A stretch of DNA of 61,770 nucleotides from a virus (lineage: Duplodnaviria > Caudoviricetes): positions 1 to 61,770 of the IMG/VR virus record IMGVR_UViG_3300035438_000760; one strand, written 5' to 3'. Numbering within the stretch: position 1 is the stretch's first letter; the number at the start of each line of letters is the position of its first letter. The position numbers were made by a program, and so were the translations under genes. The notes below the pieces were generated by a model. It was not told where the DNA came from and did no database searches. It saw nothing but the letters and a program-made list of their open reading frames with translations. Shown in pieces: positions 1-61,770 of the stretch.

Positions 1-884
1 CTACAGGTGCTACAGGTGCTACAGGTGCTACAGGTGCTACAGGTGCTACAGGTGCTACAGGAGCGACTGGTGCAACAGGTTCTGCTGGTGCGATGTCTGA
101 GATTGACGCACAAACCTTCTCAAGTTCAACTACTTACACAATCCCTGCCACATCAAAACTGATTGTCGTTGAGTGTATCGGTGCTGGTGGCGGCGGTGGT
201 TCAGGTCGGCGTGGCGGACCTCAAGCAGGTGGTGGCGGCGGTGGTGGTGCGTGGGAACGCTTGTCTATCCCCGTGTCGGAACTTGGTGGTGCTGGAGCGT
301 CTGTGACGGTCACTATTGGTGCGGGCGGTGCTGGTGCGCCACGAGCAACAGTAGATGGCAACGGTAGTTCAGGTTCTAAAGGCGGTAACTCACGCTTCGG
401 CACATTCTATTTCTCAGGTGCTATGGCTGGTAACGGTGGTGGTTCGGGTGGTGCTGGTGAGCGTGGTATGGGGTATACGGGTGGCTTAGCGATGACTGTT
501 GGTTCTGAGTTTGGAACTGGTGGTCGTGCGGCACTTGTTGCTCGTAAAGGTTGGCGTGGTGGTGGTGGCGGTGGTGCTGGTGGATATGCTGGTGCGAGTT
601 CTGAAAGTGACCCACCACTTGCTACTACTGGTCAAACCTATGTCGCAACAACTGGTGGTGGTGGTATTGCTGGAACTGGTGACGGTGGCAACGGCACAGC
701 AGGTGGAACATCACAAGGTGGCGGTGGTGGTTCTAATGGAACATCAAATATGGGTGGTAACGGTGGCAACGGTGGAAACGCTGGTGGTGGTGGTGCTGGC
801 GGTGGTTCGTCAGCAACTCTCATCAACTCCGGCGCAGGTGGTGCTGGCGGAGACGCACAAATTAAGATATGGGTGTTCGGATGA
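1..884 (+). CDS. 3' part of collagen-repeat / glycine-rich tail fibre protein (continues from 60869 across the circular junction)
   Basis: GGTGCTACA (Gly-Ala-Thr) repeats run in frame into the Gly-rich ORF 93..884; the same sequence is at the window end. Confidence 0.75.
   Translation, partial: TGATGATGATGATGATGATGATGATGSAGAMSEIDAQTFSSSTTYTIPATSKLIVVECIGAGGGGGSGRRGGPQAGGGGGGGAWERLSIPVSELGGAGASVTVTIGAGGAGAPRATVDGNGSSGSKGGNSRFGTFYFSGAMAGNGGGSGGAGERGMGYTGGLAMTVGSEFGTGGRAALVARKGWRGGGGGGAGGYAGASSESDPPLATTGQTYVATTGGGGIAGTGDGGNGTAGGTSQGGGGGSNGTSNMGGNGGNGGNAGGGGAGGGSSATLINSGAGGAGGDAQIKIWVFG
15..139. repeat. Terminal overlap, identical to 61646-61770 (circular assembly / terminal redundancy)
   Basis: 125-nt direct match between window start and end; the start has extra GGTGCTACA copies upstream. 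Confidence 0.9.
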
Positions 885-1072
885 GATGGCTTGAATTGAA
901 CGCCGACGGCGTTGTCGTAAACATTTCTATTTGGAATGGTGTCACCCCATATTCGCCCGCAGGTATCACACAACTTTTACCGTGTGCAGATAACGCTGGC
1001 GTGTCGTTCGGTTGGCAACTCGTTGACGGTGTATGGCAAGCCCCTGTTGAAAACCTATTAGAAGAGAGTTAA
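881..1072 (+). CDS. Small protein after tail fibre (possible fibre assembly chaperone)
   Basis: ATGA overlap with the fibre stop; VVVNISIW...GWQLVDGVWQAP pattern. Confidence 0.5.
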   Translation: MRWLELNADGVVVNISIWNGVTPYSPAGITQLLPCADNAGVSFGWQLVDGVWQAPVENLLEES

Positions 1073-1075
1073 CCA

Positions 1076-1657
1076 ATGACCACCTATCCCGTACTCCCAA
1101 TCATTATGCCTAGCGATCTTGCTGGTGCGAAGAATGGTGAACTGAACCCTGCCTTGCTTCGTGGCATTAAGGCTCCGAACGGCAAGTTGCATCATCTTGC
1201 CGCTACGGCTTGGAATTGCATGCAGTTAGCGGCGTACTTTGATGGGATTGAGTTGAAGCATGTTGGTGCTTACCGTCCGTTGACGGAACAGGTGAAGTTG
1301 TTTAATTCTCGTTATGCGTTATCGCCAACGGGTCGTAAACCGCAGGTCACGCGCACCTATCAGGGTAAGACTTGGTATTTGAAAAAGGGCATGGCACCAG
1401 CAGGCACCCCCGCTACCAGTAATCATGGCATCGGACTCGCGATAGATATTGCCTCATGCGAGGGTAAGCGTTTGGCGTGGTTGCTTGGCGATTCGTTTGC
1501 TACCAGTAACGCTCTTAAATACGGGTTCACATGGGAAGTTGCAGACTCTAAAAATCCAAACTTTGAGGCATGGCATCTGCGTTATGTTTGTGGCGACAAG
1601 TTGCCACAAGCGGTGCTGGATGCTTTGGTCGCTTTCCCAACTTTGAATGCGAACTGA
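1076..1657 (+). CDS. Endolysin, peptidase M15 (VanY-like) family
   Basis: YR..Q, SNHGIGLAID and EAWH zinc-peptidase motifs. Confidence 0.85.
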   Translation: MTTYPVLPIIMPSDLAGAKNGELNPALLRGIKAPNGKLHHLAATAWNCMQLAAYFDGIELKHVGAYRPLTEQVKLFNSRYALSPTGRKPQVTRTYQGKTWYLKKGMAPAGTPATSNHGIGLAIDIASCEGKRLAWLLGDSFATSNALKYGFTWEVADSKNPNFEAWHLRYVCGDKLPQAVLDALVAFPTLNAN

Positions 1658-1660
1658 GTT

Positions 1661-1858
1661 GTGGATCTCGTCTGGGTACCCATTGCCGTAGCGTTAATCG
1701 GCGGTCCTGTCATGTGGTTTCTGCAACGGTTTGATAAGCGGAATACGCAACAACACGGGTCAAACATGAAAGTTCTGGAGCGCATTGAATCCAAGGTAGA
1801 CCAAGTTGACGAACGGATTTCGGGTCATATTGATTGGCATGCTCACAAAGACAAGTAG
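1661..1858 (+). CDS. Single-TM membrane protein with coiled coil (lysis accessory / holin-like)
   Basis: Hydrophobic N-terminal helix, then a coiled coil; directly after the endolysin. Confidence 0.55.
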   Translation: MDLVWVPIAVALIGGPVMWFLQRFDKRNTQQHGSNMKVLERIESKVDQVDERISGHIDWHAHKDK

Positions 1859-1920
1859 GGTTTTGTTACTGTGGTGATGCGAATACCACTATTGGGGTAG
1901 CGTTCACTGCGGAGGTAACG

Positions 1921-2184
1921 ATGAGCGAACTTTTGAAGAAGTTGAATCAGGCTGGGACTACAAAAATTTCTCGGTGTGGTGTTGCTTTGTTGAAAGCAAG
2001 TTTGGATCCTGCTGAGTGGGATCAGGTTGCTGTCATTATTGACGGGATGCGAAACGATCGTTTGCGGGCTACGGCTCAAGGGCATACGGCTGTTTGGTTG
2101 TCTGGTGTTCTTAAAGAGCATGGGCATTCGGTTTCTCTTCATACGGTTCAACGACATATACGGAAGGCGTGTGCTTGTGAGTGA
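1921..2184 (+). CDS. Hypothetical protein, possible HTH with Cys/His residues
   Basis: GGAGG RBS before ATG; overlaps the next gene. Confidence 0.55.
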   Translation: MSELLKKLNQAGTTKISRCGVALLKASLDPAEWDQVAVIIDGMRNDRLRATAQGHTAVWLSGVLKEHGHSVSLHTVQRHIRKACACE

Positions 2185-3343
2185 TCTTTCTGAGGCGTTA
2201 ACTAATCCGCCGAAGCCGATGCGAGAGCGTCTTGGTGCTTTGGCTGAGTTGTTGGAGCGGTCTGGTATTGATATTGATGAGATTGGCAATGTCCAACGGG
2301 TCAATGTGTATCAGGGGTTCTATAAGGATGAGAACGGTGAAGCGCACACGGTTGACATGCATGGCATCGTGTTGTCGCCTAAGTGGGGCGACGCTCCTGA
2401 ATATCCTGTGGTTCAGCCTGCCGCGCCTACGGTGGTTCGCCCTGTCAAGATCCAGTCCAGTAAGCGGACTAGCAAGTTGACGGTCATTTTGCCTGATCCC
2501 CAGATTGGTTACCGCCGTCTGGATTCTGGTGAGATGTTGACGATGCATGATGAGGATGCGATAGATGTGGCGTTGCAGATTTGTCGTTCTGTCCGTCCAG
2601 ATGCCATCGTGAACTTGGGTGACTTCTTGGATCTCCCAGAGTGGTCTTCTAAGTTTTTGGTTTTGCCAGAGTTTGTGTTGACGACTCAGCCTTCGGTTGA
2701 TCGTGCCCACCTATTTTTGGCTCAACAGAGGGCTATTGCTCCTGATGCGACGATCAGTTTGTTGGCTGGTAACCATGATGATCGGCTGGGGAAGCATGTG
2801 GCTAAGAACGCTATGGCGGCTTTGCGGTTGCGTAGGGCTGGTTTGCCGAATGAGTTGCCTGTGTTGTCGCTTCAGTATTTGTTGCGGTTGGAGGAGTTGG
2901 GTGTGTCGTATGTGTCTGGGTATCCCGCTGGTCGGATCCAGATTGCTAAAGGCGGATATGGTCAAACCCCCCTATATGCCATTCATGGGGAGAAACTGGA
3001 CATCTCTAAGGTTGCTCGTGAGGAACGCCAATCGTTCGTTCAGGGGCACATTCACCGTCAAGCAATGCATGCGATGACCTATGAGGTTCGGGGTGAGCCG
3101 GAGACAGTTTTGGCTTTCTCGCCGGGTTGTCTGTGTCGGATTGATGGTGGTGTTCCCAGCACCAAGTCGGCTGTTGACGAGAGGGGTGTTCCTGTGGTCA
3201 GATGGGAAGCATGGCAACAAGGAATAGCGGTCGTGGAGGAATGCGACGATGGGTTTTATCATGTGGAAATTGTTCCTATTTTTCATGGGCGGGCTGTCTA
3301 CAGAGGGAAGCAGTATGAGGCTCGTAAAGATTCTGTGGGATGA
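2177..3343 (+). CDS. Calcineurin-like metallophosphoesterase
   Basis: DPQ, NLGD, GNHD, HG and GHIH motifs; likely GTG start at 2177. Confidence 0.85.
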   Translation: MSDLSEALTNPPKPMRERLGALAELLERSGIDIDEIGNVQRVNVYQGFYKDENGEAHTVDMHGIVLSPKWGDAPEYPVVQPAAPTVVRPVKIQSSKRTSKLTVILPDPQIGYRRLDSGEMLTMHDEDAIDVALQICRSVRPDAIVNLGDFLDLPEWSSKFLVLPEFVLTTQPSVDRAHLFLAQQRAIAPDATISLLAGNHDDRLGKHVAKNAMAALRLRRAGLPNELPVLSLQYLLRLEELGVSYVSGYPAGRIQIAKGGYGQTPLYAIHGEKLDISKVAREERQSFVQGHIHRQAMHAMTYEVRGEPETVLAFSPGCLCRIDGGVPSTKSAVDERGVPVVRWEAWQQGIAVVEECDDGFYHVEIVPIFHGRAVYRGKQYEARKDSVG

Positions 3344-3548
3344 CGCTTATTCGTTGCCTGATGATTGGCACGAGTTGCCGTTGGCTCCGCCTGAGACTCG
3401 TCCTATGACGACTGTTGGGTTCATTGTTTCTGAGTCTAAGTGGGGTGTGGCTGTTGCTCATACGCATGATCCCGATGGTGAGACTTGTGCTGGTGTGATT
3501 GTGATTCCTAAAGGGATGATCCGTAAGATCACTGATTTAGTTGCGTGA
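3315..3548 (+). CDS. Small phage protein (WxDA...TVGF type)
   Basis: MRLVKILWDDA...TVGFIV...VIPKGMIRKI pattern. Confidence 0.6.
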   Translation: MRLVKILWDDAYSLPDDWHELPLAPPETRPMTTVGFIVSESKWGVAVAHTHDPDGETCAGVIVIPKGMIRKITDLVA

Positions 3549-3678
3549 CTATTACTGTTGGGAATGCGATCTTGATTGGCGGGGTAGTAAGCATTGTCCT
3601 GTGTGTGGTGGTTTGGGTGAGGAACAGGATGACTTCCCACTAAACACCGTTCAAGACGATGTTGACTAGCATACGGTT

Positions 3679-4365
3679 GTGGATTTTGACCTGACTGAGT
3701 TAGAGAAGAAGATGTCGCCGTCTGAGGCGGGTCGTTACGCCGCTGAGATGCGATGGCGTACTCATTCTGGTATGGCTTTGCCCGCTGGTGCAAACACTGT
3801 TTTGTTGCCTGACCGTTTGAATCGTGCTACTGACAACATGTTGGCTAAGGGTGGCAGTGTTTCTCACTTGGGTTTGAACGAGAGCGATGCTGTTTTGCGT
3901 GGTGCGATGATGATGGTGGAGCGCACTTTTAGTGAGGCTCGTATGAATCAGCGGGATTACGAGTTGAATGTGCATGCTCAGAAGTCGTGGCAGGAGGCTC
4001 GTAAGGATCCTTCGGCGATGCTTCATGTGGTTCGTGTTGGTCGCAATATTGCGGCGGTTGCGGTTACGGTTCGTCCGAATGATGCGACGGTGGAGATTCG
4101 GCATTTGAGTTCTACTGGGGTGTTGAAGGGTGCTGGTTCGGCTTTGTTGGGGTCAATTATTAAGAAGGGTGTGAAGGGTGGGCGTACTACTTTTCGGGTT
4201 ACGCCGTCTGAGGAATCTAAGTCTTTTTGGGATGAGTATGGTTTTAGCGGTGCTGTTTATGACCAGTTGGGTAATCCTGATGGGTCGCAGGATTTGGTTG
4301 TGAAGCCTGAGTGGTTGCGTGTTGTAAAGGCTAATTTTGATTCTTCAACGGAAGGTACAGAGTGA
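3679..4365 (+). CDS. Tagged cargo protein with C-terminal GNAT acetyltransferase-like domain
   Basis: EKKMSPSEAGRYAAEMRW tag; KGAGSALL acetyl-CoA motif A and SFWDEYGF motif B. Confidence 0.65.
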   Translation: MDFDLTELEKKMSPSEAGRYAAEMRWRTHSGMALPAGANTVLLPDRLNRATDNMLAKGGSVSHLGLNESDAVLRGAMMMVERTFSEARMNQRDYELNVHAQKSWQEARKDPSAMLHVVRVGRNIAAVAVTVRPNDATVEIRHLSSTGVLKGAGSALLGSIIKKGVKGGRTTFRVTPSEESKSFWDEYGFSGAVYDQLGNPDGSQDLVVKPEWLRVVKANFDSSTEGTE

Positions 4366-5492
4366 ACAAGTCATTGGAAAATGTGTTGAAGGCTTTGGAG
4401 CAGGACGCTTTGGCGTTTTGTTCGGAGTCGGATTGGGCGATCGTTGTCGCTGAATGCGAGAGGGCTGGGAATGTTCGTCGTGTTTCTAAGTCGGCTCAGG
4501 TGATTTTGGAGAAGGCTATGTCTCGTTCTGAGGCTGGTCGGTTTGCGGCTGAACAGCGTTGGAAGAATCATGTGAAGGAGGGTGATGGTAGCGGAGGGAG
4601 AATTCCCAATCCGCCCGGGTCGTCGGTTCGTGGCACAAGATCTGCTTTTAAGACTCCAGAATCTAAGGCTAATGCTAAAAAAATGATGCGAGACGCATTG
4701 TTATACGGTGGGTATAACGGTATAGAAGTTGCTGAAATTTTGACTGGCAGAGGAAATAACATTGCCAAAAAACAAAGTCGCAGGTGGTTGAAGTTGTATG
4801 GCTTTACGGACGGTCAAATACGAGAGTTTGTTGGCAGAGACACCGTTGAAACAAGTGGCAGTGGAACTCCTAAAGAGAAATACTCGCCAGTGCAATACCA
4901 AGCGGTTCGGGATGCGATACCTCAAATCAGTGCGGACAATGCTAAGAAGTTGACTCAGTATCTTGCTGATAATGATCTTCTTGGTGGTACTGCTGGGATG
5001 ACTCCTCAGCAGATGCTTGATAAGTGGGTGCCTCATTTGGATCGTGCTTTGGGTGGTAGCGAGACTGCAACTCCTAAAACGGCACCAGTAAAAAGTGGTG
5101 GTGAACGGGGTTCGGGTTCGTTTGATGATGGAACACCTTTTCATGGTAAGTTTTCAAGCCCGACAAACAATGACGGCGAAGGCGACGGCACTTTAGGTAC
5201 CAGCCGTGTTAACCATCCTGTTTACAAAACACCGAAGTATAAGGCTGAAGTGAAAGCGGCGGCTCTGTACCAGTTGCATAACGAGATCGTAAAAATGCAT
5301 CGGCAGGCAGGCAAACAAATTCCAAATTCTGCCAAGCCTTACATGGATGCTCTAAATTCGTTGTCAAATGTCAACGAAATGTACGGCATGGACTCTGGCA
5401 AATCCATTGTTGCTTACACCATTAGCAATATTAAATTTTTTGGTGAGCAAGGCAAAGCGTTAAAAGCGGAGTTGTCCGCTCGGTTGAAATAA
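4362..5492 (+). CDS. Tagged multi-domain cargo protein, unknown function
   Basis: Shared ~50-aa leader plus EKAMSRSEAGRFAAEQRWKNH; several domains separated by low-complexity linkers. Confidence 0.7.
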   Translation: MNKSLENVLKALEQDALAFCSESDWAIVVAECERAGNVRRVSKSAQVILEKAMSRSEAGRFAAEQRWKNHVKEGDGSGGRIPNPPGSSVRGTRSAFKTPESKANAKKMMRDALLYGGYNGIEVAEILTGRGNNIAKKQSRRWLKLYGFTDGQIREFVGRDTVETSGSGTPKEKYSPVQYQAVRDAIPQISADNAKKLTQYLADNDLLGGTAGMTPQQMLDKWVPHLDRALGGSETATPKTAPVKSGGERGSGSFDDGTPFHGKFSSPTNNDGEGDGTLGTSRVNHPVYKTPKYKAEVKAAALYQLHNEIVKMHRQAGKQIPNSAKPYMDALNSLSNVNEMYGMDSGKSIVAYTISNIKFFGEQGKALKAELSARLK

Positions 5493-5520
5493 TCTCTCTC
5501 ACTATTTAAAGGAAACAGTC

Positions 5521-6462
5521 ATGCGACAAGGTTTGGAATCAGTTTTAAAAATGTTGGAGCCGTTTGCTCTCGGATTTTGTTCCGATAGTGAGTGGTCTGA
5601 TGTGGTTGCTGAGTGCGAATATGTTGGTGGTGTTTCTGGTGTGTCGGTTTCGGCTCAAAGGATTTTGGCTAAGGCGGAGTTTGGTTCTCGTTCGGAGGCT
5701 GGTCGTTATGCGGCATTACAGCGTTGGAAGACCCATATCCCTGTTGACGATGTAATCACCGCTTACCCTAATGCGAAACCTGCTGTGGCTGTTGGGGAAC
5801 CGTTCCCTCCTCCTCCTACGCCAGATACTGAACCTGATCCTAAGTATGGTGAGGAAAGCATTCGTCTGGCTAGAGAACTTCGTGCCAAATCGGTGCTTCT
5901 TGAACCTGAAGTTACAAACATGATTTTGGCGGTTGCTCAAAAGACTGGTGCCGAAACGCCTGACCTTAAACATCGTTTGAAGGCAACAGGTAGTCTTGCT
6001 CGCAAGATCCATAATGAGGGTATGGCTGAACATGACGGTGATTTTGTTAAGTCTGCTGAGGGTATCTCAGATGCGATTCGTTACACAATGGTGATTGATG
6101 ATGATAACTATTTGGGTGCGGCTCAGCAGATTATTAAGGATTTTGAGTCCAGTGGATACAAGATTCGTAACAAAAACTTTTGGCAGACGGGCGATCCTTT
6201 TGATGCGATGACTTTAAAGTTGTCTAAGGACGGGGTTACTACTGAGTTGCAGATGTTGACTCCTGCGGCGAAGAAAGCCAAGGAACTGAATCATCCGTTG
6301 TATGAGATTTATCGTGATCCTTCTACACCGATGCTCACTCGGATGAGTGCTTGGAAAAAAATGGTTGATGTAGCCAAGTTAACGCCTCGTCCGTTAGGCT
6401 ATTCCTTATTGTTAACACTTGGAACTTTGGTTCTTCAAAAACCTGATTGGGCGTTGATGTGA
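5521..6462 (+). CDS. Tagged cargo protein with RelA/SpoT-like nucleotidyltransferase domain
   Basis: AKAEFGSRSEAGRYAALQRW tag; RLK..SL.RK, DAIRYT, ELQ and H.LYE.YR motifs. Confidence 0.7.
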   Translation: MRQGLESVLKMLEPFALGFCSDSEWSDVVAECEYVGGVSGVSVSAQRILAKAEFGSRSEAGRYAALQRWKTHIPVDDVITAYPNAKPAVAVGEPFPPPPTPDTEPDPKYGEESIRLARELRAKSVLLEPEVTNMILAVAQKTGAETPDLKHRLKATGSLARKIHNEGMAEHDGDFVKSAEGISDAIRYTMVIDDDNYLGAAQQIIKDFESSGYKIRNKNFWQTGDPFDAMTLKLSKDGVTTELQMLTPAAKKAKELNHPLYEIYRDPSTPMLTRMSAWKKMVDVAKLTPRPLGYSLLLTLGTLVLQKPDWALM

Positions 6463-6659
6463 GATATTTTGCGAGTGATCTTGATGGGCGACCGAACACG
6501 CTGTACCGTTTTGATGTTTCGGGTTCTGACATTGTTGAGGAAAAGTGGACGGGCGTTGATTGGGTTCCGTCTAATGTGCCGTCTGAACATTTGGTTGAGG
6601 GTCAGCACGATATTTGGGAGTTGTCGTATGAGACGGCAAGGAAATTTTTCCCTATTTAA
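6459..6659 (+). CDS. Small acidic protein, candidate immunity partner of the RelA/SpoT-like domain
   Basis: GTGA translational coupling to the upstream stop; 66 aa. Confidence 0.55.
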   Translation: MRYFASDLDGRPNTLYRFDVSGSDIVEEKWTGVDWVPSNVPSEHLVEGQHDIWELSYETARKFFPI

Positions 6660-6726
6660 TTTTGTGAGTGCGAATCTTTGACTTAACCATCGTGTAGTAT
6701 CTCGTCAAGCCTAACGAGGAGGAAAA

Positions 6727-7386
6727 ATGGCAGACATGATGAAAGACTATGTGGAGGTTGCGGAGCGTATCCGTATCTTCCGTGAGAAGTACCCAGAGGG
6801 TTCGTTGCAACCAATGAATCTGGAGAAGCCTTACGAGATTGTGACGGTCGGGGAGAAGACTTTCATTGTCTATTTTGCCGCCGCTTACCGTACTCCCGAC
6901 GATCAGCGACCCGGCATTGGCAGTGCATGGGAGCCGGTTCCCGGTGCTACCAGTTTTACACGCCTGTCCGAACTGATGGTGTGTGAAACCTCGGCTTGGG
7001 GACGCGCAATTGTTGCTGTTTTGGCGGCGGATGCGAAAAAGGTTGCCACGATTGATGAGGTTCGGAATCGTGCGGAGGCTCCTGTTCGTGCAGTTGCACC
7101 AAAGCCAATTGCTAAGGTTGTCGCTCCTAAGCCGTCTGCTGATGAGCCACAGGAATGGGTTGCACCTAAGCAGGTGATCGTTGAACAAACGGAAAAGAAT
7201 GAGGCAAGCATCCATGCTATCGCTGAGTTGGCGAAGCAGGCGGGCATCGCTTCCAAAGAGGAAATGCGGGAGTATTGCTCAATGGTGATTGACCGTGACA
7301 TTGCTTCGTCGTTGGATTTGTCGGCTGAGGATCGGGTGAAAGTCATCATGGCTCTTCGTGAACTGGTCATGGATCCCAAAGAGTGA
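6727..7386 (+). CDS. Putative ssDNA-annealing protein (Rad52/Sak-like)
   Basis: DYVEVAERI...ETSAWGRA pattern; sits upstream of replication genes. Confidence 0.55.
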   Translation: MADMMKDYVEVAERIRIFREKYPEGSLQPMNLEKPYEIVTVGEKTFIVYFAAAYRTPDDQRPGIGSAWEPVPGATSFTRLSELMVCETSAWGRAIVAVLAADAKKVATIDEVRNRAEAPVRAVAPKPIAKVVAPKPSADEPQEWVAPKQVIVEQTEKNEASIHAIAELAKQAGIASKEEMREYCSMVIDRDIASSLDLSAEDRVKVIMALRELVMDPKE

Positions 7387-8126
7387 GTATCAGGGTCATG
7401 TCATCCATTTGGGAACTTGACCTGCCACCATCTGAGAAGTTAGTTCTTTTGGTCATTGCGGATCATGCCGATGATGATGGTGGGAACGCGTACCCTAGCG
7501 TGGCTCGGATTGCTCGTCGGGCTTCTATTTCTGAGCGTCAAACTCAACGGGTGATCCGTCAGTTATGCGATGACGGGTTTCTGATTGTGGAGGATCGTTT
7601 GGGTGGTGGTGTGGATTGGCGGAGTGATCGTCGCCCTAATCGGTATCAGATTATCGGGGTGTCATCAGCGTCATCTCGTGGTGGTCACGGGGTGACATCT
7701 GTGCGTCACGAGGTGACACTGGGGGGCTCACGAGGTGACATACAGGGCACTCACGAGGTGACACCCATGTCACCCTATACATCCATAGAACCATCCATAG
7801 AACCATCCATAGAAATATCTTGTGCAGAATCGCTTTGTGAGTTGTTAGCGGACTCGTGGGCTTCGTTGAGTTCTGGTGTGAAAAGACCGAAGGTGACGAA
7901 GGCGTGGGTTGATGAGATGGATCGGATGATGCGACTTGATGGTCGTGATGCTGGTTTGGTTGAGGAGGTTTTGAGGTGGTTGCCGTCTGACAGTTTTTGG
8001 TCGGTGAATGTTGGGTCGCCTGTGAAGTTGAGGAAGCATTTTGATCGGTTGATTTTGCAGATGCGAAAGACTGATCGCAGTAGTCGGTTTTCTGGTATTG
8101 AGGAATTTCTTAAGGAGGAATTGTGA
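7383..8126 (+). CDS. Phage replication initiator with N-terminal wHTH
   Basis: EKLVLLVIADHADD...YPSVARIAR N-terminus; internal iteron-like repeats; followed by a helicase loader. Confidence 0.8.
   Translation: MSIRVMSSIWELDLPPSEKLVLLVIADHADDDGGNAYPSVARIARRASISERQTQRVIRQLCDDGFLIVEDRLGGGVDWRSDRRPNRYQIIGVSSASSRGGHGVTSVRHEVTLGGSRGDIQGTHEVTPMSPYTSIEPSIEPSIEISCAESLCELLADSWASLSSGVKRPKVTKAWVDEMDRMMRLDGRDAGLVEEVLRWLPSDSFWSVNVGSPVKLRKHFDRLILQMRKTDRSSRFSGIEEFLKEEL
7685..7813 (+). repeat. Iteron-like repeats (probable replication origin)
   Basis: TCACG(A/G)GGTGACA at 7685, 7706, 7728 and 7751; inverted TGTCAC at 7768; ATCCATAGAA x3 at 7781-7813. Confidence 0.7.
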
Positions 8127-8587
8127 TTAGGACTGAGACGGCAAGCATTGTGGGTGTGTTGGTGGCTGGTTTTCCGAGTGTGAAGATGAGTCGGGAAACG
8201 GTTGAGGTTTGGCATCGTGCTTTGCATGATTTGCCGTTTGAGGATGTGAAGGTTGCTGTTGAGAAGTTGTTGATGACTTCTGAGTGGTTCCCGACGATTG
8301 CTTTGATTCGTAAAGCGACTTTGGATGCGATGGGCATGTTGCCTATGTCGGCGGATGAGGCTTGGGTTGAGATTCTGGGTGCTATCAACGATCATGGTTA
8401 CGCTGGTTACCCCGAATTTTCGCCTCTCGTGCGTGAGGCGGTGTTGCAGGTGGGTTGGCGTGATATTTGCATGTCAACGCAACCTGAGGCGATTAGGAGG
8501 TCTTTCGTGAAGGCGTATGATGCGATTGCTTTGAAGCAGACCCATTTGGTTTTGACTGCACCACTGGAGTTGACAATGGGGGGATAG
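8123..8587 (+). CDS. Replicative helicase loader/inhibitor (G39P-like)
   Basis: VEVWHRALHDLPF...WFPTIALIR...ADEAW pattern; coupled to the initiator. Confidence 0.75.
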   Translation: MIRTETASIVGVLVAGFPSVKMSRETVEVWHRALHDLPFEDVKVAVEKLLMTSEWFPTIALIRKATLDAMGMLPMSADEAWVEILGAINDHGYAGYPEFSPLVREAVLQVGWRDICMSTQPEAIRRSFVKAYDAIALKQTHLVLTAPLELTMGG

Positions 8588-8820
8588 GAAATGTTGATCG
8601 GTGTTGAGGTTGTGGTTTAAGTTTTTTGTGGCAGGATCGTGATCCGTCTAAATGGAGAGATCATGTCGCAAGAGCAGGTTGAAATTTTGTTGAAGTATTT
8701 GTCAAGGTTGACTCCACGGGGTCGTGAAGAGGAGAAGGAATTATTGTGGGTGATGAGGTCATTGAGGGTTACGAAAGTGTCAGCGACACGCTAAAGTCTG
8801 CTCAACGAGAGGAGCCTTTA

Positions 8821-9078
8821 GTGGAATTCGGAACTGTAAATATTGGTGTGAAAGCCGAAAATGAAGATGACTTGTTGAGGCAGTGCGGTTTATTGACTGA
8901 CCAGATGCGAGATCATCAGTTGGCGATCAGCATGTTGAACGATCAGCGTCGGCGGATTGTTCGGCAGTTGCGGTCGTTTCGTGTGCCGTATCGGAAAATT
9001 GCTAATTCGGCTGGAGTGTCGGATCAAGCGTTGTATGCAGATTTGCGTAAGCATCCAGTAGAGGAGACTGCCAAGTGA
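8821..9078 (+). CDS. Small HTH DNA-binding protein
   Basis: VPYRKIANSAGVSDQALY helix-turn-helix; GAGGAG RBS. Confidence 0.6.
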   Translation: MEFGTVNIGVKAENEDDLLRQCGLLTDQMRDHQLAISMLNDQRRRIVRQLRSFRVPYRKIANSAGVSDQALYADLRKHPVEETAK

Positions 9079-9452
9079 ATAATTTGACCATTGTAGGGAA
9101 CATGGTTGCTCAACCTGAAGTGCGATTCACTCCGAGCGGGGTTGCTCAAGCAACTTTCCGTGTTGGTGTCAATCGTCGGTTTCAGTCCGCTGGTGAGTGG
9201 AAGTCTGAAGGGACTTTCTTTACCTGTGTGGCTTGGGCTGAATTGGCTGAAGCGGTCGCAGATGTGAATAAGGGTGACCGTGTGATCGTTGTCGGTCGGA
9301 TGGCTTGCCGTGAGTTTGAGTCCAATGGTGAGAAGCGCAAGGTTTGGGAGATCGCCGTTGAGGATCTTGGGCATAGTTTGAAGCCTTTGAAGTCGGCTAA
9401 GGCTCCAGAACAGGCTCGTGTTGTTGAATCTGAGGCTGAACAGCCGTTCTAA
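9075..9452 (+). CDS. ssb: Single-stranded DNA-binding protein
   Basis: NNLTIVGN...PEVRFTPSG...KGDRVIVVGR OB-fold; acidic C-terminus ending PF. Confidence 0.9.
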   Translation: MNNLTIVGNMVAQPEVRFTPSGVAQATFRVGVNRRFQSAGEWKSEGTFFTCVAWAELAEAVADVNKGDRVIVVGRMACREFESNGEKRKVWEIAVEDLGHSLKPLKSAKAPEQARVVESEAEQPF

Positions 9453-10201
9453 TGTGGTCGGATCTTTCAACGAAAAAGTTGTTGACTCAAAATAGTGAAC
9501 TTCGCCGTGTTGGTGTTTGGAATTGGACGCTTCCCGCTCATGTTGTGAAACTGAGCAATGGGGAGCGTTTTAATACTTGTCCTAATGCTGGGGCATGTGG
9601 TCGTGTGTGTTATGCGAAGATGGGGACTTACCTTTTTGGCAATGTTCGGGCAAGACACATTCTGAACTTGGAGTATGTGTTGTATGGCGGTGATGATTGG
9701 CAGGAGCAAATGGCTGGAGAGATCGCCCATAAGCGAATGCGACCAACGGGTAAGGCTCACGATCTGCCTTTTGATTCTGGCGATCGTTGGTTATCCGATT
9801 GGATACATAGCGGTGGCAAAGCGGTTCGTATCCATGACGCTGGAGATTTTTTTTCGTCTGAGTATTTGGGGCGGTGGATTTCGCTTGCCCGCATGTTTCC
9901 CGATGTGTTGTTTTACGCCTACACCAAAGAGGTGACGATGGTGAAGGGTGTGGTTTTGCCTGCCAATTTCCGTGTGGTTTTTTCGTTTGGCGGTAAGCAA
10001 GATGATGCGATTGACCGTTCTGTTGACCGTCACGCTGATGTGTTCCCGTCTCTGGCTGAGTTGGTCGGGGCAGGCTATTTTGACCAGAGTGACAACGATC
10101 TTTTGGCGGTAGTTGCCCCGTTGCACAAGATCGGGATCGTGGCGAACAACCTGCCTGTGGCTATTCGTCGGTTTGACGGAAAAAAAATGTCAGAAATATA
10201 G
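9452..10201 (+). CDS. GP88-like protein (Cys triad, radical-SAM-like)
   Basis: CPNAGACGRVCYA, RIHDAGDFFS and YAYTK motifs. Confidence 0.7.
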   Translation: MWSDLSTKKLLTQNSELRRVGVWNWTLPAHVVKLSNGERFNTCPNAGACGRVCYAKMGTYLFGNVRARHILNLEYVLYGGDDWQEQMAGEIAHKRMRPTGKAHDLPFDSGDRWLSDWIHSGGKAVRIHDAGDFFSSEYLGRWISLARMFPDVLFYAYTKEVTMVKGVVLPANFRVVFSFGGKQDDAIDRSVDRHADVFPSLAELVGAGYFDQSDNDLLAVVAPLHKIGIVANNLPVAIRRFDGKKMSEI

Positions 10202-10207
10202 CCCAAT

Positions 10208-10240
10208 GACTTGACTATGGTTTAGTGACGGCGTTAGTCT
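10208..10240 (+). promoter_or_regulatory. Sigma-A-like promoter, GGTTTAG family
   Basis: TTGACT-N18-TAGTCT with GGTTTAG in the spacer. Confidence 0.6.
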
Positions 10241-10280
10241 TCTATTGCGGGTTGAGGGATCCGCATGACAGGAGGACAAA

Positions 10281-10760
10281 ATGACCGAAGCCACCAAAAC
10301 CAACCAGCATGGGTTCCCAATTCAAACCTGTACACGATGCAACGGTTCGGGGCAATACTCATACAACCAAATTCACGGCACAATGTGCTACGGGTGTGGC
10401 GGTTGCGGAACTCAAATCGTCAAAAAAGCAAAGCCTGCATGGATCGCTTTTGTAGCGCATGCAAAATCGCTTAAAGAAACTCACACAAAAGACCTGATAA
10501 GCGGTGTCGCTTACCGAAACGGATTTAAAGGCAGTGTTCCAAAAATAGTTGAGAGCGTTGAAAAGACCGACGAAAAAACTGGCGGTTGGTATCAAAGCGG
10601 AAAATCCGAAAAAGTGTACAACTACTTTTACATCGTCAAATTTGCAGATGGAACAATTGTGAAAGATAGTGGTAGTTATTGGAAACGAACAGTCACGCTT
10701 GAAGATCTGAATGTTGATTTCTACTTGGCTCAAATCCCACAACGAAAGGTGAAAAAATGA
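10281..10760 (+). CDS. Protein with DnaJ-type zinc-finger repeats
   Basis: CTRCNGSG and CYGCGGCG; AGGAGG RBS. Confidence 0.65.
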   Translation: MTEATKTNQHGFPIQTCTRCNGSGQYSYNQIHGTMCYGCGGCGTQIVKKAKPAWIAFVAHAKSLKETHTKDLISGVAYRNGFKGSVPKIVESVEKTDEKTGGWYQSGKSEKVYNYFYIVKFADGTIVKDSGSYWKRTVTLEDLNVDFYLAQIPQRKVKK

Positions 10761-11194
10761 CCGCACATCATTTGAAGTTCCGAAACATTCGGCAAGATAT
10801 TCAGCAAGCGTCTAAGCAAATGCGACAGGGCTGGGGATCGTTGACCGAACTGGAGCAGAAGTATCGGATCATTGAATGGGTTGCTGAAGCCTCAAGGATT
10901 TACCAACTGCCTCAGCCGAGCGTGGTGTTCCAGCCCAACTCGGATTACTACCATCATGGCGAAGGCGGTTCTATCCACTTGTCAAAGCCGAGTGCTATCA
11001 CTGCATGGCATGAGTTTCGTCATCACTGGCAGGCGATTCGTCCCGATGCATGGTCTGGCGATGAGGAAATTGATGCCCGTAACTGGTCGCTCAGTTTGTT
11101 CCACTCGGTAGCACCACGAACGCTTCGTCGGTTGGCAACTGCCGATCGGGTCATTCATTTAGATGCGAACATGCAGAACCGAGCCGTTCGGTGA
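10757..11194 (+). CDS. Small HExxH metallopeptidase-like protein
   Basis: AWHEFRHHWQ followed by EIDA. Confidence 0.55.
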   Translation: MTAHHLKFRNIRQDIQQASKQMRQGWGSLTELEQKYRIIEWVAEASRIYQLPQPSVVFQPNSDYYHHGEGGSIHLSKPSAITAWHEFRHHWQAIRPDAWSGDEEIDARNWSLSLFHSVAPRTLRRLATADRVIHLDANMQNRAVR

Positions 11195-11241
11195 GCGCAC
11201 ATTTTGGATCGCAACAATCGTTAACTAAGCAGGAGGAAAAA

Positions 11242-11571
11242 ATGACCAAAACGAAAGCACAGATAGTTCGGGAACATCCCCGATATTTTTCAAAAGCCAA
11301 CAATAAATTCTTTGGCTCAAAAATTGAGTATGTCGGTGTTGCTGATGTGAATGGTGACGACTGGTTTGTCACGAGCGAGTACGACAAGTACGGGGCAACG
11401 GGATACAAGCGTTTGTTTTCAGTTCGCCGAGCCAACGCCAACAAGCCCAGCGAAGTTGAAACAGTTGGAAAGTTTTGTGGCTACGACAATCTGCACGATG
11501 CGATCACCGCATTGACAAAAAGTGTGGTTGAAGTTGCTGTCACGCAAATTATCGGCGGGGTTCCACAATGA
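11242..11571 (+). CDS. Hypothetical phage protein
   Basis: AGGAGG RBS; YFS...FFGSKI...FVTSE pattern. Confidence 0.6.
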   Translation: MTKTKAQIVREHPRYFSKANNKFFGSKIEYVGVADVNGDDWFVTSEYDKYGATGYKRLFSVRRANANKPSEVETVGKFCGYDNLHDAITALTKSVVEVAVTQIIGGVPQ

Positions 11572-11870
11572 GTGCAATGAGAAATTTCGTGAAAGGGATG
11601 GGGCATTGCATTGCTCGTGTGAATCATCCCGATGGCACTAGCCGCGTGTATGGTCCTTTTATTTCTGGTGAGTGGTGCCTCCGATGGATGGATCACCAGT
11701 ATGAGGAGGGTTTCACTCGCGGGTTTATTGTTGAGCCATTGCGAACGCCTGATCGGGAGCGGGATTATTCGGCATGGTGGAATCCTGAATCAATTATGAC
11801 CGACGATCATTTCAAGGCTGAGTTTGTGAACTGGGGAAAAGAATCTTTGGAAATGTTCCCTTTGACTTGA
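11568..11870 (+). CDS. Hypothetical protein
   Basis: ATGA-coupled ORF; its stop lies inside the promoter repeat. Confidence 0.55.
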   Translation: MSAMRNFVKGMGHCIARVNHPDGTSRVYGPFISGEWCLRWMDHQYEEGFTRGFIVEPLRTPDRERDYSAWWNPESIMTDDHFKAEFVNWGKESLEMFPLT

Positions 11871-11919
11871 CTGGGGTTTAGTTTTCTGTAAGAATACTTA
11901 TGGAGGGAGAGAGGCTCCC
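11864..11919 (+). promoter_or_regulatory. Repeated promoter plus GGGAG-AGAGG-CTCCC hairpin
   Basis: GACTTGACTGGGGTTTAGTTTTCTGTAAGAAT; the same hairpin follows the 23754 copy. Confidence 0.7.
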
Positions 11920-11936
11920 GCCAGAGAGGGGAAAAG

Positions 11937-12839
11937 ATGACACGCTCATTCACCGCCGACTTATCCAAGTCGGCTCGTCGGGCACACCGTTCCCGCCAGC
12001 AAGCCAAACTGGATGCCAACCGAACGCTGAGCAAGCGGACATTCGGCATTGAGATTGAGTATGTGGGGACTCCGCTCAAGCGTCAAGTAGCCGAAGCCCT
12101 GAGCCTTGCTCTCGGCGAACATGTCCATGTCACGGGCTACCACTCCAACACCTGCTACACCTGCGGTCGCCAAGATGTTGGCTACGGTCAATGGAAAGTT
12201 TGCCATGACGGTTCGCTTGGCGGTCGGGGCTACGGTGCCGACTCCACCACTGGCGAGATTGTCTCTCCTGTCCTAACGGGCGAAGAGGGAATTGACAAAG
12301 TGAAAATCGTACTGGCAACACTCCGAGCGGTCGGTGCGAAAGCCTCCGCCAAGTGCGGGATCCACATCCACGCTGGTGCTAAAGACCTAACCGCCAACGG
12401 ACTACAGCGACTGGTCAAGAACTACGGTCAAGTGCAGGACGAGATCTACACTTGGCTCCCCAGTCGCCGAGCGTCGGGTGTCTACTCACCAAAACTGCGG
12501 ACTCGGAGTCTTGACAGTCTCTACCTCGGAGTCAAGCAATTCAAAGAGCAGGGATACGCTGGAGAACTTGGCTCTAAGTACGCTGGCTTGAACATCAGCC
12601 CGCTCGCCCGAATCGGAACTGTGGAATTCCGCATGCACCAAGGTTCAGTGGATACCAACATCCTCGCTCCTTGGATCCGATTTGTCCTCGGCTTCGTAGA
12701 TAGCCAAGTGGATGACGAGAACTTGGTAGGCACCACGATTCCCACTAACGAATCGGTCTTGACCTACTTAGTTGACGGGAAGTACCTACCCGCCAAGAGT
12801 GCCGAAAAAATTGCCCAGCGTGTCGGTCGCTGGAACTAA
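11937..12839 (+). CDS. Putative amidoligase (COOH-NH2 ligase family)
   Basis: FGIEIE, HDGSL, EIVSPVL, CGIHIH and TVEFR motifs. Confidence 0.85.
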   Translation: MTRSFTADLSKSARRAHRSRQQAKLDANRTLSKRTFGIEIEYVGTPLKRQVAEALSLALGEHVHVTGYHSNTCYTCGRQDVGYGQWKVCHDGSLGGRGYGADSTTGEIVSPVLTGEEGIDKVKIVLATLRAVGAKASAKCGIHIHAGAKDLTANGLQRLVKNYGQVQDEIYTWLPSRRASGVYSPKLRTRSLDSLYLGVKQFKEQGYAGELGSKYAGLNISPLARIGTVEFRMHQGSVDTNILAPWIRFVLGFVDSQVDDENLVGTTIPTNESVLTYLVDGKYLPAKSAEKIAQRVGRWN

Positions 12840-12856
12840 CAGGAGGGAAACAGAAC

Positions 12857-13618
12857 ATGTGCGGAATCTCAGGATTCAGTCTCACCAAGTGCGACGCTAA
12901 GAAAGTTGACAGCAGGATCCTTGCTAGTTGTCTTCTAAAAAACATTGAGCATCGTGGGCGACATGCCACGGGTGCCTCATGGACAGAGACAATGGATGAG
13001 GGTCTGATGTGGTGGTACAGCAAGGCTCCGATCCCAGCATCGGAATTTGACGGTCACCTAGAACAAATGCCAAAGCACACTCGCCGAGCATTGCTCCATG
13101 TACGGTACGCCACCACTGGCGATCCCGAAGATGAGAACAACAACCATCCGATCATCGTGCCATCGTCATCGGGCGGATCGGTCATCGGTGTTCACAACGG
13201 GATCATCAACAACTACCAGCAGATCATGGATGACATTGGTGCCGAATGGATTGGCGAAGTGGACTCTCAAGCCCTTTTCCACCTTGCGGGTACTGAAGAC
13301 TTCACCAAAGAAAAGTTTCGCCAAGTTCAGGGTTCAGCAGCGGTTGCTTATGTTGACACTGCCGAACCGACAACGATCAAACTGGTTCGTATGTCAATGC
13401 GACCCTTGTGGATTGCCCAGACTGAAGACGGCTCAACACTTTGGTCATCAGAGGAAGATGCACTGCTGGATGCCATGAGTGTGGTAGGACTTACAGCAGA
13501 TTTTGTTATGGAGGTTCCCGAATGGACAATGGTTACTATCAACGATGCTCGTCTAGATTCCGTAGAGCAGATTGTTCGCCCTACAGCATTGAGTGGTCAG
13601 ATGGTCATGTTTCGGTAG
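12857..13618 (+). CDS. Class II glutamine amidotransferase (Ntn)
   Basis: MCGI N-terminus, HRG, HVRYAT, NNHP, HNGII and VDS motifs. Confidence 0.9.
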   Translation: MCGISGFSLTKCDAKKVDSRILASCLLKNIEHRGRHATGASWTETMDEGLMWWYSKAPIPASEFDGHLEQMPKHTRRALLHVRYATTGDPEDENNNHPIIVPSSSGGSVIGVHNGIINNYQQIMDDIGAEWIGEVDSQALFHLAGTEDFTKEKFRQVQGSAAVAYVDTAEPTTIKLVRMSMRPLWIAQTEDGSTLWSSEEDALLDAMSVVGLTADFVMEVPEWTMVTINDARLDSVEQIVRPTALSGQMVMFR

Positions 13619-13801
13619 GGCACACTCCCCGACGACTGCTTAAAGGGATCGGGGACATTCAGTTCCCGCCTATGTCGGTCAAAGAGATCAAGATTGAATT
13701 GGCACGACGATGCGAAACCTTGTTGAGTATTGACTGCCCAATATCGGAAGACGATCTTGAATTTCTAGAGTTCTTGGCGAAAGTCGGGTTCATAGATTTT
13801 T

Positions 13802-14263
13802 ATGTTGGATGACTTTTGGGATTCTGCCGTTTGCAAAACGGAGCAAGTCCCGATAGGAATCTTTTTTGGATCTGAAGATGAAAGCCCGCCAGAGCGGACA
13901 CTTAGAATCGCTATGGCTAAATCTATTTGCCAACGATGCGATGTCATTGACGAGTGTTTGCAGATGGCGATCGCAAATGATGAGCGGGGAATCTGGGGAG
14001 GGAAAACCGAGAACGAGCGGTATCGGGGTTCTACCGTCCTAATTTCGGATCCGATGGTACCTGTAGTGCCCGTAGAGCCTGTCGCCAGATCAATTTGGGT
14101 AACCATAGCCGACTCTAATGGGGTAGTGCTACAGATGACTAGGAGGTTCACTCCGATGACATGGCAAATCGTGGTGGACGGCATTGTTCGCTACGAAAAG
14201 TATGTAGAAGGCGAAGCGTGGATCGTTTGGAACAGGGCAGTTGAAAGCAGGATGCGATACTGA
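13802..14263 (+). CDS. whiB: WhiB-family transcription factor with C-terminal extension
   Basis: C...CQRC...C plus GIWGG. Confidence 0.85.
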   Translation: MLDDFWDSAVCKTEQVPIGIFFGSEDESPPERTLRIAMAKSICQRCDVIDECLQMAIANDERGIWGGKTENERYRGSTVLISDPMVPVVPVEPVARSIWVTIADSNGVVLQMTRRFTPMTWQIVVDGIVRYEKYVEGEAWIVWNRAVESRMRY

Positions 14264-14387
14264 TTAGACTCAGACGAGGTTGTTGCCGATCCCCCTCACG
14301 GCGACGACTTAGGAACTCTGAGTGCCTCCTACTCAAGTTTCCAAACGGGCAGTGTCTTTGGCACTGCCCGTTTGCTATTGTGCCACC

Positions 14388-15044
14388 ATGCAAATAGATG
14401 AGGTGGCTATCAATGCGATTACCCGACACCCCAAAAACGCCCGTCAAGGCGAAGTGTCTCGGATCGTGGAATCAATTAAAGCGAACGGGTTCTTTGCCCC
14501 GCTGGTAGTCCAACGGTCAACGGGATTCATTCTGGTGGGCAACCATCGGTATCAAGCCGCGTGTGACACTGGGATGACCACGATCCCCGTTCACTATGTG
14601 GACTGTGACGATGCTCAGGCTCGGCGGATCATGTTGGCGGACAACAAAACCAGTGATCGTGCCAGATATGAGAAAGACATTCTTGCTGAACTGCTCCAAG
14701 AAGCCCTCGGTGACGGTGGACTATTTGGTACAGCGTTTGATCCGTCTGAAGTAGACAAACTGCTACAGGAAGCGTCCGCTGGTGACGCTCCAACGGTTGA
14801 ACAGTTTGATCTCATCCCGTATGAGCGCACCTTTTTTCTGGTCGGGGCACCAATAAGCCTGCATGCGACCATTGCCGATGCATTGGATCGTCTACAAATT
14901 GAACACGAGGAAATTGATTATGAGCATGCCCAAGATTCGTCGGAAGACCCGCCCGTTCTTCAGAGCGAGGAAGGACAAGAACGAGAACTCGCACTTGGAC
15001 GAGAAGGCTTGGTTGAGAGCGGAGACAATTCGCTTGATTGGTAA
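14388..15044 (+). CDS. ParB/Srx N-terminal domain protein
   Basis: HPKNAR...SIKANGF...ILVGNHRYQA...MLADNK. Confidence 0.8.
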   Translation: MQIDEVAINAITRHPKNARQGEVSRIVESIKANGFFAPLVVQRSTGFILVGNHRYQAACDTGMTTIPVHYVDCDDAQARRIMLADNKTSDRARYEKDILAELLQEALGDGGLFGTAFDPSEVDKLLQEASAGDAPTVEQFDLIPYERTFFLVGAPISLHATIADALDRLQIEHEEIDYEHAQDSSEDPPVLQSEEGQERELALGREGLVESGDNSLDW

Positions 15045-15567
15045 ACCTCAGGTGAGCGTCTTGGATGCTTACGCTGGGGAAGGTCATGTGTGGATGCGAA
15101 CTCAAGAGTTGATCCCTGATGTGGTGATCTTGAGGATGGCGATTGAGAAACGCAAAAGTGCTGCGGAGCAGAACGCCATTGTTGGGGACAACATGAAAGT
15201 GCTACCAACTTTGGATCTTCAACAGTTTGATCTGATTGATCTGGACGCTTTCGGTTTTCCGACTGAGCAGATTCGGATCTGTGCTGAGAAGGCTCCGAAT
15301 GTTCCCGTGGTGATGACGGCGATCGCTAACCATTACGCACCAACCCCGTACACGGTCACTGATGCCGTTGGTATTCCTGAGCATTGGCGAAAGGTTGACG
15401 GACCGTATCCGCACATGTTGTTCGCTAAGAAGCGTTGGACATATTGGGAACATTATTTGTGGTCGTTGGGTTATCGGCATGCGACCAGAATTCACATGCC
15501 AGATTTTGGTTACACAAAACGCTATGAAGTGTTGTGGAGTGACGAAGCATGGGCTAAAGTGCAGTAA
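14920..15567 (+). CDS. SAM-dependent methyltransferase-fold protein
   Basis: VLDAYAGEG motif I; FDLIDLDAFGFP. Confidence 0.65.
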   Translation: MSMPKIRRKTRPFFRARKDKNENSHLDEKAWLRAETIRLIGKPQVSVLDAYAGEGHVWMRTQELIPDVVILRMAIEKRKSAAEQNAIVGDNMKVLPTLDLQQFDLIDLDAFGFPTEQIRICAEKAPNVPVVMTAIANHYAPTPYTVTDAVGIPEHWRKVDGPYPHMLFAKKRWTYWEHYLWSLGYRHATRIHMPDFGYTKRYEVLWSDEAWAKVQ

Positions 15568-15757
15568 CAATTTTGTTGAGAGGGGTTTAAATGGAGACAG
15601 TTAAGACAGCAGTTGCCGAATTAAATGACCGACAAATTTTGGTCATGTTTTTTGAAGACGGAACTTTGCACATTGCTGAACGAGAGAATTCGTGGGACAC
15701 ATGGGGTCGCCCTGTGTACACGCAATTTGCAACAATGGGCGAAAGCACAAAACACTG

Positions 15758-16855
15758 ATGCGATTCATTGAACTGTTTGCTGGAATCGGAGCGTTCAGAC
15801 TTGGCTTAGAAAACACTGGGCACGAATGTGTCTGGGCAAACGAGTGGTTGCCTAAACCACGAAGCATTTATACACACAATTTCGGAGAGGAACCCGATGG
15901 ACGAGACATTACAACTGTTCAACATGGAGACATCCCAGAAGCCGACCTCATTTGTGGAGGATTTCCTTGTGCCACTTTTAGCATTGCTGGAAGAAGATCA
16001 GGATTTTCGCTGGACGACACCAGAGGCACACTCGCTTTTGAAATGTTTAGGCTCGCTAGGGATAAAAGAATTCCATACATCCTCTTTGAGAATGTCAAAG
16101 GACTACTCAACCACGATGCAGGAAGAACATTCCAAATTATCCTCGGTGTCTTGGATGCGATGGGGTATGACTCACAATGGGAACTGCTTGACAGCCAAAA
16201 CTTTGGAGTCCCGCAACACAGAGAGCGCATCTTCCTTGTCGCAAATCTTAGAGGACACCCCAGACCCAAAGTATTTCCTATCGGAAGAACGGAGCAATGC
16301 GATGATGAACCGATCCAAAGTGAAGAAGGGATCCAAGTCGCCCAGTGGCGACGAGGCTATTTCCGCACCTACCGATCAAATGGTGTTCCCACTCTGACGG
16401 CAAATATGGGGCTTGGTGGCAACAATGTCCCCTATGTGACAGGACGCGTCCCTCGTGATGTAGATGTGTTTCCAACATTGGACGGTCACTATTGGAAAGG
16501 GATCCAAAACAATCAAGGTCGTGGGGCAGTCAGATCAATTGTCCGTCCCGTTTTGGATGTCAACCGTTTAAGCAAAGGTTTGAATGGGCGAATGATTAAA
16601 GATGACAACGACCCGATGTATACGATCACCGCTCAGGATCGTCACGGGGTTTATCTTGACGACGGCGAAAAAAGTCGGATCCGCAAGTTGACACCATTGG
16701 AATGCGAAAGACTTCAAGGGTTACCTGATGGGTGGACAGAATTTTACGCTGACGGCAAAAAAGTTTCTGACTCAGAACGCTACGAGCGGTGTGGACGGAC
16801 GATCACAATTCAAGTGGTAGAGGCAATAGGGAGAAGGTTGTATGACTTCTGGTAA
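15758..16855 (+). CDS. DNA (cytosine-5) methyltransferase family, candidate carboxymethyltransferase
   Basis: LFAGIG, GGFPC, ENVKG, QHRER and LTPLECERLQG; motif X reads CGRT instead of GN[SA]. Confidence 0.9.
   Translation: MRFIELFAGIGAFRLGLENTGHECVWANEWLPKPRSIYTHNFGEEPDGRDITTVQHGDIPEADLICGGFPCATFSIAGRRSGFSLDDTRGTLAFEMFRLARDKRIPYILFENVKGLLNHDAGRTFQIILGVLDAMGYDSQWELLDSQNFGVPQHRERIFLVANLRGHPRPKVFPIGRTEQCDDEPIQSEEGIQVAQWRRGYFRTYRSNGVPTLTANMGLGGNNVPYVTGRVPRDVDVFPTLDGHYWKGIQNNQGRGAVRSIVRPVLDVNRLSKGLNGRMIKDDNDPMYTITAQDRHGVYLDDGEKSRIRKLTPLECERLQGLPDGWTEFYADGKKVSDSERYERCGRTITIQVVEAIGRRLYDFW
15828..16397 (+). CDS. Alternate-frame ORF nested in the MTase (possible beta-subunit-like polypeptide)
   Basis: 189-codon +1-frame ORF containing WGMTHNG...SLSQILE...KYFLS. 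Confidence 0.4.
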   Translation: MSGQTSGCLNHEAFIHTISERNPMDETLQLFNMETSQKPTSFVEDFLVPLLALLEEDQDFRWTTPEAHSLLKCLGSLGIKEFHTSSLRMSKDYSTTMQEEHSKLSSVSWMRWGMTHNGNCLTAKTLESRNTESASSLSQILEDTPDPKYFLSEERSNAMMNRSKVKKGSKSPSGDEAISAPTDQMVFPL

Positions 16856-17507
16856 TTTTTCGTTTGACACAATTCAAAATTTTGACCAACACATCCGTAA
16901 TTCAATACCTAACTACGATCTGTTGTTTGACGCTGTTGTGTCAGTATCAAAATTTTTCAGTGACCCTGAAGCAACAATGATTGATGTTGGCTGTTCAACT
17001 GGACAAATGTTGGACGCTATGCCTCACACTGGATTAAAAATTGGGGTAGATCAGTCAGCAAACCTTTTGCCTATGGTTTCTGACGGGTCAACCATGTTTA
17101 AACATAGCGATATCCGTGATTTTAACTTTTTGGAGTACGGAAAAACTTGTTTTGTCACTTCAATTTTTACTCTTCAATTCTTACCGTTCAACGATCGCTA
17201 CAAAATACTGGTGGATATTTATCAGTCACTAAAAGCAGGTGGCGGATTTTTGTGGGCAGAAAAAGTGACATGCGAACACGGCAACGATCAAGATCTAATG
17301 ACTTTTGCCCATTACGATTTTAAACGCAGATCGTTTTCTGCTGAACAAATTCTTCGCAAGGAAGAAGATTTGCGTGGGCTTATGCATTGCAACACAAGCA
17401 ACGGTAACCACCAGTTAGCCCGTCAAGCAGGTTTTGGTGACGGTTTGTTGGTGTGGAAATTTTTTAATTTTGAATGTTACTTATATCGCAAATCGTTTGA
17501 CCGATGA
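16842..17507 (+). CDS. CmoA-like (carboxy-SAM synthase-like) protein
   Basis: FSFD...FDQHIRNSIPNY, DVGCSTG, FTLQFL, AEK and HYDFKR match the CmoA pattern. Confidence 0.75.
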   Translation: MTSGNFSFDTIQNFDQHIRNSIPNYDLLFDAVVSVSKFFSDPEATMIDVGCSTGQMLDAMPHTGLKIGVDQSANLLPMVSDGSTMFKHSDIRDFNFLEYGKTCFVTSIFTLQFLPFNDRYKILVDIYQSLKAGGGFLWAEKVTCEHGNDQDLMTFAHYDFKRRSFSAEQILRKEEDLRGLMHCNTSNGNHQLARQAGFGDGLLVWKFFNFECYLYRKSFDR

Positions 17508-17803
17508 ATTGGCGTGAAGTTAGATTTAAAACAGGTGAGTTAGCAGGGTTAAACATTTACATTGAGGAGGAAATTATGGGTTACGAAGATTCGGGTGCAT
17601 GCCCGCTATGCCATGTTGGATGTTTGGATGAGTGTGAGTCAGATTGTTTGTCTCGTGATCTTGTCTTCAGGCGATTTGTCAGAGTGGGCAACGAATTGAA
17701 ATTAGCGTTGGAATTGATGATGCGAACTTTGCCCTCTCGTGACGATCGGATTCGTATGGAGGAAACCATTGACGAATGGAAATTTATGGCTGGTTCACTG
17801 TGA
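17504..17803 (+). CDS. Hypothetical Cys-rich protein
   Basis: ATGA coupling; CPLC...C...C. Confidence 0.5.
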   Translation: MNWREVRFKTGELAGLNIYIEEEIMGYEDSGACPLCHVGCLDECESDCLSRDLVFRRFVRVGNELKLALELMMRTLPSRDDRIRMEETIDEWKFMAGSL

Positions 17804-18369
17804 GTACCTTGATTAGTATCACGATTGCCGTCATCGCAATTATTTTGACTGAGATTTTTGTTCGTCGCATGTTCAAAGATGACTGATGGATAGCCACAAG
17901 CACCACAAACCGCTTTTGTGTACCAGATGCGATCAACCGATTGGTTGGGCATGGGGTTTCACGGACACGGGACAGAAGTTTGGATATTTGAAATGTCACG
18001 AATGTGAGGGAGGTCAGGATGAGTGAGCAGAAAACTTTTTCGCACCGTTTGATTGTTGCTGATATGGCTGATGCTATTTGTCGTGTGTGTGATGTGTGTG
18101 GTTCGGCTCCGAATGTTCAGCAGGTTCGGTTGAGTTGGTTGTTTCCTACTCGTAAAGGGTTGGAGATCAGTTGCCCGAATGGTCCGCATGAGTTGGTGGA
18201 TCTATGAGTAAGCAGGCGTGGGTTTGTTGTGATGCTGTTAAGCCTGTCGGGTTTACTTACTATCTGAATGTGACGGTGTGTGATGTGTGTTTCACAAAGT
18301 TCCCGTACTATGACTGCTTTTGTGAGTTGGTACATGAGTGTGTGCCAAATAAATGGTTGGAGGGAAGCA

Positions 18370-18609
18370 ATGACTTTTGATGAATGGGTTGAAGAGGGTA
18401 TTTCGCAGGGTTGGGTGTCACCGTTTGTGTGTGAGATCCATGATGGGGTTCCGATGTCTTTGGATGAAGAGATAGCGATGCAAGACGGCGACGAATCGTG
18501 TATTTGGATAATGCGAGGGTATGCAAGCAAGGAAGAGAAGTTAGCGGTTGAGGATTTCAGTCCGCATGCTTTGTGGCGTAAGCCTTACGCTTTTCGGAAG
18601 GATCACTGA
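18370..18609 (+). CDS. Hypothetical phage protein
   Basis: MTFDEWVEEGISQGW...CEIHDGVP; TGATG coupling to the next gene. Confidence 0.55.
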   Translation: MTFDEWVEEGISQGWVSPFVCEIHDGVPMSLDEEIAMQDGDESCIWIMRGYASKEEKLAVEDFSPHALWRKPYAFRKDH

Positions 18610-18815
18610 TGCATTTTTTTGAGGTGGATGACCAGAACGGTGATCTGGTTGATCTGATTCCGTTTTGTTCTGATTGGTGTCATCGCAGTTGGTGTTTGTC
18701 TGGCGGTGGTGTCTATGGTGGTTGGAATGGTGCGCGTGAAGTTGAGTATTCAACGGTGTGTGCGTGGTGTCAAGAAAAAATTGTGGGTTACGGAGATCTT
18801 GAGGAGGATCAGTGA
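18609..18815 (+). CDS. Small Cys-rich hypothetical protein
   Basis: FCSDWC and CAWC; coupled on both sides. Confidence 0.5.
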   Translation: MHFFEVDDQNGDLVDLIPFCSDWCHRSWCLSGGGVYGGWNGAREVEYSTVCAWCQEKIVGYGDLEEDQ

Positions 18816-19294
18816 GCGATATTGATGTGGAGATGGTTGAACAGTTCGTGCAGTTAGTTGTTGCGGATCGGTCGTGGATGGAAAGGGCATCGTGTCGTGG
18901 GGTTGACCCGAATTTGTTTCATTCAGAGTTTGGTGACTTTGGTACACAAAAAGATGCTTTGTTGATCTGTAACGGGGTGAAGGCGACTCGGAAAACTCTC
19001 GGTGTTAGTCCGTGCCCAGTTCGGGATCAGTGTTTGGAGTATGTAATGTCTTTACCTGCCCGTACTGATACTCACGGGGTGTATGGCGGGACTACTCATA
19101 AACAGCGGGTGGGTTTGAGGCGTTCTCGTGGGATAACGAAGAGTAAGCCTCGGTCACCTTGTGGTACTCAGGCGGGGTATCGGTCGCATTTGCGGTTTAA
19201 CGAAAAAACTTGTGATGAATGTCGGAAAGCCAATGCTCTTCACAAAATGTTGTTATTAGAATCCAAGAATGCCCGAAATGCCGTTTCAGCCTAA
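18812..19294 (+). CDS. whiB: WhiB-family transcription factor with C-terminal Zn-binding extension
   Basis: WMERASCRG...C...CPVRDQC, GVYGG; CGT..GY..H...CDEC tail. Confidence 0.85.
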   Translation: MSDIDVEMVEQFVQLVVADRSWMERASCRGVDPNLFHSEFGDFGTQKDALLICNGVKATRKTLGVSPCPVRDQCLEYVMSLPARTDTHGVYGGTTHKQRVGLRRSRGITKSKPRSPCGTQAGYRSHLRFNEKTCDECRKANALHKMLLLESKNARNAVSA

Positions 19295-19514
19295 GAAGAC
19301 CAGATATCCGTCTACGGTTCAGGAGATGTTTTGGTTATGCGAACAGATGAAGGAGGCAGAAGCGTCTGGGGAGGAAGCCCCGTTTGATGTTTTGTTGTCT
19401 TCGGCGTTTGTGCATGATGTGGCGTTTCGTATTTTGAGGTTGGAGAATGCTTTACTCAACCTTGTTGGTGATGCGAATGGTGACACCGACGATGTAGAGT
19501 TTCCGTTTAGTTGA
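19269..19514 (+). CDS. Hypothetical protein
   Basis: ORF overlapping the WhiB stop. Confidence 0.45.
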   Translation: MPEMPFQPKKTRYPSTVQEMFWLCEQMKEAEASGEEAPFDVLLSSAFVHDVAFRILRLENALLNLVGDANGDTDDVEFPFS

Positions 19515-19995
19515 AGAAACCCGTTTTGGGTCACGCCGACAGTGTGCATGTCGTTCAGGGGTTGTATCCGTTGGAGGGTATGAGTCGCAAAACACGGGTG
19601 CGTGGGTAGATCCCCTTATGCGAACCGATTCTAGGTGAAGCGTGTAATTGGGGAGCCACGAATCCGTGAGGACGAATTAGAAGATTAGGACATGAGCCGT
19701 GTCGTTAAAGATTAGGTCGGGACTTCCGTAGGGCAACGGAAGGGGTGGTGACAAATGCAAGTCTGTGACGATACCCGTGTACAGGATGACCCTATACACC
19801 ACCCGCTACCACACAGCCCACCACACAGGCACACACAGGGCTATACAGGGCACCACAGCGTACCCAGATAGGTCACTCTCTCCCCTGTGGCACACCCTCG
19901 CACCTAGAAACAACACACCCTCACACCCAGAAACACCCCCACATACACCCCCCTACACACCACGCTGACACACACACCACCAGTACCATACCCAC

Positions 19996-20475
19996 ATGGG
20001 CAGAAACAGCAAACTCACACCAGAAACACACACCAAAATCATCGGAGCAATCAAAGCAGGCAACTACCTAGAAACAGCCGCCGCATACGCAGGAATAGAC
20101 CAAGGCACCCTACACAGATGGCTAAACCGAGGTCAAGACGAAACAGAAACAGACCCACGATACAGCCAGTTCCGCGAGGCAGTACAAAACGCAAGAGCCG
20201 AAGCCGAAGCACGAAATGTCGCACTCATACAAAGAGCCGCCAACGAAGGCACATGGCAAGCCGCCGCATGGTACCTAGAACGAACAGCCTCAAACAGATG
20301 GGGACGCAGAGCCGCACTAGAAGTCACTGGCGAGGGCGGGGGAGCCGTACAGATCGCAGTTGACACCGATGCACTGGAGGCGAAAGTTCGGGCGATCCTC
20401 GGAGGGAGCGTCAAAGAGGTCGGCGCAAGTGTCAAGGAACTAGCCCCACCTGTGGATAAACCCCTGCATAGTTAA
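19996..20475 (+). CDS. terS: Terminase small subunit
   Basis: GRNSKLT...GNYLETAAAYAGI...WQAAAWYLER; upstream of TerL. Confidence 0.75.
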   Translation: MGRNSKLTPETHTKIIGAIKAGNYLETAAAYAGIDQGTLHRWLNRGQDETETDPRYSQFREAVQNARAEAEARNVALIQRAANEGTWQAAAWYLERTASNRWGRRAALEVTGEGGGAVQIAVDTDALEAKVRAILGGSVKEVGASVKELAPPVDKPLHS

Positions 20476-20504
20476 TGCATAAACATACAAAACGCTGTGG
20501 ATAA
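20451..20504 (-). promoter_or_regulatory. Two perfect DnaA boxes (TTATCCACA on the - strand)
   Basis: TGTGGATAA at 20451-20459 and 20496-20504. Confidence 0.55.
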
Positions 20505-20872
20505 CTAGGGCTGACCAGCCATAATGTCATAATGGATATTATGGGCGGAATGAAACACGGAAAGTGCCCCTGACCAGCACTTATGTCAAAAGCGAACACT
20601 TGTTCGTGACAAAAGCCCTAGACCAACAGTATGCCACATCACCGCAGGTCGCACCAGCACAAACACAACAAACCTGCGACATAACCGCAGGTGCCACCAG
20701 CACTAATGCACCCAAAAATTGTGACACCCGCCCCCCAAAATCAAAGTACCCATATATGTGATGTTTGGTGTGTGTATTGTTGGGTTTTGTATGACCCCCC
20801 CCTTTGTTTTTGTTGCGACCCCGAAAAATTTTTGCAGTTTTTTTGGTTTGGTTTGGTTGGGTGATTGGTGCG

Positions 20873-22492
20873 ATGGATGATGCTTTGGTTTTGAGGGTTT
20901 TGGGTTTGGGTGTTGAGGAGCGGGCTTCGCTGTTTGAACACTTGACTGGGGTTGAGCGTGTTGCTTTGTTTAAGTCGTTGGAGGAATTTTCTGGTAACCC
21001 GTGGGCGAGGTTTGTTTCGGATCCTGTTGGGTTTGTGGAGCAGGGTTTGGGGGAATCTTTGTGGTCACGACAACGAGAAATCTTGGAAGCGGTCAGGGAT
21101 AACAAGCGTGTTGTTGTTCCAGCGTGTCACGCACCCGGCAAAACCCATTTGGCGGCTCGTGCGGTCGCATGGTGGATCTCGTGCCATCCGCCGGGTACCG
21201 CTCAGGTGGTTACAACGGCGACAACTTTCCGTCAAGTCCGCAACTTGCTGTGGGTTCAGATCAGAAGGCTCCATGCGAAACATAATTTGCCCGGTGTCAC
21301 CGCTCAAGTTGAATGGAAAATCGGTTCCGAGATCTGTGGGTACGGTTTCTCTGCTCCCGCTTGGGACGAAACTGCTGTCCAAGGTGTTCACGCACCTCAC
21401 CTTTTGATCGTTGTAGACGAAGCAGGAGGCATTTCTAACAAATTAGGGCAATCTTTAGAGGCTTTAATGACAGGTGGACACACCAGACTGCTCGTAATCG
21501 GCAACCCGCCCGTAGATATTGAAGATTCATGGTTTGAAAGGGCATGTTCCAGCCCACTTTATGTAAATATCCCTATTTCGGCGTATGACACCCCCAATTT
21601 CACTGGAGAACCGACCGATATATGCGGATCTTGCCCTCCAGAAGTAGAAAAACACTATGTAGGCACCCATCTCGTGGACAAAGAATGGGTTGACGAAGTA
21701 ACACAAGAATTCGGTGGCGATTCACCATTCGCTATCGCCCGTGTACATGCGAAGTTCCCCAGAGCCGCCCCAAACAAAGTCATCCCCATGTCATGGTGTG
21801 AATCAGCACAAGAAAACGACACCCCAGTGTTCGGAGATCAACTCCGATTAGGCGTAGATGTCGCCGCAGACGGCGGAGACGAACTCGTCATCGCCAGAGC
21901 AGACGGATACCGAGTCAAACTCGTCCACCACTCCTCAGGAATGGCAAACGCCAGCGCAGTAGATGTAGCAGGCAAAGTCCTAGAAGCCATCCAAGAAGCC
22001 GAACTCATCGCCCTAGGCAGATCCCACAAACACCGCGTCACCGTCAAAGTAGACGGCATCGGAGTCGGCTGGGGAGTCGTCGGACTACTCCAACAATGGG
22101 GAAAAGAAGGCAGACACCACAGTGCGATCATCAATGTCAATGTCTCCAGATCAGCCAGATCCCAAAAATTTAAAAACCAGCGAGCCGAAATGTGGTGGAA
22201 CACCCGCCAACTCCTCATGCCCGACCCACAAAACGACAACCAACAACAAGTGCGACTAGATGTAGACCGCCGAACCATCGCCCAACTCTCATCACCGCTG
22301 TACTCCGCCGACTCATCAGGACGAATCGTCATAGAATCCAAACGAGAAATCAAACGCCGATCAGGAACCTCCCCAGACCGAGCAGAAGCAGTCCTCCTAG
22401 CCCTCTACGAACCACCCGGCGGAATCATCGGAGACGCAATCACCCCAATCGTCATCCACCAAATGAACCCATGGGATCTCAGCACAATATAG
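20873..22492 (+). CDS. terL: Terminase large subunit
   Basis: HAPGKT Walker A, VVDEA Walker B, IGNP, GVDVA and SPDRAEA nuclease motifs. Confidence 0.92.
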   Translation: MDDALVLRVLGLGVEERASLFEHLTGVERVALFKSLEEFSGNPWARFVSDPVGFVEQGLGESLWSRQREILEAVRDNKRVVVPACHAPGKTHLAARAVAWWISCHPPGTAQVVTTATTFRQVRNLLWVQIRRLHAKHNLPGVTAQVEWKIGSEICGYGFSAPAWDETAVQGVHAPHLLIVVDEAGGISNKLGQSLEALMTGGHTRLLVIGNPPVDIEDSWFERACSSPLYVNIPISAYDTPNFTGEPTDICGSCPPEVEKHYVGTHLVDKEWVDEVTQEFGGDSPFAIARVHAKFPRAAPNKVIPMSWCESAQENDTPVFGDQLRLGVDVAADGGDELVIARADGYRVKLVHHSSGMANASAVDVAGKVLEAIQEAELIALGRSHKHRVTVKVDGIGVGWGVVGLLQQWGKEGRHHSAIINVNVSRSARSQKFKNQRAEMWWNTRQLLMPDPQNDNQQQVRLDVDRRTIAQLSSPLYSADSSGRIVIESKREIKRRSGTSPDRAEAVLLALYEPPGGIIGDAITPIVIHQMNPWDLSTI

Positions 22493-22586
22493 CCCCTGAG
22501 CAGGACTTTTACAAAAAAATTTCTTATGGCACTGCGGGTGGTCGTTTAAGTATCTATCGCTAATAGTGTAAATTGTTAAACAACAG

Positions 22587-23138
22587 TTGACAAATCTGGG
22601 GGTTGACCGTTATTCCGCCCGATGGTTGACTGATGCGATGCCTTCTTGGAGCAGATATGTATTTAATGAGGTTCACGCCGAACCATACGACCTTGGAATT
22701 CAAGGTTTAACTTTCAATGTCTCCGCTGAAGCATCAGTTACAACCGCAACGCCTATTTATTTTGAATTTCGCACCAGCACCAAAACACCAGTAATTTTGC
22801 ATTACATGTCGCAGGCGTTAGATGCTTCGTGTCGCTTTACAATTTATGAAGCCCCATCATTGACCATTGGTACAACCGAAATTCCGTCTGTAAATACCCA
22901 TCGCCAGATTGGGACAACAGCGACAATGAAAATGTACTCAAATCCGACTTCAGTGTCTGCTGGAACAACGCTATCCACCCAAATAGTTGGCAGTGGCGAC
23001 CATCGCAGTGGCGGTACAACAGACGATTCGGCAATTTGGACATTAAAAACCAATACCTCGTATGTTGCGAAGGTGGAAAACCTTGGAAACCAAACAGCGA
23101 CTTACAACTTAACGATGACTTGGCGAGAATTGACTTGA
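22587..23138 (+). CDS. Hypothetical beta-rich protein (start uncertain)
   Basis: 183-aa ORF; its stop falls in the promoter repeat. Confidence 0.55.
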   Translation: MTNLGVDRYSARWLTDAMPSWSRYVFNEVHAEPYDLGIQGLTFNVSAEASVTTATPIYFEFRTSTKTPVILHYMSQALDASCRFTIYEAPSLTIGTTEIPSVNTHRQIGTTATMKMYSNPTSVSAGTTLSTQIVGSGDHRSGGTTDDSAIWTLKTNTSYVAKVENLGNQTATYNLTMTWRELT

Positions 23139-23163
23139 CAGGGGTTTAGTTTTGTGCCATGCT
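23132..23163 (+). promoter_or_regulatory. Repeated promoter
   Basis: TTGACA-GGGGTTTAGTTTTGTGC-CATGCT (17-bp spacer). Confidence 0.75.
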
Positions 23164-23181
23164 CTCTTCGGAGGGAAAAAT

Positions 23182-23358
23182 ATGGCGAAATGCATAAACT
23201 GCGGACAACAACTTCGCAAGGCGAAAGCCGACAGTGACTATTCGTGGATCGGCAAGACCGATAACCAAGAATCCTGCTATGCGGGAGCGACTCAAATGCC
23301 TGACGGCAGGTTTGTCTCTAATCAAGACCACTGCACAGCAAAGGAGAACAACGGTTGA
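23182..23358 (+). CDS. Small Cys-containing hypothetical protein
   Basis: GGAGGG RBS; CINCG. Confidence 0.55.
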   Translation: MAKCINCGQQLRKAKADSDYSWIGKTDNQESCYAGATQMPDGRFVSNQDHCTAKENNG

Positions 23359-23771
23359 ACCAGCAATTAGGACGACACAATTTGCGTTCTGTCAACGATG
23401 TCAAGTCATATAGTCGGGGCAGGGCTGGACAATATGGACGGGGAACACTTCGCACCCCAGTGCCTGTTTACAACATCCACGAACCAAACAAGCCCAAAAC
23501 AAAAACTGAAGATCAGCCAGAAGCACAATTGGATAAAAGAAAAGCCAACGCTCACACATACGGTGTTTGCGGTTACCTTCAGAAATGCCAAACCTGCAAA
23601 AAATACTTTGTTTGGATAAAAGAAGATGAGAAGAACAAAATTTATGCCGTCACAAGCGAGGGGTTGCAGTGGAAATTGGTGATGGGTGATTGGAAAAAAT
23701 ACGAGCGGTTTGTGTATGACCCGAACAGTAAGCCTGCTTGGGTTTGTGAGCAAGACTTGACAGGGGTTTAG
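23355..23771 (+). CDS. Hypothetical protein
   Basis: C-terminus DLTGV* is encoded by the promoter repeat. Confidence 0.55.
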   Translation: MNQQLGRHNLRSVNDVKSYSRGRAGQYGRGTLRTPVPVYNIHEPNKPKTKTEDQPEAQLDKRKANAHTYGVCGYLQKCQTCKKYFVWIKEDEKNKIYAVTSEGLQWKLVMGDWKKYERFVYDPNSKPAWVCEQDLTGV

Positions 23772-23809
23772 TTTTGTGGAAGAATTCTTTTGCGGGGAGA
23801 GAGGCTCCC
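23754..23809 (+). promoter_or_regulatory. Repeated promoter plus hairpin
   Basis: TTGACA-N17-AAGAAT, then GGGAGAGAGGCTCCC. Confidence 0.75.
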
Positions 23810-24038
23810 AGCAGAAAGGAGGGACAGATGATCCGCCTGATTTACGCTCTGGTCATCTCAAACTCTTGGTCTAGCATTTTCCAGTATTCAGTTTTCCAGT
23901 TGAAACTGGCTGTAGGGGTCGTCAAATGACCGCCCAACCCAAGGACGGATTGCACCGATGCGACTGCGGTTGCAAATACTGGGATGGCAAAAAATGCCAC
24001 TCTTGCGGTCAAAAATGGATCTTAAAGAAAGGAACCAA

Positions 24039-24302
24039 ATGAATTACAAATGCACGAGCAAAGGTTGCACAGGGGTGTTTCCAGAAATTGGAATCCGCTA
24101 CGACGACGAGACATATATCAGGAAATGCGATCTGTGCGGTCGCTGGTTGGTTGATATCAACTACTCCTATTACGAAGTCAGTGGGATAGTCAACAATGCC
24201 GAAAATGCAGTAGAGATTGCCCGCACGAAGCACCAAGGGTGGAAAGACGGCTGGGGAAAAACTTCAGTGTTTAACTTAATGAAAATGGAGGTAGCGCAAT
24301 GA
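24039..24302 (+). CDS. Small zinc-ribbon protein
   Basis: CTSKGC and CDLCG; AAAGGA RBS. Confidence 0.55.
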   Translation: MNYKCTSKGCTGVFPEIGIRYDDETYIRKCDLCGRWLVDINYSYYEVSGIVNNAENAVEIARTKHQGWKDGWGKTSVFNLMKMEVAQ

Positions 24303-24598
24303 CAACCACGAAAACCTACAACCGATTGGATCGGCAAAAAAGAGATTTGTATGGCAAGTTGCAGGAACTTGAATGGCAAATTGTTCACATGCGAAACCAG
24401 TCTGAGCAAGGTCGCTTTGATGCCAAGCACATCCAGCACCGAGCACTGCAATTGGTTACAGCGTCGGTTCAGATGTTGGAAGTGATTGCTGAGATTGTTG
24501 CTCAGGAGCAAGTGATTGCCGATGCTCACGATGCTAGTTACCAAAGCGAGATGGCAGAAATCCAAGAAGCGGTTGCCAATGACTTGACAGGGGTTTAG
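24299..24598 (+). CDS. Helical hypothetical protein
   Basis: GGAGG RBS; ends DLTGV* in the promoter repeat. Confidence 0.6.
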   Translation: MTTTKTYNRLDRQKRDLYGKLQELEWQIVHMRNQSEQGRFDAKHIQHRALQLVTASVQMLEVIAEIVAQEQVIADAHDASYQSEMAEIQEAVANDLTGV

Positions 24599-24638
24599 TT
24601 TTCTGTCAGACTTCTTGTACAAGGAAAGGAGCCAAATG
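24581..24638 (+). promoter_or_regulatory. Repeated promoter plus RBS block
   Basis: TTGACA-N17-CAGACT, then TCTTGTACAAGGAAAGGAGCCAAATG (near-identical to the 30782 copy). Confidence 0.75.
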
Positions 24639-25040
24639 ACCAGTTACACCCACCAAGAAGCCAAAACCCTCAAAGCGGAACTTCGGGAACTTGCCTCGCA
24701 GGTTCTGGAATACAAAGCAATCGCTTACATGGTTGCCAAAGAACAAACCGCTCACCAGCGTCGGACACACCAGCCCGCTGGCGAAAGCAAGAGGTGGTAC
24801 GCAGGTTCAAAAATCGCTGGCATGAGTTGGATGGAATTCGCTCTAGCGTTCGGTCTTGAGGACAAGATGCACATCCACATCGGCGACGATCAAGGCAGGC
24901 ACTACACCAAAAAAGAAGCCATTGAGATTCGCACCGAAGCATGCGAAGAAGAATTCGTCCGCTTCATGTTCCACCACTCCTACGACGATCCCGAAGAATT
25001 CAAAAAAGTAATCGCTTTCTTAAAAAAGGAGGAAATATGA
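24636..25040 (+). CDS. Hypothetical protein
   Basis: AAGGAG RBS, first gene of a cassette. Confidence 0.6.
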   Translation: MTSYTHQEAKTLKAELRELASQVLEYKAIAYMVAKEQTAHQRRTHQPAGESKRWYAGSKIAGMSWMEFALAFGLEDKMHIHIGDDQGRHYTKKEAIEIRTEACEEEFVRFMFHHSYDDPEEFKKVIAFLKKEEI

Positions 25041-25531
25041 CAACTACCGAACAACGGCACCAAGTTCAACTGAAAATAGATGAACTGGTTGAGTTTATGA
25101 ATGAGGCGGGAGCAAGGTATTTCGCCGAGCATTACACCTATGTGGATGCACCAACTTACGGTCAAAAAGAAGGACAAAAATTTACGAGGGTTGGGGTGAT
25201 GCGACCGTCAGGGCAGGTTGGAACTTGCACTTTCATTGACCGCAACACTGGCGATGTTTACAAGCCTGCTGGCATGAACACACGAGCGGTTGGCATCCGA
25301 TACAACTTGCTCAACGAAGAATCTTGGGCACTGCTCAAGCAACTGTGGGATCCCCACGGTGGCTGGCTCTACCTAGATCGGATCCGCCCAAATGCGACAG
25401 GGGAACAGGTTCTGTACCCCGACCAGCGGGCATTGAACCGTCAGCAGGAAGAACCAGCAACGCCAGCGACACCGATCAGCGAAATCAATTTTGAGGATCT
25501 TCGCCGAATTGCATTGGAAGATAATTCTTGA
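25037..25531 (+). CDS. Hypothetical phage protein
   Basis: AGGAGG RBS; FIDRNTGDVYKPAG...RYNL pattern. Confidence 0.6.
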   Translation: MTTTEQRHQVQLKIDELVEFMNEAGARYFAEHYTYVDAPTYGQKEGQKFTRVGVMRPSGQVGTCTFIDRNTGDVYKPAGMNTRAVGIRYNLLNEESWALLKQLWDPHGGWLYLDRIRPNATGEQVLYPDQRALNRQQEEPATPATPISEINFEDLRRIALEDNS

Positions 25532-26190
25532 GCGAACAGCACACTTCAGGAATCTTTGATCGTTATAGAAGTATGAACAAAAAACAGGAGGACAACATGT
25601 ACACATGCGAATGCCAACACTCTGAGGAATACCTTGAGTATTTTAAAGAGTTAGCAAAACTGCCCGACGAAAGCAAAAAATTGCTGAAGGTCATTATGGA
25701 ACCGTTTGAGGGCGAAGAGTTTTCAGTCAAGTGCAAGGGCTGTGCTGATCTTGAGTTGATGAGCGCAATGGTTGAAGCGTCTGGTCTGCCTGAAGTGGAA
25801 TTTGATTGGAGCGATCCTTGCCCAGCCGATTTTGTCACTCTTGCGGACGAAGATATCAATCTGAAAGCCCAAGAGATCGCACGAGCAATCGTTTCGGGTG
25901 AGTCAATTTCGCCAGCAAGCAACCGCAAACTGCTAATGCACTGGGCGGGCATTGATGACGATGAGGTTTACTGCCGATATGTGGAAATTGGAAACTGGAT
26001 TGCGGAAGATCGCAAACTTCGTGAGATGGACGATGAAGAAATGGATGATTACCATCGTGCGAAAGACGAAATGAAAGGTTTGATTGACGAGATCATGTCG
26101 CCAGAGTTAATCGCTGAGGCATTGAAGCATTACGAAGAAATCAAGTCGGTCACGGATTCGCTTGAGCGTTTGTGGGAAGCCGAAGAGTAG
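25528..26190 (+). CDS. Acidic hypothetical protein (start may be 25598)
   Basis: Long ORF ending just before a terminator. Confidence 0.6.
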   Translation: MSEQHTSGIFDRYRSMNKKQEDNMYTCECQHSEEYLEYFKELAKLPDESKKLLKVIMEPFEGEEFSVKCKGCADLELMSAMVEASGLPEVEFDWSDPCPADFVTLADEDINLKAQEIARAIVSGESISPASNRKLLMHWAGIDDDEVYCRYVEIGNWIAEDRKLREMDDEEMDDYHRAKDEMKGLIDEIMSPELIAEALKHYEEIKSVTDSLERLWEAEE

Positions 26191-26208
26191 GGAAGTCAGC
26201 GGGTTCAG

Positions 26209-26236
26209 AAAAGGGACGGGCGACCGTCCCTTTTTT
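26209..26236 (+). terminator. Intrinsic terminator (possibly bidirectional)
   Basis: AAAA-GGGACGG-GCGA-CCGTCCC-TTTTTT. Confidence 0.85.
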
Positions 26237-26285
26237 GTTGCTTAAATACGGTTCAGCACTACTGGGGTATGGTGAGCGGATGGTT

Positions 26286-27332
26286 ATGCCTGCCTCCACA
26301 CAATTTATTTTGAAGCAACTGGAGCCGTTCGCTCAGTGTGAGCCTCATATCTGGGATTTGGTTGTGCAGGAAGTTGAGTCGCATGGACTCAACCAGATCA
26401 GTAAGTCATCCATGATTGAGTTGAAGGTGGCTAAGGCTGGTTGGGAGCGTATGGAGAAAGCAAGGTACGCATCTCGCAGTGAAGCGTCACGATTCGCCGC
26501 CGAACAGCGGTGGAAAGGGCATGCGAAGAAAGAACCGTCTTCAGGTATGCGGAAAGCGACAGTTGCCGAACGAAAGCAATTGGGTGTCCCTCCCGCGTGG
26601 ACTGATGTAGAAATTGCTGACAGTCCAAAGGGTGTTAACGGTTTATTGTTTAGAGGTATTGATGCGAAAGGTCGTGTGCAGTCCAAGTACACCGAAGAGC
26701 ATTCTGCTAAACGATCTAAATTGAAGTTTAAACGGATTTTGGAATTGGAAACTCATTTAGGAAAGTTAGATGCAACGCTTGAAAAGGGTGTGAAATCTGG
26801 AGATGAGCATGCCGTGTGTCTTTCAATTATTCGCCAAGGCGGTTGCAGACCCGGATCGGATAACGAAACTTTGGGTACGGTCAAGGCTTTTGGGGCTACA
26901 ACTTTGGAGGCTCGTCATGTGAAGGTGGCTGGCGATGTTGTGAAACTGGATTTTGTTGGCAAGTCGGGCAAGCAGAATCAGATTGAAATTAAGGATAAAA
27001 ACCTTGCTTCGGCGATGCGAACCTTGTTAAAAGGGAAGGGCAAGTCGGACAAAGTGTTTGCTTCGGTGGATGCTCCGTCTTTGCTTGAGTATCAGCGGAC
27101 AATTTTGCCTAAGAAGTTTTTGTTGAAAGATTTGCGGACTTCGTTGGGGACTAAAACGGCTTTGTTGGCGATCAAAAAAATGGCGGTTCCGAAAACTAAG
27201 ACTGCTTACAAGAAAGCGAAGTCTGAGATCGGCAAAATTGTTTCGGAAAAGTTGGGTAATACGCCTGCTATTGCGTTGCAAAGTTATATCAACCCGATGG
27301 TTTTTGGAGTTTGGGAGGGTGTCAGTGAGTGA
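26286..27332 (+). CDS. Type IB DNA topoisomerase carrying the leader and SRSEA..AA..RW tag
   Basis: VPPAWTDV, GIDAKGRVQ, RPGS, FVGKSG, KDLRT and LGNT...SYI catalytic motifs. Confidence 0.88.
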   Translation: MPASTQFILKQLEPFAQCEPHIWDLVVQEVESHGLNQISKSSMIELKVAKAGWERMEKARYASRSEASRFAAEQRWKGHAKKEPSSGMRKATVAERKQLGVPPAWTDVEIADSPKGVNGLLFRGIDAKGRVQSKYTEEHSAKRSKLKFKRILELETHLGKLDATLEKGVKSGDEHAVCLSIIRQGGCRPGSDNETLGTVKAFGATTLEARHVKVAGDVVKLDFVGKSGKQNQIEIKDKNLASAMRTLLKGKGKSDKVFASVDAPSLLEYQRTILPKKFLLKDLRTSLGTKTALLAIKKMAVPKTKTAYKKAKSEIGKIVSEKLGNTPAIALQSYINPMVFGVWEGVSE

Positions 27333-27498
27333 TATTTCTGAAGAGGAAAATGCGTGGGCGGTTGCTGAGATGCAAAAGTTGATGGTCAAGATCAGTCCCG
27401 AAATGGTTGATGTTGGCACTTGGGATGACTGCATGGATGACGAGCCAGAGTCAAGCGAATACATAGCAATGGAAAAGGAAGTGGATGATGAAGATTGA
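27325..27498 (+). CDS. Small highly acidic protein, candidate TopIB partner/inhibitor
   Basis: GTG start overlapping the TopIB stop; D/E-rich, 57 aa. Confidence 0.5.
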   Translation: MSDISEEENAWAVAEMQKLMVKISPEMVDVGTWDDCMDDEPESSEYIAMEKEVDDED

Positions 27499-28516
27499 CC
27501 AGTTGATTGGTTTAATTCGGGATAATGGTCGTTTGGATTCGGCGACTTTCAATATTGTTGAACGGGAGATTCGCGGGAATGCGATGTCTAAGTCAACGGT
27601 GCTGATCGTTCGGTCAATGTTTGACAAAATGGAGAAGGCTGATCGGTCTTCTGCTGGTCGTATAGCGGCTCAAGCCCGCTGGAAGGGGCATGTGAAGCAA
27701 CAGCCAGTTCCAGCGCAAGGTGGGGCATCTGGAGTGGCTCCTGCGGGTGTTAAGGGCTATCAACGCCCCGAAATTTTTAAAGTTAAGACGGTTGAGGCGG
27801 CGATCGCCATGATGAACGAGGGCAAGACCGTTGAATTAGAAAATGATGGTCAGGCTCACACTCTTTTGGTGGAGTTAGCCAGAATTGCTAACGATGCGAA
27901 GATAAAAGGTCGGGAAGCCCCGAACTATGACTTGTGCAAAGTGACTGTGCCGGGCACAAACCTTTTTTGTGGTGAGAACAAGGGGATCCCTCGTTCCAAG
28001 ATGCCTCAGTTAAGGAGTAAGCCTGTTGCTGGTTCTGAAGCGGACAAGTTGCCTCGTAACCAGTGGGGTGAGGTTGAAGGTGCGCCAATATTCCAGAAGC
28101 ATTTGGAGGATCTGGGTATTTCGGTGAAGAGCCAGACAATGCGAGCGTCGCAATTGAAGGCAACCCAACTTGATATGAAAGGCACTCAGATTGCCTTGAT
28201 GATGACTGACTCAAAGTTTGATCCCAAGGGTGAAGAGATTTGGGTGACTCGTGATGGCTACATTTTGGATGGGCATCATCGTTGGGCGGCGACGGTTGGT
28301 CGTGACTTGGCTGACGGAAAAATCGGTGATCTTGATTTGAAGGTCAAAGTTATTGATGCTCCGATTTCTGAGATTCTTCCGATGGCAAATTCGTGGACTC
28401 AAGAAATTGGTTTGAAGGCGATTGCTGGTCCTGCTACTGCTCCGAATGCTTCGGGTGCGATGGAGCCTGCTACGGATGTCAAAAAGAAATCTGGTGGTTG
28501 TGGTTGTGGTTGCTAA
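27485..28516 (+). CDS. Tagged cargo protein with ParB/Srx-like domain
   Basis: EKADRSSAGRIAAQARWKGH tag; LKATQ...YILDGHHRWAA; C-terminal CGCGC. Confidence 0.7.
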   Translation: MMKIDQLIGLIRDNGRLDSATFNIVEREIRGNAMSKSTVLIVRSMFDKMEKADRSSAGRIAAQARWKGHVKQQPVPAQGGASGVAPAGVKGYQRPEIFKVKTVEAAIAMMNEGKTVELENDGQAHTLLVELARIANDAKIKGREAPNYDLCKVTVPGTNLFCGENKGIPRSKMPQLRSKPVAGSEADKLPRNQWGEVEGAPIFQKHLEDLGISVKSQTMRASQLKATQLDMKGTQIALMMTDSKFDPKGEEIWVTRDGYILDGHHRWAATVGRDLADGKIGDLDLKVKVIDAPISEILPMANSWTQEIGLKAIAGPATAPNASGAMEPATDVKKKSGGCGCGC

Positions 28517-28517
28517 T

Positions 28518-28546
28518 TTGACACGGTAACTAAATAGTGGTATACT
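28518..28546 (+). promoter_or_regulatory. Near-consensus sigma-A promoter
   Basis: TTGACA-N17-TATACT with TGn extension. Confidence 0.8.
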
Positions 28547-28564
28547 CTCTCTGAAGGAGGGTAT

Positions 28565-28813
28565 GTGAAACCAAAGTATGTAGACCCAGTAGCAGATTGC
28601 AAGTTGCTTGCAATGGTTATAAAAGGAAAAGAAGTCAACGCTGGCGATCTCGTCGCTGTCAACAAGGTCAGCGAAAAACTTGTGTTCCGATTCATCTGGA
28701 TTCCAGACGGATCGGTCGCTTGTTTTGATCCCACCACTGGCAAGTATCGGAACTTCCGAGCCACCGATGTGCGACTTCCAAAAGTGAAGCGCAATCGTCG
28801 GCAACTGCTGTAG
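28565..28813 (+). CDS. Small SH3-like hypothetical protein
   Basis: AAGGAGG RBS after the promoter. Confidence 0.6.
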   Translation: MKPKYVDPVADCKLLAMVIKGKEVNAGDLVAVNKVSEKLVFRFIWIPDGSVACFDPTTGKYRNFRATDVRLPKVKRNRRQLL

Positions 28814-28839
28814 CCTTCTAACAAAATTAGGAGGGTGTC

Positions 28840-29664
28840 ATGTTTAAAGATGTTGATGGTCGTTTGTGGTTTCGCCAATCTTGGTTGAAAGAATTTTTGG
28901 ATTGCCCAGAGCGGGCACGATTGAAGGCTGTAACAAAAGACCAGCCGAGACAAACCTCTGACGCGGCTCTGATCGGTACCAGCGTCCACACCGCTATTCA
29001 GGGTGTTCTTGAGGGACGAGTGGATGCGACAGACATTGAGGATGCGTGTAACGAAGCCGTGTTGGACATGTTGACCACCGACGATGTGGTTTTCAACAAA
29101 TACGAAGCCGAACAATTGCCCGGTCACGCCCGCAGGTGCGCTCGCGCATGGGTGGACGGAATTCTCCCCCATGTGGAATTGGGCGGGACTTGTGAAAAGA
29201 ATTTCTCAGTCGTTGTCATGGAAATTGATGGCATTGAGGTCGGGCTGACTGGCACGATTGACTACATGTCTCCAACCGAGAACACGCTGTGGGATTGGAA
29301 GACCGCTGGCAAAAGGTATTCGCAGAAGCAGTACCAAAAAGGATCCATTCAGGCTTCCACCTATGCGACGGCGATGAGTCTCCAGAAGCAAATTGAATTA
29401 CCGATGAATTTCAACTTCGGTGTGATGGTTCGGTCGGATAAGAACGCTAGTAGCCAGATCGTGACCGTAGAACGCCGTCAGGAGCATTCAGAATGGTTTC
29501 TGAAGCAGTTGGGCGATGTGGCTAGGTTCGCCATCCGTTTTGGGGCTGAAGACGAGTGGGCGAAGAATGAGGAGTCGTATTTGTGTTCCAAGGTTTGGTG
29601 CAACTTTTACGCCGACTGTCGTGGCAAGTACATATCGGAAGAGGCTGACGGGTTCGTTGGCTAG
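28840..29664 (+). CDS. PD-(D/E)xK nuclease (RecB/Cas4-like exonuclease)
   Basis: QSWLKEFLDCP, GTSVH, GTID...DWKT, Q...Y and C-terminal C..WC....C. Confidence 0.85.
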   Translation: MFKDVDGRLWFRQSWLKEFLDCPERARLKAVTKDQPRQTSDAALIGTSVHTAIQGVLEGRVDATDIEDACNEAVLDMLTTDDVVFNKYEAEQLPGHARRCARAWVDGILPHVELGGTCEKNFSVVVMEIDGIEVGLTGTIDYMSPTENTLWDWKTAGKRYSQKQYQKGSIQASTYATAMSLQKQIELPMNFNFGVMVRSDKNASSQIVTVERRQEHSEWFLKQLGDVARFAIRFGAEDEWAKNEESYLCSKVWCNFYADCRGKYISEEADGFVG

Positions 29665-29673
29665 TATGCGAAG

Positions 29674-29991
29674 GTGCTGGAAGCCGAGTTTCAAAAGGAA
29701 GTTGTCGCTTTAGCGAAATTGACGGGGTGGTTAGTCATGCATACCCGTCCTGCTTTGAACCAGTCTGGCAAGTGGTCTACGCCGATTCAGGGGCACAAGG
29801 GTTTTCCCGATCTGGTTCTCAGCCATAGAAATCGCGGCACTGTGTTTGCCGAATTGAAAGCCGAAAAAGGCAGGTTGAGTCCTGAGCAGAAAATTTGGCT
29901 GGAAGTGTTGGCGGAGAGCGGATGCGAAGTCCATGTGTGGCGACCGTCTGACATGCAAGAAATCGCAGACCGATTTCAAAGAAAGACTTGA
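29674..29991 (+). CDS. VRR-NUC domain nuclease
   Basis: E..FQ, GFPDL, ELK..KGRLSPEQ..W and WRP. Confidence 0.85.
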   Translation: MLEAEFQKEVVALAKLTGWLVMHTRPALNQSGKWSTPIQGHKGFPDLVLSHRNRGTVFAELKAEKGRLSPEQKIWLEVLAESGCEVHVWRPSDMQEIADRFQRKT

Positions 29992-30016
29992 CACGGGTTT
30001 AGTTTTCTGGAAGACT
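29985..30016 (+). promoter_or_regulatory. Repeated promoter
   Basis: TTGACA-CGGGTTTAGTTTTCTGG-AAGACT. Confidence 0.75.
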
Positions 30017-30038
30017 TCTTTTGTCGGAGGGAGACAGA

Positions 30039-30278
30039 ATGACACACACAGCATTCACCGCAACCGCACCTGACGGGTTCGTCTGGAAGCGCAAAACAAA
30101 AGGGCACTTCAGCCACGCAGTTCTTGGCTTTAACCCTTACCTCGGAGACTGGCACATCGTAGGTTTCCGCTCATCACTTGACTCAGCACAAAAAGAAGCA
30201 CTGAAAGCAAGCGGTGGCATCGGATCATGGAGTCCTTACAGCGAAGTAATCATCGTTGAGACAGTTGAGGTGAAGTGA
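30039..30278 (+). CDS. Hypothetical protein
   Basis: GGAGGG RBS after the promoter. Confidence 0.6.
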   Translation: MTHTAFTATAPDGFVWKRKTKGHFSHAVLGFNPYLGDWHIVGFRSSLDSAQKEALKASGGIGSWSPYSEVIIVETVEVK

Positions 30279-30607
30279 TGCAAAACACGGATCCAACAAA
30301 ACTGGCTCGCCGACAAGACCCGCACACATCTCGTGCAGGTGCCAAAGATGTAGCACCACGGTCAGGATCGCAGAAAGCGAAACTGCTGGAAGCGTATGCG
30401 AACCATCCTGACGGGCTGACCGACGAGGAAGCAGGCGTTTTGTCAGGCTTGGCTAACAACCACGGATGCGGGTACTGGAAGCGGTGTTCGGATTTGGAGC
30501 GGGAAGGGCTGATCCAGCGAACATTGTTCACCCGCCCAGCGTCTACAGGTAATCAACAGATCGTGAGAGCGATCACGGAAACAGGAAGAAAGGTAGTGGG
30601 AAAATGA
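30275..30607 (+). CDS. wHTH DNA-binding protein
   Basis: ARRQDPHTS...GLTDEEAG...WKRCSDL pattern. Confidence 0.7.
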   Translation: MMQNTDPTKLARRQDPHTSRAGAKDVAPRSGSQKAKLLEAYANHPDGLTDEEAGVLSGLANNHGCGYWKRCSDLEREGLIQRTLFTRPASTGNQQIVRAITETGRKVVGK

Positions 30608-30781
30608 ATTTACGCTGGCTTTGTTGGGCGTTGTTGTTCAATTGGGTGGCAATGATTTTTGTGGCGTTTGCCGAACCGAGTGGATTGGCTTTTGTCACGA
30701 TTATGTTCATCGGTTTGTCGTCGGGGTTGTTGGCATTGGGGATGCGAAAGTTGGATCCCGATAATAAATACTTTGACTATT

Positions 30782-30839
30782 GACTTGACAGGGGTTTAGT
30801 TCTGTGGAAGAATTCTTGTACGAGGAAAGGAGCCAAATG
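30782..30839 (+). promoter_or_regulatory. Repeated promoter plus RBS block
   Basis: TTGACA-N17-AAGAAT, then TCTTGTACGAGGAAAGGAGCCAAATG. Confidence 0.75.
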
Positions 30840-31124
30840 ACCGCACGAGCAATTCTCACTGATCTTCTCAAAGAAAACGGAGATCCAGTCCGAGCAGATG
30901 GTGGGGCACTTGAACAAGACGGCTGGAAATGCGTAAAAGTTTGTTCCGCTTGCAACGGCAAAGTTGTCTTTGTCCAGTCAATCAAAACCAGCAAGTGGTA
31001 CCTTGCCGACTGCTACCCATACTGCAACGAAAACCTTGGCACTCCACGCCAAAAATGGTTCTATGTCAAATCCGCACCACACTTCAAGTCTTGTCAGAAT
31101 CGTCAGAGAAAGGATTTAGGTTGA
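30837..31124 (+). CDS. Small Zn-finger-like protein
   Basis: CSAC...HFKSC. Confidence 0.6.
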
Positions 31125-31147
31125 TGAAAATAGTTGAGGGAGGATCA

Positions 31148-31306
31148 ATGACCAAGAAATATAAAATTGTCCGTATGTGGAAATTGGACAAGAAAGACAA
31201 AATAATTAAGCGTGGACTTACGCTTGAAGAGGCTCAAGCACACTGCAAAGACCCAAACACTAGAAAGGCTGGAGTTTGGTTTGACGGATACGAGGAGGAT
31301 GTTTAA
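31148..31306 (+). CDS. Small hypothetical phage protein
   Basis: YKIVR...[11 protein letters not shown]...WFDGY; GGAGG RBS. Confidence 0.6.
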
Positions 31307-31460
31307 TGAGCCAAAAACCAGTTCAACCAACCGAAACCCTTTTAGACGGGACTTTACAACGCCACTACGGGAGTTGCCCATGCTCAGAATGCGAAGCGTG
31401 GGCTTGGGCATTGCTTGATTGGGAAGAAGCAGAACGCAAACTAGGAAGGGATCCACACCG

Positions 31461-31895
31461 ATGACAATCAAAATTCAAAATTGGGAAAAGCGAGTGAAAG
31501 AAGCGTTTGAAGGTGATTTGCCGCCGATAGTCAAAGTTGAACGCTACGAAAAAAACCATGACTCCAGCGAGTTGATGCGAATGCTTATCAAGACTGCGGA
31601 ATACGGGGTTCGGGTTTCGTTTTCTACTGGGAAAATTGAAGACATTGTTGTCCCACCGTTCTCTCGCTTGACCGAGTTGGAAGGTTTGGTCATTCCAGCG
31701 GATCACGGCGGAATGTCTGATGTGCATCTGGGAGCCAACTTCAAATTGATCTTGCCCATCCATCATTTCTATGGTGTTACCACCGTTACTTTCGGATGCG
31801 ACCATGAAATGGATCATCGGCAGAAAGGTCGTTGCTACTACGAGTCGCAATGCTCTAAGTGCAGTTATTCGTATTGCGTTGACTCTGGCGACTAA
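31461..31895 (+). CDS. Hypothetical protein with C-terminal Zn ribbon
   Basis: C.H...C...CSKC...VDSGD terminus. Confidence 0.6.
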   Translation: MTIKIQNWEKRVKEAFEGDLPPIVKVERYEKNHDSSELMRMLIKTAEYGVRVSFSTGKIEDIVVPPFSRLTELEGLVIPADHGGMSDVHLGANFKLILPIHHFYGVTTVTFGCDHEMDHRQKGRCYYESQCSKCSYSYCVDSGD

Positions 31896-31918
31896 AGCAA
31901 ACTGAAGTAAAAGCCAAG

Positions 31919-31947
31919 TGGGGTGATGCTTCGGCTCACCCCATTTT
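31919..31947 (+). terminator. Hairpin, probable terminator before the head operon
   Basis: TGGGGTGA/TCACCCCA stem followed by TTTT. Confidence 0.55.
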
Positions 31948-31970
31948 GCTATCCTCGCCATGTGGCTGAC

Positions 31971-33401
31971 ATGCGTGAACTAGGAACATCAGGATTTCAA
32001 CATTCTGGCGGTTCTGTCACAGACGAATTTTTAGCGAATCTTCAAGGCATTCGTGGTATTCGTACATGGCGTGAAATGGCTGATAACGATCCTGTGGTCG
32101 GTGCGATGCTGTTTGCTGTTGAACGGCTAATCCTGAATCTGAAATGGAAAGTAGATCCATTTATTGAAGAAGGTAAGACCAAAGCATCTAAGAAAGATGA
32201 AAAGGTCGCCGAATTTGTTGAGCAATGCTTGTATGACATGGAAAATTCGTGGGACGGTACTGTCGCTGAGATCCTGTCGTTTTTGACTTACGGCTGGTCG
32301 TACTCCGAGATCGTTTACAAGAAGCGGGGCGGGATGGACACCAAAGACAAGTCCAAACGATCCAAATTTAATGACCAGAAAATTGGTTGGAGAAAGATTT
32401 CTAACCGAGCGCAAGAAACATTGTTCCAGTGGGATATTGACGAATCTGGCGATGTGAGAGCAATGCAACAATTAGATCCTTCTGCTGGTAAGGGTCTGGT
32501 GTCAATTCCCATTGAGAAGGCTCTGCACTTCCGTACAACCTCCGCTAGAAACAATCCTGAAGGGCGAAGCCTTTTACGCAATGCGTACCGCCCGTGGCGA
32601 TTTAAACGCACCATTGAAGAAATTGAAGCGATCGGCATTGAACGAGATCTGGCTGGTCTGCCAGTTGCTTATGTACCTCCGTCCATGCTTTCGTCCACCG
32701 CAACATCAGATGAGGTGTCTGCCCGCAATGCGATCCAAAGCATGGTTCGTGGAATCAAACGAAACCAAAACGAAGGCATCCTTTTCCCGCTCGCTTTTGA
32801 TGAAGGCGGACGGGAGATGTACAAACTGACTCTTCTGTCCAGTGGTGGCAACCGCCAGTTCAACACTGATGCCATTGTTGCCCGCTATGACCAGCGAATC
32901 ACAATGACAATTCTGGCTGACTTCATTTTGTTGGGTCACGAAAAAGTCGGTTCGTTTGCTTTGGGGTCGTCAAAGATTGACTTATTCTTGACTGCGATCG
33001 CCCAGATGACCGCCCAGATTTCTGATGTGTTCAACAAGGATGCTGTTCCGAGACTGTTGAAGTTAAACGGCATGGATCCTCAGCGCGCACCCGTGATGCG
33101 AGTAGAAGAGTTGCAGTCCACCGATCTAACTGTTCTTGGCGACTTCATCACCAAAATGGCTGGTGCTGGAGCGTTGCAAGTTGACTCTGGTCTGGATGAG
33201 TTTGTTCGTGATCTTGCTGGCTTGCCACCAAAGGTTGAAGAAGAAGGTGCTTTACAACAAGGTGCTCAGATGCAACCGAATGCGATGCCCCAACCTCCTG
33301 TAGCACCGCAGTCTGCTCCGCCCGCTGAAGCGCAATCCGCTGAAGCGCAACCTGCTCAAGCGTCTGGTAGTGGTTCGGTTGAAGACTACATTATTCAATA
33401 A
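31971..33401 (+). CDS. Portal protein (DUF935/Mu gp29-like)
   Basis: NNPEGRSLLRNAY, EAIGIERDLAGLP and GSFALG motifs; first gene of the head operon. Confidence 0.88.
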   Translation: MRELGTSGFQHSGGSVTDEFLANLQGIRGIRTWREMADNDPVVGAMLFAVERLILNLKWKVDPFIEEGKTKASKKDEKVAEFVEQCLYDMENSWDGTVAEILSFLTYGWSYSEIVYKKRGGMDTKDKSKRSKFNDQKIGWRKISNRAQETLFQWDIDESGDVRAMQQLDPSAGKGLVSIPIEKALHFRTTSARNNPEGRSLLRNAYRPWRFKRTIEEIEAIGIERDLAGLPVAYVPPSMLSSTATSDEVSARNAIQSMVRGIKRNQNEGILFPLAFDEGGREMYKLTLLSSGGNRQFNTDAIVARYDQRITMTILADFILLGHEKVGSFALGSSKIDLFLTAIAQMTAQISDVFNKDAVPRLLKLNGMDPQRAPVMRVEELQSTDLTVLGDFITKMAGAGALQVDSGLDEFVRDLAGLPPKVEEEGALQQGAQMQPNAMPQPPVAPQSAPPAEAQSAEAQPAQASGSGSVEDYIIQ

Positions 33402-33432
33402 AGCCTCATCTTTGACTCTAAACGAGATCGGG

Positions 33433-34269
33433 ATGGCTGATGCTGTCTCCCAAATTTCGTCAAGTTTGTCTAAGAGTCTGTTGGGCGTTATTGGTGGTTC
33501 TTCAGATGGCGCAACCGCTTTAGGTCGGCTGAGTTCGGTTGACATTCTGGATCAACTTCAAGAGTTAACGCCAGCGATTATCGGTCCGTTGATGAACGAA
33601 CTTGAATTGTCTGCTGTGGATGCGATCGCTTCCATCCCGCCACAGTTAAGTATCGGAGTCAGTTTCAATACCACTGACCCTCGCGCACTAGCGTGGGCGA
33701 CCCAGCGGGCTGGCGAGTTTGTTGTTCAAGTCAGTGACGAAGTTCGTACCCAAATCAGAGATCTGATCTCTCGTGGTTACCGTGACCAAATGACCGTAGA
33801 TGCCATTGCAAGAGAACTGCGAAACATTGTTGGTTTGCATTCTCGTTGGGCGACCGCCGTTGAAAACATGTACGCCAAAACTCTTAGCGGGCTTGTCAAT
33901 TCGGGTGTGGCGTTAGGTATGGCTACTACGCAGGCGACCAGTCTTGCGGGGGCGTATCGGGACAAGTTGATTGCTTCACGGGCTAACACGATCGCCAGAA
34001 CCGAAGTCATCGGGGCTAATAACGCTGGACGCTATTTGGGGTGGCAACAGTTCATGCAACAGTCTGGTTATCCGCCGAACTTGATGCAGAAAGAATGGGT
34101 TGTTGGTCCTGATGGTTGGCAGGGTATCAATGTATGCGATCTGTGTCTTGAGTTAGATGGCACGACTGTTGGTGTGAATGATGAGTTTCCTAGTGGTCGG
34201 TTGATGCCTCCGTTGCATCCGAATTGTCGTTGTACTGCTTTGCTGATTTTTCCTGAGGATGGTTTGTGA
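33433..34269 (+). CDS. MuF / SPP1 gp7-like minor head protein (start uncertain)
   Basis: RANTIARTE, KEW, CDLC and PPLHPNCRC. Confidence 0.88.
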   Translation: MADAVSQISSSLSKSLLGVIGGSSDGATALGRLSSVDILDQLQELTPAIIGPLMNELELSAVDAIASIPPQLSIGVSFNTTDPRALAWATQRAGEFVVQVSDEVRTQIRDLISRGYRDQMTVDAIARELRNIVGLHSRWATAVENMYAKTLSGLVNSGVALGMATTQATSLAGAYRDKLIASRANTIARTEVIGANNAGRYLGWQQFMQQSGYPPNLMQKEWVVGPDGWQGINVCDLCLELDGTTVGVNDEFPSGRLMPPLHPNCRCTALLIFPEDGL

Positions 34270-35972
34270 TGCCGTACAAGATTGAGCAGAGGGCTGACAA
34301 GTTTGTTGTTGTTCGTGAGGACGACGGGAGAGTTGTTGGTACGCATTCGTCTAGGGCTAAAGCAACGGCTCAGTTGAAAGCGTTGTATATCCATGTTAAG
34401 GATGCCATTGAGAAAGCGAAGTTCGGTTCACGAAGCGAAGCAGGCAAGTACGCCGCCCACATTCGGTGGATGCGAGAGCGGGGTATGGAACCGTTAACGC
34501 CTGATGCTTGGCGTAGCCAGAACGCTCAACCAGTGGAGCCGACAAGAAGTTCGTATGAGAGTTCGTTGGATGCGATCACAAGTTTTGCTAGTAACGAGTT
34601 TCAAAGCAGATTGCGTGATGCTGGTAATGAAATAAATGCGCGGTCGTATGACAACGGAAGACCTGTTTCAGTGAAGGACTATTTGCTTATCAATGAAATG
34701 TCCAAAGTTGCAGTCCGTGATCCTAATGATCCTCAAAACACATTGGTTATTTGTTCTCCTCCTTTGATGGCAGTTGAACGAGAAGTCAATGAACTAGGCG
34801 GATTAGTACATGATGCGATATTAGAAAAGATGAAGCAAGAAGGGTTCTTGTTGCCAAACGGCGAATTTGATGAGACTCAACAAAAAGAGTTACGCAAAGT
34901 TAGAGAAGAATCAGAGTCTGTTGTTCAAAGCATTGCGGACAAGGGCAAGGAACTTGGACTGCAAATGTATACCTCCGAAACAAGGGGTGTTCAAACTTCA
35001 AAAATGAAAGTCATGTGGCGTGGGGCTGATGATATTGATGCTTCAAAAATGCCTCCAGAACTTCGTGCGCTTCACGAAAGTTGGCGCGACGCAGAAAAAG
35101 AATTGGATGGTGTGCCGTGGAGTTTACGAGATGCGAACACCGTTTTGAGAGATCGGGTAGAGAAAGCGGAAAAAGATTTTACCGAACTTGCGCTTAGTGA
35201 ATTTGAAACTTGGTTTGATGCTAACCACAATCCGTCTGGCGGTAGTCATGTCAGTCGGTTGACTGAACTTAAAAAAATTGCGGCGGACGCTAGTAGGGCT
35301 AGTTATAATGCACCTACTTATATTGATCGTTACCGTCACACTTTCGCTGAGGTTTTGAAAGATCTTGGTGTTTCTGGTCAGTCTCAAATTGGGACATCCG
35401 ATCAACTCAGAATTTCAAGCGGGACAGCATCCAAAGAACTTAAAGATAAATTTGTGAAACAAATTCACACATATTTTCCTGCTTCAACAATTCAAACTTT
35501 TAAAAATAAATATCCGCAAGGTTTGAAATTGACTAAATCAAATTCTGGTGGTCATTGGGTTGACTCTCAAGTAAAAATTCAATCCGATTTAACTCTTGAA
35601 ACAAATCTCCATGAATTTATGCATGCTGTAACCTATGCAGATCCGAGGGCTAACTTTGTTGAACGAGCGTTTTACATGCGACGACGAACTGATGGTGGTC
35701 GTGGCAATCAGCCGATTCAAGAAAGAGTTAAAAACGGGTGGGAGAAACCTAAAAAGACTTATGACGGCGGTAGAGGTAAACGGAGCGACTCAGAGTACAT
35801 TCGTGACGAGTTCCATTCGGAATATACGGGCAGGTACTACGACTCTGGGCATACCGAAACGATGACAACTGGTCTTGATCGTATTGCTGGGCGAGGTTCT
35901 AGTATTGAGGATCAAGATCACACAAACACTGTTATAGGTTTGCTTGTAGCGATTGGGTTGGGTTTCAAATGA
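34269..35972 (+). CDS. Tagged head-associated protein with C-terminal HExxH domain
   Basis: MPY...GTH...A.AQL.AL N-terminal module; EKAKFGSRSEAGKYAAHIRW tag; HEFMH. Confidence 0.75.
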   Translation: MPYKIEQRADKFVVVREDDGRVVGTHSSRAKATAQLKALYIHVKDAIEKAKFGSRSEAGKYAAHIRWMRERGMEPLTPDAWRSQNAQPVEPTRSSYESSLDAITSFASNEFQSRLRDAGNEINARSYDNGRPVSVKDYLLINEMSKVAVRDPNDPQNTLVICSPPLMAVEREVNELGGLVHDAILEKMKQEGFLLPNGEFDETQQKELRKVREESESVVQSIADKGKELGLQMYTSETRGVQTSKMKVMWRGADDIDASKMPPELRALHESWRDAEKELDGVPWSLRDANTVLRDRVEKAEKDFTELALSEFETWFDANHNPSGGSHVSRLTELKKIAADASRASYNAPTYIDRYRHTFAEVLKDLGVSGQSQIGTSDQLRISSGTASKELKDKFVKQIHTYFPASTIQTFKNKYPQGLKLTKSNSGGHWVDSQVKIQSDLTLETNLHEFMHAVTYADPRANFVERAFYMRRRTDGGRGNQPIQERVKNGWEKPKKTYDGGRGKRSDSEYIRDEFHSEYTGRYYDSGHTETMTTGLDRIAGRGSSIEDQDHTNTVIGLLVAIGLGFK

Positions 35973-38350
35973 TTAGGTTCGGGTATGTTCAGAGCGGTGT
36001 TCAGCGTTTCGCTGAGTGGACTGAAGAGTTTGGGCTTGTATGCGAAGACGATTTGCTTGATGCCGTCAATCTTTTGATTGGGGCTAAGGCTCCTGTTCGG
36101 TGTTCGTGGGTCGGGTATTTGATGGAAGCGTCGCTTGATACGGCTGTGCAGGCGTGGGGGACTATCAATAAGGCATTAAAGTGGTGTAATGGTGTTGAGT
36201 TGGTTCGTTGTACGCCACCATTGATTGAGTATGACGAGTTCTCGGATCCTGAAGAGGATCTGGTTGAGAAGGCTATGTCTCGTAGCGAAGCAGGCAGAAT
36301 AGCCGCAGAGGCAAGATGGAAGAACCATGTCAAAGCGTCTGTAGCAAATTCAATTATTGATCGTGTTAAGGCGTATGGCGGTTTGTCGGTCAAAATGTTG
36401 ACTGGTGAAGAGCCAACTTCTGGCTACATGGTTGCTCAAAGAGGTCACAATCGTGAAGTGCCAAGTGCCGACTTTTTTGATCCCGCTAAAGGGCAGGCGA
36501 TTCTCAAGAAGTATTTGATTGAAAAAAGGGATGTTTTCGGAAAGGAACAGTACCTAGGTTTATGGTACGATTCCGCAAACGATGAAGTTGTTTTAGATGT
36601 AGTTGACAACATACAGAAGAAGAGCGATGCGACCCGTGAGGGTGCGGAAAGAAATCAGCAGGCGATTTGGGATGTCAAAGGACAAAGAGAAATCAGCACA
36701 GGCGGTTCAGGAGACAGAGAGTCCGAACCAGCCATTGATGTTAGTAAAACCGCAGGTTCCGTTATCGGAGATGGACGACGACGAGATTGGGCTTTTCGCC
36801 AAAGATATTTGGGAGAAGTTTATGGAGACACGCAAGCCTTAATTGAGTTTGATAAAGCGAAGTTCAGTTCACGATCTGAAGCAGGTAAGTACGCCGCTCA
36901 TATTCGTTGGATGAATCAGAGGGGTATGACCCCGATGACGGTTGACCAGTGGAAATCACAAAACACTGGTGGTTCTGAGCGCATGCGAAAGATCCAAGAG
37001 TTGCAGATGGATGTGTCAGAGCGACTGAGAAAGTTCAATATTCTTTTGGGTGAGTCGCATGTTTTCCAAGATGGTATTTGGAACAGTTACGCAGAAAGCA
37101 AAATAAGTCAGGGTACAAATAAAGTTTTGTTGGTTCAGCCTGAAGACTGGGAAAAAACTGAGATTCCTTCAAAGGGCACCCCTGCTCAGTTGTGGGCTGT
37201 AGAGGTTCCAACAAGCATTAACGATTTTGATTACAAGGTTGCTGTTCCTAATGCTGAAGTCATGCGATTGATGGAAGATGTCAAAACTTTAGGTGGGTTA
37301 ATAGAAGATGAGGCTTTGGCACGGGCAAACGCAAGTTCGTCAGAGGTAATAGATCCTGTTGTGTCAACTATGGAGTTCAAAAGAAAAATAACTGGTCTTC
37401 AGCAAGAGATTAAAAATAATGAATGGCTCATGCATTACGGTATGAAAAGTTTAGTGAATTTCCTTGGGGATCCCGACAACGAGAAAACTAAATTTGAAGA
37501 ATGGGTTGATTCTGGTCTGCCTTCAAAAATAAGTGCTTCACAAAACGCAGTGAGCGAATTTGGTGAATTTGGGGAAAAAACCGTTCAAGACATTATTGAT
37601 AAATACGATGTTCGTGATTTTGACAAGTTTGTAGATGTTATGAACAATGAAATATTGTCTTCTCAAACAGCGGTAAGCGAAGCAGGTTTTGACCAAAACT
37701 CGTTAGCAAAATATAGGCGTGAAGTGTTGCGTGAGATTCGTCCGCACAGTACGGATGAAGGCATGCACAATGAAATAATTACGGGCAACCCTAAAGATAG
37801 CGGTACTGCGCTTGAATCTCATGTTGCAAAAGCAATGCGATTGTTGCCTTCAGCGTGGGTTGAAAAATTGAAGAACTACACAAAACAACACAACGCTCAA
37901 GGGAAAATGAGTATTACACCTGCCGTTGAAGGCAGATCCGGCTACAGCGAACCACATCATTTCATTCAAACTTCAACCGATGCCCAGCCGATGACTCTTG
38001 TCCATGAGTTAATCCATGCTGTTGAAGCGTCTAATCCTGCCATGCGGGTGATGGTCAACTCTTTCCATATCAATAGACGATTCGGTAATTTCAGAGCGGA
38101 TGACGAAAAGTTTGGTAGCACTTTCAGCAAAAGGTTACTAGGCAAATATGAGGAAGAAAAAAATGGGTTTGTGGAAGACAGTTACGCCGATAAATATTCT
38201 GGTCGTGAATATCCGTCTTATGAGTTGACTGCTCGTGAGCAGTTAACAACGGGTACCGACATGTCGTTGTTTGTTAACAACATGCGAACGCATGGTTTGA
38301 TTGACTTGGATCAGTTGAATTTTACTTTAGGAATGTGGGCTTCAGCATGA
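35969..38350 (+). CDS. Polyvalent protein: leader domain, tag, SAM-lyase-like(?) module, tag, HExxH module
   Basis: Tags at 36266 and 36851; HELIH domain homologous to the C-terminus of 34269..35972. Confidence 0.75.
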   Translation: MIRFGYVQSGVQRFAEWTEEFGLVCEDDLLDAVNLLIGAKAPVRCSWVGYLMEASLDTAVQAWGTINKALKWCNGVELVRCTPPLIEYDEFSDPEEDLVEKAMSRSEAGRIAAEARWKNHVKASVANSIIDRVKAYGGLSVKMLTGEEPTSGYMVAQRGHNREVPSADFFDPAKGQAILKKYLIEKRDVFGKEQYLGLWYDSANDEVVLDVVDNIQKKSDATREGAERNQQAIWDVKGQREISTGGSGDRESEPAIDVSKTAGSVIGDGRRRDWAFRQRYLGEVYGDTQALIEFDKAKFSSRSEAGKYAAHIRWMNQRGMTPMTVDQWKSQNTGGSERMRKIQELQMDVSERLRKFNILLGESHVFQDGIWNSYAESKISQGTNKVLLVQPEDWEKTEIPSKGTPAQLWAVEVPTSINDFDYKVAVPNAEVMRLMEDVKTLGGLIEDEALARANASSSEVIDPVVSTMEFKRKITGLQQEIKNNEWLMHYGMKSLVNFLGDPDNEKTKFEEWVDSGLPSKISASQNAVSEFGEFGEKTVQDIIDKYDVRDFDKFVDVMNNEILSSQTAVSEAGFDQNSLAKYRREVLREIRPHSTDEGMHNEIITGNPKDSGTALESHVAKAMRLLPSAWVEKLKNYTKQHNAQGKMSITPAVEGRSGYSEPHHFIQTSTDAQPMTLVHELIHAVEASNPAMRVMVNSFHINRRFGNFRADDEKFGSTFSKRLLGKYEEEKNGFVEDSYADKYSGREYPSYELTAREQLTTGTDMSLFVNNMRTHGLIDLDQLNFTLGMWASA

Positions 38351-40743
38351 AACTTGTTTGGGTAACCGTTGACGGTGAAACAATTTTGTGGGATGAAGGT
38401 GTTTTGGATGCTTCGCCTGACTTTTTTGAAAATGTTGCGTTGTTGGTTGATGCGAAGGTTCGTGTTCGTTCTCCACGGTATTACTTTGCTGAGGATGTGG
38501 CTCGGATGGATTCTCCGTTTGGGGCTTTGTTGACTGTTGAGTTTTTGTTGGATTTGTTGAATGTGGGTTTGGTTGAGGCTCCGATGCTTTTTGGTGAAGC
38601 GGATCCTTTGTTGACTGATAATGATTCTTTGGTTGTTTCTGTTGAGAAGGCTATGTCTCGGAGTGAAGCGGGCAAGTATGCGGCGGAGCAACGCTGGAAG
38701 AACCATGCGAAGAAAGAAACAACAAAGCAAGAAACGCTTCTATCTCCTACTGATGACGCTGAGATTGCTAGGGCTACTGGTCGCCCGTTGAGTTGGGCGT
38801 TGCCCGCTACACGAGATCCTGAATTAAATGAAATTTTGGGTCGGCTGGTAGCAGATTTTTCTTCGTCGCCACCGAGGTATCACGAATATGATCGTGTTGT
38901 CCGTGATCCAGCCACAAAAGAGTTGCTCAAGTATTTGGAAAGCAAAGGCATTGTTGGGAAATCGGATTTTGAGGCGGGTAAAACCAATGCTGGGATTATG
39001 GCTGTTGGGTTGCTTCTGAATGGCTTGCAAGCAAACAGTTCTTCGGCGTGGTCAACTTCGGTTCCAAAAGGGTTTGCTCCGTATTTTAAAGCACGAATGA
39101 TTGCTGAGGAAGGTTCTCCAGTAATCAATGTTAATGCGTATGCGCTTAACCAAATCATTAGTAGTGGCAGGTACAAAACCCAGTTTGAAACTCAAGAGTC
39201 AAACGGTGCGTTGAACCCGTATATTCGTGCGGCTTTTGAGTCAGGTGCAATGGGTTTGCACCCAAACATGGATGCGACTAAGCGTCCCGTGTACGGGACA
39301 ATGCAATCGCATGATTCAATTGGCAATACTCACCCAATGAGCCAATACGGTACAATTTCGCTTCAGTTGAACGAAAGTGTTCGTGAGCGTTCAACGGTTT
39401 CGTATAACGATTCTTTGGGTATGTCTATAGAGACTGCACCTGCTGACAGTACGGGCAAAGAGTTGGATCGGATGTTTAATACTGGTTCAAAGGGTGGACA
39501 TCTTGATTATGTTGAGACTCAGATTCATGGTGGTGTTTCGTTTAGCGATGTGAAAGCAATATGGGTGAATGAGAAGTATGCGCCCGGTGATTTTGAAAAT
39601 GTGACCGCGATATTGGATAAGTATGGGTTGTCCAATATCCCTGTGATGCGTGTTGGTGTTGATGATTTCTACAAAGCGAAGTTTAGTTCACGGAGTGAGG
39701 CTGGCAAGTATGCGGCGCATATTCGTTGGATGAACCAGCGTGGTTTGACTCCGATGACGGCTGACCAGTGGACTGCTAGTCAGAGTGCTGATGCGACACC
39801 TGTTGTTACGGCTCCGACTCGTGTGACGGCTAGTGGTGTGGATTGGGATCAGCCTGTACCACAGTTCAAAACTGTTGATGAAGCGCAAGCGTGGATTGAT
39901 GCGAAGTGGGGTAAGCGTGATGGTGGTTTACCAGACAGAGAATTTAAGATTGCCCTCACTGAAGGCAAGCGCATGAGCGGTTATTTTTCGTATGGGTTTG
40001 CAAACATTGAGGCAACACAACATTGGATTGAAAAAATAGATCAGGTGTTTAAAGAATTTCCTGAAATAGCAAACGCAGTTAGTTTTGTTGCGTCTGCTGA
40101 ACCTCCGTATGGATATGAACGCGCTCTCGGTTGGGCGGGTCGTGCATCAGCGTCGTTATATTTTAACCGTGGTATTTGTTCCGATCTTAATCTTGTGGAC
40201 GCTACGATTAAAGAATGGAAAAAGACGGGTTATTGCGCTACAAATGACCCGACTGCTGTTTTGTGGCATGAATTTGGTCATCATTTAGGTTATGCGGCGG
40301 GTAACGCTAATTTGTATGGCAACCTGACAGAGGTACGCATGCCTAGAACTTCGCAACCTCTTGCCGACATTAACCAGAGAGATCAAAAAGCGTATGAGAA
40401 GGCTATTCGGGTATTGGTTAAGCCTTTGATAATTAAAAGTATTAACAACGACCGAAAAGTAAAAGGGTTGAAACCGTTGCACTTTAAAGGGTTGTCCGAG
40501 GCAATGTCGGGTAATAGCAGAACTAAAGACTCTGACGCTTTAACTTGGCGTGACGAAATCAAAAAGCAGTTAAGCACTTATTCGTTGAGTAACTATAACG
40601 AAATGATTGCCGAATCGTTTGCCCAATATGCACACGGAGTATTTACTGGTGCTGAAATATCACCGTTGGCTAGAGGAGTTGTTGAAGGTTTACGGGGCTA
40701 TATTGCAGGTAAGCCGTTAGTACCGTCAGGAGGATCGCAATGA
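38347..40743 (+). CDS. Polyvalent protein: leader domain, tag, DUF3626-like module, tag, HExxH module
   Basis: Tags at 38644 and 39670; RPVYG...YVETQIHGGV; HEFGH...YSLSNYNEMIAESF. Confidence 0.75.
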   Translation: MKLVWVTVDGETILWDEGVLDASPDFFENVALLVDAKVRVRSPRYYFAEDVARMDSPFGALLTVEFLLDLLNVGLVEAPMLFGEADPLLTDNDSLVVSVEKAMSRSEAGKYAAEQRWKNHAKKETTKQETLLSPTDDAEIARATGRPLSWALPATRDPELNEILGRLVADFSSSPPRYHEYDRVVRDPATKELLKYLESKGIVGKSDFEAGKTNAGIMAVGLLLNGLQANSSSAWSTSVPKGFAPYFKARMIAEEGSPVINVNAYALNQIISSGRYKTQFETQESNGALNPYIRAAFESGAMGLHPNMDATKRPVYGTMQSHDSIGNTHPMSQYGTISLQLNESVRERSTVSYNDSLGMSIETAPADSTGKELDRMFNTGSKGGHLDYVETQIHGGVSFSDVKAIWVNEKYAPGDFENVTAILDKYGLSNIPVMRVGVDDFYKAKFSSRSEAGKYAAHIRWMNQRGLTPMTADQWTASQSADATPVVTAPTRVTASGVDWDQPVPQFKTVDEAQAWIDAKWGKRDGGLPDREFKIALTEGKRMSGYFSYGFANIEATQHWIEKIDQVFKEFPEIANAVSFVASAEPPYGYERALGWAGRASASLYFNRGICSDLNLVDATIKEWKKTGYCATNDPTAVLWHEFGHHLGYAAGNANLYGNLTEVRMPRTSQPLADINQRDQKAYEKAIRVLVKPLIIKSINNDRKVKGLKPLHFKGLSEAMSGNSRTKDSDALTWRDEIKKQLSTYSLSNYNEMIAESFAQYAHGVFTGAEISPLARGVVEGLRGYIAGKPLVPSGGSQ

Positions 40744-40976
40744 CAATGGGAATATCAATGTGTTGGGCGTGTAAGCACTCAAGAGGTAACGCAACTGAAA
40801 TAGATGAAATATTGACAGGGACATGCGATGCGTTTCCTGATGGTATCCCTCTTGAAATTTATGCAGGCGGGTTTGACCATCGCCAAAAATTTGCTGGTGA
40901 TAACGGTGTTAGGTTTGAACCAGTGACCGAAGAAGAAGGTTCTTTGGCTGTGAGCATGGTTGAGGACAATTTATGA
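40740..40976 (+). CDS. Small Cys/His protein, candidate partner/immunity of the upstream HExxH domain
   Basis: CWAC...CDAFPDGIP...FDHR...GDNGVRFEP; ATGA coupling. Confidence 0.65.
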   Translation: MTMGISMCWACKHSRGNATEIDEILTGTCDAFPDGIPLEIYAGGFDHRQKFAGDNGVRFEPVTEEEGSLAVSMVEDNL

Positions 40977-41155
40977 TTTTGATTGCAATGGTGGACGATG
41001 CGAAGGTGTTTGACATTGAAGACGATGACCCGATGTGGGGTACTCGTGTCATTCTGGAGCGTGGAGGCGTTGAAAGCGCACCGCTTTTGTTGGAAAATGT
41101 GGTTACCAAAATGTCTATGAGCAACTGGCGATGGGTCAACCCCCCTACTAAATAG
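40973..41155 (+). CDS. Small hypothetical protein (candidate partner/immunity)
   Basis: ATGA-coupled 60-aa ORF. Confidence 0.5.
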   Translation: MILIAMVDDAKVFDIEDDDPMWGTRVILERGGVESAPLLLENVVTKMSMSNWRWVNPPTK

Positions 41156-41185
41156 TGACTACTGGGTTTACTGTAAGGTTCTGGC

Positions 41186-42076
41186 ATGGATACAACCGAA
41201 ATTGACCAGTGGATAAACGGCGATCTTTCTTGGGAAGATCTTTCGGAGAGCGCACAAACGGCTATTGACGGTGAAGTTGACGATGCGAAGCCTGTTGCCA
41301 GTATGGAGTTAGTCCACAAGTCGGTTGCTGAGAAGCGGTTTACTTTAGGTCCGTGGTATATCCCGAACCGTTTGGATGCTCATAATGAGTGGACAGACTC
41401 TGATGAGTTGCAGGCTGGCTTGTGGGATTATGTCCGCAAGGGTGATCGTGGTATCCGTTTACAGCACAATCGTGACATTGTGGCTGGAGAATGGGTTGAG
41501 GCAATGCAACTTCCTGTTCCTGTCCAGATGCAGAAAGCGGCAAACGGAGAAACTGTTGAATACCCTGAAGGAACCGTTTTTCTTGGTGTTGTGTGGAAAC
41601 AGTGGGCGTGGGATCTCGTGAAGAACGGCAAAATCAAAGGTTTTTCTATTGGTGGTTCGTCGGCTCGGTTGCCAATTGAGCCTGTCAATAAGGGAATCAA
41701 GGTTTCTCCGACTTTCATTCCTGCTTTGATCCGTGTCTTGGGTAAGAGTTATGCGGTTCGCCCAGATGAGGGCGGTGTCCGTGTTTCTTCAGGTTTGGAC
41801 TTTGTTGTTTTTGATCCGTTCCAAGTGGATTTGGTTACTAAGTCGGTTTCGGATGGCTTTGTTGCTGATGCGAATCAGGTGTTGGCGTTTTCGCAGGCTA
41901 TTTTGACTGGCGGGATAGATCATGGTTTGTGGGTCAATACTGGTGATTCATGGTCGTTTGTGAAAGCGAAGTTTGGGTCACGGGTTGAGGCTGGTAAGTA
42001 TGCGGAGCATGTTCGTCGGGCTGTCGCTTCGGGGGAGACTCCTTTGGGTGTGGTTGAGTTTTCCGAAAATCTGTAA
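41186..42076 (+). CDS. Prohead protease, XkdF-like serine peptidase, with a tag near the C-terminus
   Basis: Y.P...DAHNEW, LQH, GTVF and GFSIGG motifs; VKAKFGSRVEAGKYAEHVRR. Confidence 0.85.
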   Translation: MDTTEIDQWINGDLSWEDLSESAQTAIDGEVDDAKPVASMELVHKSVAEKRFTLGPWYIPNRLDAHNEWTDSDELQAGLWDYVRKGDRGIRLQHNRDIVAGEWVEAMQLPVPVQMQKAANGETVEYPEGTVFLGVVWKQWAWDLVKNGKIKGFSIGGSSARLPIEPVNKGIKVSPTFIPALIRVLGKSYAVRPDEGGVRVSSGLDFVVFDPFQVDLVTKSVSDGFVADANQVLAFSQAILTGGIDHGLWVNTGDSWSFVKAKFGSRVEAGKYAEHVRRAVASGETPLGVVEFSENL

Positions 42077-42083
42077 CTTTGGC

Positions 42084-42112
42084 TTGACCACGGTTTAGAG
42101 TTTTGATATCCT
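42084..42112 (+). promoter_or_regulatory. GGTTTAG-family promoter for the inserted GGCT gene
   Basis: TTGACC-ACGGTTTAGAGTTTTGA-TATCCT. Confidence 0.65.
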
Positions 42113-42130
42113 TTGAATGAAGGAGGGTAA

Positions 42131-42514
42131 ATGAAACCAATTGCTGTATACGGAACCCTGATAAAAGGATTCCACAACTCACGACTGTGGGATGGGCTTG
42201 CTACTTACGAGGAGTGCATCATCCACGATTTCCGTCTTGTCACTCACGGGTGGTACCCGTATGCGATACCAGACGAGGGATCAACCACAGTCGGTCAAAT
42301 CATTACACCGACAAGCAAGGTCAACGCTTCAACGATCTTGTCTCGGCTTGATTATTTGGAAGGTGTTCCTCACCACTACAGTCGTGAATCTGCAACTGTT
42401 GAACTTGAAGATGGTGCGATTGTTACTGCATGGATTTATGTTCCTGTAAGTGATGAATCAGGACTGGATCCTGTGCCAGAAAACAACTGGCGACTTTACG
42501 CAAGTCTTGTTTAG
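42131..42514 (+). CDS. Gamma-glutamylcyclotransferase (AIG2-like)
   Basis: VYGTL.KG..N, YP, LDYLEG...Y.R and AWIY. Confidence 0.88.
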   Translation: MKPIAVYGTLIKGFHNSRLWDGLATYEECIIHDFRLVTHGWYPYAIPDEGSTTVGQIITPTSKVNASTILSRLDYLEGVPHHYSRESATVELEDGAIVTAWIYVPVSDESGLDPVPENNWRLYASLV

Positions 42515-42551
42515 TTGATGTAGTTCAGGGTTATCAGTACCGTTCTCTGCG

Positions 42552-43247
42552 ATGGCTTCGCGGAAAATGGTAAACATGAACATTGAAGAGACTTCTGGTG
42601 TTGACCATCCCGCGCACATGGACGAAGGATGGATCCTTATGAAGAACTCTGGTTTGAACACCGAAGATTTTGAAACGATTGAAAAAATGGTCGCTTTGGA
42701 ATCAGAACTTGCTGACGCTCAGGCTCGCCTTGCCTCTTTGGAAAACGAAGAAGCCGAAGATGAGTTGGAAGATATGGGCGAGATGGACGACGATGCGATG
42801 ATGAAGTCGGCACCGCCTGCTGTCCGTGAAGCATTGTTGAAGGCTCGTAACGAGGCTTTTGTTGCTCAGGAAGAACTACGCAAAGAGCGTGAAGTTCGTC
42901 TTGACGCTCACGCAATCGCTAAGAGCATGGACAATTATGGCAATCTTGCCATTGACCACGAAGAATTTGGTCCTGCTCTCCGCCGTTTGGAAGAACTTGA
43001 TTCAACGGTCGTTGAGATCATCGCTAAGGCTTTGCAGTCCGCTAACGCTCAGGCTGAATCAGCCAACATTTTTGCCGAAATCGGCTCTTCATACATGCCA
43101 ACTACTGCTGGCAGTTTCCAGAAGATTGAATCGCTCGCTAAGTCCGCTGTGACCAAGGGCGAATATAAGACCGTTGAGCAAGCAATCGCTGGCTTGATTG
43201 AAACCAACCCTTCGTTGTACGCAGAGTACATCGCTGAAACCCGCTGA
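42552..43247 (+). CDS. Capsid scaffold protein
   Basis: ETSGVDHPA N-terminus; acidic coiled coil; KS sites; NPSLYAEY end; upstream of the capsid genes. Confidence 0.7.
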   Translation: MASRKMVNMNIEETSGVDHPAHMDEGWILMKNSGLNTEDFETIEKMVALESELADAQARLASLENEEAEDELEDMGEMDDDAMMKSAPPAVREALLKARNEAFVAQEELRKEREVRLDAHAIAKSMDNYGNLAIDHEEFGPALRRLEELDSTVVEIIAKALQSANAQAESANIFAEIGSSYMPTTAGSFQKIESLAKSAVTKGEYKTVEQAIAGLIETNPSLYAEYIAETR

Positions 43248-43265
43248 CCAGAAGAGGACACACTC

Positions 43266-43661
43266 ATGGCATACGAAATTTCCAATTACAGCGTCAAAAT
43301 CACCCTTGTCGCCGCCGCTGACCTTAGTGCGAAGCAGTATTACTTCGTCAAGATCAATACTTCGGGTCAAGCCGCGCTTTGCTCAGGTGTTACTGACAAG
43401 CCGATTGGCGTTCTCCAGAACACTCCGACCGCTGGTCAAGAAGCCCAAGTTCTAGTTATTGGTGGAACTAAGGTCGTTTGTTCCGCAAGCCTAGACGAAG
43501 GTGTTGCCATTGGCACCACTGCGGCTGGCAAGGCTGGAGCAAAGGTCGTCGGAACCGACACCACTAACTACATCGTCGGTCAGATCATCCTTGCGGGTGG
43601 AGCCGACTTGGATATTGCAACCGCTGTTATCAACTGTGCATCGCCTGCCCGCGCCGCCTGA
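43266..43661 (+). CDS. Capsid decoration/cement protein
   Basis: AAADLSAKQYYFVK...IGVLQNTP; immediately before the major capsid protein. Confidence 0.75.
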   Translation: MAYEISNYSVKITLVAAADLSAKQYYFVKINTSGQAALCSGVTDKPIGVLQNTPTAGQEAQVLVIGGTKVVCSASLDEGVAIGTTAAGKAGAKVVGTDTTNYIVGQIILAGGADLDIATAVINCASPARAA

Positions 43662-43678
43662 GTAAAAAGGAATAAATC

Positions 43679-44629
43679 ATGCCCCAGCCCACACAAAATC
43701 AGGTACATGTTGATGCGATTCTGACGAACATCAGTGTCGCTTACATGCAAAAAGCCGAAAATTTCATTGCAAACAAGATCTTCCCGATCGTTCCTGTTGA
43801 GAAGCAGTCGGACAAGTTCTTCAAGTACACCAAGAACGACTGGTTCCGTGACGAAGCACAGCGACGCGCTGATGCGACGGAATCTGCTGGTGGCGGTTAC
43901 AACTTGTCAACCGATTCGTACAACGCTGAAGTGTGGGCTTTCCACAAGGATGTTGGCGATCAGACTCGTGCAAATGCTGATGCTCCTATCAATGTGGATC
44001 GTGAAGCGGTTGAGTTCATTACGAGCCGTTTGTTGCTCAAGATGGAAACTGAATTCGTTTCAAGTTATTTCACGAGTGGCATTTGGGCTACCGACAACAC
44101 TCCGTCAAACTTGTGGTCGGATTACACCAACAGTGATCCGTTGAACGATGTTGAAGATGCGAAGCGAGCAATCCTTTCCACTACTGGTTTTGAACCGAAC
44201 ACGCTTGTGCTTGGTTACGATGTTTTCAAGGAATTGAAGAATCACCCAGATCTCGTTGACCGTATCAAGTACACCTCGTCTTCGGTTATTACGACCGACA
44301 TGATCGCTCGTATGTTTGATGTTGATCGTGTTGTGGTTTCAAAGGCTGTTAAGGCAACCAACAATGAAGGTGCCACTGGTGCTTATGACTTCACTGCTGG
44401 TAAGAATGCGCTCTTGTGCTATTCGGCTCCGTCACCGGGTCTTCTCCAGCCGTCTGCTGGTTACATCATGTCTTGGACTGGTGTTTCTGGTGGTCTTGGT
44501 CAGACGATCGGTTCAAGCCGTTTCCGTATGGAATCAGTGAAGGCTGACCGTATTGAAGCAGAAATGGCTTTTGACATGAAGGTCGTTGCCGCTGACCTCG
44601 GTTACTTCTTCGCCAGCGTGGTTTCGTGA
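43679..44629 (+). CDS. Major capsid protein
   Basis: HVDAILTNISVAY...FIANKIFP.VPV.KQSD; PNTLVLG; position in the head operon. Confidence 0.88.
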   Translation: MPQPTQNQVHVDAILTNISVAYMQKAENFIANKIFPIVPVEKQSDKFFKYTKNDWFRDEAQRRADATESAGGGYNLSTDSYNAEVWAFHKDVGDQTRANADAPINVDREAVEFITSRLLLKMETEFVSSYFTSGIWATDNTPSNLWSDYTNSDPLNDVEDAKRAILSTTGFEPNTLVLGYDVFKELKNHPDLVDRIKYTSSSVITTDMIARMFDVDRVVVSKAVKATNNEGATGAYDFTAGKNALLCYSAPSPGLLQPSAGYIMSWTGVSGGLGQTIGSSRFRMESVKADRIEAEMAFDMKVVAADLGYFFASVVS

Positions 44630-44862
44630 GCGAATGGCTTGTGCTTAAGCCGATCAAGGTCGGTGGAGGCAATTTCATTCAAACTGGTGAACGAGTTCTT
44701 GCTGACAATTGGCGGAATCGTCGCTCTCTTGAATCTGGACGCTATATCCAGAGGATTGAGGTTACGGTTCCGCCTGTTGACAGCGATGCGATCGTTGAAG
44801 ATGTAGTTAAGCCCGTTAAGAAAGTTGGGCGACCGCCGAAGGTTGCTGTAGAGGAAGGTTGA
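44626..44862 (+). CDS. Small head-associated protein
   Basis: Coupled to the major capsid protein; KVGRPPK AT-hook-like tail. Confidence 0.55.
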   Translation: MSEWLVLKPIKVGGGNFIQTGERVLADNWRNRRSLESGRYIQRIEVTVPPVDSDAIVEDVVKPVKKVGRPPKVAVEEG

Positions 44863-44866
44863 TTCA

Positions 44867-45292
44867 ATGACTTGGAGTTACGGAGGCGATCCTGCTAACT
44901 CCATTGTTGATCGGGTCAGGTTTTTGTCAGGTGATACTGACACTACGAACCAGCAGGTAAGTAACGAAGAGATTTCGTTCTTGTTGTCGGAGAATAACTC
45001 TGACGCTTATTTGTCGGCGGCTGGCGTGTGTGAGGCGGCGGCTTCTAAGGCTTCGGGTAAGGCTGATTATTCTCGTAGTGTTGGCGATTTGTCTATTTCT
45101 ACTCAGTATTCGGCGCATGCTAACTCTTTGTTGAAGTTGGCTGAGGTTTTGCGTATGAAGGCTTCTCGTCGTACTCCCCCGTCTGTGAATTTCTATACGG
45201 ATGACAGTGGGAATGTGTTTGGGGCTATGAAGTTTGCTATTGATATGGATCGTAATAATGGTTCTGCTGAGTCTCGGACTGCTGTGGATTGA
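44867..45292 (+). CDS. Head-tail adaptor
   Basis: WSYGGDP...DRVRFL.GDTD...SVGDLSIS. Confidence 0.75.
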   Translation: MTWSYGGDPANSIVDRVRFLSGDTDTTNQQVSNEEISFLLSENNSDAYLSAAGVCEAAASKASGKADYSRSVGDLSISTQYSAHANSLLKLAEVLRMKASRRTPPSVNFYTDDSGNVFGAMKFAIDMDRNNGSAESRTAVD

Positions 45293-45295
45293 TGT

Positions 45296-45625
45296 ATGGC
45301 GTTGGAGACTGCTTTTTTGGAGTTGATGCCTCAGACGGTGACTGTTTATTCTCAGACGGCTAAGACGGAGTATGGGGTTCAGTCGTGGTCGGCTTCGGGG
45401 ACTTCTGTTAATTGTCGTGTGATGGAGACTGGGACTTTGGTGCATGATGCGAATGGTCGTCAGGTGTATGAGACTGGCAAGATCATTTTTTATGGGACTC
45501 CTACGGTGAGTTTGAGTTCTCGGATTGCTTTGCCTGATGGTTCTTTCCCTGTGTTGTTGTCGGTGAATGTTCATAGTGATGAAAATGGGCTTAGTCATAC
45601 CAGTGTCAGTTTTGGTCGTGCCTGA
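45296..45625 (+). CDS. Head closure (stopper) protein
   Basis: Beta-rich 109 aa; position after the adaptor. Confidence 0.65.
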   Translation: MALETAFLELMPQTVTVYSQTAKTEYGVQSWSASGTSVNCRVMETGTLVHDANGRQVYETGKIIFYGTPTVSLSSRIALPDGSFPVLLSVNVHSDENGLSHTSVSFGRA

Positions 45626-46035
45626 TGGCTCGTGTGGGGAATGCGACGATCAGTCTGGTTGGTGAGAATCGGATGATTGAGGCTTTGCGGTATTTGGGTC
45701 CGTCTGGGGCGGTGCCGAAGGTTGGGTCTGCGTTGTATATGGTCGCTAATAAGGTGTTTAATGAGTCTCAGAGGCAGGTGCCGTTTAGGACTGGTGCTTT
45801 GCAGTCGTCTGGGTTTGTGTCGCCGTATTCGTTTGATGGTAAGACGGTTCATGTTCGGATTTCGTATGGTAATACGGCTGTTGCCTATGCTGAGAAGCAA
45901 CACGACATTAACTTTCCGCATGCACCGGGGCGTAAGTGGCATTATTTGAGCGATCCGCTTAACGATAATCGTAAGGATTTTGAGTTGCAGATGAATACTG
46001 CGTTGATGCGACTGTTGAAGAAGGTGATGTACTGA
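45625..46035 (+). CDS. HK97 gp10-like tail completion protein
   Basis: VPFRTGALQSSG...YAEKQH...YL..P. Confidence 0.7.
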   Translation: MARVGNATISLVGENRMIEALRYLGPSGAVPKVGSALYMVANKVFNESQRQVPFRTGALQSSGFVSPYSFDGKTVHVRISYGNTAVAYAEKQHDINFPHAPGRKWHYLSDPLNDNRKDFELQMNTALMRLLKKVMY

Positions 46036-46430
46036 TGGCTGTTTTGGATGCTTTGGGTGCCCGTTTGCAGTCTGCTGGGGTGGGGACTTTGGGTACAAAT
46101 TTGTGGTTGTCGCAGATGCAGTACACCCCTGATGCTTCGGTTGTTTTGATGGAACAACAGGGTGGGGTGGATCATGTCTTTGGTGCTTCGGTAGCGGGGA
46201 CATATAGGCACACTGTGCTGGTTGTGGCTCGTGCTGGGCGTAATGATTACCCGTCAGCCCGTTCTAAGATGCAGAGCGTTCAGGCGAGTCTGGGTGCTAT
46301 TAGAAACGAAACGATTTCGGGGGTTGCTTTTATGTCGGTTTTGGATACTACGGGTCTTTATCCTGCTGGGATGGATGGTGATGAGCGTCCTATGGTCGCT
46401 TGTGAGTTCACTTGTTGGGTGACACCGTGA
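46035..46430 (+). CDS. Tail terminator protein
   Basis: Position; G.D..ERP C-terminal pattern. Confidence 0.65.
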   Translation: MAVLDALGARLQSAGVGTLGTNLWLSQMQYTPDASVVLMEQQGGVDHVFGASVAGTYRHTVLVVARAGRNDYPSARSKMQSVQASLGAIRNETISGVAFMSVLDTTGLYPAGMDGDERPMVACEFTCWVTP

Positions 46431-46645
46431 ACGAGGGCTTGGTGGCGGTGCATAAGGCTTTGTTGGCGGCTCAGGCTTGTTTGGATGCCGCTCAGTCTGC
46501 TTTGGTGGCGGCATTGACGATCCAATCCGACTTTGAGGATGCGACGACTTGCCCGCACCCACCAGATGCTCGGATCAATGTGACAACTATGGGTTCTGAT
46601 TCGGAAAGAGACGAGTTCTGTAATGCCTGCGGAAAAAATATCTGA
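46427..46645 (+). CDS. Small protein with CPH...CNAC
   Basis: GTGA coupling. Confidence 0.5.
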   Translation: MNEGLVAVHKALLAAQACLDAAQSALVAALTIQSDFEDATTCPHPPDARINVTTMGSDSERDEFCNACGKNI

Positions 46646-46790
46646 GCCAGATCCGTATGGTCGCCAGATCCGTCCAGCGGACGAAAACCCTCGCTGTTGG
46701 AGGTGTGCCCGCCTTTTGGCTATCCGTTTGACCCGTCCGTGGCAGGTGATGTGCCCTCGTTGTAAAGCACAAAACAGTCAGGAAACTTGA
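46623..46790 (+). CDS. Mu Com-like zinc-ribbon protein (not in the ORF track)
   Basis: Manual translation MPAEK...PRCWRCARLLA...CPRCKAQN, 55 aa. Confidence 0.6.
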   Translation: MPAEKISEPDPYGRQIRPADENPRCWRCARLLAIRLTRPWQVMCPRCKAQNSQET

Positions 46791-46815
46791 CCTAAACGGA
46801 TTATGACGGTAGGGT
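46787..46815 (+). promoter_or_regulatory. Sigma-A-like promoter for the SLT gene (CTAAAC, inverted GTTTAG, in spacer)
   Basis: TTGACC-N17-TAGGGT, 8 nt before ATG 46824. Confidence 0.5.
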
Positions 46816-46823
46816 TACGACTC

Positions 46824-47369
46824 ATGTTGAGACGGATGCTTGTTTTGTCGGTTTTGTTGGTTGGTTGTGGCAGTTTGAAGGGGGCTGATTCCCCGCCGAC
46901 AACTTCGGCGACGATGCGAACAGATCCTCCTGTGACTGTTCCAGAAACAACTGTGGTGACCCCGACCATCACTACTGTTCCCGTGACTACCACGACTGAG
47001 GTTGATTGGATTGGTGTCGCTGAGACTTGGGCTTTGCAAACCGATGTGGCTCGTTTTGTTCACGGGCGTTGCGGTGAGTGGCATGATCTGGCAATGTCGG
47101 TCGGTTGGCATGAAGACGAATGGGCGACATTAAGCACCGTTCTTTGGACTGAATCACGATGCGATCCTTCTGCTTGGAACGGACATGATGCGGGATTGAG
47201 CCAGATCAATCAGATTCATACGGCATGGTTGGCGGAGATGGGCTTTAAACATCCTGATGACATGTTTGATCCTGCGTTGAATTTGGCGTTTGCTTACAAG
47301 TTGTATTCGTCAAGGGAAGAGAAGGGTCAGTGCGGTTGGAAGCCGTGGACTGAACCCTGCACCGACTAA
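46824..47369 (+). CDS. Secreted/lipoprotein lytic transglycosylase (SLT-like)
   Basis: Signal-like N-terminus with LVGC; Thr-rich linker; TESRC...GLSQIN...DPALN...WKPW. Confidence 0.75.
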   Translation: MLRRMLVLSVLLVGCGSLKGADSPPTTSATMRTDPPVTVPETTVVTPTITTVPVTTTTEVDWIGVAETWALQTDVARFVHGRCGEWHDLAMSVGWHEDEWATLSTVLWTESRCDPSAWNGHDAGLSQINQIHTAWLAEMGFKHPDDMFDPALNLAFAYKLYSSREEKGQCGWKPWTEPCTD

Positions 47370-47497
47370 ACGAGAGTTCAGACGATGCGATGATGGTTGT
47401 GGCGTACACTCAAGTTGTCGTGACCATAGTGTCCCCAGCCCATCCGTGACCTTTGTGTCTAGGGCGCGCTGGGAACGCGCGTCTAAAAGGATTCTTT

Positions 47498-47722
47498 GTG
47501 GCGAAGTACAAGGTGTTAATCGGAATTAATACTCCAAGCAATCGGTTTGAACCCGATGCTTTAGTTGACCACACCTCCATTCCGTCCAAGTCCATCAAAT
47601 GGTTGACCGAACAAAAAGCCATTGAACTTGTTTCTGGTAAAGCACCCGAAGTGGCTGAAGAAGTCATTGAAGAAGCGGTTGAAGAAGTTGTTGACGAGGC
47701 AGTTGAAGAAGGCGGTTTCTGA
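47498..47722 (+). CDS. Small acidic tail-associated protein
   Basis: GTG start; TGATG coupling to the tail tube gene. Confidence 0.55.
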   Translation: MAKYKVLIGINTPSNRFEPDALVDHTSIPSKSIKWLTEQKAIELVSGKAPEVAEEVIEEAVEEVVDEAVEEGGF

Positions 47723-48447
47723 TGGCGTTCGTTCACGGTAAATCAACGGTCGTTCTTTGCAATGCGACGAACATGTCGCCGTATTTGAAGGAAGTTTCGT
47801 CTAACCACGGTGTAGACATGTCGGATGTGACCGCTTTTGGTACTACTGGCACCAAGGCGTACCTACCGGGTTTGAAAGACGGCAAGATTTCGGCTTCTGG
47901 AATGTTTGACGGTGCTACTGGTGCTATTGACTCGGTGTTTCAAGCGGCACTTGGTGCCTCAAGCGTTGTTGAAATATCTGTGTTCCCTGATACCGATGCG
48001 ATAGGTAAGCGTGGGTTCATTGCTGAATGCTGGGAAACCTCATACAACTTGTCTAGTCCCGTTGCTGATGTGGTTCAGGCTTCAGCCGAATTTCAGGCAA
48101 CTGGCGGAGTGGACTATTCGGTCAGCCTTCAGGCTCTCACTACCGTTACCGTTACTGGTAACGGTACGGGTGTAGACAACACCTCATCTACCGCTAATGG
48201 TGGTGTAGGAATGTTGCATGTGACCGCCAATACTGGGAGCGTCACAACCATTATCAAGATCCAGCATTCAGTTGACAACACCACTTTTACTGATCTTGTC
48301 ACTTTTACTTCCGTCCCGACTGTCACAACGACTTCGGAAAGAATCGTGGTTGCTCCGGGAACCACAGTTAACCGTTACCTGCGAGTCATTCGGACTATCT
48401 CTGGAACGGGTTCAATCACCTATCAAACCTCATTCGCACGAAAGTAA
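47722..48447 (+). CDS. Tail tube-like protein 1 with extra C-terminal beta domain
   Basis: MAFVHGK...DVTAFG...KAYLPGLKDG; paralog of the next gene. Confidence 0.7.
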   Translation: MAFVHGKSTVVLCNATNMSPYLKEVSSNHGVDMSDVTAFGTTGTKAYLPGLKDGKISASGMFDGATGAIDSVFQAALGASSVVEISVFPDTDAIGKRGFIAECWETSYNLSSPVADVVQASAEFQATGGVDYSVSLQALTTVTVTGNGTGVDNTSSTANGGVGMLHVTANTGSVTTIIKIQHSVDNTTFTDLVTFTSVPTVTTTSERIVVAPGTTVNRYLRVIRTISGTGSITYQTSFARK

Positions 48448-48456
48448 GGAACCATC

Positions 48457-48876
48457 ATGGCATTTGTACACGGAAAAGCGGCAGTATTTAAACTGGACAA
48501 CTCTGGCGGAACTTTGACCGACCTCAGTTCATACCTCATGGAAATTTCGTTTCCTGAGAGCATTGACACGGCTGATGTAACTGCTTTCAGCCCCGCTGGT
48601 GGTGCTAAGGCATACATCGTCGGTTTGAAAGATGCGAAGATCTCGTTGACTGGCAAGTGGGATTCAGCGTTTGACGCTCTCATTGCCGCTGTTCTCGGTC
48701 AGACTGCTTCGCTTTCATTTGAATACGGTCCTGCTGGTTCAACCGCTGGCTTGGTCAAGTATTCTGGCGAGTCATTCGTGACCGCATACAACATCGGATC
48801 GCCAGTTGGCGATGTCGTTTCCGCTTCGGTGGAATTGCAAGTAACAGGTGCCGTAACCCGCGGTACTTGGTCATAA
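48457..48876 (+). CDS. Major tail (tube) protein
   Basis: MAFVHGK...DVTAF...KAYIVGLKD...SPVGDVV; precedes the chaperones. Confidence 0.8.
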   Translation: MAFVHGKAAVFKLDNSGGTLTDLSSYLMEISFPESIDTADVTAFSPAGGAKAYIVGLKDAKISLTGKWDSAFDALIAAVLGQTASLSFEYGPAGSTAGLVKYSGESFVTAYNIGSPVGDVVSASVELQVTGAVTRGTWS

Positions 48877-48899
48877 TTAACAACCTATAAGGAGCAAAA

Positions 48900-49250
48900 G
48901 TGTCCCTTCGTGACCGAATTTTAGCCGCCAATGACATTGAGTCAAAGGTGTTCCATGTAGCCCAATGGGGTATTGATATTGAATTGCGAACGCTCAGTGC
49001 TTCTGATCGTGCCCAATTGGTCAGTTCCTGTATGAGTGCTGACGGGACGGTTGATATTCAAAAGATGTACCCGTCGCTCATCATTGCGTGTGTTTACGAT
49101 CCCGAAACTGGTGGTCGTGTTTTCTCTATTGAAGACATGGATGCCATTTCAGATAAGTCTGCGTCTGCTGTGGAGTTTGTGGCACAGAAGGCAATGGAAA
49201 TGTCGGGTATGAAGCCTGATGCGATTGATGAAGAGGGAAAAGGCAATTAG
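48900..49250 (+). CDS. Tail assembly chaperone (gpG-like)
   Basis: Between tube and tape measure; ends with slippery G GGA AAA. Confidence 0.8.
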   Translation: MSLRDRILAANDIESKVFHVAQWGIDIELRTLSASDRAQLVSSCMSADGTVDIQKMYPSLIIACVYDPETGGRVFSIEDMDAISDKSASAVEFVAQKAMEMSGMKPDAIDEEGKGN

Positions 49251-49432
49251 CCGATCCTGAATATAGGTATTACTTCGTCCTTTCAGAGCGTTTGGGGCGG
49301 ACAGTTGAAGAGTTGTTGTGGGGATCACCAAATCATCGTCCGTTGAGTTCAGACGAACTGATTGGGTGGGCGGCACATGACAAATTAACTGCGTGGGAGC
49401 GTGAACAAGCGATGGCGAAGGCGAGAAGATAG
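49235..49432 (+). CDS. -1 frameshift extension (gpGT-like)
   Basis: GGGAAAA at 49235-49241; the -1 frame is open to TAG 49432 (LSERLGRTVEELL...ELIGW). Confidence 0.75.
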   Translation, partial: GKRQLADPEYRYYFVLSERLGRTVEELLWGSPNHRPLSSDELIGWAAHDKLTAWEREQAMAKARR

Positions 49433-49435
49433 CAA

Positions 49436-52400
49436 ATGGCTATAACCGTTGACGCTGTACTTGGTGCTGATGTATCTGGCTTTGTCTCAGGAATGGGGCA
49501 GGCTCAACAGGCGTTCTCAAATACTGCTAAAACAATCACTAATGGCACCAATGCGATGGGGTCTAGTCTCCAGAATACGACCAACGCCAGTAACGCTTTT
49601 TCTGAAGCGGCAGTCAAAATGGGTGTCGCTATTGGTGCGGCAGGGTTGGCGTTAGTTAGTTTTAGCCGTAAGTCATTCGCGGTGGCGGCAGATGTTGCCG
49701 AAATGAATGTGGCGATGGAGGCTGTTGGCAAGTCGTCGGGTGTTGGTGGTAAAGCGTTGACGGATGCCGCAACGGCTGTTCGTAAACAGGGTATTGAGAT
49801 GAAGGCATCTCAAGAGATCGCTTTGCTTTTTGTGAAGTCAAACCTTGATTTGGCGGATGCGAGCAAGTTGGCTCGTGTTGCTCAAGACTTTGCCGTGTTG
49901 TCGCAACGAAACTCAACTGATGTCGCTAAAACGCTTGCTTACGCTATTCAGACTGGTAACAGTATGTTGCTTAAGGGTGTGGGTATCACTAAGTACGCTG
50001 GTGAAGCGTATTCGGAGTATGCAACCACTTTGGGCAAGTCGTCTAACAACTTGACTAACTCGGAACGCCAACAAGCGATCTTGAACATGGTTATGGCTGA
50101 GGGAGCCAAGGTTGCTGGTACTTATGAAGCCGCAATGACTGAATCTGGCAAGGTGCTTCGTTCGTTCCCTCGTATTATCAATGACATTCAGTTGGAGTTC
50201 GGCAACCTGTTTTTGGATGGTTTTGGTCCTGTTATTTTGTCGGCGTATTCAACTTTAAAGCAGTTCTCTTTGATGATTCGTGAGGGTGGTGCTTTGCATC
50301 CGATCATCACTGCTTTGACACAATCGTTTACGACTTTGATTTCGCCATTAGAAGGTGTTTTTAAAAACATGAAGCATGCGATGGAAATGTTCCAGACAGG
50401 CAATGTTGATATTAAGGCTGTTTCGGATCGGATAACCGAGTTACTTCCAATGATTACTGCCTTGTCTGTCGGTTTAGGTGCGTTTGCAGGAAAAAAGATT
50501 CTTGGTGATCTTCCAGTTTTTGGAAAACTTTTAGACTCAATGACAAAAAGTATTAGTCCATTAGGGCTTGGTATAGCGACACTTATTTTGATGTCGCCAG
50601 AACTTCGTGCCGTCTTTATGGATCTGTTAAAGAGTTTGGAACCTTTATTGCCCGTGGTCATGGATCTTGGCAAAACCATTATGGATTCCATGAGTCAAGT
50701 AATGACAGCAATCGCCGATGTTGCTCAAGGCACCGAAGGTTCAATAGTTTCCATTCTGACTGGAATGATCAATGCGATCTCAGCAATCAGTGTTGTCGTT
50801 TTGCCTACTGTTAACGGGTTAGCGTCGCTGTTAACTGTTTTGACTGGCAACAAAGTAGCGATGGCGGCGTTGTTGCCGATCATTATGGCTTTTGTTGTTC
50901 AAAAGAAGTTGATGGGTCTTAATGCTGACGGTTCGGCTAAATCTTTGCAACGATTGGTCACGGGCTTCAAAACTTTTGGTGCAAACATACAAGAAAACAT
51001 TAGATATCAAAAGGCTTTAGCACAAGGCAATGGTCTAACAATCACTTCGTTCCAAGCATTAAGGGCGGCGGGTGTCACCACTTTTGTGGCGTTGAAGACA
51101 AGTGTGCAAGCATTTATGACTTCAATTTTACCAATGCTCGCCCTGATGGTTGCTATTCAACTTGTGTTTGCGGCAATCGGTGCGTTTGGTGCTAAACAAA
51201 AAGAGAACGCCGCTCGTACTAAAGAGATGAGTGAGGCTTTGCGTGACAACACGAAAGCGTTGCTTGAAAACAAAGAGGCTCTCCTTGAGGGTGCCGATGG
51301 TTCCGAACTTTTGTCGGACGCTATTTTTAAAACTGGTGAGGATAGTGCAAAACTTGTTAAGGCTTTTGGTCAAATTGGCGAGGTAGCAAGTTTAGATAAA
51401 TTTGCTTCGGCTCACGACAATTTTAAGCAGTTCGCTACAGAAATTTTGATGGCTCATGGTGCTACTGAAAAAGCCGCAAAGTCAATGGCAAGTTATATCA
51501 ACAGTACAGATGATAACGATTTTGCTAATACCCGTTGGCTTGCTATTGAAACTTCTGGTTCTTTTATTGGTGTTGCTAAAGCGTTGGAAGAAATTCAAGA
51601 CCAGATTGAAAAAACTGATTTCACAAAGATGGTTCAGGATCAAGTTGACATGATGATGGGTTCTGGTCAGATCACTACGGGGATGCGACGAGAGGCTCAG
51701 GCTTTGGCTGATGCTGAAGCAGAAATGAACGGTTACGGCGAAGCCGCTAAGGCGGCGGCTTTTGAAAATCATTTGATGGCTCTTGCTACTGATTATGCTC
51801 GGCGAATGCTTAACGGCGAAAGCGAGGCTGTTGAAATAGGTATCAGGCTTCACGGCGAGTTGATGATGAATAAGCGTGAACTGAACAAGTTGAATAAAGA
51901 AGAGCGGGTTGTTGTCAAGTCGTTAACTGAAGCATATTTAGAGTTGCAGGTTGCTAATGGCGGTAATGCTGTTGCGTTAGATGACTATGCGAAGACTGTT
52001 CAGGGTTCGTATCGTGACACGATCTTGTTGTTTAGGGCGAACAGGTCGTTGGCTGGTTCTATTAAGTCGGCTACTGACGAAATTTTGTCGGGTAAGCAAA
52101 CTTGGGATGATTTTAAGAACAGTGCGTATGACATTGGTGATGCGATATTGACTTACAACAAGAATTTGATTGACCAGAAGTTGCCGTTGGATGAGGTTGC
52201 TTCTAAAACTGCTGAGTTTGTTCAGAATATGATTGGTGCTGGTGTTCAGGCTGGTTGGAGTAAGGAAGCGATCAAAGAAGTTGTTGACGCTATGAATTTG
52301 GTGAATGGCACTACGGCTCATCTGTATTTTGATTTGTCGTCGGCTCAGGCGGCGTTGGATACTTTGGCGGCTGTTTATTCGGCGGTCTATCTGATTAGCG

Positions 52401-53845
52401 GTGACGAGGCTGGCATGAAAAAGATGACTGATGCAATGGCTGAGGCTCAGAACGCTGTAAACAGTTTCAATAACAAGAAAGTCAACCCGAAAGGTGGCGG
52501 TGGCGGTTCTAAGAAGGAAGATCCGTTTGCGTGGGTTAAGGGTTGGGTTGACAATCTTGTGTCGTATGCGAACACTGAGATTTCTAGTTCTGCTCTTGCC
52601 GATCTTTTAGGTTTGAATCCTGAGAAGTCCACTGGTGACAAAGTTCGTGGTGTGTTTAAGGATTTGAATGATGAGGCTAAGAAGTTGGGTCTTCAGAACA
52701 TTCCTGCGGTTGCTCAAGCGTTGGAAAAATTGGGTCAGAAGTATGAAGAGTTGGCGAAGATGGCTGAGGCTCGTGATCTTTTGGGCGGTCGTATTGAGGA
52801 AACGAAAACAAAAATTGGTGAGTTGGAGTCATTAGTTTCTGGTTTGGCTGACACTTTGAAGAGCCTTCAGGAAGAGGCTGGCGGTATTGCTGAGGGTTAC
52901 GGTCTGGATATTGTTGGTGCTATTTTGCCGACGAATGGGGCTTTGGAGCAGGCTCGTGCGGCGTTGACTGAGTATCAGCGGTTGGTTGACGAGCGCAACA
53001 CGATCATTCAGAACGCTAAAGACTATGCGATACAAGTAGCGACGAGCATGATGCCTCCGTTGAGTGAATCCAATACGGTTGCTCGTGCTTCAAAGGTTCT
53101 TCGTCAGGCTAAAGAGTTCCGTGACGGCATTATGGAGATGCGAGATCGTGGTTTCCCGAAGGACATGATCGCCGAAGTTATTGGTGCGGGTGTTGTTCAG
53201 GGTGGCAAGTTGGCTCGTGGTTTGTTGGCTATGTCGGCTGGCGATTTGTCTGAGTTGGTTGGTATTCGTTCCCAGATTGCGGATGTGGCTGTTGATACGG
53301 CTACTGCGGCGACGAACATCATGTTTGATCCTGCTCAGATTGAAGCCATGAATACTGCTATTGCTACGCAGGGTCAACTTGTGACGGATCTTTGGAGCGG
53401 TGTTATTGCTACGGCTCAGACGGCGTTAGTAGATGCTCAAACTGAGTTGGCTAATCAAAACACTTTGTTGGCTGATTTGAACACGCAGTTGGCGGATGCG
53501 AACACTGCTATCGCTCGGTTAATTAGTGCTATTCAGGTTGAGTTCCATGATGCCATGTTTGAATTTCTGGCTGGGTTCAATGGTGCTATTGATCGTCTTG
53601 GGACACCTAGTTTGGCTGGTGTAACTCCGTTTGCTAGTGGCGGCATCGTGACTATGCCAACAATTGGTCTGGTGGGCGAGGCTGGGGCTGAGGCAATAAT
53701 TCCTTTGTCGCAATTGGGTTCTATGGGGACAACGAATGTGTATGTGACTGTGCAGGGAACGGTTACTAGCGAAAAGAATCTTGTTGAAACAGTTCGTATT
53801 GGTTTGTTAAAGGCTCAGAAATCTGGAAGAGCGGTAACGATATGA
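49436..53845 (+). CDS. Tape measure protein
   Basis: 1469 aa, Ala-rich helical with hydrophobic segments; FASGGIV...GEAGAEAIIPL near the C-terminus. Confidence 0.92.
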   Translation: MAITVDAVLGADVSGFVSGMGQAQQAFSNTAKTITNGTNAMGSSLQNTTNASNAFSEAAVKMGVAIGAAGLALVSFSRKSFAVAADVAEMNVAMEAVGKSSGVGGKALTDAATAVRKQGIEMKASQEIALLFVKSNLDLADASKLARVAQDFAVLSQRNSTDVAKTLAYAIQTGNSMLLKGVGITKYAGEAYSEYATTLGKSSNNLTNSERQQAILNMVMAEGAKVAGTYEAAMTESGKVLRSFPRIINDIQLEFGNLFLDGFGPVILSAYSTLKQFSLMIREGGALHPIITALTQSFTTLISPLEGVFKNMKHAMEMFQTGNVDIKAVSDRITELLPMITALSVGLGAFAGKKILGDLPVFGKLLDSMTKSISPLGLGIATLILMSPELRAVFMDLLKSLEPLLPVVMDLGKTIMDSMSQVMTAIADVAQGTEGSIVSILTGMINAISAISVVVLPTVNGLASLLTVLTGNKVAMAALLPIIMAFVVQKKLMGLNADGSAKSLQRLVTGFKTFGANIQENIRYQKALAQGNGLTITSFQALRAAGVTTFVALKTSVQAFMTSILPMLALMVAIQLVFAAIGAFGAKQKENAARTKEMSEALRDNTKALLENKEALLEGADGSELLSDAIFKTGEDSAKLVKAFGQIGEVASLDKFASAHDNFKQFATEILMAHGATEKAAKSMASYINSTDDNDFANTRWLAIETSGSFIGVAKALEEIQDQIEKTDFTKMVQDQVDMMMGSGQITTGMRREAQALADAEAEMNGYGEAAKAAAFENHLMALATDYARRMLNGESEAVEIGIRLHGELMMNKRELNKLNKEERVVVKSLTEAYLELQVANGGNAVALDDYAKTVQGSYRDTILLFRANRSLAGSIKSATDEILSGKQTWDDFKNSAYDIGDAILTYNKNLIDQKLPLDEVASKTAEFVQNMIGAGVQAGWSKEAIKEVVDAMNLVNGTTAHLYFDLSSAQAALDTLAAVYSAVYLISGDEAGMKKMTDAMAEAQNAVNSFNNKKVNPKGGGGGSKKEDPFAWVKGWVDNLVSYANTEISSSALADLLGLNPEKSTGDKVRGVFKDLNDEAKKLGLQNIPAVAQALEKLGQKYEELAKMAEARDLLGGRIEETKTKIGELESLVSGLADTLKSLQEEAGGIAEGYGLDIVGAILPTNGALEQARAALTEYQRLVDERNTIIQNAKDYAIQVATSMMPPLSESNTVARASKVLRQAKEFRDGIMEMRDRGFPKDMIAEVIGAGVVQGGKLARGLLAMSAGDLSELVGIRSQIADVAVDTATAATNIMFDPAQIEAMNTAIATQGQLVTDLWSGVIATAQTALVDAQTELANQNTLLADLNTQLADANTAIARLISAIQVEFHDAMFEFLAGFNGAIDRLGTPSLAGVTPFASGGIVTMPTIGLVGEAGAEAIIPLSQLGSMGTTNVYVTVQGTVTSEKNLVETVRIGLLKAQKSGRAVTI

Positions 53846-56715
53846 CACTTCCAGTTATAGATGTTCAAATACGCCCTGACTCAACATTTATTGTTAGTGG
53901 TACTGGAATTCTTGGTACAAGCGTACTGGGAGCATCTTTTTTGCTTGGACCTCCTGCCGCCGCTCTTGTTTCAATCGTGGGTCAATCTATGGATGTGAGT
54001 ATTCATAGAGGTAGAACTAGAGCAACTGATAGTTTTGATACGGGTAATGCGACTGTTACTTTTCTTGACACTACTGGTCAATTTAATCCTGATAATACGA
54101 GTTCTAGTTTGTACCCGTATGTTCTTCCGTTAAGACAGTTTCGTATTTCGGCGACGGTTGGTTCAACGGTTTATCAATTGTTTAATGGTTATACGACTAA
54201 ATACACTTATCAATTTGAACCGGGTGTGGACGCTGTTTTTGTAACTATTGAAGCGGAAGATGCTTTTAGAGTTTTAAGCATGTCGTCGGTGGTAGAAATA
54301 CCGTCTGCTACTTATGCCGAATATAGTGGTCCAAGAATTACAAAAATTTTGAATCAACTCAATGTTCCTACAAGCATTCGTTCAATTTCAACTGGTGCCA
54401 CTCAGGTTGATGATGATTTTGGTACAGTTCGTACAGGTCTTGAAGCGTTACAACAAGTTGAAGAAGCGGAGTTGGGCGCATATTTTATTGATAAAAAAGG
54501 TTTTCATACATTCCGTGGTCGTCAAGATCTTCAGTTGTTAGCCGGTGGAGTTACGAAAACCCCTATAGTTTTTGATGAATCTGCTGGTTTGCCATATAAC
54601 GCAGTTCAAGTTGCCTATGATGACGAGCAAATTATTAACTATGTGACTGTTGATGGTAGTTCGCTTAATGGTGCTGAAGCGTTTGACTCGCCAAGTATTG
54701 AAAATTATTTCAATAGAACGCTTAACAAAACTAATTCGTTGTTGACTACTGATGCGGAAGCGACATCTCAAGCGAATTATCTTCTTGGTTTCCGCAAAGA
54801 TCCTAAAGTGACTATTGACTCTATTGATTTTAATGTTTCGGGGTTAGATACTGAAACTAGAACAAACTTAATTACTAACCCGTCTTTTGAAACTAATACA
54901 ACGGGTTGGGCTTCGGCTCAATCCCCTATCGTTGTTTCGCCAATTGTTGGTTTTGCGGGTACAAATTCTTTGTTAGTGCGATTGTCATCAATTGACACAA
55001 ATATGGTTTATACGGTACCTACAGCATCTTCTGTTGGTACTTATGTATTTTCTATGTATTGCTACACTCCTATCGGTTCACCTTTTGCGGGTAGAACTAT
55101 TAGTGTTAATACAGAAGGTGGAAGCGCAACAGTTTCGGCGGTTTCGCAAAGCAGTGCGACTCTTGTTGCTGGTTCGTGGGTTCGTTTTTCAACAACTAAA
55201 AATGTCACAGTTGCTGGAACTATAGTTTTGGTTTCTCGTTTATCAGGTTCATTGCAGGCTTTTGCGCCCCGAACAAATTTGATATCCAATCCATCGTTTG
55301 AGACGAATGTTTTAGGTTGGAATGCTAACGGTTCTACGAATACGAGAGTAGCGGGAACTTGGGGTATGGGAAGTTTTGTATATAGGATCGTGGCGACGGG
55401 CACAGGTAACTCTGGAACATTTACATCTGTCAATGCTTTTCCCGTGACACCCGGTGGTTCATACACGGTTAGTTTTTTTGCTAAGTCTATTTCGGGGACT
55501 TTACGCAAATTGTATATCGGGATATATTTTTCTGACGCAAGCGGTGGGTTTATCAATCAATTCTTTACTGGTAAATTCTTAACTACAGGTGTGCAGAGGT
55601 TTTCTATAACGGCAACAGCACCTGCTCTTGCGGCTACTGGTGGGATTTTTGCGTACACATTAGACGGGGGTACAACCAGTGACACATTTGAAATGGACAG
55701 TGTGCTTGTTGAGCAGTCTTCAGAACTGAACAGTTATTTTGACGGGACAAGACCGGGGGCAACTTGGACAGGTGCTGTTAACAACTCAACATCAATTCTT
55801 CCTCGCACGAATCTAATTTTGAATCCGTCGTTTGAGTCTGATGTTGCGAACTGGAATACTACGAGCAGTAGTTGTACCAATACAAGAACGGCTGGCACTA
55901 TTGCTGGTGGTAGTGGCTCATGGTCAATGGTGTCAGTCGCAACAGTTACAACACAATATGGTCCGTCATGTGGCGGTACGGGTGTGTTCCCTATTTCAGA
56001 GGGTGCTACCTACACTTTTTCTGCACAAGTGTTGAGACTTGTGGGTTCACGAACTTACAGCGCACGCATTGACTGGTACGACAGCGGTGGTGTTTTTATT
56101 AGTTTGGCGAATAGTTCAGCCAATGCTTGCGCTACGAGCACCCGTCTATCTATTACAGGTACAGCACCAGCAGGTGCAGTCAGAGCAGACCTACGCCTAA
56201 TAAGTACCAATACGGGTGCGCTCGGCGACAGTCATCAGATAGACGCTGTAATGTTTGAGGATTCGTCAACATTAAATCCTTACTTTGACGGATCAACTAA
56301 CAGCGATACAAGTTGGACGGGCATAGTCAACAACTCCACCTCAATTCAAAACCAGACACTTCATTTTGACGCTGGAATGTTTGAGCAAACAAATAATGTT
56401 TCTACATATTTTGACGGTGCCACATCGTCTCGTGGTTTTACTTCGTGGACAGGCACAGCACACGGTTCAACCTCGGTTATGTTGTCTGATGCCGAATCAG
56501 TAGTTAATGCCGAATTACTTGACCCAGTTACTATAACCAAAAACTATGCGAACGGAACAATTTCACGCACTTTGACCGTGCAAGGTATTACCCATTCAAT
56601 AACTCCGGGTAACTGGGAAATGTCACTGGAATTAGCAGAACCAGTCGGTGGTGACGGTTTGGTATTGGACTCGCCAAACGCAGGAATTTTAGACAACAAC
56701 ATATTGGTTTATTAA
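53842..56715 (+). CDS. Minor tail / baseplate hub protein with three inserted carbohydrate-binding-like modules
   Basis: Follows the tape measure; RTNLIxNPSFE repeats at 54859, 55270 and 55804. Confidence 0.75.
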   Translation: MTLPVIDVQIRPDSTFIVSGTGILGTSVLGASFLLGPPAAALVSIVGQSMDVSIHRGRTRATDSFDTGNATVTFLDTTGQFNPDNTSSSLYPYVLPLRQFRISATVGSTVYQLFNGYTTKYTYQFEPGVDAVFVTIEAEDAFRVLSMSSVVEIPSATYAEYSGPRITKILNQLNVPTSIRSISTGATQVDDDFGTVRTGLEALQQVEEAELGAYFIDKKGFHTFRGRQDLQLLAGGVTKTPIVFDESAGLPYNAVQVAYDDEQIINYVTVDGSSLNGAEAFDSPSIENYFNRTLNKTNSLLTTDAEATSQANYLLGFRKDPKVTIDSIDFNVSGLDTETRTNLITNPSFETNTTGWASAQSPIVVSPIVGFAGTNSLLVRLSSIDTNMVYTVPTASSVGTYVFSMYCYTPIGSPFAGRTISVNTEGGSATVSAVSQSSATLVAGSWVRFSTTKNVTVAGTIVLVSRLSGSLQAFAPRTNLISNPSFETNVLGWNANGSTNTRVAGTWGMGSFVYRIVATGTGNSGTFTSVNAFPVTPGGSYTVSFFAKSISGTLRKLYIGIYFSDASGGFINQFFTGKFLTTGVQRFSITATAPALAATGGIFAYTLDGGTTSDTFEMDSVLVEQSSELNSYFDGTRPGATWTGAVNNSTSILPRTNLILNPSFESDVANWNTTSSSCTNTRTAGTIAGGSGSWSMVSVATVTTQYGPSCGGTGVFPISEGATYTFSAQVLRLVGSRTYSARIDWYDSGGVFISLANSSANACATSTRLSITGTAPAGAVRADLRLISTNTGALGDSHQIDAVMFEDSSTLNPYFDGSTNSDTSWTGIVNNSTSIQNQTLHFDAGMFEQTNNVSTYFDGATSSRGFTSWTGTAHGSTSVMLSDAESVVNAELLDPVTITKNYANGTISRTLTVQGITHSITPGNWEMSLELAEPVGGDGLVLDSPNAGILDNNILVY

Positions 56716-56726
56716 AGGAGAAACTT

Positions 56727-57233
56727 ATGGCTTATACAACACTCAATGTCGCTTATATTAATGGTGACACATTTTATGCGGCGGATATCAACGCTACTAA
56801 TACTGTTGCCAATGCTATATCTAATGGTACTAACCAAGTTCTTGTTACGGCTAAGGGTGACATACTTACAGGTAGCGCAACTGCTAACAATTTGGTTAAA
56901 ACTGGTGTTGGTTCTAATAACACGGTACTTTATGCGAACAGCGCACAGTCTGGTGGTGTTTCGTGGGGGTTGATAACTTCGGCGATGATTACGCCAGCAA
57001 CGATCACTGGTGGCGGTGGCGGGAATTTAGCGGGCACAACTGTTGCCGCTTCAAACATTGTTGCTAACACGATCACTTCTGCTCAGTGTTTAGCGAACGG
57101 TGCGACGACTTCTATTGTGAGTATTGGTACGGCGTTGGCTTCGGCTACTTCATCCAAGATCCATTTTAAAGCGACTGCTGGTGCCCCTACTTCTGGTGGG
57201 GCTATTGGCGACATCTGGTTTGTGATGGCTTAG
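56727..57233 (+). CDS. Minor tail/fibre protein
   Basis: TAKGDIL...VGSNNTVL...; APT.G.IGDIW end. Confidence 0.6.
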   Translation: MAYTTLNVAYINGDTFYAADINATNTVANAISNGTNQVLVTAKGDILTGSATANNLVKTGVGSNNTVLYANSAQSGGVSWGLITSAMITPATITGGGGGNLAGTTVAASNIVANTITSAQCLANGATTSIVSIGTALASATSSKIHFKATAGAPTSGGAIGDIWFVMA

Positions 57234-57234
57234 T

Positions 57235-58281
57235 ATGCCGAATACTTATGTTCAGACTGGTGCTGGTACTTATACCGAGATCGCTGGGACTAAAGGTATT
57301 TTTGCTCAGACGGGTGCGGCTGCTTATACCCGTGTGTGGCAGGCGTATGTTAAGACCGGTGCTTCAACTTGGGTGAAGGTGTATCAATTTGACACTGCCA
57401 ATCCTGTTATCAATGCCAATAGAACTACGACAGGTTTGGCTAATGCGAACATGAGGTTTGCTTGGTCTGGTGGGGCGTTGGTTACTGATGCTGATTCTGG
57501 TGTTGCTTCAGTGAAGATTCAGGTTCAGTACACGCCTTGGGGTGGTTCGGGTGAGGGTTGGACTGATTGGCAGACTTTGACTTTGGCGCAGTGGCAGGCG
57601 ACTTCGGGTTCGTTTGATTTCACTCCTTCAACTGCGAAGCGTCGCCAGTGGAGTGGAACCACAGAAACGGTCAGTCGGTACTATGTCGGTTTCCGAGTTG
57701 TTGCTGTTGACAATGTGGGACTTACAACAAATTCATCAGAAGTTGCTAATCTCACTAAACCGTATGGATCGGTGACTGTTTTGCCGAATAGCACTGGTGC
57801 GAGCGGTGCGGACTCGTATGCTGTCAGCCCTGCTGGGTGGGCTGGCTTAACAAATGGTGGTGTTCGTTTCGGTGACGGTACTTCTGTTGGTTTAGGTAAC
57901 TGGACAAACGGTGCGTACTTTTACAACACACAACTTCAGGATGCTTGCTCTGGTTATGCCCCAGATTCTGGAACATTTGTTGTTCAGCGTAAAGGCTCAC
58001 TGGGTATTTCGGGCAATGCGTACTTCAAGTACCACGGCAACACATTCTCCACAGGAACGACAAACGCTACTTTTGGTGGCGACTTTGTTGTGTTTGATCT
58101 TACTGGTCCCAATGTTTCGGGAACTCTTTCCATGCCTGCGAACTGGTTGTCTGCTATTCCGTCTGGGACGGCTAGAGGTTTCGGTATGTTAAACGGTGGG
58201 GCTAGTACCGTTATTAAAGTGCTTTACTCACATGGCGAATTGTTCAGTACAACAGGCACGATCACTCTTACTTTCACATAA
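57235..58281 (+). CDS. Minor tail protein
   Basis: Beta-rich, G/T/S-rich; tail module context. Confidence 0.6.
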   Translation: MPNTYVQTGAGTYTEIAGTKGIFAQTGAAAYTRVWQAYVKTGASTWVKVYQFDTANPVINANRTTTGLANANMRFAWSGGALVTDADSGVASVKIQVQYTPWGGSGEGWTDWQTLTLAQWQATSGSFDFTPSTAKRRQWSGTTETVSRYYVGFRVVAVDNVGLTTNSSEVANLTKPYGSVTVLPNSTGASGADSYAVSPAGWAGLTNGGVRFGDGTSVGLGNWTNGAYFYNTQLQDACSGYAPDSGTFVVQRKGSLGISGNAYFKYHGNTFSTGTTNATFGGDFVVFDLTGPNVSGTLSMPANWLSAIPSGTARGFGMLNGGASTVIKVLYSHGELFSTTGTITLTFT

Positions 58282-58343
58282 GGACAAAACATGGCAAACG
58301 ATTTTAAAACAACAATGACTCAACAAGATTTGGGGATTAACTG

Positions 58344-58817
58344 ATGTCTATCAATCCGAATACATTGTTTTTAGCCGGGCAGGTTTTAACTTCTGACCAA
58401 GCGAACCGTTTTCCTCGTGGGGTGATGGCGTTTGCGTCATCGCCGACTAACTACACATTGACTGCCAGCGACGCACTAGCGACGGGCATGACTGTTACAT
58501 GGTCAGCAGTCGCTGACCGTTACTACCGAATCACCTACTACGAACCTCTTGTTTCAACTCCCGCAGTATCAGGAGGAGTAACAAACCTCAGAATCAAAGA
58601 CGGGGCAACCACCCTCCAATACGGATCAATCAGAACTAACAGCGCAACTTTTACTCAAGGGAATGTGAATGTCGTACTGATTGCTACATGGGCGACTTCA
58701 GCAACACGAACTCTCACGGGGCAAGTATCAGTAAGTTCTACCACTGGCACACCGTTACTTAATCGCGCGTCGGCTTATCCAGCGTTCATGCTTGTGGAAG
58801 ATATCGGTCCTGCCTAA
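58344..58817 (+). CDS. Minor tail protein
   Basis: F.AGQVLT..Q.N N-terminus; VEDIGPA end. Confidence 0.6.
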   Translation: MSINPNTLFLAGQVLTSDQANRFPRGVMAFASSPTNYTLTASDALATGMTVTWSAVADRYYRITYYEPLVSTPAVSGGVTNLRIKDGATTLQYGSIRTNSATFTQGNVNVVLIATWATSATRTLTGQVSVSSTTGTPLLNRASAYPAFMLVEDIGPA

Positions 58818-60016
58818 TGTCTGCTACACCTTCGTTCGGTCAGGGTACTCCTGTTACTTCAAGGGCACTTAATGCTACTTTCGCTACTTTGTTGACTGGT
58901 GATTATGACTTTTCTAACATCAATGCGACAGGAACAATAAATGCAGGTGGATTGATTACTAGCACGACTGGTTTTTCTGGTTCTGGTGCAAGCCTTACAT
59001 CGTTGAACGCAACGAACTTGTCTAGTGGAACTGTTGCCTCGGATCGTCTTCCATCAGTCAACATTGGTACTACCTCTGTCGCTTTGAGTCGGGCGAGTGG
59101 CGCATTGACTCTCGCTGGTATCACACTCACATCACCTACTTTTACTGCACCCGTTCTTGGTACACCAGCGAGCGGTGCGTTGACTAACTGCACCCTCATT
59201 CCTGCTGGACAATTAACGGGAACTACGCTCAACGCTGGAGTCACTGCCTCATCGCTAACAAGTGTCGGAACTTTGACAGGGTTGACAAGTTCGGGAACTG
59301 TTGAAGCGTCGCTCGGTGCTTTGGGAACGACTGCTACTAACTCGCTTATCCATTTCAAGTTGACATCAACGACGAACAACAACGACTTCTTGTTACTCAC
59401 AGCGAACAGACTTGCCAATGGTACAACTTGGGACTCAGCGGCTTACACGATACAGCGTCTCGTTGATGCGACATACATGGGGTTCATTCGTTTCGGTGAT
59501 GGTGCTAGCGGTCAGAATGTACAGATCGGTGTCAACGCTACAAAGTATCTCGCCGTTTCTTCTACAGCAACGAATGTGACTGGGCTTTTAACAGCAGATA
59601 ATATTTGGAATACTTCAACAGCAACTACGACTTTGACTGGTTTCCAGTATGTTGTGCGCTCTACTGGTGCGTTCCCTGCTTACAATCATTTCACATCAAT
59701 GCGAGAAGGCAAACGCAATATCGTAACCATTGCAGATAGTGGCACATTGATTGACCAACTCAATCCTGTTACATATCAAGCGAAGATTGACGAAACTGAT
59801 GACGAGATTTCTGCTGGGTGGAAAGACCGTGATCTTGAGTACGGTTTCATTGCTGAAGAAGTAGCAGAAGTTGGCACAGGTTTTCTTGCTCAGTACATGG
59901 ATGATGGAGAAGGCAATTTGAAACCAGCAGGGTGGAAGTGGCAAGGGGTAGTATCTGTTTTAGTAGCAGAAGTACAAAGTGTTCGTAAACGACTAGAGGA
60001 GTTGGAAAAAGTATGA
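58817..60016 (+). CDS. Tail fibre with C-terminal intramolecular chaperone (peptidase S74-like)
   Basis: SSLTSVGTLT repeat; TSMREGKRNI...LNPVTY...YGFIAEEV...coiled-coil end. Confidence 0.8.
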   Translation: MSATPSFGQGTPVTSRALNATFATLLTGDYDFSNINATGTINAGGLITSTTGFSGSGASLTSLNATNLSSGTVASDRLPSVNIGTTSVALSRASGALTLAGITLTSPTFTAPVLGTPASGALTNCTLIPAGQLTGTTLNAGVTASSLTSVGTLTGLTSSGTVEASLGALGTTATNSLIHFKLTSTTNNNDFLLLTANRLANGTTWDSAAYTIQRLVDATYMGFIRFGDGASGQNVQIGVNATKYLAVSSTATNVTGLLTADNIWNTSTATTTLTGFQYVVRSTGAFPAYNHFTSMREGKRNIVTIADSGTLIDQLNPVTYQAKIDETDDEISAGWKDRDLEYGFIAEEVAEVGTGFLAQYMDDGEGNLKPAGWKWQGVVSVLVAEVQSVRKRLEELEKV

Positions 60017-60147
60017 ACGAGCAACCACAAGTGGATGCACAAAAAGTGATTGATGATCTTTTGGATCAGTTGAAGCAAGCGAATTTGCAGATGGCTATTT
60101 TGCGGGTGATGTTGAGTGACGCTAACTCAACTCCTTCAGACGACTAA
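60013..60147 (+). CDS. Small coiled-coil protein (not in the ORF track)
   Basis: ATGA-coupled 44-aa ORF MNEQPQVDAQKVIDDLLDQL... Confidence 0.5.
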   Translation: MNEQPQVDAQKVIDDLLDQLKQANLQMAILRVMLSDANSTPSDD

Positions 60148-60267
60148 ACGGTTGTTGATATCAGATTTGATAACAATCACGCTTTAGTCAGATGCGATAG
60201 CAGTTAACCAACCGACCTTTATCGGGGTTGGTATGTGATTGCTATGGTTGTAGTTGGAGTCTGACAA

Positions 60268-60525
60268 ATGAAAAAGTTCATCAACATCGCTAATCGTATA
60301 GTGGCAACCTTTTTAACCTCGGCATTAAGCATCGTCGGTGGTTCTTCAGTGCTGAACGCATTCACAGACAACGATATTTCGGTACTCCAGTCGGCTTGTC
60401 TGGCTGGGTTTGTGGCTTGTGTTCAAGTGGTTGAACGGCTGGCTAAAGCGTCTTTGGACGGTGCGCTGACTTATACCGAAATCAACGAGGCGTTTTTGCC
60501 AACCAAAAAGGCGGACGATAATTGA
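60268..60525 (+). CDS. Putative holin / two-TM membrane protein
   Basis: RIVATF plus two hydrophobic helices. Confidence 0.55.
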   Translation: MKKFINIANRIVATFLTSALSIVGGSSVLNAFTDNDISVLQSACLAGFVACVQVVERLAKASLDGALTYTEINEAFLPTKKADDN

Positions 60526-60872
60526 TGCCTGCTGGGACTTACAACATCACGGCAGAGCAGGGTGCGACATTCTCCAGAGTTTTAACTTGGCGAGATTCTG
60601 CTAACGCTTTAATTAACTTGACGGGCTATACCGCACGAATGCAAGTAAGAACTGACTATGCGAGTTCAACTGCGGAATTGTCGTTGACGACCGAGAACGG
60701 CAAGATCACCCTCGGTGGTGCTTTGGGTACGATCACCCTTTTGGTGTCGGCATCAGATATGGCATTGGTGCCAGCACGAAGTTTTGTTTACGATCTTGAG
60801 ATGGTGAATGGTGCGACGGTGACGAGGCTTGTTGAGGGGTCTTTTGCGGTTAAGGCTGAGGTTACGCGGTGA
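60525..60872 (+). CDS. Virion structural protein (BppU-N/LtfC-like Ig fold)
   Basis: EQGATF...[13 protein letters not shown]...YDLE...EG. Confidence 0.65.
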
Positions 60873-61770
60873 GTGTGACGCTCAATGACACGCCGTTTAC
60901 GGTTAGTGTGACTGAGACTAATAATGTGACGGTGACGCAAACCAGTCAGAGTGTTTCAATTCAGGATGTGGGTACGCAAGGTATTCAAGGGGCGACGGGG
61001 GCTACGGGTGCTACCACAACTAATGCGAGTGTGTTGGTTTCGGGGACTCTTGACAATGCACGATTGCCTGCAAGCGCGACAACGATTACATCGGTGGGTA
61101 CTTTAACTTCTTTGGCAGTTAGTGGTGATTTAGCCGTTGATACAAATGTTTTGTATGTTGATTCAACCACCAACCGTGTTGGTGTCGGTACAAATGCTCC
61201 GTTAACGGCACTTCAAGTGGTAGGCACTGTTACTGCAACAACATTTGATGGCGTATTAGCGTCAACAATGACTGCCACGACTCAGGCTCTTGCTGATAAC
61301 TCAACCAAGGTTGCTACTACGGCGTTTGTGATTGCTAATGCTGGTGCTGGACCGCAAGGGGCTACAGGGGCTACAGGGGCTACAGGGGCTACGGGGGCTA
61401 CAGGTCCAACAGGTTTAACTGGGGCAACTGGTGCTACCGGTCCGCAAGGTTTACAGGGTGCTACAGGTGCAACGGGTTCTGTTGGAGCGCAAGGTATTCA
61501 AGGTGACACTGGTGCTACTGGTGCAACGGGCGCAACAGGTCCAATAGGTTTAACTGGCTCAACGGGGTCTGCTGGTGCGACGGGTGCAACTGGTGCTACT
61601 GGACTTCAGGGTGCTACAGGTCCGACGGGTTCTGTTGGAGCGCAAGGTGCTACAGGTGCTACAGGTGCTACAGGTGCTACAGGTGCTACAGGAGCGACTG
61701 GTGCAACAGGTTCTGCTGGTGCGATGTCTGAGATTGACGCACAAACCTTCTCAAGTTCAACTACTTACAC
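60869..61770 (+). CDS. 5' part of collagen-repeat tail fibre (runs off the end, continues at 140..884)
   Basis: GTGA-coupled start; open frame to the window end with Gly-X-Y repeats from ~61340. Confidence 0.75.

Follow-up and report, generated by a model that had tools for sequence, protein, structure and literature searches.

A strand-oriented hexamer array in a freshwater actinophage that switches jointly with a repeated peptide tag

The stretch of DNA analysed here (the window, 61.8 kb) is the complete genome of a freshwater (lake-water) actinophage, along which the hexamer ATGCGA is a positively selected, strand-oriented word: 139 copies lie on the + strand and 6 on the − strand. Among related phages, the word switches together with a short peptide, pepA, carried by about ten proteins of this phage, and this co-switching points to a tag-and-docking-site system. 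From these sequence patterns we tentatively propose, at appreciably less than an even chance, that the hexamers are oriented docking sites for pepA-tagged proteins, with the tag as candidate reader.

Strength, polarity and layout of the word

The heptamer GATGCGA occurs 75 times on the + strand of the whole window and never on the − strand, whereas dinucleotide shuffles give 8.9 ± 2.8 copies (both strands summed; maximum 18). An initial annotation had reported this strand-polarised excess from the letters alone; the counted bias is stronger than it said, and 11 of its 11 example coordinates were recovered. The selected core is the hexamer ATGCGA, whose 18 single-substitution variants have 0–29 copies each on the + strand. 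G is preferred as the preceding base (−1; 75 of 139 sites, giving GATGCGA) and disfavoured as the following one (+1; 14/139).

1456–61028, + strand: array of 139 ATGCGA sites, the first at 1456 and the last at 61023–61028
17865–39312, − strand: six ATGCGA copies, a chance-level number (+ strand starts 17865, 19184, 21165, 26379, 37055 and 39307)

Synonymous shuffling within genes yields 44.8 ± 5.1 copies on the + strand (maximum 58) and codon-order shuffling 26.5 ± 4.2; neither of these codon-preserving checks, which had been suggested at the outset, accounts for the excess. The view of a polar DNA signal, not a codon-pair effect, therefore holds (27–45 copies under the codon-aware nulls versus 139). 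The six − strand copies compare with 8.0–10.6 under the same nulls (about 8–11; shuffle minimum 2–3). As the + strand is enriched 3–5 fold and the − strand lies near its null, polarity arises from + enrichment and not from − depletion. The sites occupy all three frames, as first described (76 as xAT GCG A, 35 as ATG CGA and 19 as xxA TGC GA), and the intergenic occurrence is likewise borne out, with 9 of 139 sites non-genic or at a gene edge and at least 130 inside genes. Genome-wide, ATGCGA shapes more than half of the codon contexts able to carry it: 32 of 42 Met-Arg pairs are written ATG CGA, though CGA makes up 17% of Arg codons, and the word is used in 76 of 133 [NDHY]-Ala-(A..) contexts and 19 of 37 x-Cys-[DE] contexts. 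This constraint is among the strongest non-coding ones seen inside genes.

A word of this kind might reflect evasion of a Type III, Type ISP, MANTIS or BREX-like defence that acts only on inverted pairs of its site, or it might be the target of the phage C5-methylase.

15692–16855, + strand: C5-methylase gene (all window genes lie on the + strand)

ATGCGA is a 6-bp asymmetric site, like the targets of those systems, and the phage avoids many palindromes; the abstract of a MANTIS preprint (10.64898/2026.09.23.753747) describes strand-biased depletion of such sites in virulent phages. Here the − strand is not depleted and it is the + strand that departs from its null; an excess of sites, or their even spacing, would be expected from neither escape nor methylation. 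A methylase target would leave both the excess and the polarity unexplained; moreover, one relative (G005) lacks the word despite encoding a methylase homologue, and another (G004) lacks both. We judge both ideas very improbable, and reject escape by depletion because the − strand is at chance level.

The sites are over-dispersed and evenly spaced, at a mean of 432 bp (about one per 430 bp) and a minimum of 100 bp. None of the 138 gaps is shorter than 100 bp, against 27.6 expected, an outcome reached in 0 of 5,000 simulations. Such close gaps are also scarce in a complete relative, G072 (1 versus 21.5 expected), and for the word TGCTGA in a further relative, G008 (2 versus 16.0 expected). The longest ATGCGA gap is 2,499 bp, which 37% of random placements reach; the longest GATGCGA gap is 5,970 bp (P = 0.035). 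Two stretches from which the motif had seemed missing (~19.5–22.6 kb and ~53.5–59.4 kb) are real gaps for the heptamer but not for the hexamer, which occurs within them at 19618, 21273, 21747, 54047, 56546, 56932, 57443 and 58923. There is no strand switch anywhere round the circle, and we found no periodicity or helical phasing of the sites in five genomes (best Rayleigh z 7–9.6, ~1,240 periods).

Searching 50,697 phage records for DNA similarity gave no match, and a tRNA scan of the window found 0 genes. Many palindromes are avoided by the phage, and its restriction-site avoidance is extreme. Related phages, where the annotation had proposed looking for the same skewed motif, do carry the polar array, at 1.2–3.9 sites per kb and across GC contents of 0.45–0.59; G072 (61,480 bp, completeness 100) has 121 copies on + and 5 on −. 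ATGCGA is conserved at homologous positions in 16 of 42 cases (G002) and 14 of 44 (G001), about threefold the level of other hexamers (~12% in the same frame), and in relatives without the word the corresponding values are 1/16 and 0/10. A sister lineage uses TGCTGA (97 on +, 2 on −), and a further lineage lacks any comparable word.

The word follows the genome strand and not the gene strand. ATGCGA occurs four times on the genome + strand and twice on the − strand across the inverted methylase pair of G001, and in an inverted gene of G008 the word of that phage occurs twice on + and never on −. These blocks bear on an RNA-level signal, in which the arginine-rich tag, or some other RNA reader, would recognise AUGCGA on + transcripts. 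The lambda N peptide binds boxB RNA, the pair on which this reading is modelled, and pepA resembles arginine-rich RNA-binding peptides; with every gene on the + strand, each site is present in sense RNA. Against this, the word in the two inverted blocks stays on genome + (6 versus 2), albeit where read-through + transcripts could cover them, and an Rfam search of the window at gathering scores returned 0 matches. We consider RNA reading decidedly improbable.

The pepA tag and its joint switching with the word

pepA is an arginine-rich peptide of ~20 residues with the consensus (E)KA(K/R)F(G/A)SRSEAGRYAAxxRW. Such tags are repeated in some 8–12 proteins per genome. In the window pepA is carried by a type IB topoisomerase (TopIB), by four proteins without an assigned function and by three large ones whose genes follow a MuF-like head gene, and a degenerate version is found in the prohead protease.

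3682–3789, + strand: pepA tag (..MSPSEAGRYAAEMRW..) at the N-terminus of ORF 3679–4365
4488–4595, + strand: pepA tag in ORF 4362–5492, closing a predicted three-helix N-terminal domain
5653–5760, + strand: pepA tag in ORF 5521–6462
26439–26546, + strand: pepA tag (residues ~94–122) in the N-terminal extension of the type IB topoisomerase gene 26172–27332
27608–27715, + strand: pepA tag in ORF 27485–28516
34395–34502, + strand: pepA tag in large ORF 34266–35972, next after the MuF-like head gene 33370–34269
36245–36352 and 36836–36943, + strand: two pepA tags in large ORF 35969–38350
38623–38730 and 39655–39762, + strand: two pepA tags in large ORF 38335–40743, which has a DUF3626 domain
41945–42052, + strand: degenerate pepA-like stretch (KAKFGSRVEAGKYAEHVRR) at the C-terminus of the prohead serine protease gene 41186–42076

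In the predicted three-helix N-terminal domain the tag falls within helix H43–71, with a pLDDT over the tag of only 57–69. Foldseek found no match to this predicted domain in the PDB at E ≤ 0.001, and a word-indexed protein search with the tag region returned four TopIB relatives only. The window has 10 copies of pepA, G001 and G002 have 8 each, and G003 and G006 have 6 each; there are 0 in G004, G005, G008, G009 and G010. The tag is also absent from G007, a 17-kb piece of an ATGCGA phage.

Two pairings emerge: SRSEAGRYAAxxRW (pepA) with ATGCGA, and GDYVGHPFRGNQW (pepB, eight copies in G008) with TGCTGA. Across 124 non-redundant loci, each of at least 8 kb, the observed/expected ratio of ATGCGA is at least 3 in 10 of 13 pepA loci (median 5.0) and in 3 of 111 loci without pepA (median 1.0), those three being partial ATGCGA phages (Mann–Whitney p = 4e-7 for pepA against this ratio). 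Loci fetched by pepA alone are ATGCGA-polar in 17 of 17 cases, at 1.1–3.9 per kb. TGCTGA reaches the same ratio in 14 of 38 pepB loci versus 5 of 86 without pepB (p = 6e-4), and the cross-pairs (pepA–TGCTGA and pepB–ATGCGA) show no association in the 124 loci. The pepB link is loose, many pepB loci having no TGCTGA excess; at one locus (L223) the excess is antisense (2/31, with all 14 ORFs of at least 180 aa on +), and at two more (L236 and L241) it is on both strands.

The capsid-protein tree shows the DNA word and the peptide switching together. One clade of 16 rows (support 100/99) divides three ways. Eleven rows combine ATGCGA with pepA, the tag being visible in the 8 for which the available piece includes a tagged gene; two rows combine TGCTGA with pepB; the remaining three have an HTH-like repeated module and neither word. 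Word and tag type change together at both switches within the clade.

This double switch speaks against the peptide being solely a capsid-targeting or processing signal for packaged proteins, with the hexamer read by something else and the two co-travelling by descent or host adaptation. The null cross-pairs speak against it too, as does the finding that no conserved core protein (terminase subunits, portal, MuF, protease, capsid) tracks the presence of the word, nor does the scaffold-like protein. Several observations favour it nonetheless. The degenerate tag at the C-terminus of the prohead protease is more suggestive of capsid targeting than of DNA reading, and tags sit on the large proteins encoded after the MuF-like head gene; pepB is widespread while its TGCTGA excess varies, and the G004 clade has repeated protein modules and no DNA word. 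Joint inheritance or joint host adaptation may also underlie the co-occurrence itself, which counts against docking. On balance we regard a capsid signal alone as somewhat unlikely.

Candidate readers of the hexamer

The hexamer might instead be Chi-like: a host RecBCD/AdnAB-type nuclease/helicase, loading at the single free end of a rolling-circle concatemer, would read it, and phage DNA would thereby be protected. Known Chi sites are short, as ATGCGA is. A single orientation is kept round the whole circle (139 versus 6), the word differs among related phages (ATGCGA, TGCTGA or none) as their hosts might, and the extreme restriction-site avoidance shows heavy nuclease pressure. The initial annotation's Chi suggestion nevertheless gains no support from the candidate host order, where ATGCGA is near random in 61 of 61 genomes (0.05–0.42 per kb per strand), although this order was taken from a single 5.4-kb contig of one MAG (G011; 67% capsid match), so that the true host may lie elsewhere and be unsampled. 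In the phage the density is 2.25 per kb, ~10 times the ~0.24 of a random hexamer. Chi would not require the near-absence of close site pairs, and the same word is found in phages of GC 0.45–0.59 that are unlikely to share one host; its constancy across that range is easier to reconcile with a reader carried by the phage than with one from the host. We think a Chi-like role unlikely.

A replication signal on the lagging- or displaced-strand template (priming or helicase re-loading), tied to the O-like initiator/loader module, is improbable. In rightward rolling-circle replication the displaced strand would be the + strand, and full-length relatives of the initiator (7383–8126) are found only in ATGCGA phages (7/7 loci), a co-occurrence that also weakens the case for docking since it parallels that of the tag. 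But the initiator's iterons are TCACGAGGTGACA(C/T), in four copies at 7685–7764, and differ from ATGCGA, which leads us to reject the initiator as reader. ATGCGA has no cluster anywhere and no polarity switch at the 7.7-kb origin. The replication module is likewise rejected as determinant of the word, since G008, with TGCTGA, and G004, with none, have the same one. Protein scans, which covered 43 of the window's 89 ORFs, found no primase or polymerase, and together with the unswitched origin this goes against the primase site proposed earlier; unidirectional rolling-circle priming by host DnaG may operate.

Least probable of all, in our estimate, is that the phage TopIB or a different nickase cleaves or nicks at the word, leaving single-strand interruptions like those of T5. 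Poxvirus TopIB shows both site and strand specificity, and the phage enzyme (encoded at 26172–27332) has catalytic positions that align to the D. radiodurans enzyme; array and TopIB are both present in G001. However, the complete G072 carries the array with no PF01028 match and G008, with TGCTGA, has no TopIB, absences on which we reject TopIB as reader.

Under the docking proposal, each pepA tag would dock on one ATGCGA and so place tagged proteins along the phage nucleic acid. We infer the peptide's part as reader, the form of nucleic acid read and the purpose of docking. The single orientation would come from packaging, ejection or entry, or rolling-circle replication, each of which runs in one direction; translocation or ejection, also raised in the annotation, is a directional step that could set the polarity. 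Alternatively, the + strand may be read as a single strand. A helix on duplex DNA alone would leave the one-strand polarity unexplained. Of the roles originally listed for the motif, a protein-binding site is strengthened by the co-switching of word and phage peptide tag, and the Chi-like and primase roles are not. With slightly less confidence than for docking itself, we suggest a two-part address system, in which a short helical tag on about ten enzymes and packaged proteins would pair with its 120–140 cognate hexamers, evenly spaced and in one orientation along the phage's own genome. The tagged proteins would thereby be directed to phage nucleic acid alone, to be placed on it and to accompany it or act upon it, and tag/word pairs (pepA with ATGCGA, pepB with TGCTGA) would be exchangeable.

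Relation to known systems

If docking is correct, it would be a new viral way of telling own DNA from the host's and of placing enzymes and injected proteins there, and the compact natural tag-and-site pair might serve as a tool. Should the word be a Chi-like or nick signal instead, it would be the first way into signals of that kind in freshwater Actinobacteria, which are abundant yet barely cultivated, and in their phages. Under either reading, the array is a directly testable system.

Literature searches found nothing linking ATGCGA with phage, no match to the pepA or pepB peptide strings and nothing alike among strand-biased over-represented phage motifs. The tag-and-docking-site system to which the co-switching points would be a previously undescribed one. 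Capsid-targeting signals include the HK97 protease C-terminus and the T4 CTS, and none is known to be coupled to a genome-wide DNA word. With these signals, and with the polyvalent packaged proteins described by Iyer et al. 2017 (PMC5512222), the tags share their form, short peptides on proteins encoded near MuF-like head genes, the prohead protease included; the terms 'GNQ' and 'short motif' have 0 occurrences in that paper.

Like Chi sites, ATGCGA is a short, asymmetric, over-represented word, oriented along a replicon and, in the Chi case, read by a one-way process. Chi differs in being a host word enriched in the host, whereas the 61 candidate-host genomes, from which the true host may be missing, show no excess; unlike Chi, the phage sites are never less than 100 bp apart, and their word goes with a phage peptide.

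T7 and EcoP15I exemplify strand bias of Type III target sites in a virulent phage. That bias, like the one in the MANTIS abstract, shares an asymmetric 6-bp word in one orientation, but it reflects depletion of one orientation, whereas in the array one is enriched and the other is at chance.

KOPS and SRS, read by FtsK and SpoIIIE, are 8-mers at about one per 10 kb that flip at the chromosome origin and terminus. Like other skewed architecture oligomers they are polar, over-represented words, theirs guiding a DNA translocase; the array is in a phage, does not flip and has one site per 0.43 kb.

Stoperators (mycobacteriophage L5, cluster A) are 13-bp sites, ~24–30 per genome, mostly intergenic and bound by the repressor. 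Repressor sites of this type were rejected here: genes contain all but 9 of the 139 sites, those 9 being non-genic or at a gene edge, and protein scans of 43 of the 89 ORFs, aimed at neither function, showed no repressor or integrase. What the two share is many asymmetric sites in one orientation over an actinophage genome, those of stoperators being bound by a phage protein. The array differs in its 6-bp word, its 139 copies and its location, at least 130 sites being inside genes, and the reader proposed for it is a tag shared by some ten proteins.

A one-sided hexamer array

The initial annotation described GATGCGA as strand-polarised and highly over-represented in the window, and exact counting bears this out, with 75 copies on the + strand and 0 on the − strand. 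The core word ATGCGA stands at 139/6 (copies on + strand/− strand, here and below). The selected unit is ATGCGA, shorter than the heptamer; its 18 single-base variants have only 0–29 + strand copies each. G is favoured before the hexamer (75 of 139 sites) and disfavoured after it (14 of 139).

A codon-pair effect had been discounted from the outset, and codon usage does not account for the excess: the 139 + strand copies compare with 44.8 ± 5.1 under synonymous codon shuffling within genes and 26.5 ± 4.2 when codon order is shuffled within genes. The 6 copies on the − strand are ordinary (8.0–10.6 from both nulls), so the polarity is a one-sided enrichment of the + strand. Sites lie between genes and in every reading frame, as first noticed (76, 35 and 19 by frame, 9 outside genes). 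Met-Arg pairs are written ATG CGA in 32 of 42 cases, though CGA makes up just 17% of Arg codons, and 76 of 133 [NDHY]-Ala-(A..) contexts contain the word, as do 19 of 37 of the x-Cys-[DE] type. The array is genuine, under selection and oriented.

Its placement is also evener than chance. Gaps have a coefficient of variation of 0.78, versus 0.99 ± 0.08 under random placement, and none is shorter than 100 bp, against 27.6 expected (so few in 0 of 5,000 simulations). Such gaps number 0 in each of four loci of relatives (L007, L010, L011 and L022), 1 versus 21.5 expected in the complete related genome G072, and 2 versus 16.0 expected for TGCTGA, the word of the related phage G008. Positions show no periodicity or helical phasing. 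Stretches from which the heptamer had seemed missing do lack it, an absence that is marginally unusual (P = 0.035), but the hexamer is present there. ATGCGA density is 2.44/kb in genes common with relatives and 1.60/kb in unique genes. The second-longest hexamer-free stretch, 11498–13397, spans the gene for amidoligase and most of that for glutamine amidotransferase (11937–13618); among shared genes of 600 bp or longer, amidoligase alone has no site.

Genome context, origin and host

The 61,770 bases are the full record. Since the final ~120 bases duplicate the first ~120, within a collagen-like GGTGCTACA repeat, the assembly is either circular or circularly permuted. A single gene spans the record ends (60869–61770 plus 1–884, overlapping by ~120 bases), combining a collagen-like stretch of Gly-Ala-Thr repeats (at least 11 copies of GGTGCTACA) with a tail-fibre-like C-terminal part. 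Every convincing gene is on the + strand; family scans took in 43 of 89 rough ORF calls.

Genes of the window, assigned by family scan except for the 1469-residue ORF
7383–8126, +, O-like replication initiator
8123–8587, +, helicase loader
13802–14263 and 18812–19294, +, two WhiB-like regulators
15692–16855, +, C5 cytosine methylase
19996–20475, +, small terminase
20804–22492, +, large terminase
26172–27332, +, type IB topoisomerase (TopIB)
31923–33401, +, portal
33370–34269, +, MuF-like head protein
41186–42076, +, prohead serine protease
43679–44629, +, major capsid protein
49436–53845, +, 1469-residue ORF, tail region
+, SSB
+, PD-(D/E)XK exonuclease
+, ParB_N protein
+, amidoligase
+, glutamine amidotransferase

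The initiator gene contains a lambda-like origin (7685–7819), in which four iterons of 14 nt, TCACGAGGTGACA(C/T), spaced 21–23 bp over 7685–7764, are followed by three 12-bp tandem repeats, CATCCATAGAAC, at 7780–7819. ATGCGA polarity does not switch at this origin. Full-length initiator relatives and ATGCGA occur together in 7 of 7 loci; as reader of the word the initiator was rejected, its iterons differing from ATGCGA in sequence and ATGCGA being nowhere clustered.

Four 4-bp palindromes are wholly absent from the window (1–61770): TCGA (0 versus 242 expected), ACGT (0 versus 244), GGCC (0 versus 172) and AGCT (0 versus 180), with GTAC at a normal 163. TTCGAA is likewise at 0 versus 24 expected, and several 6-bp palindromes lacking those cores are missing too, among them AGCGCT, AGTACT, CATATG, ACTAGT and CGTACG (0 versus 8–11 expected). 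This is extreme restriction-site avoidance.

WhiB genes are a sign of an actinobacterial host. Lake-water metagenomes contain the phage, at least half of its sampled words being found in 11 of 24 listed runs, and a capsid relative (67% identity) sits in a metagenome-assembled genome titled 'Candidatus Nanopelagicales bacterium'. The 50,697 deposited phage records hold no DNA match to the window. Across 61 genomes from the order of the candidate host, an assignment that is itself uncertain, ATGCGA reaches only 0.05–0.42/kb per strand, which leaves a Chi-like host word without support.

The word in related phages

The initial annotation had proposed looking for the same skewed motif in candidate hosts and related phages; those 61 genomes show no excess of it, and a number of the phages do. 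Whole contigs with the array give 128/10 (G001), 63/10 (G002), 32/2 (G003), 70/3 (G006), 39/3 (G007) and 121/5 (G072), at densities of 1.3–3.0/kb regardless of GC content (0.45–0.59). The array belongs with the phage, not with any sampled host. Two relatives lack it, G004 (96% complete; 14/17) and G005 (10/10), and in G008, with a capsid protein that shares 84% identity with that of the window, TGCTGA stands at 97/2. Across 80 capsid-fetched loci, ATGCGA reaches at least 1.2/kb on the gene strand in 16 and is at or below 0.84/kb in the remaining 64. Four of 40 terminase-anchored loci of at least 9 kb carry the array, and another of that set, L116, has TGCTGA instead (51/1).

Window sites are retained at homologous positions in 16 of 42 aligned cases in G002 and 14 of 44 in G001, compared with about 12% for same-frame control hexamers; the sites are thus under purifying selection, with turnover. 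Retention is 1 of 16 in G004 and 0 of 10 in G008. Inverted genes separate genome strand from gene strand. The G001 methylase pair, which homology shows to be inverted, has 4 copies along the + strand of the genome against 2 along its own sense strand, and the sole inverted gene of G008 has its word at 2 and 0, respectively, so the word tracks the genome strand and not the local gene.

Possible further polar words were seen in other loci: CATTCG in L293 (31/7, z 11), TGCTGA in L289 (15/1) and GAGTTC in L174 (26/0) and L180 (25/0). One-strand C runs occur in G005 (L100–L102) and L043 (CCCCCCC 16/0, CCCCCC 27/3).

Peptide tags and the DNA word

TopIB is of the poxvirus/Deinococcus type (Pfam Topoisom_I, 2.4e-17; best solved relative 2f4q, 1.1e-17), and the alignment seems to match its Arg, Lys, Arg, Asn and Tyr positions. 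Its N-terminal part matched many unrelated ORFs, which pointed to a conserved, arginine-rich peptide tag, pepA, with the consensus (E)KA(K/R)F(G/A)SRSEAGRYAAxxRW, which TopIB bears within an N-terminal extension. TopIB itself was rejected as reader, being present in the window and G001 but missing from the complete G072 and from G008.

Carriers of pepA in the window
ORFs 3679, 4362, 5521 and 27485, and TopIB: one tag each
Large ORFs 34266 (one), 35969 (two) and 38335 (two)
End of the prohead protease: a degenerate copy

Five ATGCGA genomes hold 38 copies (window 10, G001 8, G002 8, G003 6, G006 6), and pepA is lacking from G004, G005, G008, G009 and G010 and also from G007, which is a 17-kb fragment of an ATGCGA phage. 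When ORFs in all six frames were scanned with a profile, pepA turned up only in ATGCGA-rich sequences. Among 124 non-redundant loci, ATGCGA observed/expected is at least 3 in 10 of 13 with pepA and 3 of 111 without (p = 4e-7), and all 3 exceptions are pieces of ATGCGA phages missing the tagged genes. Searching IMG/VR by pepA alone returned 18 loci, and 17 of the 17 new ones are ATGCGA-polar. The profile finds 344 representative proteins (E ≤ 0.001) among 1.84 billion, 63–1648 residues long with up to 5 copies each. An N-terminal domain of three helices is predicted (mean pLDDT 69.5), with the tag inside helix three, and the PDB gave no fold match for this domain. In the window, TGAGGCT (3316–52771) has 14 copies on + and 4 on −, with 6.4 expected; three + copies (4529, 39696 and 41986) encode Ser-Glu-Ala-Gly of pepA, which explains a second 'polar word' in relatives.

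G008 has a repeated peptide of its own, pepB (KGDYVGHPFRGNQW.D; 8 copies), which fetched 65 loci (GC 0.43–0.70). Eight that share one peptide form have TGCTGA polar on the gene strand. The word is reversed in L222, L223, L242, L260 and L275, in excess on both strands in L236, L237 and L241, and without pattern in many of those that have just one or two peptides. TGCTGA observed/expected reaches 3 in 14 of 38 pepB loci versus 5 of 86 others (p = 6e-4); this link is loose. Cross-controls of each peptide against the other's word were null. The wordless clade (G004, that is L093–L095, and L012–L019) repeats a module of its own, an HTH-like stretch (..TWEEVA..GYANGGVARRAGKRH..), in four proteins.

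Co-occurrence of tag and word could be produced by joint descent or host adaptation. A 58-row tree of the capsid protein has a single 16-row clade (support 100/99) with all three word states, and inside it DNA word and peptide type switch together. The identities of core virion and packaging proteins do not sort by word, and the replication module was rejected as determinant since G008 (TGCTGA) and G004 (no word) have one in common. Across lineages and a wide GC range, the peptide tag alone tracks word identity, and for this reason a tag-and-docking-site reading is favoured. The degenerate tag on the prohead protease, for its part, suggests a capsid-targeting role for the peptide. We put forward the tag-and-docking-site system tentatively, as a possibility somewhat short of an even chance, with the hexamers as candidate sites and the tag as their putative reader. 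Sites kept 100 bp or more apart would accommodate bulky tagged proteins, and polarity would stem from a one-way step or from reading of a single strand.

Follow-up and report, generated by a model that had tools for sequence, protein, structure and literature searches.

A conserved peptide tag precedes exchangeable cargo modules in a clade of uncultured tailed phages

Results

The tag and its copies in the window

The window analysed here, a 61,770-bp stretch of viral DNA, encodes eleven copies of one peptide tag in nine ORFs, all on the plus strand. This is the arrangement described in an earlier note on the same DNA: a 30-position HMM, made from the window's own eleven copies, recovers each of them (48-63 bits) when run on the six-frame translation, their K-A positions agree, and the next-best match anywhere is below 5 bits.

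The tag is 25-30 residues long and has two parts. It opens with the closing stretch of a hydrophobic helix, after which come K-[A/S] and an F-G-G hinge. A basic helix of nearly fixed sequence, R-S-E/A-A-G-R-Y-A-A-x-x-R-W-K-G-H-x-K, forms the second part; about 18 of its positions are invariant or near-invariant, its basic residues number four to six, and it contains Tyr/Trp. The S/D-R-S-E-A-G core begins at 3715, 4521, 5686, 26472, 27641, 34428, 36278, 36869, 38656, 39688 and 41978, with K-A 6-18 nt upstream. The 25 conserved positions go far beyond what a protease site needs, a point against reading the tag as a cleaved leader. In AlphaFold2 (AF2) models the pLDDT of the tag helix is 77-80 in ORF 34266-35972 and only about 56 in a protein led by the N1 segment (see below), and the latter value also speaks against a leader.

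Over a 14-codon core, pairs of copies share on average 62% of their nucleotides and 72% of their amino acids, the same codon is used for only 40% of the identical residues, and Ser is encoded by TCN as well as AGY. Because codons differ between copies, selection on the tag is, on this codon evidence, at the level of the peptide and not of the DNA, as had been proposed.

The tagged ORFs

Tag 1 (type A, 3703..3771, 53.6 bits) follows a short leader of 8 residues at the start of ORF 3679-4365. Its cargo had been read as GNAT; Atlas scores of 0.92-0.95 for a GNAT/DUF2686-like domain keep this as a lead only, but no Pfam family matches. Tag 2 (type A, 4509..4577, 58.0 bits; ORF 4362-5492) and tag 3 (5668..5742, 59.1 bits; ORF 5521-6462) are each preceded by an N1 leader, at 4362-4508 (identified by N1 homology) and 5521-5667. 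Similarity of the relatives L017 and L019 to the tag 2 ORF breaks off at 4577. The RelA/SpoT-like reading of the tag 3 cargo, as a small alarmone synthetase-like domain, is supported by a match to the small alarmone synthetase 8vx3 (E 7.5e-11), and the same cargo matches the C-terminal part of the MuF-type phrogs 7625 and 2841.

Tag 4 (26454..26528, 48.2 bits) lies in ORF 26172-27332, whose true start, judging from the position where an N1-like leader begins, is probably near 26280. Its cargo is a topoisomerase IB, as predicted (PF01028, E 2.4e-17). Tag 5, a D-R-S-S-A-G variant (27632..27697, 51.1 bits; ORF 27485-28516), carries a cargo that matches phrog_2859 (E 2.7e-17). The ParB/Srx-like cargo of the earlier note matches no model besides phrog_2859; that reading comes from a motif seen by eye only.

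Tag 6 (type B, extended, 34410..34511, 56.3 bits) lies in the first ORF after the MuF-like gene, 34266-35972, behind a 45-residue N3 leader. Its cargo, the zincin module Z1 (HEFMH), has a C-terminal domain structurally like anthrax lethal factor and Pro-Pro endopeptidases (1yqy_A, Z 8.8, rmsd 3.8 over 151 aa; 9g0j, Z 7.6; 6fpc, Z 7.4). ORF 35969-38350 holds two tags. The first, tag 7 (type A, 36266..36334, 51.2 bits), follows an N2 leader of about 100 residues; similarity to L005 breaks at 36329, and the cargo of about 170 aa has no sequence match in the PDB. For the SAM-lyase-like cargo proposed earlier, neither PHROG profiles nor a PDB sequence search gave support. The second, tag 8 (type B, 36851..36952, 63.0 bits), precedes Z2, a zincin module with HELIH that is paralogous to Z1 (22.7% identity, E 3e-22). 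In ORF 38335-40743, an N2-type leader and tag 9 (type A, 38644..38712, 53.5 bits) are followed by a DUF3626 domain (PF12294, E 3.3e-12), again as expected, and tag 10 (type B, 39670..39771, 61.6 bits) by module Z3 (HEFGH), the third of the HExxH motifs that had been noticed. Beyond the tag, Z3 shows no relationship to Z1 or Z2, and it is swapped relative to contig L003, which is 97% identical elsewhere: identity is gone between 39849 and 40821.

Tag 11 (41960..42034, 48.5 bits) is a relic 20 residues before the C-terminus of the prohead protease ORF. Its upstream half is intact; its helix half has decayed, with V, E and R replacing S, A and W at positions otherwise at least 90% conserved. At the same site the tag of L005-7 and L012 is intact and comes with a zeta-toxin-like kinase, while in L010 and L014 the relic has decayed further.

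Head genes and the scaffold

The head genes lie on the same strand: portal (31923..33401; phrog_113, E 3e-85), a MuF-like minor head protein (33370..34269; phrog_3517, phrog_2468, phrog_115) directly preceding the three large tagged ORFs, the prohead protease of XkdF / Peptidase_S78_2 type (41186..42076), a candidate scaffolding protein (42552..43247; phrog_13547) and the major capsid protein (43679..44629; phrog_1005, E 4.6e-99), which is about 50% identical to capsid proteins of Arthrobacter and Microbacterium phages. The protease assignment agrees with the earlier one (PF14550, E 1.5e-9, 38.3 bits against a cut-off of 24; phrog_3017, head maturation protease).

Among the 81 tagged loci found in 70 IMG/VR contigs, 76 have portal, MuF, protease, scaffold, capsid or terminase homologues in the flank, which upholds the proposed link to head genes. 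In 80 of the 81 every tag is on the head-gene strand; L078 has one tag on the opposite strand too. The suggested link to MuF stands as adjacency but not as fusion: none of 54 MuF ORFs is tagged, nor is any of 55 portal, 30 scaffold, 21 capsid and 11 terminase ORFs.

Of the three tagged loci in the window, those at 3.7-6.5 kb and 26.2-28.5 kb are not part of the portal-to-capsid block; they adjoin replication and nuclease genes. This counts against a head-directed leader, and it would suit tagged proteins that are cytoplasmic host-takeover or anti-defence enzymes instead of capsid cargo, the tag then being a common motif for regulation, oligomerisation or partner binding that has nothing to do with head assembly. 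We consider that explanation quite improbable: besides the head linkage of most loci, N1-tag ORFs sit between protease and scaffold in relatives, the tag is fused to the protease itself, and the cargo of ORF 5521-6462 resembles C-terminal domains of MuF-type head proteins.

The candidate scaffold (231 aa) has a poly-acidic patch, a net charge of -25 and five [LIVMFA][LIVMFA]K[AS] sites. This equals 2.16 sites per 100 aa against a background of 0.168 over 84 ORFs, among which it ranks top; the shuffle P of 5e-5 is optimistic, as the pattern was defined after inspection of the scaffold. Further, all 17 distinct scaffolds from tagged phages have a K-S-x-P site, with two hydrophobic residues before the K, and a patch of 10-17 D/E, whereas the scaffolds of five of five untagged cultured relatives have no K-S-x-P site and a weaker patch (5-8 D/E), a contrast that between two clades is effectively one evolutionary comparison. 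A precedent for the K-S site is the HK97 protease, described as cleaving at K103/S104 (PMC10275583).

A large family confined to viral contigs

At E<=1e-3 the tag HMM finds 404 cluster representatives among 1.84 billion proteins (1.84e9), and stricter cut-offs leave 165 (E<=1e-10) and 16 (E<=1e-30); in a word-index search, 409 of 8,000 scored candidates reach E<=0.01. The 404 representatives are less than 50% identical to one another, yet the invariant residues are kept. The tag is absent from 185,579 prokaryote genomes searched with two motif patterns, and we found it in no cultured phage record. Judged from these sequence searches, it is a real family restricted to viral contigs, and its users are a clade of uncultured tailed phages of about 60 kb. 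In line with the earlier note, no Pfam, NCBIfam or PHROG model covers the tag, and we found no description of it in the literature or databases.

The tag precedes its cargo

Polarity was studied in 234 proteins with 455 tags. The median position of the first tag is 51, and in 56 of the proteins it falls inside the first 30 residues. From the last tag to the C-terminus the median distance is 314 aa; it is below 60 aa in only three proteins, two of which are fragments of 63-70 aa. Tags are spaced 139-460 aa apart (5th-95th percentile), with up to five in a single protein, and tagged polyproteins reach 1,769 aa. One tag thus stands ahead of each domain-sized cargo module, and this holds for separate ORFs (with short, N1, N2 or N3 leader), polyproteins and protease fusions.

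A possible explanation is that the tag is never cut: a docking or nucleic-acid-binding helix that would tether modules to packaged DNA, the portal/MuF complex or the scaffold, so that intact polyvalent proteins are enclosed and leave with the DNA. A helix so nearly invariant looks more like a binding surface than a cut site, and at L027:14377 and L053:8759 an N1 leader ends in K-A and is followed by another small basic segment without a tag, which suggests that the basic segment is the functional unit. Such behaviour has parallels: a review describes T4 internal proteins as basic and abundant phiKZ head proteins as DNA-associated (PMC9026906), and unprocessed transfer is reported for the virion RNA polymerase of phage N4 and for some polyvalent proteins of plasmids (PMC5512222). 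However, K-A-S-F-G-G is equally conserved in 59 N-terminal and 341 internal tags, and it is kept with a few upstream residues even at the extreme N-terminus; a pure helix address would not need it, so its conservation counts against an uncleaved helix. Five-tag polyproteins would also have to cross portal and tail intact, and in every case the protease is fused ahead of a tag. We regard this explanation as unlikely.

Cassettes change at the tag

Similarity to relatives stops 28-187 nt past the tag anchor at nine block ends in eight positions (4577 twice, 34456, 36329, 37056, 38714, 39819, 39849 and 42067), and L004 has an added module whose insertion point coincides exactly with a tag. From these alignments, swapped cargo cassettes have the tag at their left border. 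The tag might then be mainly a recombination border for in-frame exchange, without a biochemical role, like the junction motifs of polymorphic toxins. This is very improbable: the nucleotide identity and shared codon use of the copies make a poor substrate for homologous recombination, and residues invariant across the 404 representatives demand a function at the protein level.

The protease, the zincins and the tag

In 29 of 29 fetched XkdF-domain proteins a tag begins 1-10 aa past the domain, in line with the link to this type of protease that had been suggested. Among IMG/VR loci a downstream tag is present in 28 of 34 protease ORF rows; the six tagless rows are two contig-truncated ORFs, one partial match and three rows of one relic. 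Where no cargo follows (two lineages), decay hits only the helix half of the tag.

The zincins are the other candidate cutter. HExxH motifs occur in 85 of the 234 tag proteins, about 4.5 being expected by chance; a tagged HExxH ORF is found in 22 of the 23 loci that extend from MuF to protease; and Pfam ATLF matches one of 90 representatives (E 4.1e-15). Together with the structural matches of Z1 these numbers would fit autoprocessing by the tagged proteins' own lethal-factor/Pro-Pro-endopeptidase-like zincins, before packaging, inside the head or after injection; Iyer et al. (2017) proposed autoprocessing of polyvalent proteins by MPTase domains (PMC5512222). The assignment of cutting to the prohead protease is ambiguous because these zincins accompany the tag nearly as consistently as the protease does. 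The zincins are, however, themselves tagged cargo and variable, as Z3 illustrates, and one MuF-to-protease locus has no tagged HExxH ORF; the fixed feature is the protease-tag junction, and the hydrophobic-K-[A/S] pattern recurs in the scaffold, an expected prohead-protease substrate. A zincin as the cutter appears improbable.

Discussion

We favour, with a probability of about one half, a two-part leader ahead of each cargo, by which the clade would handle a changeable set of enzymes through capsid loading and cutting. Late in infection the basic helix would dock a module on the poly-acidic patch of the scaffolding core, and the module would become enclosed as the shell assembles. The XkdF-type protease would then cleave the scaffold at hydrophobic-hydrophobic-K-S sites and the tags at or near K-A/S, freeing modules from their leaders, from one another and from the protease. 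The released enzymes would remain in the head and reach the host along with the DNA. Over evolutionary time, cassettes would be exchanged just downstream of the tag. The motif and its polarity, the tie to protease and head genes, the kinds of cargo, the borders of the cassettes and the traits of the scaffold are observations; K-A cleavage and capsid loading are plausible inferences, and docking, the choice of scissile bond, packaging and ejection are likewise inferred.

The earlier proposal of a capsid-loaded effector system is thus partly supported: a peptide-level signal common to unrelated cargo, the tie to protease and head genes, and effector-type cargo stand. New here are the family size, the viral restriction, the N-terminal polarity, the conserved 45-residue N1 leader, the cassette breakpoints at tags and the matching K-S site and acidic patch of the scaffold.

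Among 90 representatives the cargo includes ADPrib_exo_Tox (12), DUF3626 (12), Zeta_toxin (5), GNAT (5), ART (3), DRAT (2), zincins, HNH, one MuF and one ART-PolyVal; alarmone-synthetase-like and TopIB domains also occur as cargo. That this is the repertoire of packaged or injected effectors is supported. It matches that of MuF toxins, hypothesised by their authors to be loaded into heads (PMC5576092), and its ADP-ribosyltransferases parallel T4 Alt, a packaged ADP-ribosyltransferase whose packaging is described as proceeding via a propeptide removed by protease (PMC9026906). As analogues of the tag we see the capsid targeting sequence of T4 and the junction motifs that precede toxin domains. 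T4 strips its address, whereas the tag helix would remain on the cargo if the cut falls at K-A, a difference that weighs against a leader.

A conserved peptide tag in nine ORFs

When the nine ORFs are translated, the tag, a peptide of 25-30 residues before each cargo module, is present eleven times. The first residue of its core (the S/D of S/D-R-S-E-A-G) lies at 3715, 4521, 5686, 26472, 27641, 34428, 36278, 36869, 38656, 39688 and 41978, with K-A 6-18 nt upstream, in agreement with the positions in the earlier note. A 30-position HMM made from the eleven copies scores each of them at 48-63 bits and has no further match above 5 bits in a six-frame translation of the window. The window is the entire contig for this phage genome (61,770 bp); almost all its long ORFs are on the + strand, and gene starts are inferred from the ORFs.

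The copies are more alike as peptides than as DNA. Over the 14-codon core the mean pairwise identity is 62% for nucleotides versus 72% for amino acids, where two copies have the same residue they use the same codon only 40% of the time, and serine is encoded by both TCN and AGY. Such codon divergence indicates that selection acts on the peptide, as the earlier note had proposed.

Two subtypes can be distinguished. Type A reads E-K-A-M-S-R-S-E-A-G-R-x-A-A-E-x-R-W-K-N-H-x-K, and the longer type B reads K-A-K-F-[GS]-S-R-S-E-A-G-K-Y-A-A-H-I-R-W-M-x-x-R-G-x-x-P-x-T-x-D-x-W. Type B precedes every HExxH module, and a decayed type B is also found at the C-terminus of the protease ORF.

The family is large and metagenomic

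Both family searches were based on A2, an alignment of 45 sequences and 40 columns from the window and from IMG/VR loci. An exhaustive HMMER search of 1.84 billion representatives gave 404 matches at E<=1e-3, 165 at E<=1e-10 and 16 at E<=1e-30, and a word-index search of 5.8 billion clusters gave 409 at E<=0.01 among 8,000 scored candidates. A single protein can carry up to five copies, as does P0001, a fetched protein of 1,769 aa. In IMG/VR, two pattern scans found 81 loci on 70 contigs, and a locus holds 1-13 tags.

All tag-bearing relatives are metagenomic contigs without host or proteome. Two tag-pattern scans of 185,579 prokaryotic species genomes gave 18 and 83 pattern matches, none of which was confirmed as a relative. 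Among 50,697 cultured-phage records, tblastn with two tag variants gave no match at E<=1 and E<=10, and megablast of window 31-45 kb against phages gave none either. In capsid, protease and scaffold, the cultured phages closest to this one are Arthrobacter phages and a single Microbacterium phage; their examined parts contain no tag according to the tag HMM.

The family consensus is K-A-S-F-G-G-[DS]-R-S-[EA]-A-G-R-Y-A-A-x-x-R-W-[KQ]-[GN]-[HQ]-x-K, with six positions fixed by the anchoring regular expression. A7, A8, R11 and W12 of the tag are not set by that expression, yet they are invariant.

No Pfam-A, NCBIfam or PHROG model spans the tag in the nine window proteins, or at E<=10 in 36 segments made of the tag and its N1 leader (described below), except for sub-threshold matches to NDUS4. 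These recur over the tag and the upstream helix (NDUS4 positions ~32-82), for instance at residues 20-57 of the tag protein P0006 (30.5 bits against a cut-off of 31.9) and 29-75 of P0029. Every one is below the gathering score, and we take them for a probable chance likeness of a strand-helix unit. A ribbon-helix-helix origin was also considered. The S-R-S-E helix cap resembles the G-x-S/T/N-R-S-E turn of that fold, which has a beta-strand and two helices, and JGI labels P0027 and P0029 as Arc/MetJ-type. The profile searches lend the idea no support: there is no Pfam ribbon-helix-helix match at E<=10 and no match among PDB sequences; the AlphaFold2 (AF2) model, too, has no strand. Two profile searches against PDB sequences gave 0 matches each. 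A fold search with the N1+tag model (mean pLDDT 64.7) had a best Z of 4.6 and nothing meaningful, and the ESM Atlas scores for the same segment (0.80-0.83) are uninformative. In the published literature we found no description of the tag; the supplements of Iyer 2017 and Jamet 2017 might name the motif.

Each tag leads a domain-sized module

In a set of 234 fetched proteins with 455 tags, the first tag has a median position of 51 and lies within the first 30 residues in 56 proteins, and the last tag is found a median of 314 residues from the C-terminus. Only three of the 234 have fewer than 60 residues after the last tag, two of them being fragments of 63 and 70 aa. The spacing from tag to tag is 139-460 residues (5th-95th percentile). 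From these positions and spacings we conclude that each tag is the N-terminal leader of a domain-sized module.

The upstream half, K-A-S-F-G-G, is equally conserved in 59 N-terminal and 341 internal tags. At least one residue precedes the K in all N-terminal tags, and five or more do so in 55 of the 59. To judge from the sequences, the upstream half is functional. It is this half that would hold a cleavage site. An alternative is that the tag is a helix that docks the module or tethers it to DNA and is never cut, which we regard as unlikely, if worth keeping in mind.

At the start of stand-alone tagged ORFs the tag is frequently preceded by N1, a conserved leader of ~45 residues. Its pattern is 'M-x-x-A-D-x-x-L-x-x-L-R...E-V-E-K-A-G-G-V-R', and three rounds of profile search gave 89 matches in the fetched proteins and loci. 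In the window N1 heads ORFs 4362 (4362-4508), 5521 (5521-5667) and 26172 (~26280-26453), and more weakly 27485-27631; it also occurs at L015:8824-9108 and in many other loci of relatives. N1 has neither a curated family nor a fold match. In the AF2 model of N1 with the tag, three helices (pLDDT 72-84) are followed by a break at the F-G hinge and then by the tag helix (pLDDT ~56). In two cases (L027:14377-14661 and L053:8759-9043) the K-A at the end of N1 leads into another small basic segment in place of the tag helix, so hinge and helix are separable. These segments may be alternative tags. One of them resembles a K-rich segment of the DUF6496 type, a family seen in one of 90 representatives.

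The cargo is diverse and rich in HExxH modules

Among the 90 representatives, Pfam identifies ADPrib_exo_Tox (12), DUF3626 (12), Zeta_toxin (5), Peptidase_S78_2 (5), GNAT (5), ART (3) and DRAT (2), in addition to single zincin families (ATLF, M90, M57, Mx), HNH, Phage_Mu_F and ART-PolyVal. Further, HExxH is present in 85 of the 234 tag proteins against ~4.5 expected by chance.

For the window, the cargo assignments of the earlier note fared differently. TopIB and DUF3626 are confirmed by Pfam matches, and the RelA/SpoT-like cargo of ORF 5521 shows a likeness to the small alarmone synthetase 8vx3 (E 7.5e-11); this cargo is likewise similar to the C-terminal part of the MuF-type 'head morphogenesis' phrogs. 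The GNAT suggested for ORF 3679 stands as a lead only, and the SAM-lyase-like cargo found no support in the searches.

The HExxH motif itself is found in all three modules for which it had been noted, here called Z1, Z2 and Z3. Z1 and Z2 are paralogues (22.7% identity, E 3e-22), and Z3 shares nothing with them but the tag region. The AF2 model of tag and Z1 has a mean pLDDT of 75. The best match of its C-terminal domain (residues 332-526) is the catalytic domain of anthrax lethal factor, 1yqy_A, with rmsd 3.8 over 151 aa and a Z of 8.8 that is near the noise guide of 8; the next best are Pro-Pro endopeptidases at Z 7.6 and 7.4. Foldseek of the Z1 model against the PDB gave no match at E<=0.001, and Pfam ATLF matches relatives only, not the HExxH modules of the window.

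Such co-occurring lethal-factor-like zincins could themselves be the enzymes that cut the modules apart, in line with what Iyer et al. proposed for MPTase domains (PMC5512222). We consider this improbable.

Tags lie at the borders of exchanged cassettes

In blastn comparisons of relatives with the window, similarity stops 28-187 nt after the tag anchor. Borders of this kind are found at 4577 (against L017 and L019), at 34456 (against L004, where a module is inserted at the tag), at 36329, 37056, 38714, 39819 and 42067 (all against L005) and at 39849 (against L003). Of the remaining block ends in the tagged loci, that at 4333 falls where the tag is intact in L019 and a relic in the window, and that at 39367 is where a contig stops. 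Two further matches, which are short and lie in paralogous tag regions, end at 4566 and 39776, also at most 90 nt after the tag.

These borders could suggest that the tag is purely a site of recombination. That reading is rejected because codons diverge between the copies, and we give it next to no credence.

At 39849-40821 of the window L003 has a different HExxH cargo and is otherwise 97% identical over 14.5 kb, which looks like a recent cassette swap behind tag 10. The end of ORF 3679-4365 (window 4300-4365) reads '...R-V-V-K-A-N-F-D...stop'. At this point L019 (L019:10646) has an intact tag and continues past it into a fused second module within a 542-aa ORF, so the window holds a second relic junction here.

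Tagged genes in and outside the head module

The third tagged locus belongs to the head module. The portal (31923-33401) is followed by MuF (33370-34269), which is an ORF separate from the tagged ones, and by three large tagged ORFs (34266-40743). Two of these, 35969-38350 and 38335-40743, come directly after MuF and hold two cargo modules each. Next is ORF 41186-42076, which matches Peptidase_S78_2 (PF14550), the XkdF-type prohead protease, with 38.3 bits against a gathering score of 24; the Ser of its conserved G-F-S-I-G-G motif is a putative catalytic residue. This ORF has the tagged ORFs on one side and the scaffold and capsid genes on the other: a likely scaffold, an acidic helical protein (42552-43247, phrog_13547), a small phrog_673 protein (43266-43661) and the major capsid protein (43679-44629). 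A gamma-glutamyl-cyclotransferase-like gene (42131-42514, phrog_2520, E 5e-16) lies within the head module between protease and scaffold.

Locus 1 (3679-6462) has replication genes on one flank; its other flank holds a phosphoesterase and a tail-fibre-related gene. Locus 2 (26172-28516) lies between the terminase gene (20804-22492) and one for an exonuclease. Among the non-structural genes the window also has a metallophosphoesterase (2027-3343), an amidoligase-like gene (11937-12839) and a DNA methyltransferase (15692-16855). A near-consensus sigma-70-like promoter (28518-28546; TTGACA, 17 nt spacer, TATACT, upstream TG; 11/12 matches) immediately follows the stop of tagged ORF 27485-28516, ahead of the exonuclease gene; overall promoter-like counts are not above shuffle controls. 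Around loci 1 and 2 these counts are under the shuffle mean, and terminator-like counts are below it in locus 1 and above it in locus 2 (23 vs 14.3); neither is informative on timing.

Across the loci, tags are absent from the structural ORFs: none occurs in 54 MuF, 55 portal, 30 scaffold, 21 capsid and 11 terminase ORFs. The placement of loci 1 and 2 could speak for a role of the tag apart from the capsid, and the coupling to the protease described below speaks for the head. We hold such a separate role to be quite improbable.

The tag is coupled to the prohead protease

All 29 fetched proteins that contain an XkdF domain have a tag whose start is 1-10 residues behind it. In the loci, a tag lies downstream in 28 of 34 protease ORF rows, at offsets of 1-3, ~52, ~90 or ~130-144 residues; of the remaining six, two are ORFs truncated where the contig ends, one is a partial match and three belong to a single relic. 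In four loci (L005-7 and L012) a zeta-toxin-like kinase follows the tag behind the protease. Where no cargo follows, as in L003 and the window, the helix half of the tag has decayed and the upstream half is kept; the decay is more severe in L010 and L014, which also lack cargo at this place. A complex prediction with protease residues 1-255 (16-row alignment) and a 40-residue tag (45 rows) scored 0.00 against a mark of 0.32; it was run without controls and gives no verdict.

The scaffold carries similar candidate sites

Within its 231 residues the candidate scaffold contains five [LIVMFA][LIVMFA]-K-[AS] sites, which ranks it at the top among 84 window ORFs. Over all of these the rate is 0.168 per 100 residues; with shuffles that keep the composition, P = 5e-5, an enrichment that is suggestive only, as the pattern was chosen after the scaffold had been inspected. 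In 17 of 17 distinct scaffolds from tag-bearing phages, a hydrophobic-hydrophobic-K-S-x-P site is invariant and is preceded by 10-17 Asp/Glu per 30 residues. In contrast, K-S is absent from the scaffolds of five of five untagged cultured relatives, where an Ala/Pro-rich linker with 5-8 acidic residues replaces the patch. Tagged and untagged scaffolds are two clades, so this amounts to one evolutionary contrast.

The N-terminus of the scaffold (window 42552-42680; also in L001, L002 and L084-L086) is strongly conserved as E-T-S-G-V-D-H-P-A-H-x-x-E-G-W, and is common to the untagged Arthrobacter and Microbacterium phages too. It resembles the E-x-S-x-V-x-x-P-A strand that ends HK97-type proteases, and may be a protease-docking element.

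For the type of site there is a precedent: the HK97 protease is described as cutting the HK97 capsid protein at K103/S104 (PMC10275583), with Lys at P1 and Ser at P1'.

A two-part leader for docking, cutting and delivery

The best-supported reading, to which our analysis assigns a probability of roughly one half, is that the tag is a two-part leader for docking, cutting and delivery. The basic helix would dock the module on the acidic scaffold core, so that it becomes enclosed. The prohead protease, which would digest the scaffold anyway, would cut at or near K-[A/S] and thereby part the modules from their leaders, from one another and from the protease. The freed enzymes would stay in the head and then enter with the DNA. 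This reading takes the T4 capsid targeting sequence (CTS) and Alt as its model (PMC9026906) and draws further on the propeptides of SPN3US, whose protease is likewise shortened at its C-terminus (PMC10052503). It agrees with the hypothesis that MuF toxins, which have the same kinds of cargo, are head-loaded (PMC5576092).

A stronger version appears possible but doubtful to us. Here the tag would be a portable capsid zip code with a built-in cut site: the invariant basic helix would bind the poly-acidic patch of the scaffold and suffice to load any protein, and the XkdF protease would cut at hydrophobic-K|A/S, turning polyproteins into free injected enzymes. If so, the tag alone would mark the complete injected arsenal of an uncultured phage clade and provide a ready means of loading foreign proteins into capsids other than that of T4.

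Except in T4 and the jumbo phages, it is hard to predict from sequence which proteins a phage brings into the cell along with its DNA. Here one short peptide flags every candidate in a whole clade, and the flagged proteins come from hundreds of families, including ADP-ribosyltransferases, acetyltransferases, alarmone-synthetase-like proteins, zeta-toxin-like kinases, nucleases, a topoisomerase and lethal-factor-like proteases. Should the peptide be the loading and processing signal, host-takeover and anti-defence enzymes that are packaged could be recognised in metagenomes by a sequence rule, the XkdF proteases, an uncharacterised family, would have a defined substrate motif, and there would be a compact tag for bringing cargo into capsids. 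It also indicates that cassette exchange in the style of polymorphic toxins is at work in a phage head module.

Comparison with known systems

Like the T4 CTS and the propeptides of phiKZ and SPN3US, the tag is a short N-terminal leader common to unrelated proteins of one phage, here putative internal proteins; the eleven window tags and the polarity over 234 proteins agree with this. The CTS brings unrelated internal proteins, the ADP-ribosyltransferase Alt among them, to the scaffold core, and the prohead protease cleaves it off; this enzyme is itself shortened at the C-terminus, and there are multiple sites in scaffold proteins (PMC9026906, PMC10052503). However, the sites in T4 and phiKZ end in Glu (L/I-x-E, S/A-x-E), the candidate here is hydrophobic-K-[A/S], and there is no sequence similarity. 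As the tag consensus lacks the L/I-x-E motif, the tag is an analogue and not a member. It has 25 conserved positions, against 10 residues with loose determinants in the T4 CTS. Further, it repeats inside polyproteins, its most conserved part is downstream of the candidate cut, and, unlike T4-like and jumbo phages, this phage has an XkdF-type protease and a genome of ~60 kb.

The cargo resembles the polyvalent proteins of phages and conjugative elements, described in the accessible part of PMC5512222 as multi-domain effectors beside portal, MuF and terminase genes that are predicted to be packaged and injected. The domains overlap (ARTs, metallopeptidases, ParB-like, GNAT), and proteolytic release of modules was proposed there too. 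In agreement with this, the window has two effector modules in each of the two ORFs after MuF, and relatives have up to five. That part of the paper describes no conserved peptide between modules and proposes autoprocessing by the MPTase instead; its Pfam LPD families have no match among the tagged proteins (window proteins and 90 representatives).

In MuF polymorphic toxins, variable C-terminal toxins (nuclease, metallopeptidase, ART, RelA-like) likewise stand behind a constant head-associated N-terminal part, as stated in the available text of PMC5576092, which mentions no linker, junction, conserved motif or cleavage. Unlike there, the constant part here is a peptide of 25-30 residues and MuF is a separate neighbour gene: none of the 54 MuF ORFs is tagged, and Phage_Mu_F occurs in one of 90 representatives.

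The protease places the system, like HK97, in the wider family of phage prohead serine proteases; Peptidase_S78_2 is the second S78-named family in Pfam, and presumably related in fold to the HK97 protease. That enzyme enters the prohead via a C-terminal segment. Unlike the present system, HK97 lacks both cargo proteins and a repeated tag, and a domain of the capsid protein serves as scaffold.

Pre-toxin junction motifs, such as the VENN motif of CdiA, are short conserved peptides at the left border of exchangeable toxin cassettes. The tag has the same position, with the breakpoints shortly behind it; however, its presumed delivery route is a phage head and not a secretion system, and it recurs inside single proteins and is tied to a prohead protease. 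By this comparison the tag is a member of no described family, and it would act like a capsid targeting and processing leader and a pre-toxin junction motif in one.

Follow-up and report, generated by a model that had tools for sequence, protein, structure and literature searches.

5-Carboxymethylcytosine (5cxmC) is made by a described phage system, the CmoA, CmoX and CmoY proteins of the Synechococcus phage S-B43 (Yang et al., Nat Commun 2025, December 2025; PMC12783734). SpCmoA makes carboxy-SAM (Cx-SAM) at a reported rate roughly tenfold that of E. coli CmoA. SpCmoX, whose structure is available as PDB 8YF3, writes 5cxmC at the target motif GC and takes only Cx-SAM as cofactor, and CmoY, an asparagine-synthetase homologue, is an ATP-dependent 5cxmC amide ligase. 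In the crystal structure, Arg350 of SpCmoX contacts the carboxymethyl/carboxyl group of Cx-SAM, and the R350N variant is inactive. The same authors used an SPPC motif to choose 5,615 CmoX candidates. Engineered C5-methyltransferases are also relevant here. As described in PMC13288465 and PMC12015181, Lys or Arg at the motif X site confers Cx-SAM use on M.MpeI (N374K) and M.CviPI (Y205K/R), and N377K boosts Cx-SAM use by M.MedI, the wild type of which is weakly active.

The window analyzed here is the whole 61,770-bp phage record IMGVR_UViG_3300035438_000760, which is rated complete. An earlier note on this DNA, arguing from M.MpeI N374K, had proposed that a C5-methyltransferase gene and a CmoA-like gene form a natural 5cxmC pair. 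The features of the locus are as follows:

11937–12839, same strand as the CmoX-CmoA pair: Amidoligase_2 protein
12857–13618, same strand as the CmoX-CmoA pair: class-II glutamine amidotransferase (GATase)
14322–15044, + strand: ParB N-terminal-domain protein (PF02195, 2.8e-08)
15013–15567: orfU, with a Rossmann methyltransferase fold
15751–17504, no strand assigned: two-gene CmoX-CmoA cassette, 1754 bp, delimited by blastn and junction alignment against the sister phage L083
15758–16855, + strand: homologue of CmoX-like DNA cytosine C5-(carboxy)methyltransferases, 365 aa, with an M.HhaI-like catalytic domain
15968–15973, + strand: motif IV, catalytic Cys71 followed by Ala72 (P-C-A; canonical P-C-Q)
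16784–16798, + strand: motif X signature E-R-C-G-R, with Arg347 encoded by CGG at 16796–16798
16842–17507, + strand: homologue of CmoA-like carboxy-SAM synthases, 221 aa (TIGR00740 and phrog_4752)
17358–17375, + strand: K173-E-E-D-L-R178 stretch of the CmoA homologue, placed by alignment with E. coli CmoA and SpCmoA

The CmoX and CmoA ORFs overlap by 14 nt, confirming the overlap that had been noticed, and the cassette ends at stop/start overlaps on both sides (TGATG at 15756–15760 and ATGA at 17504–17507). We took ATG 15758 as the CmoX start rather than the upstream GTG 15692 because relatives align from residue 1 and the sister-phage indel starts at 15751. A tRNA scan found no tRNA genes in the window, and neither CmoB nor another C5 or N6/N4 DNA methylase was found in the phage. 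No near-identical cultured phage was detected when positions 12800–17900 were compared by megablast with 50,697 phage records. The description of this virus as a probable actinophage is supported by its two WhiB genes, a family with matches only in Corynebacterium among 14 control genomes, and by a terminase nearest to those of Arthrobacter phages (52–53% identity). The single actinobacterial control genome contained no CmoA match.

The predicted transferase matches PF00145 over its whole length (5.5e-70) and TIGR00675 dcm (2e-74). By sequence, its best PDB match is M.HhaI (9.2e-50), and SpCmoX (8YF3) is matched at 1.4e-10. An AlphaFold2 model had a confident catalytic domain and a target-recognition region (residues ~177–299) with pLDDT <50, from which no target specificity is derivable. 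A Foldseek search with this model, which confirms the catalytic domain only, placed HhaI at rank 1 (1.2e-20) and 8YF3 at rank 18. The catalytic residues Cys71 (motif IV), Glu111 (ENV) and Arg155/Arg157 (RxR) are all present, and their motifs are kept in 80–81 of the 81 sequences that make up our lineage set (the window and 80 IMG/VR loci). Motif X reads R-Y-E-R-C-G-R-T-I, with the Arg codon CGG at 16796 just as first reported, and this codon specifies residue 347. Alignment with M.HhaI upheld the proposed Asn-to-Arg change, as HMMER places Arg347 under N304 (q-f-g-N-s-v versus r-c-g-R-t-i). Arg347 is also the motif equivalent of R350 in SpCmoX, which reads E-R-V-G-R and has its SPPC at 95–98. 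The signature E-R-x-G-R is common to the window enzyme, SpCmoX, and the PaBG and Erwinia phage enzymes.

Canonical 5mC writers combine P-C-Q with G-N, whereas the window enzyme has P-C-A and G-R. Its motif IV reads G-F-P-C-A, as it does in all 81 lineage sequences, in place of the SPPC (S95-P96-P97-C98) by which PMC12783734 calls CmoX. The lack of a literal SPPC counts against assigning the transferase to CmoX. Conversely, a census picked by SPPC may undercount the modification, since the window lineage is without this motif.

The transferase might use both SAM and Cx-SAM, in which case the DNA would carry 5mC together with 5cxmC and CmoA would only shift their ratio. According to PMC13288465 and PMC12015181, the engineered M.CviPI Y205K/R and M.MedI N377K enzymes retain SAM methylation, and SAM is about 400-fold more plentiful than Cx-SAM in E. 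coli. However, the natural enzyme SpCmoX took only Cx-SAM (PMC12783734), and the window enzyme additionally has E-R at positions -4/-3 and has lost the motif IV Gln, in 81/81 sequences, suggesting that the pocket has been remodelled for a larger cofactor. We regard such dual use as unlikely to describe the system, although some 5mC may also be made, given that the engineered Lys/Arg variants still use SAM.

Comparison across relatives showed that these residues and the CmoA neighbour occur together. The lineage comprises at least 144 IMG/VR stretches, and every one of the 81 sequences in the lineage set combines a motif IV PCA with a motif X G-R. Among the 150 nearest 50%-identity representatives, motif X was readable in 143, with PCQ and GN in 130 and G-R in 8. 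The G-R representatives with a readable motif IV had PCA in every case (6/6, of the 8), and PCA with GN occurred as a single exception among the nearest 150. A CmoA-like match starts within a few bases of the end of CmoX in 79 of the 80 related loci. The one locus that lacks it stops 78 nt past CmoX, and the CmoA match of L069 is only 22% identical. Overall, Arg, PCA and CmoA adjacency are combined in 79/80 loci over an identity range of 62–79%, a pattern that, judged from the aligned loci, is beyond chance.

This pattern is difficult to reconcile with an ordinary 5mC methyltransferase that happens to lie beside an unrelated small-molecule or RNA methyltransferase, with the Arg as a neutral quirk of the lineage. 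C5-methyltransferases are indeed common in phages (1630 phage records match), and the CmoA homologue is under the curated family cut-offs given below. The persistence of all three traits at 62–79% identity nevertheless argues against this explanation, as do the PCQ carried by the nearest GN enzymes, the contact that the same Arg makes with Cx-SAM in the crystal structure (PMC12783734), and the movement of both genes as one unit. Given these observations, this reading appears very improbable.

Of the 59 related loci with enough flank, 43 have a ParB homologue no more than 1.5 kb away on the downstream side of CmoA, and an association of CmoX clusters with ParBc is also reported in PMC12783734. 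The ParB gene of the window is part of this recurrent genomic company of CmoX-CmoA; it is also kept in the cassette-less sister phage. SpCmoY-like matches were found in 1/80 related loci (L080 only).

The CmoA homologue scores below the cut-offs of two equivalog models built on bacterial tRNA-pathway CmoA, with 84.4 bits (9.7e-24) against a cut-off of 193.3 for TIGR00740 and 62.6 bits against 285 for NF011995. It matches the E. coli and Haemophilus CmoA structures (4GEK/1IM8) at 1.3e-15 over residues 4–217, phrog_4752 at 5.7e-51, and the active enzyme SpCmoA with 34% identity (E 2e-39, residues 5–206). The earlier note had cautioned that KEEDLR stands where E. coli CmoA has KR. The alignment itself holds, as KEEDLR (173–178) aligns with K-R-S-M-L-E of E. 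coli CmoA. The doubt drawn from it is largely lifted by the experimentally active SpCmoA, which carries the same K-E-x-x-L-R, reading K-E-K-E-L-R at this position. The column of E. coli R199 contains Glu174 and that of E203, four residues on, contains Arg178; the two residues have traded places one helical turn apart, as they have in SpCmoA. Among the commoner variants of this stretch in the aligned CmoA sequences of the lineage, K-E-x-D-L-R prevails. Scores below the curated cut-offs and the absence of Arg from the R199 column are observations that count against a CmoA function for this protein.

The authors of PMC12783734 raise the possibility that a phage CmoA mainly depletes host SAM as a counter-defence, which would make DNA modification secondary. 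Such an effect is compatible with 5cxmC writing rather than exclusive of it, but does not account for why the gene is so strictly coupled to one for an Arg-type transferase, and we consider it very unlikely to be the main function of the homologue.

Comparison with the sister phage L083 supports treating the two genes as a unit. Window positions 11864–15750 correspond to L083 9928–13814 at 94.4% identity, and positions 17505–18040 correspond to L083 13825–14359 (both by blastn). The sister is otherwise collinear and lacks exactly CmoX and CmoA, a 1754-bp indel. Between these 94%-identical phages, CmoX and CmoA have thus come or gone together. The sister has an N6/N4 methylase about half a kilobase from the cassette site. 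The cassette is lower in G+C than the genome (44.8% versus 48.0%), which we considered as possible evidence of a recent gain, but 14% of equal-size windows are as low and the measure is uninformative. Together, the phage with the cassette and the sister that lacks it offer a natural with/without pair for examining what 5cxmC might protect against in actinobacterial hosts.

The origin of the Arg-type signature was addressed with trees from quick searches, comprising 36 of the 150 representatives (those of 300–470 aa among P0001–P0060) and 19 hand-picked phage sequences. A C-terminal fragment of a 711-aa Erwinia phage protein formed an extreme long branch in the first tree and was omitted from the second. 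The window-type clade (SH-aLRT 100) is nested, together with 31 PCQ/GN representatives, in a clade supported at 97, and SpCmoX lies in another clade supported at 97, with SPPC enzymes that have G-M or G-L. A single clade of Arg types, which was defined for the AU test with knowledge of the first tree, was rejected (delta lnL 128, p-AU 3e-71). The window transferase falls in an M.HhaI-like subfamily apart from SpCmoX, and its E-R-x-G-R seems to have arisen independently of SpCmoX, with loss of the motif IV Gln. On this view, two or more separate methyltransferase stocks appear to have given rise to natural DNA carboxymethyltransferases. The recurring signature suggests that a C5-methyltransferase may be switched from SAM to carboxy-SAM by a small set of portable changes, which could be useful for engineering sequencing enzymes of new specificities.

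We consider it likely that CmoX and CmoA, with their putative activities, constitute a self-contained, exchangeable DNA-modification cassette of an uncultured actinobacterial phage that makes 5cxmC and has an M.HhaI-like transferase with an apparently independent E-R-x-G-R. The natural 5cxmC pair deduced previously is supported by the defining Arg, the linkage to CmoA, the 34% identity to SpCmoA, and the precedent of S-B43. The carboxymethylation system itself is no longer new; what is new is the separate M.HhaI-like lineage. In the mechanism that we propose, the CmoA homologue would use SAM and host prephenate to form carboxy-SAM. The transferase would flip the target cytosine out, with Cys71 attacking C6, and would move the carboxymethyl group from carboxy-SAM onto C5, while Arg347 would pair with the cofactor carboxylate. 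The 5-carboxymethylcytosine produced would most likely serve in restriction protection. It is probably the final mark because no CmoY-type ligase is encoded, a search with the Asn-synthase family PF00733 having given no match anywhere in the 61,770 bp. From the gene identities, residue equivalences, conservation, linkage, indel and tree observed here, we infer the two enzymatic activities and their product, the absence of any further processing and an anti-restriction role.

5cxmC might instead be only an intermediate if the glutamine-synthetase-like Amidoligase_2 protein and the stand-alone GATase, 3 kb upstream, replace CmoY and yield 5-carbamoylmethylcytosine or an amino-acid amide. The two genes share the strand of the pair at a distance of no more than 4 kb, an ATP-dependent COOH-NH2 ligase with an ammonia donor would supply suitable chemistry, and a glutamine-dependent ligase class is predicted for some CmoX clusters (PMC12783734). 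Moreover, the block also adjoins CmoX-CmoA in L025 and partly in L005. If this proposal were true, amidation would give a base so far unreported in DNA (5-carbamoylmethylcytosine or another amide), the amidoligase and GATase would be a non-homologous replacement for CmoY, and the cassette would be a plug-in feeding a pre-existing amidation module. The neighbourhood test points the other way. The amidoligase-GATase-WhiB-ParB-orfU block occurs without CmoX-CmoA in five loci, namely L083, L089 and L092, with 5–7 kb of flanking sequence downstream, and L086 and L087, with 1.7–1.8 kb, and the sister phage keeps it at 94–99% identity after the loss, or before the gain, of the cassette. CmoA was matched in 0/81 amidoligase loci, and an amidoligase was present in only 1/80 CmoX loci (L025). 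Since both genes also occur without CmoX-CmoA, they are probably unrelated to the pair; we rejected them as the missing ligase in our main reading and regard amidation as quite unlikely. As a separate candidate, orfU was considered as a second Cx-SAM user. Its top fold match is Trm1 (2.1e-05, TM ~0.47), but orfU persists in phages without CmoA, and it too was rejected.

The pair can be compared with its described counterparts. Like M.HhaI (PDB 1MHT), the window transferase has motifs I, IV (Cys), VI (ENV) and VIII (RxR). In contrast to M.HhaI, it has Arg at the N304 position, Ala for the Gln after the catalytic Cys, and Glu for K at -4; its target-recognition domain does not align, and its gene is linked to CmoA. 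A cationic residue occupies the same site of the pocket in the window transferase and in the engineered M.MpeI N374K, M.MedI N377K and M.CviPI Y205K/R enzymes. The engineered enzymes (PMC13288465, PMC12015181) are single laboratory substitutions that keep SAM use, whereas the change in the window is natural, is an Arg, and comes with further conserved changes and its own cofactor-synthesis gene. The CmoA homologue has the same fold and SAM-binding motifs as E. coli CmoA (PDB 4GEK/4IWN) and aligns over nearly its full length. It differs in that the column of the carboxylate-binding R199 (PMC3663124) is Glu, with an Arg four residues later; it also has no CmoB partner, and its presumed client is DNA rather than tRNA.

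Pseudomonas phage PaBG (KF147891.1) likewise has a ParB-domain gene, an Arg-type transferase and CmoA in a row, in a cluster that reads ParB-CmoX-CmoA-(hypothetical)-asparagine synthase. Its transferase has the motif E-R-L-G-R and is of the SPPC type, 34% identical to SpCmoX and only 25% identical to the window enzyme over 188 residues. Unlike the window, PaBG has a CmoY-like gene, and its CmoA retains K-R...L-E in the manner of E. coli. With S-B43, the window phage shares a CmoA of the K-E-x-x-L-R type and a ParB-domain gene nearby. The window pair differs from S-B43 in gene order, CmoX preceding and overlapping CmoA, and has no CmoY ligase. Its transferase is only 29% identical to SpCmoX, in the N-terminal half (E 6e-17), and belongs to another subfamily, with GFPCA in motif IV where SpCmoX has SPPCS. 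Finally, the host of the window phage is probably actinobacterial, whereas that of S-B43 is cyanobacterial.

The C5-methyltransferase homologue and the CmoA homologue lie among genes that are all on the + strand, in an IMG/VR virus record that is complete at 61,770 bp.

Genes between 11.9 and 17.8 kb of the window (coordinates, strand, description)
11937-12839, +, Amidoligase_2 protein (PF12224, 1.9e-28)
12857-13618, +, class-II glutamine amidotransferase domain protein
13802-14263, +, WhiB
14322-15044, +, ParB N-terminal-domain protein
about 15013-15567, +, orfU, without a family
between orfU and the C5-methyltransferase homologue, +, 55-codon ORF
15758-16855, +, C5-methyltransferase homologue (PF00145 end to end, 5.5e-70)
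16842-17507, +, CmoA homologue (CmoA equivalog models and CmoA crystal structures)
start 17504, +, 99-codon ORF

The two cassette genes overlap by 14 nt, and stop/start overlaps (TGATG and ATGA) link them to the flanking genes. The G+C content of the CmoA homologue gene (16842-17507) is 39.2%, that of both the genome and the transferase gene 48.0%. The phage carries two WhiB genes and a terminase with 52–53% identity to Arthrobacter phage terminases; it encodes no CmoB, and a tRNA scan of the window found no tRNA genes. No CmoA match was found in the one actinobacterial control genome, which fits a phage that needs its own cofactor synthase.

The earlier note had proposed an Asn-to-Arg change in motif X of the transferase and called for an alignment with M.HhaI. 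This change is borne out: in the motif R-Y-E-R-C-G-R-T-I, Arg347 (codon CGG at 16796) was aligned under N304 of M.HhaI by HMMER. The residue following the catalytic Cys71 is Ala in place of the usual Gln. Arg347 also corresponds to R350 within the E-R-V-G-R motif of SpCmoX from Synechococcus phage S-B43, in which Arg350 stands in for HhaI Asn304 and touches the carboxymethyl group, and of which the R350N variant is inactive (Yang et al., Nat Commun 2025, PMC12783734). SpCmoX forms 5-carboxymethylcytosine (5cxmC) at GC sites and accepts carboxy-SAM (Cx-SAM) as its sole cofactor; SpCmoA produces Cx-SAM, its kcat being roughly ten times that of the E. coli enzyme; and SpCmoY, an Asn-synthetase homologue, ligates glycine onto the carboxyl group (PMC12783734). 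In two engineering papers (PMC13288465, PMC12015181), Lys or Arg at the pocket position leads to Cx-SAM use by M.MpeI and M.CviPI and raises that of M.MedI, which already has weak activity as the wild type. The reading that this phage writes 5cxmC is supported by sequence comparison, S-B43 being an already published CmoX–CmoA system of the same kind; we infer the activity, product, target motif and biological role of the window pair. Among the papers searched for carboxymethylcytosine and CmoX, no natural system besides S-B43 was found.

The CmoA homologue matches CmoA crystal structures (1.3e-15) and, below cut-off, two NCBIfam CmoA equivalog models (84 bits versus 193). According to PMC3663124, R199 of E. 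coli CmoA binds the carboxylate of the cofactor, and the earlier note had regarded the KEEDLR stretch of the phage protein as casting doubt on its activity. When E. coli CmoA is aligned with SpCmoA, the window protein and three relatives, the five phage proteins all show K-E-x-x-L-R opposite K-R199-S-M-L-E203, the Arg and Glu being swapped one helical turn apart. Since the active SpCmoA has the same swap, an Arg missing from the R199 column is no argument against activity, and this ground for doubt falls away. We infer that R178 of the window protein may take the role of R199. K-E-x-D-L-R, at 17358-17375 in the window, is the most common stretch among CmoA sequences of the lineage; in contrast, the CmoA of Pseudomonas phage PaBG (L183:6950-7726) has an E. 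coli-like K-R...L-E. Two types of phage CmoA protein therefore exist, K-R...L-E (PaBG) and K-E...L-R (S-B43 and the window's lineage).

A scan of IMG/VR yielded 144 stretches encoding relatives of the window transferase, the best 80 of which (62–79% identity) were kept. G-F-P-C-A together with G-R is present in the window and in 80 of these best 80, and at 79 of the 80 loci a CmoA-like match starts within a few bases of where the transferase gene stops; the sole other locus, L029, breaks off 78 nt past that gene. Of the 59 loci whose flank reaches 500 nt or more, 43 have a ParB homologue within 1.5 kb downstream. At L069, the gene after the Arg-type transferase (7094-7630) shows 22% identity to the window CmoA homologue and no Pfam match at E 0.01; this partner may be very divergent or replaced. 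SpCmoY-like sequence was found at one of the 80 loci, L080, as a fragment (9-536) at the contig edge just upstream of the transferase, with 30–32% identity to SpCmoY and to the CmoY-like protein of Staphylococcus phage vB-SscS-F1. Some members of the lineage may therefore hypermodify.

Comparison with a cassette-less sister phage, L083, provides a clean indel that remains of interest. The two genomes are collinear at 94% identity up to window position 15750 and again from 17505, and 1754 bp of the window, exactly the two cassette genes, are replaced in L083 by about 10 bp. The CmoX–CmoA pair therefore acts as a single exchangeable unit. Opposite window 18025-18040, about 0.5 kb downstream of the vacant cassette site, L083 carries a 1.1-kb insert (14324-15475) encoding a PF01555 N6/N4 DNA methylase (9.2e-43); no PF01555 gene is present in the window. 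The site looks like a hot spot for the exchange of alternative DNA-modification genes.

Gene neighbourhoods speak against the idea that the amidoligase and amidotransferase substitute for CmoY. The close subfamily of the amidoligase comprises just 11 clusters (43–94% identity, then 35% or less), and a CmoA match was found at none of the 81 loci recovered with the amidoligase or its profile. The amidoligase-GATase-WhiB-ParB-orfU block occurs without the cassette in L083, L086, L087, L089 and L092, and is independent of CmoX–CmoA. Its gene order (window 11937-15567) is kept in these five loci and in L025, at identities down to 30–50%. The main text of PMC12783734 never uses the terms amidoligase, glutamine synthetase, actino-, Mycobacter- or Streptomyces. 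orfU, which travels with ParB and not with CmoA, matches nothing in Pfam, NCBIfam or PHROG; its predicted fold is a Rossmann SAM-methyltransferase (pLDDT 88), with Trm1 as the best PDB match at a TM of only about 0.47. Its ORF is open from 14863; because relatives (24 clusters) are 175-220 aa long, the true start is probably near 15013, overlapping the end of the ParB ORF.

The window transferase matches M.HhaI far better than SpCmoX (structure 8YF3), both in sequence (9.2e-50 versus 1.4e-10) and in fold ranking (1 versus 18), and its 29% identity to SpCmoX covers only the N-terminal 186 residues. Among the nearest 150 representatives out of 1.84 billion proteins, motif X was readable in 143: 130 combine PCQ with GN, six PCA with GR, and two have GR with motif IV uncovered, with single cases of PCA+GN, PCQ+GM, PCQ+GD, PCP+GN and PCP+GL. 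Three PCA fragments among the 150 lack the C-terminus, and the sole PCA protein with canonical G-N, P0006, is a long multi-domain protein (1146 aa). We built a tree of 56 rows: the window, six loci, 13 phage enzymes from named records, and the 36 representatives of 300-470 aa among P0001-P0060. Window-type enzymes group together (SH-aLRT 100) within a clade (97) holding 31 PCQ/GN representatives, while SpCmoX groups with SPPC enzymes bearing G-M or G-L (97), beyond several GN enzymes. The tree needs two changes of state, and a constraint that unites the Arg types lowers the log-likelihood by 128 units (p-AU 3e-71); motif columns were kept in the alignment, which would, if anything, bias towards grouping.

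In Staphylococcus phages SPbeta-like (L164:7968-9667) and vB-SscS-F1 (L166:7974-10492), CmoA adjoins a C5-methyltransferase that keeps P-C-Q, and the motif-X position is apparently Gly in place of Arg or Asn (V-V-G-G-V-I, by motif match, unaligned); this arrangement might represent a third way of shaping the pocket to use Cx-SAM. Between the two, vB-SscS-F1 also encodes a CmoY-like protein, 35% identical to SpCmoY. Alcaligenes phage Afa-NA1 (L167) has a CmoA homologue with adenine methylases annotated nearby, and neither transferase type, used as a tblastn query, picked up a C5-methyltransferase in the 8 kb on each side.

The published list holds 5,615 candidate CmoX proteins with 'SPPC' and R350, with CmoA on 4,257 of the candidate contigs, a ligase on 2,251 and a ParBc protein on 1,660 (PMC12783734). 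The window lineage is outside this SPPC definition and is common in uncultured phages of the WhiB-encoding type. E-R-x-G-R is common to the window type, SpCmoX, PaBG and an Erwinia jumbo phage enzyme, their respective non-Arg relatives having Y-K-x-x-G-N or Y-x-x-G-M; we read this as likely convergence on one pocket design. The remaining interest lies in this shared signature and in the window type as, apparently, a second, independent lineage of natural Arg-type transferases beside that of SpCmoX.
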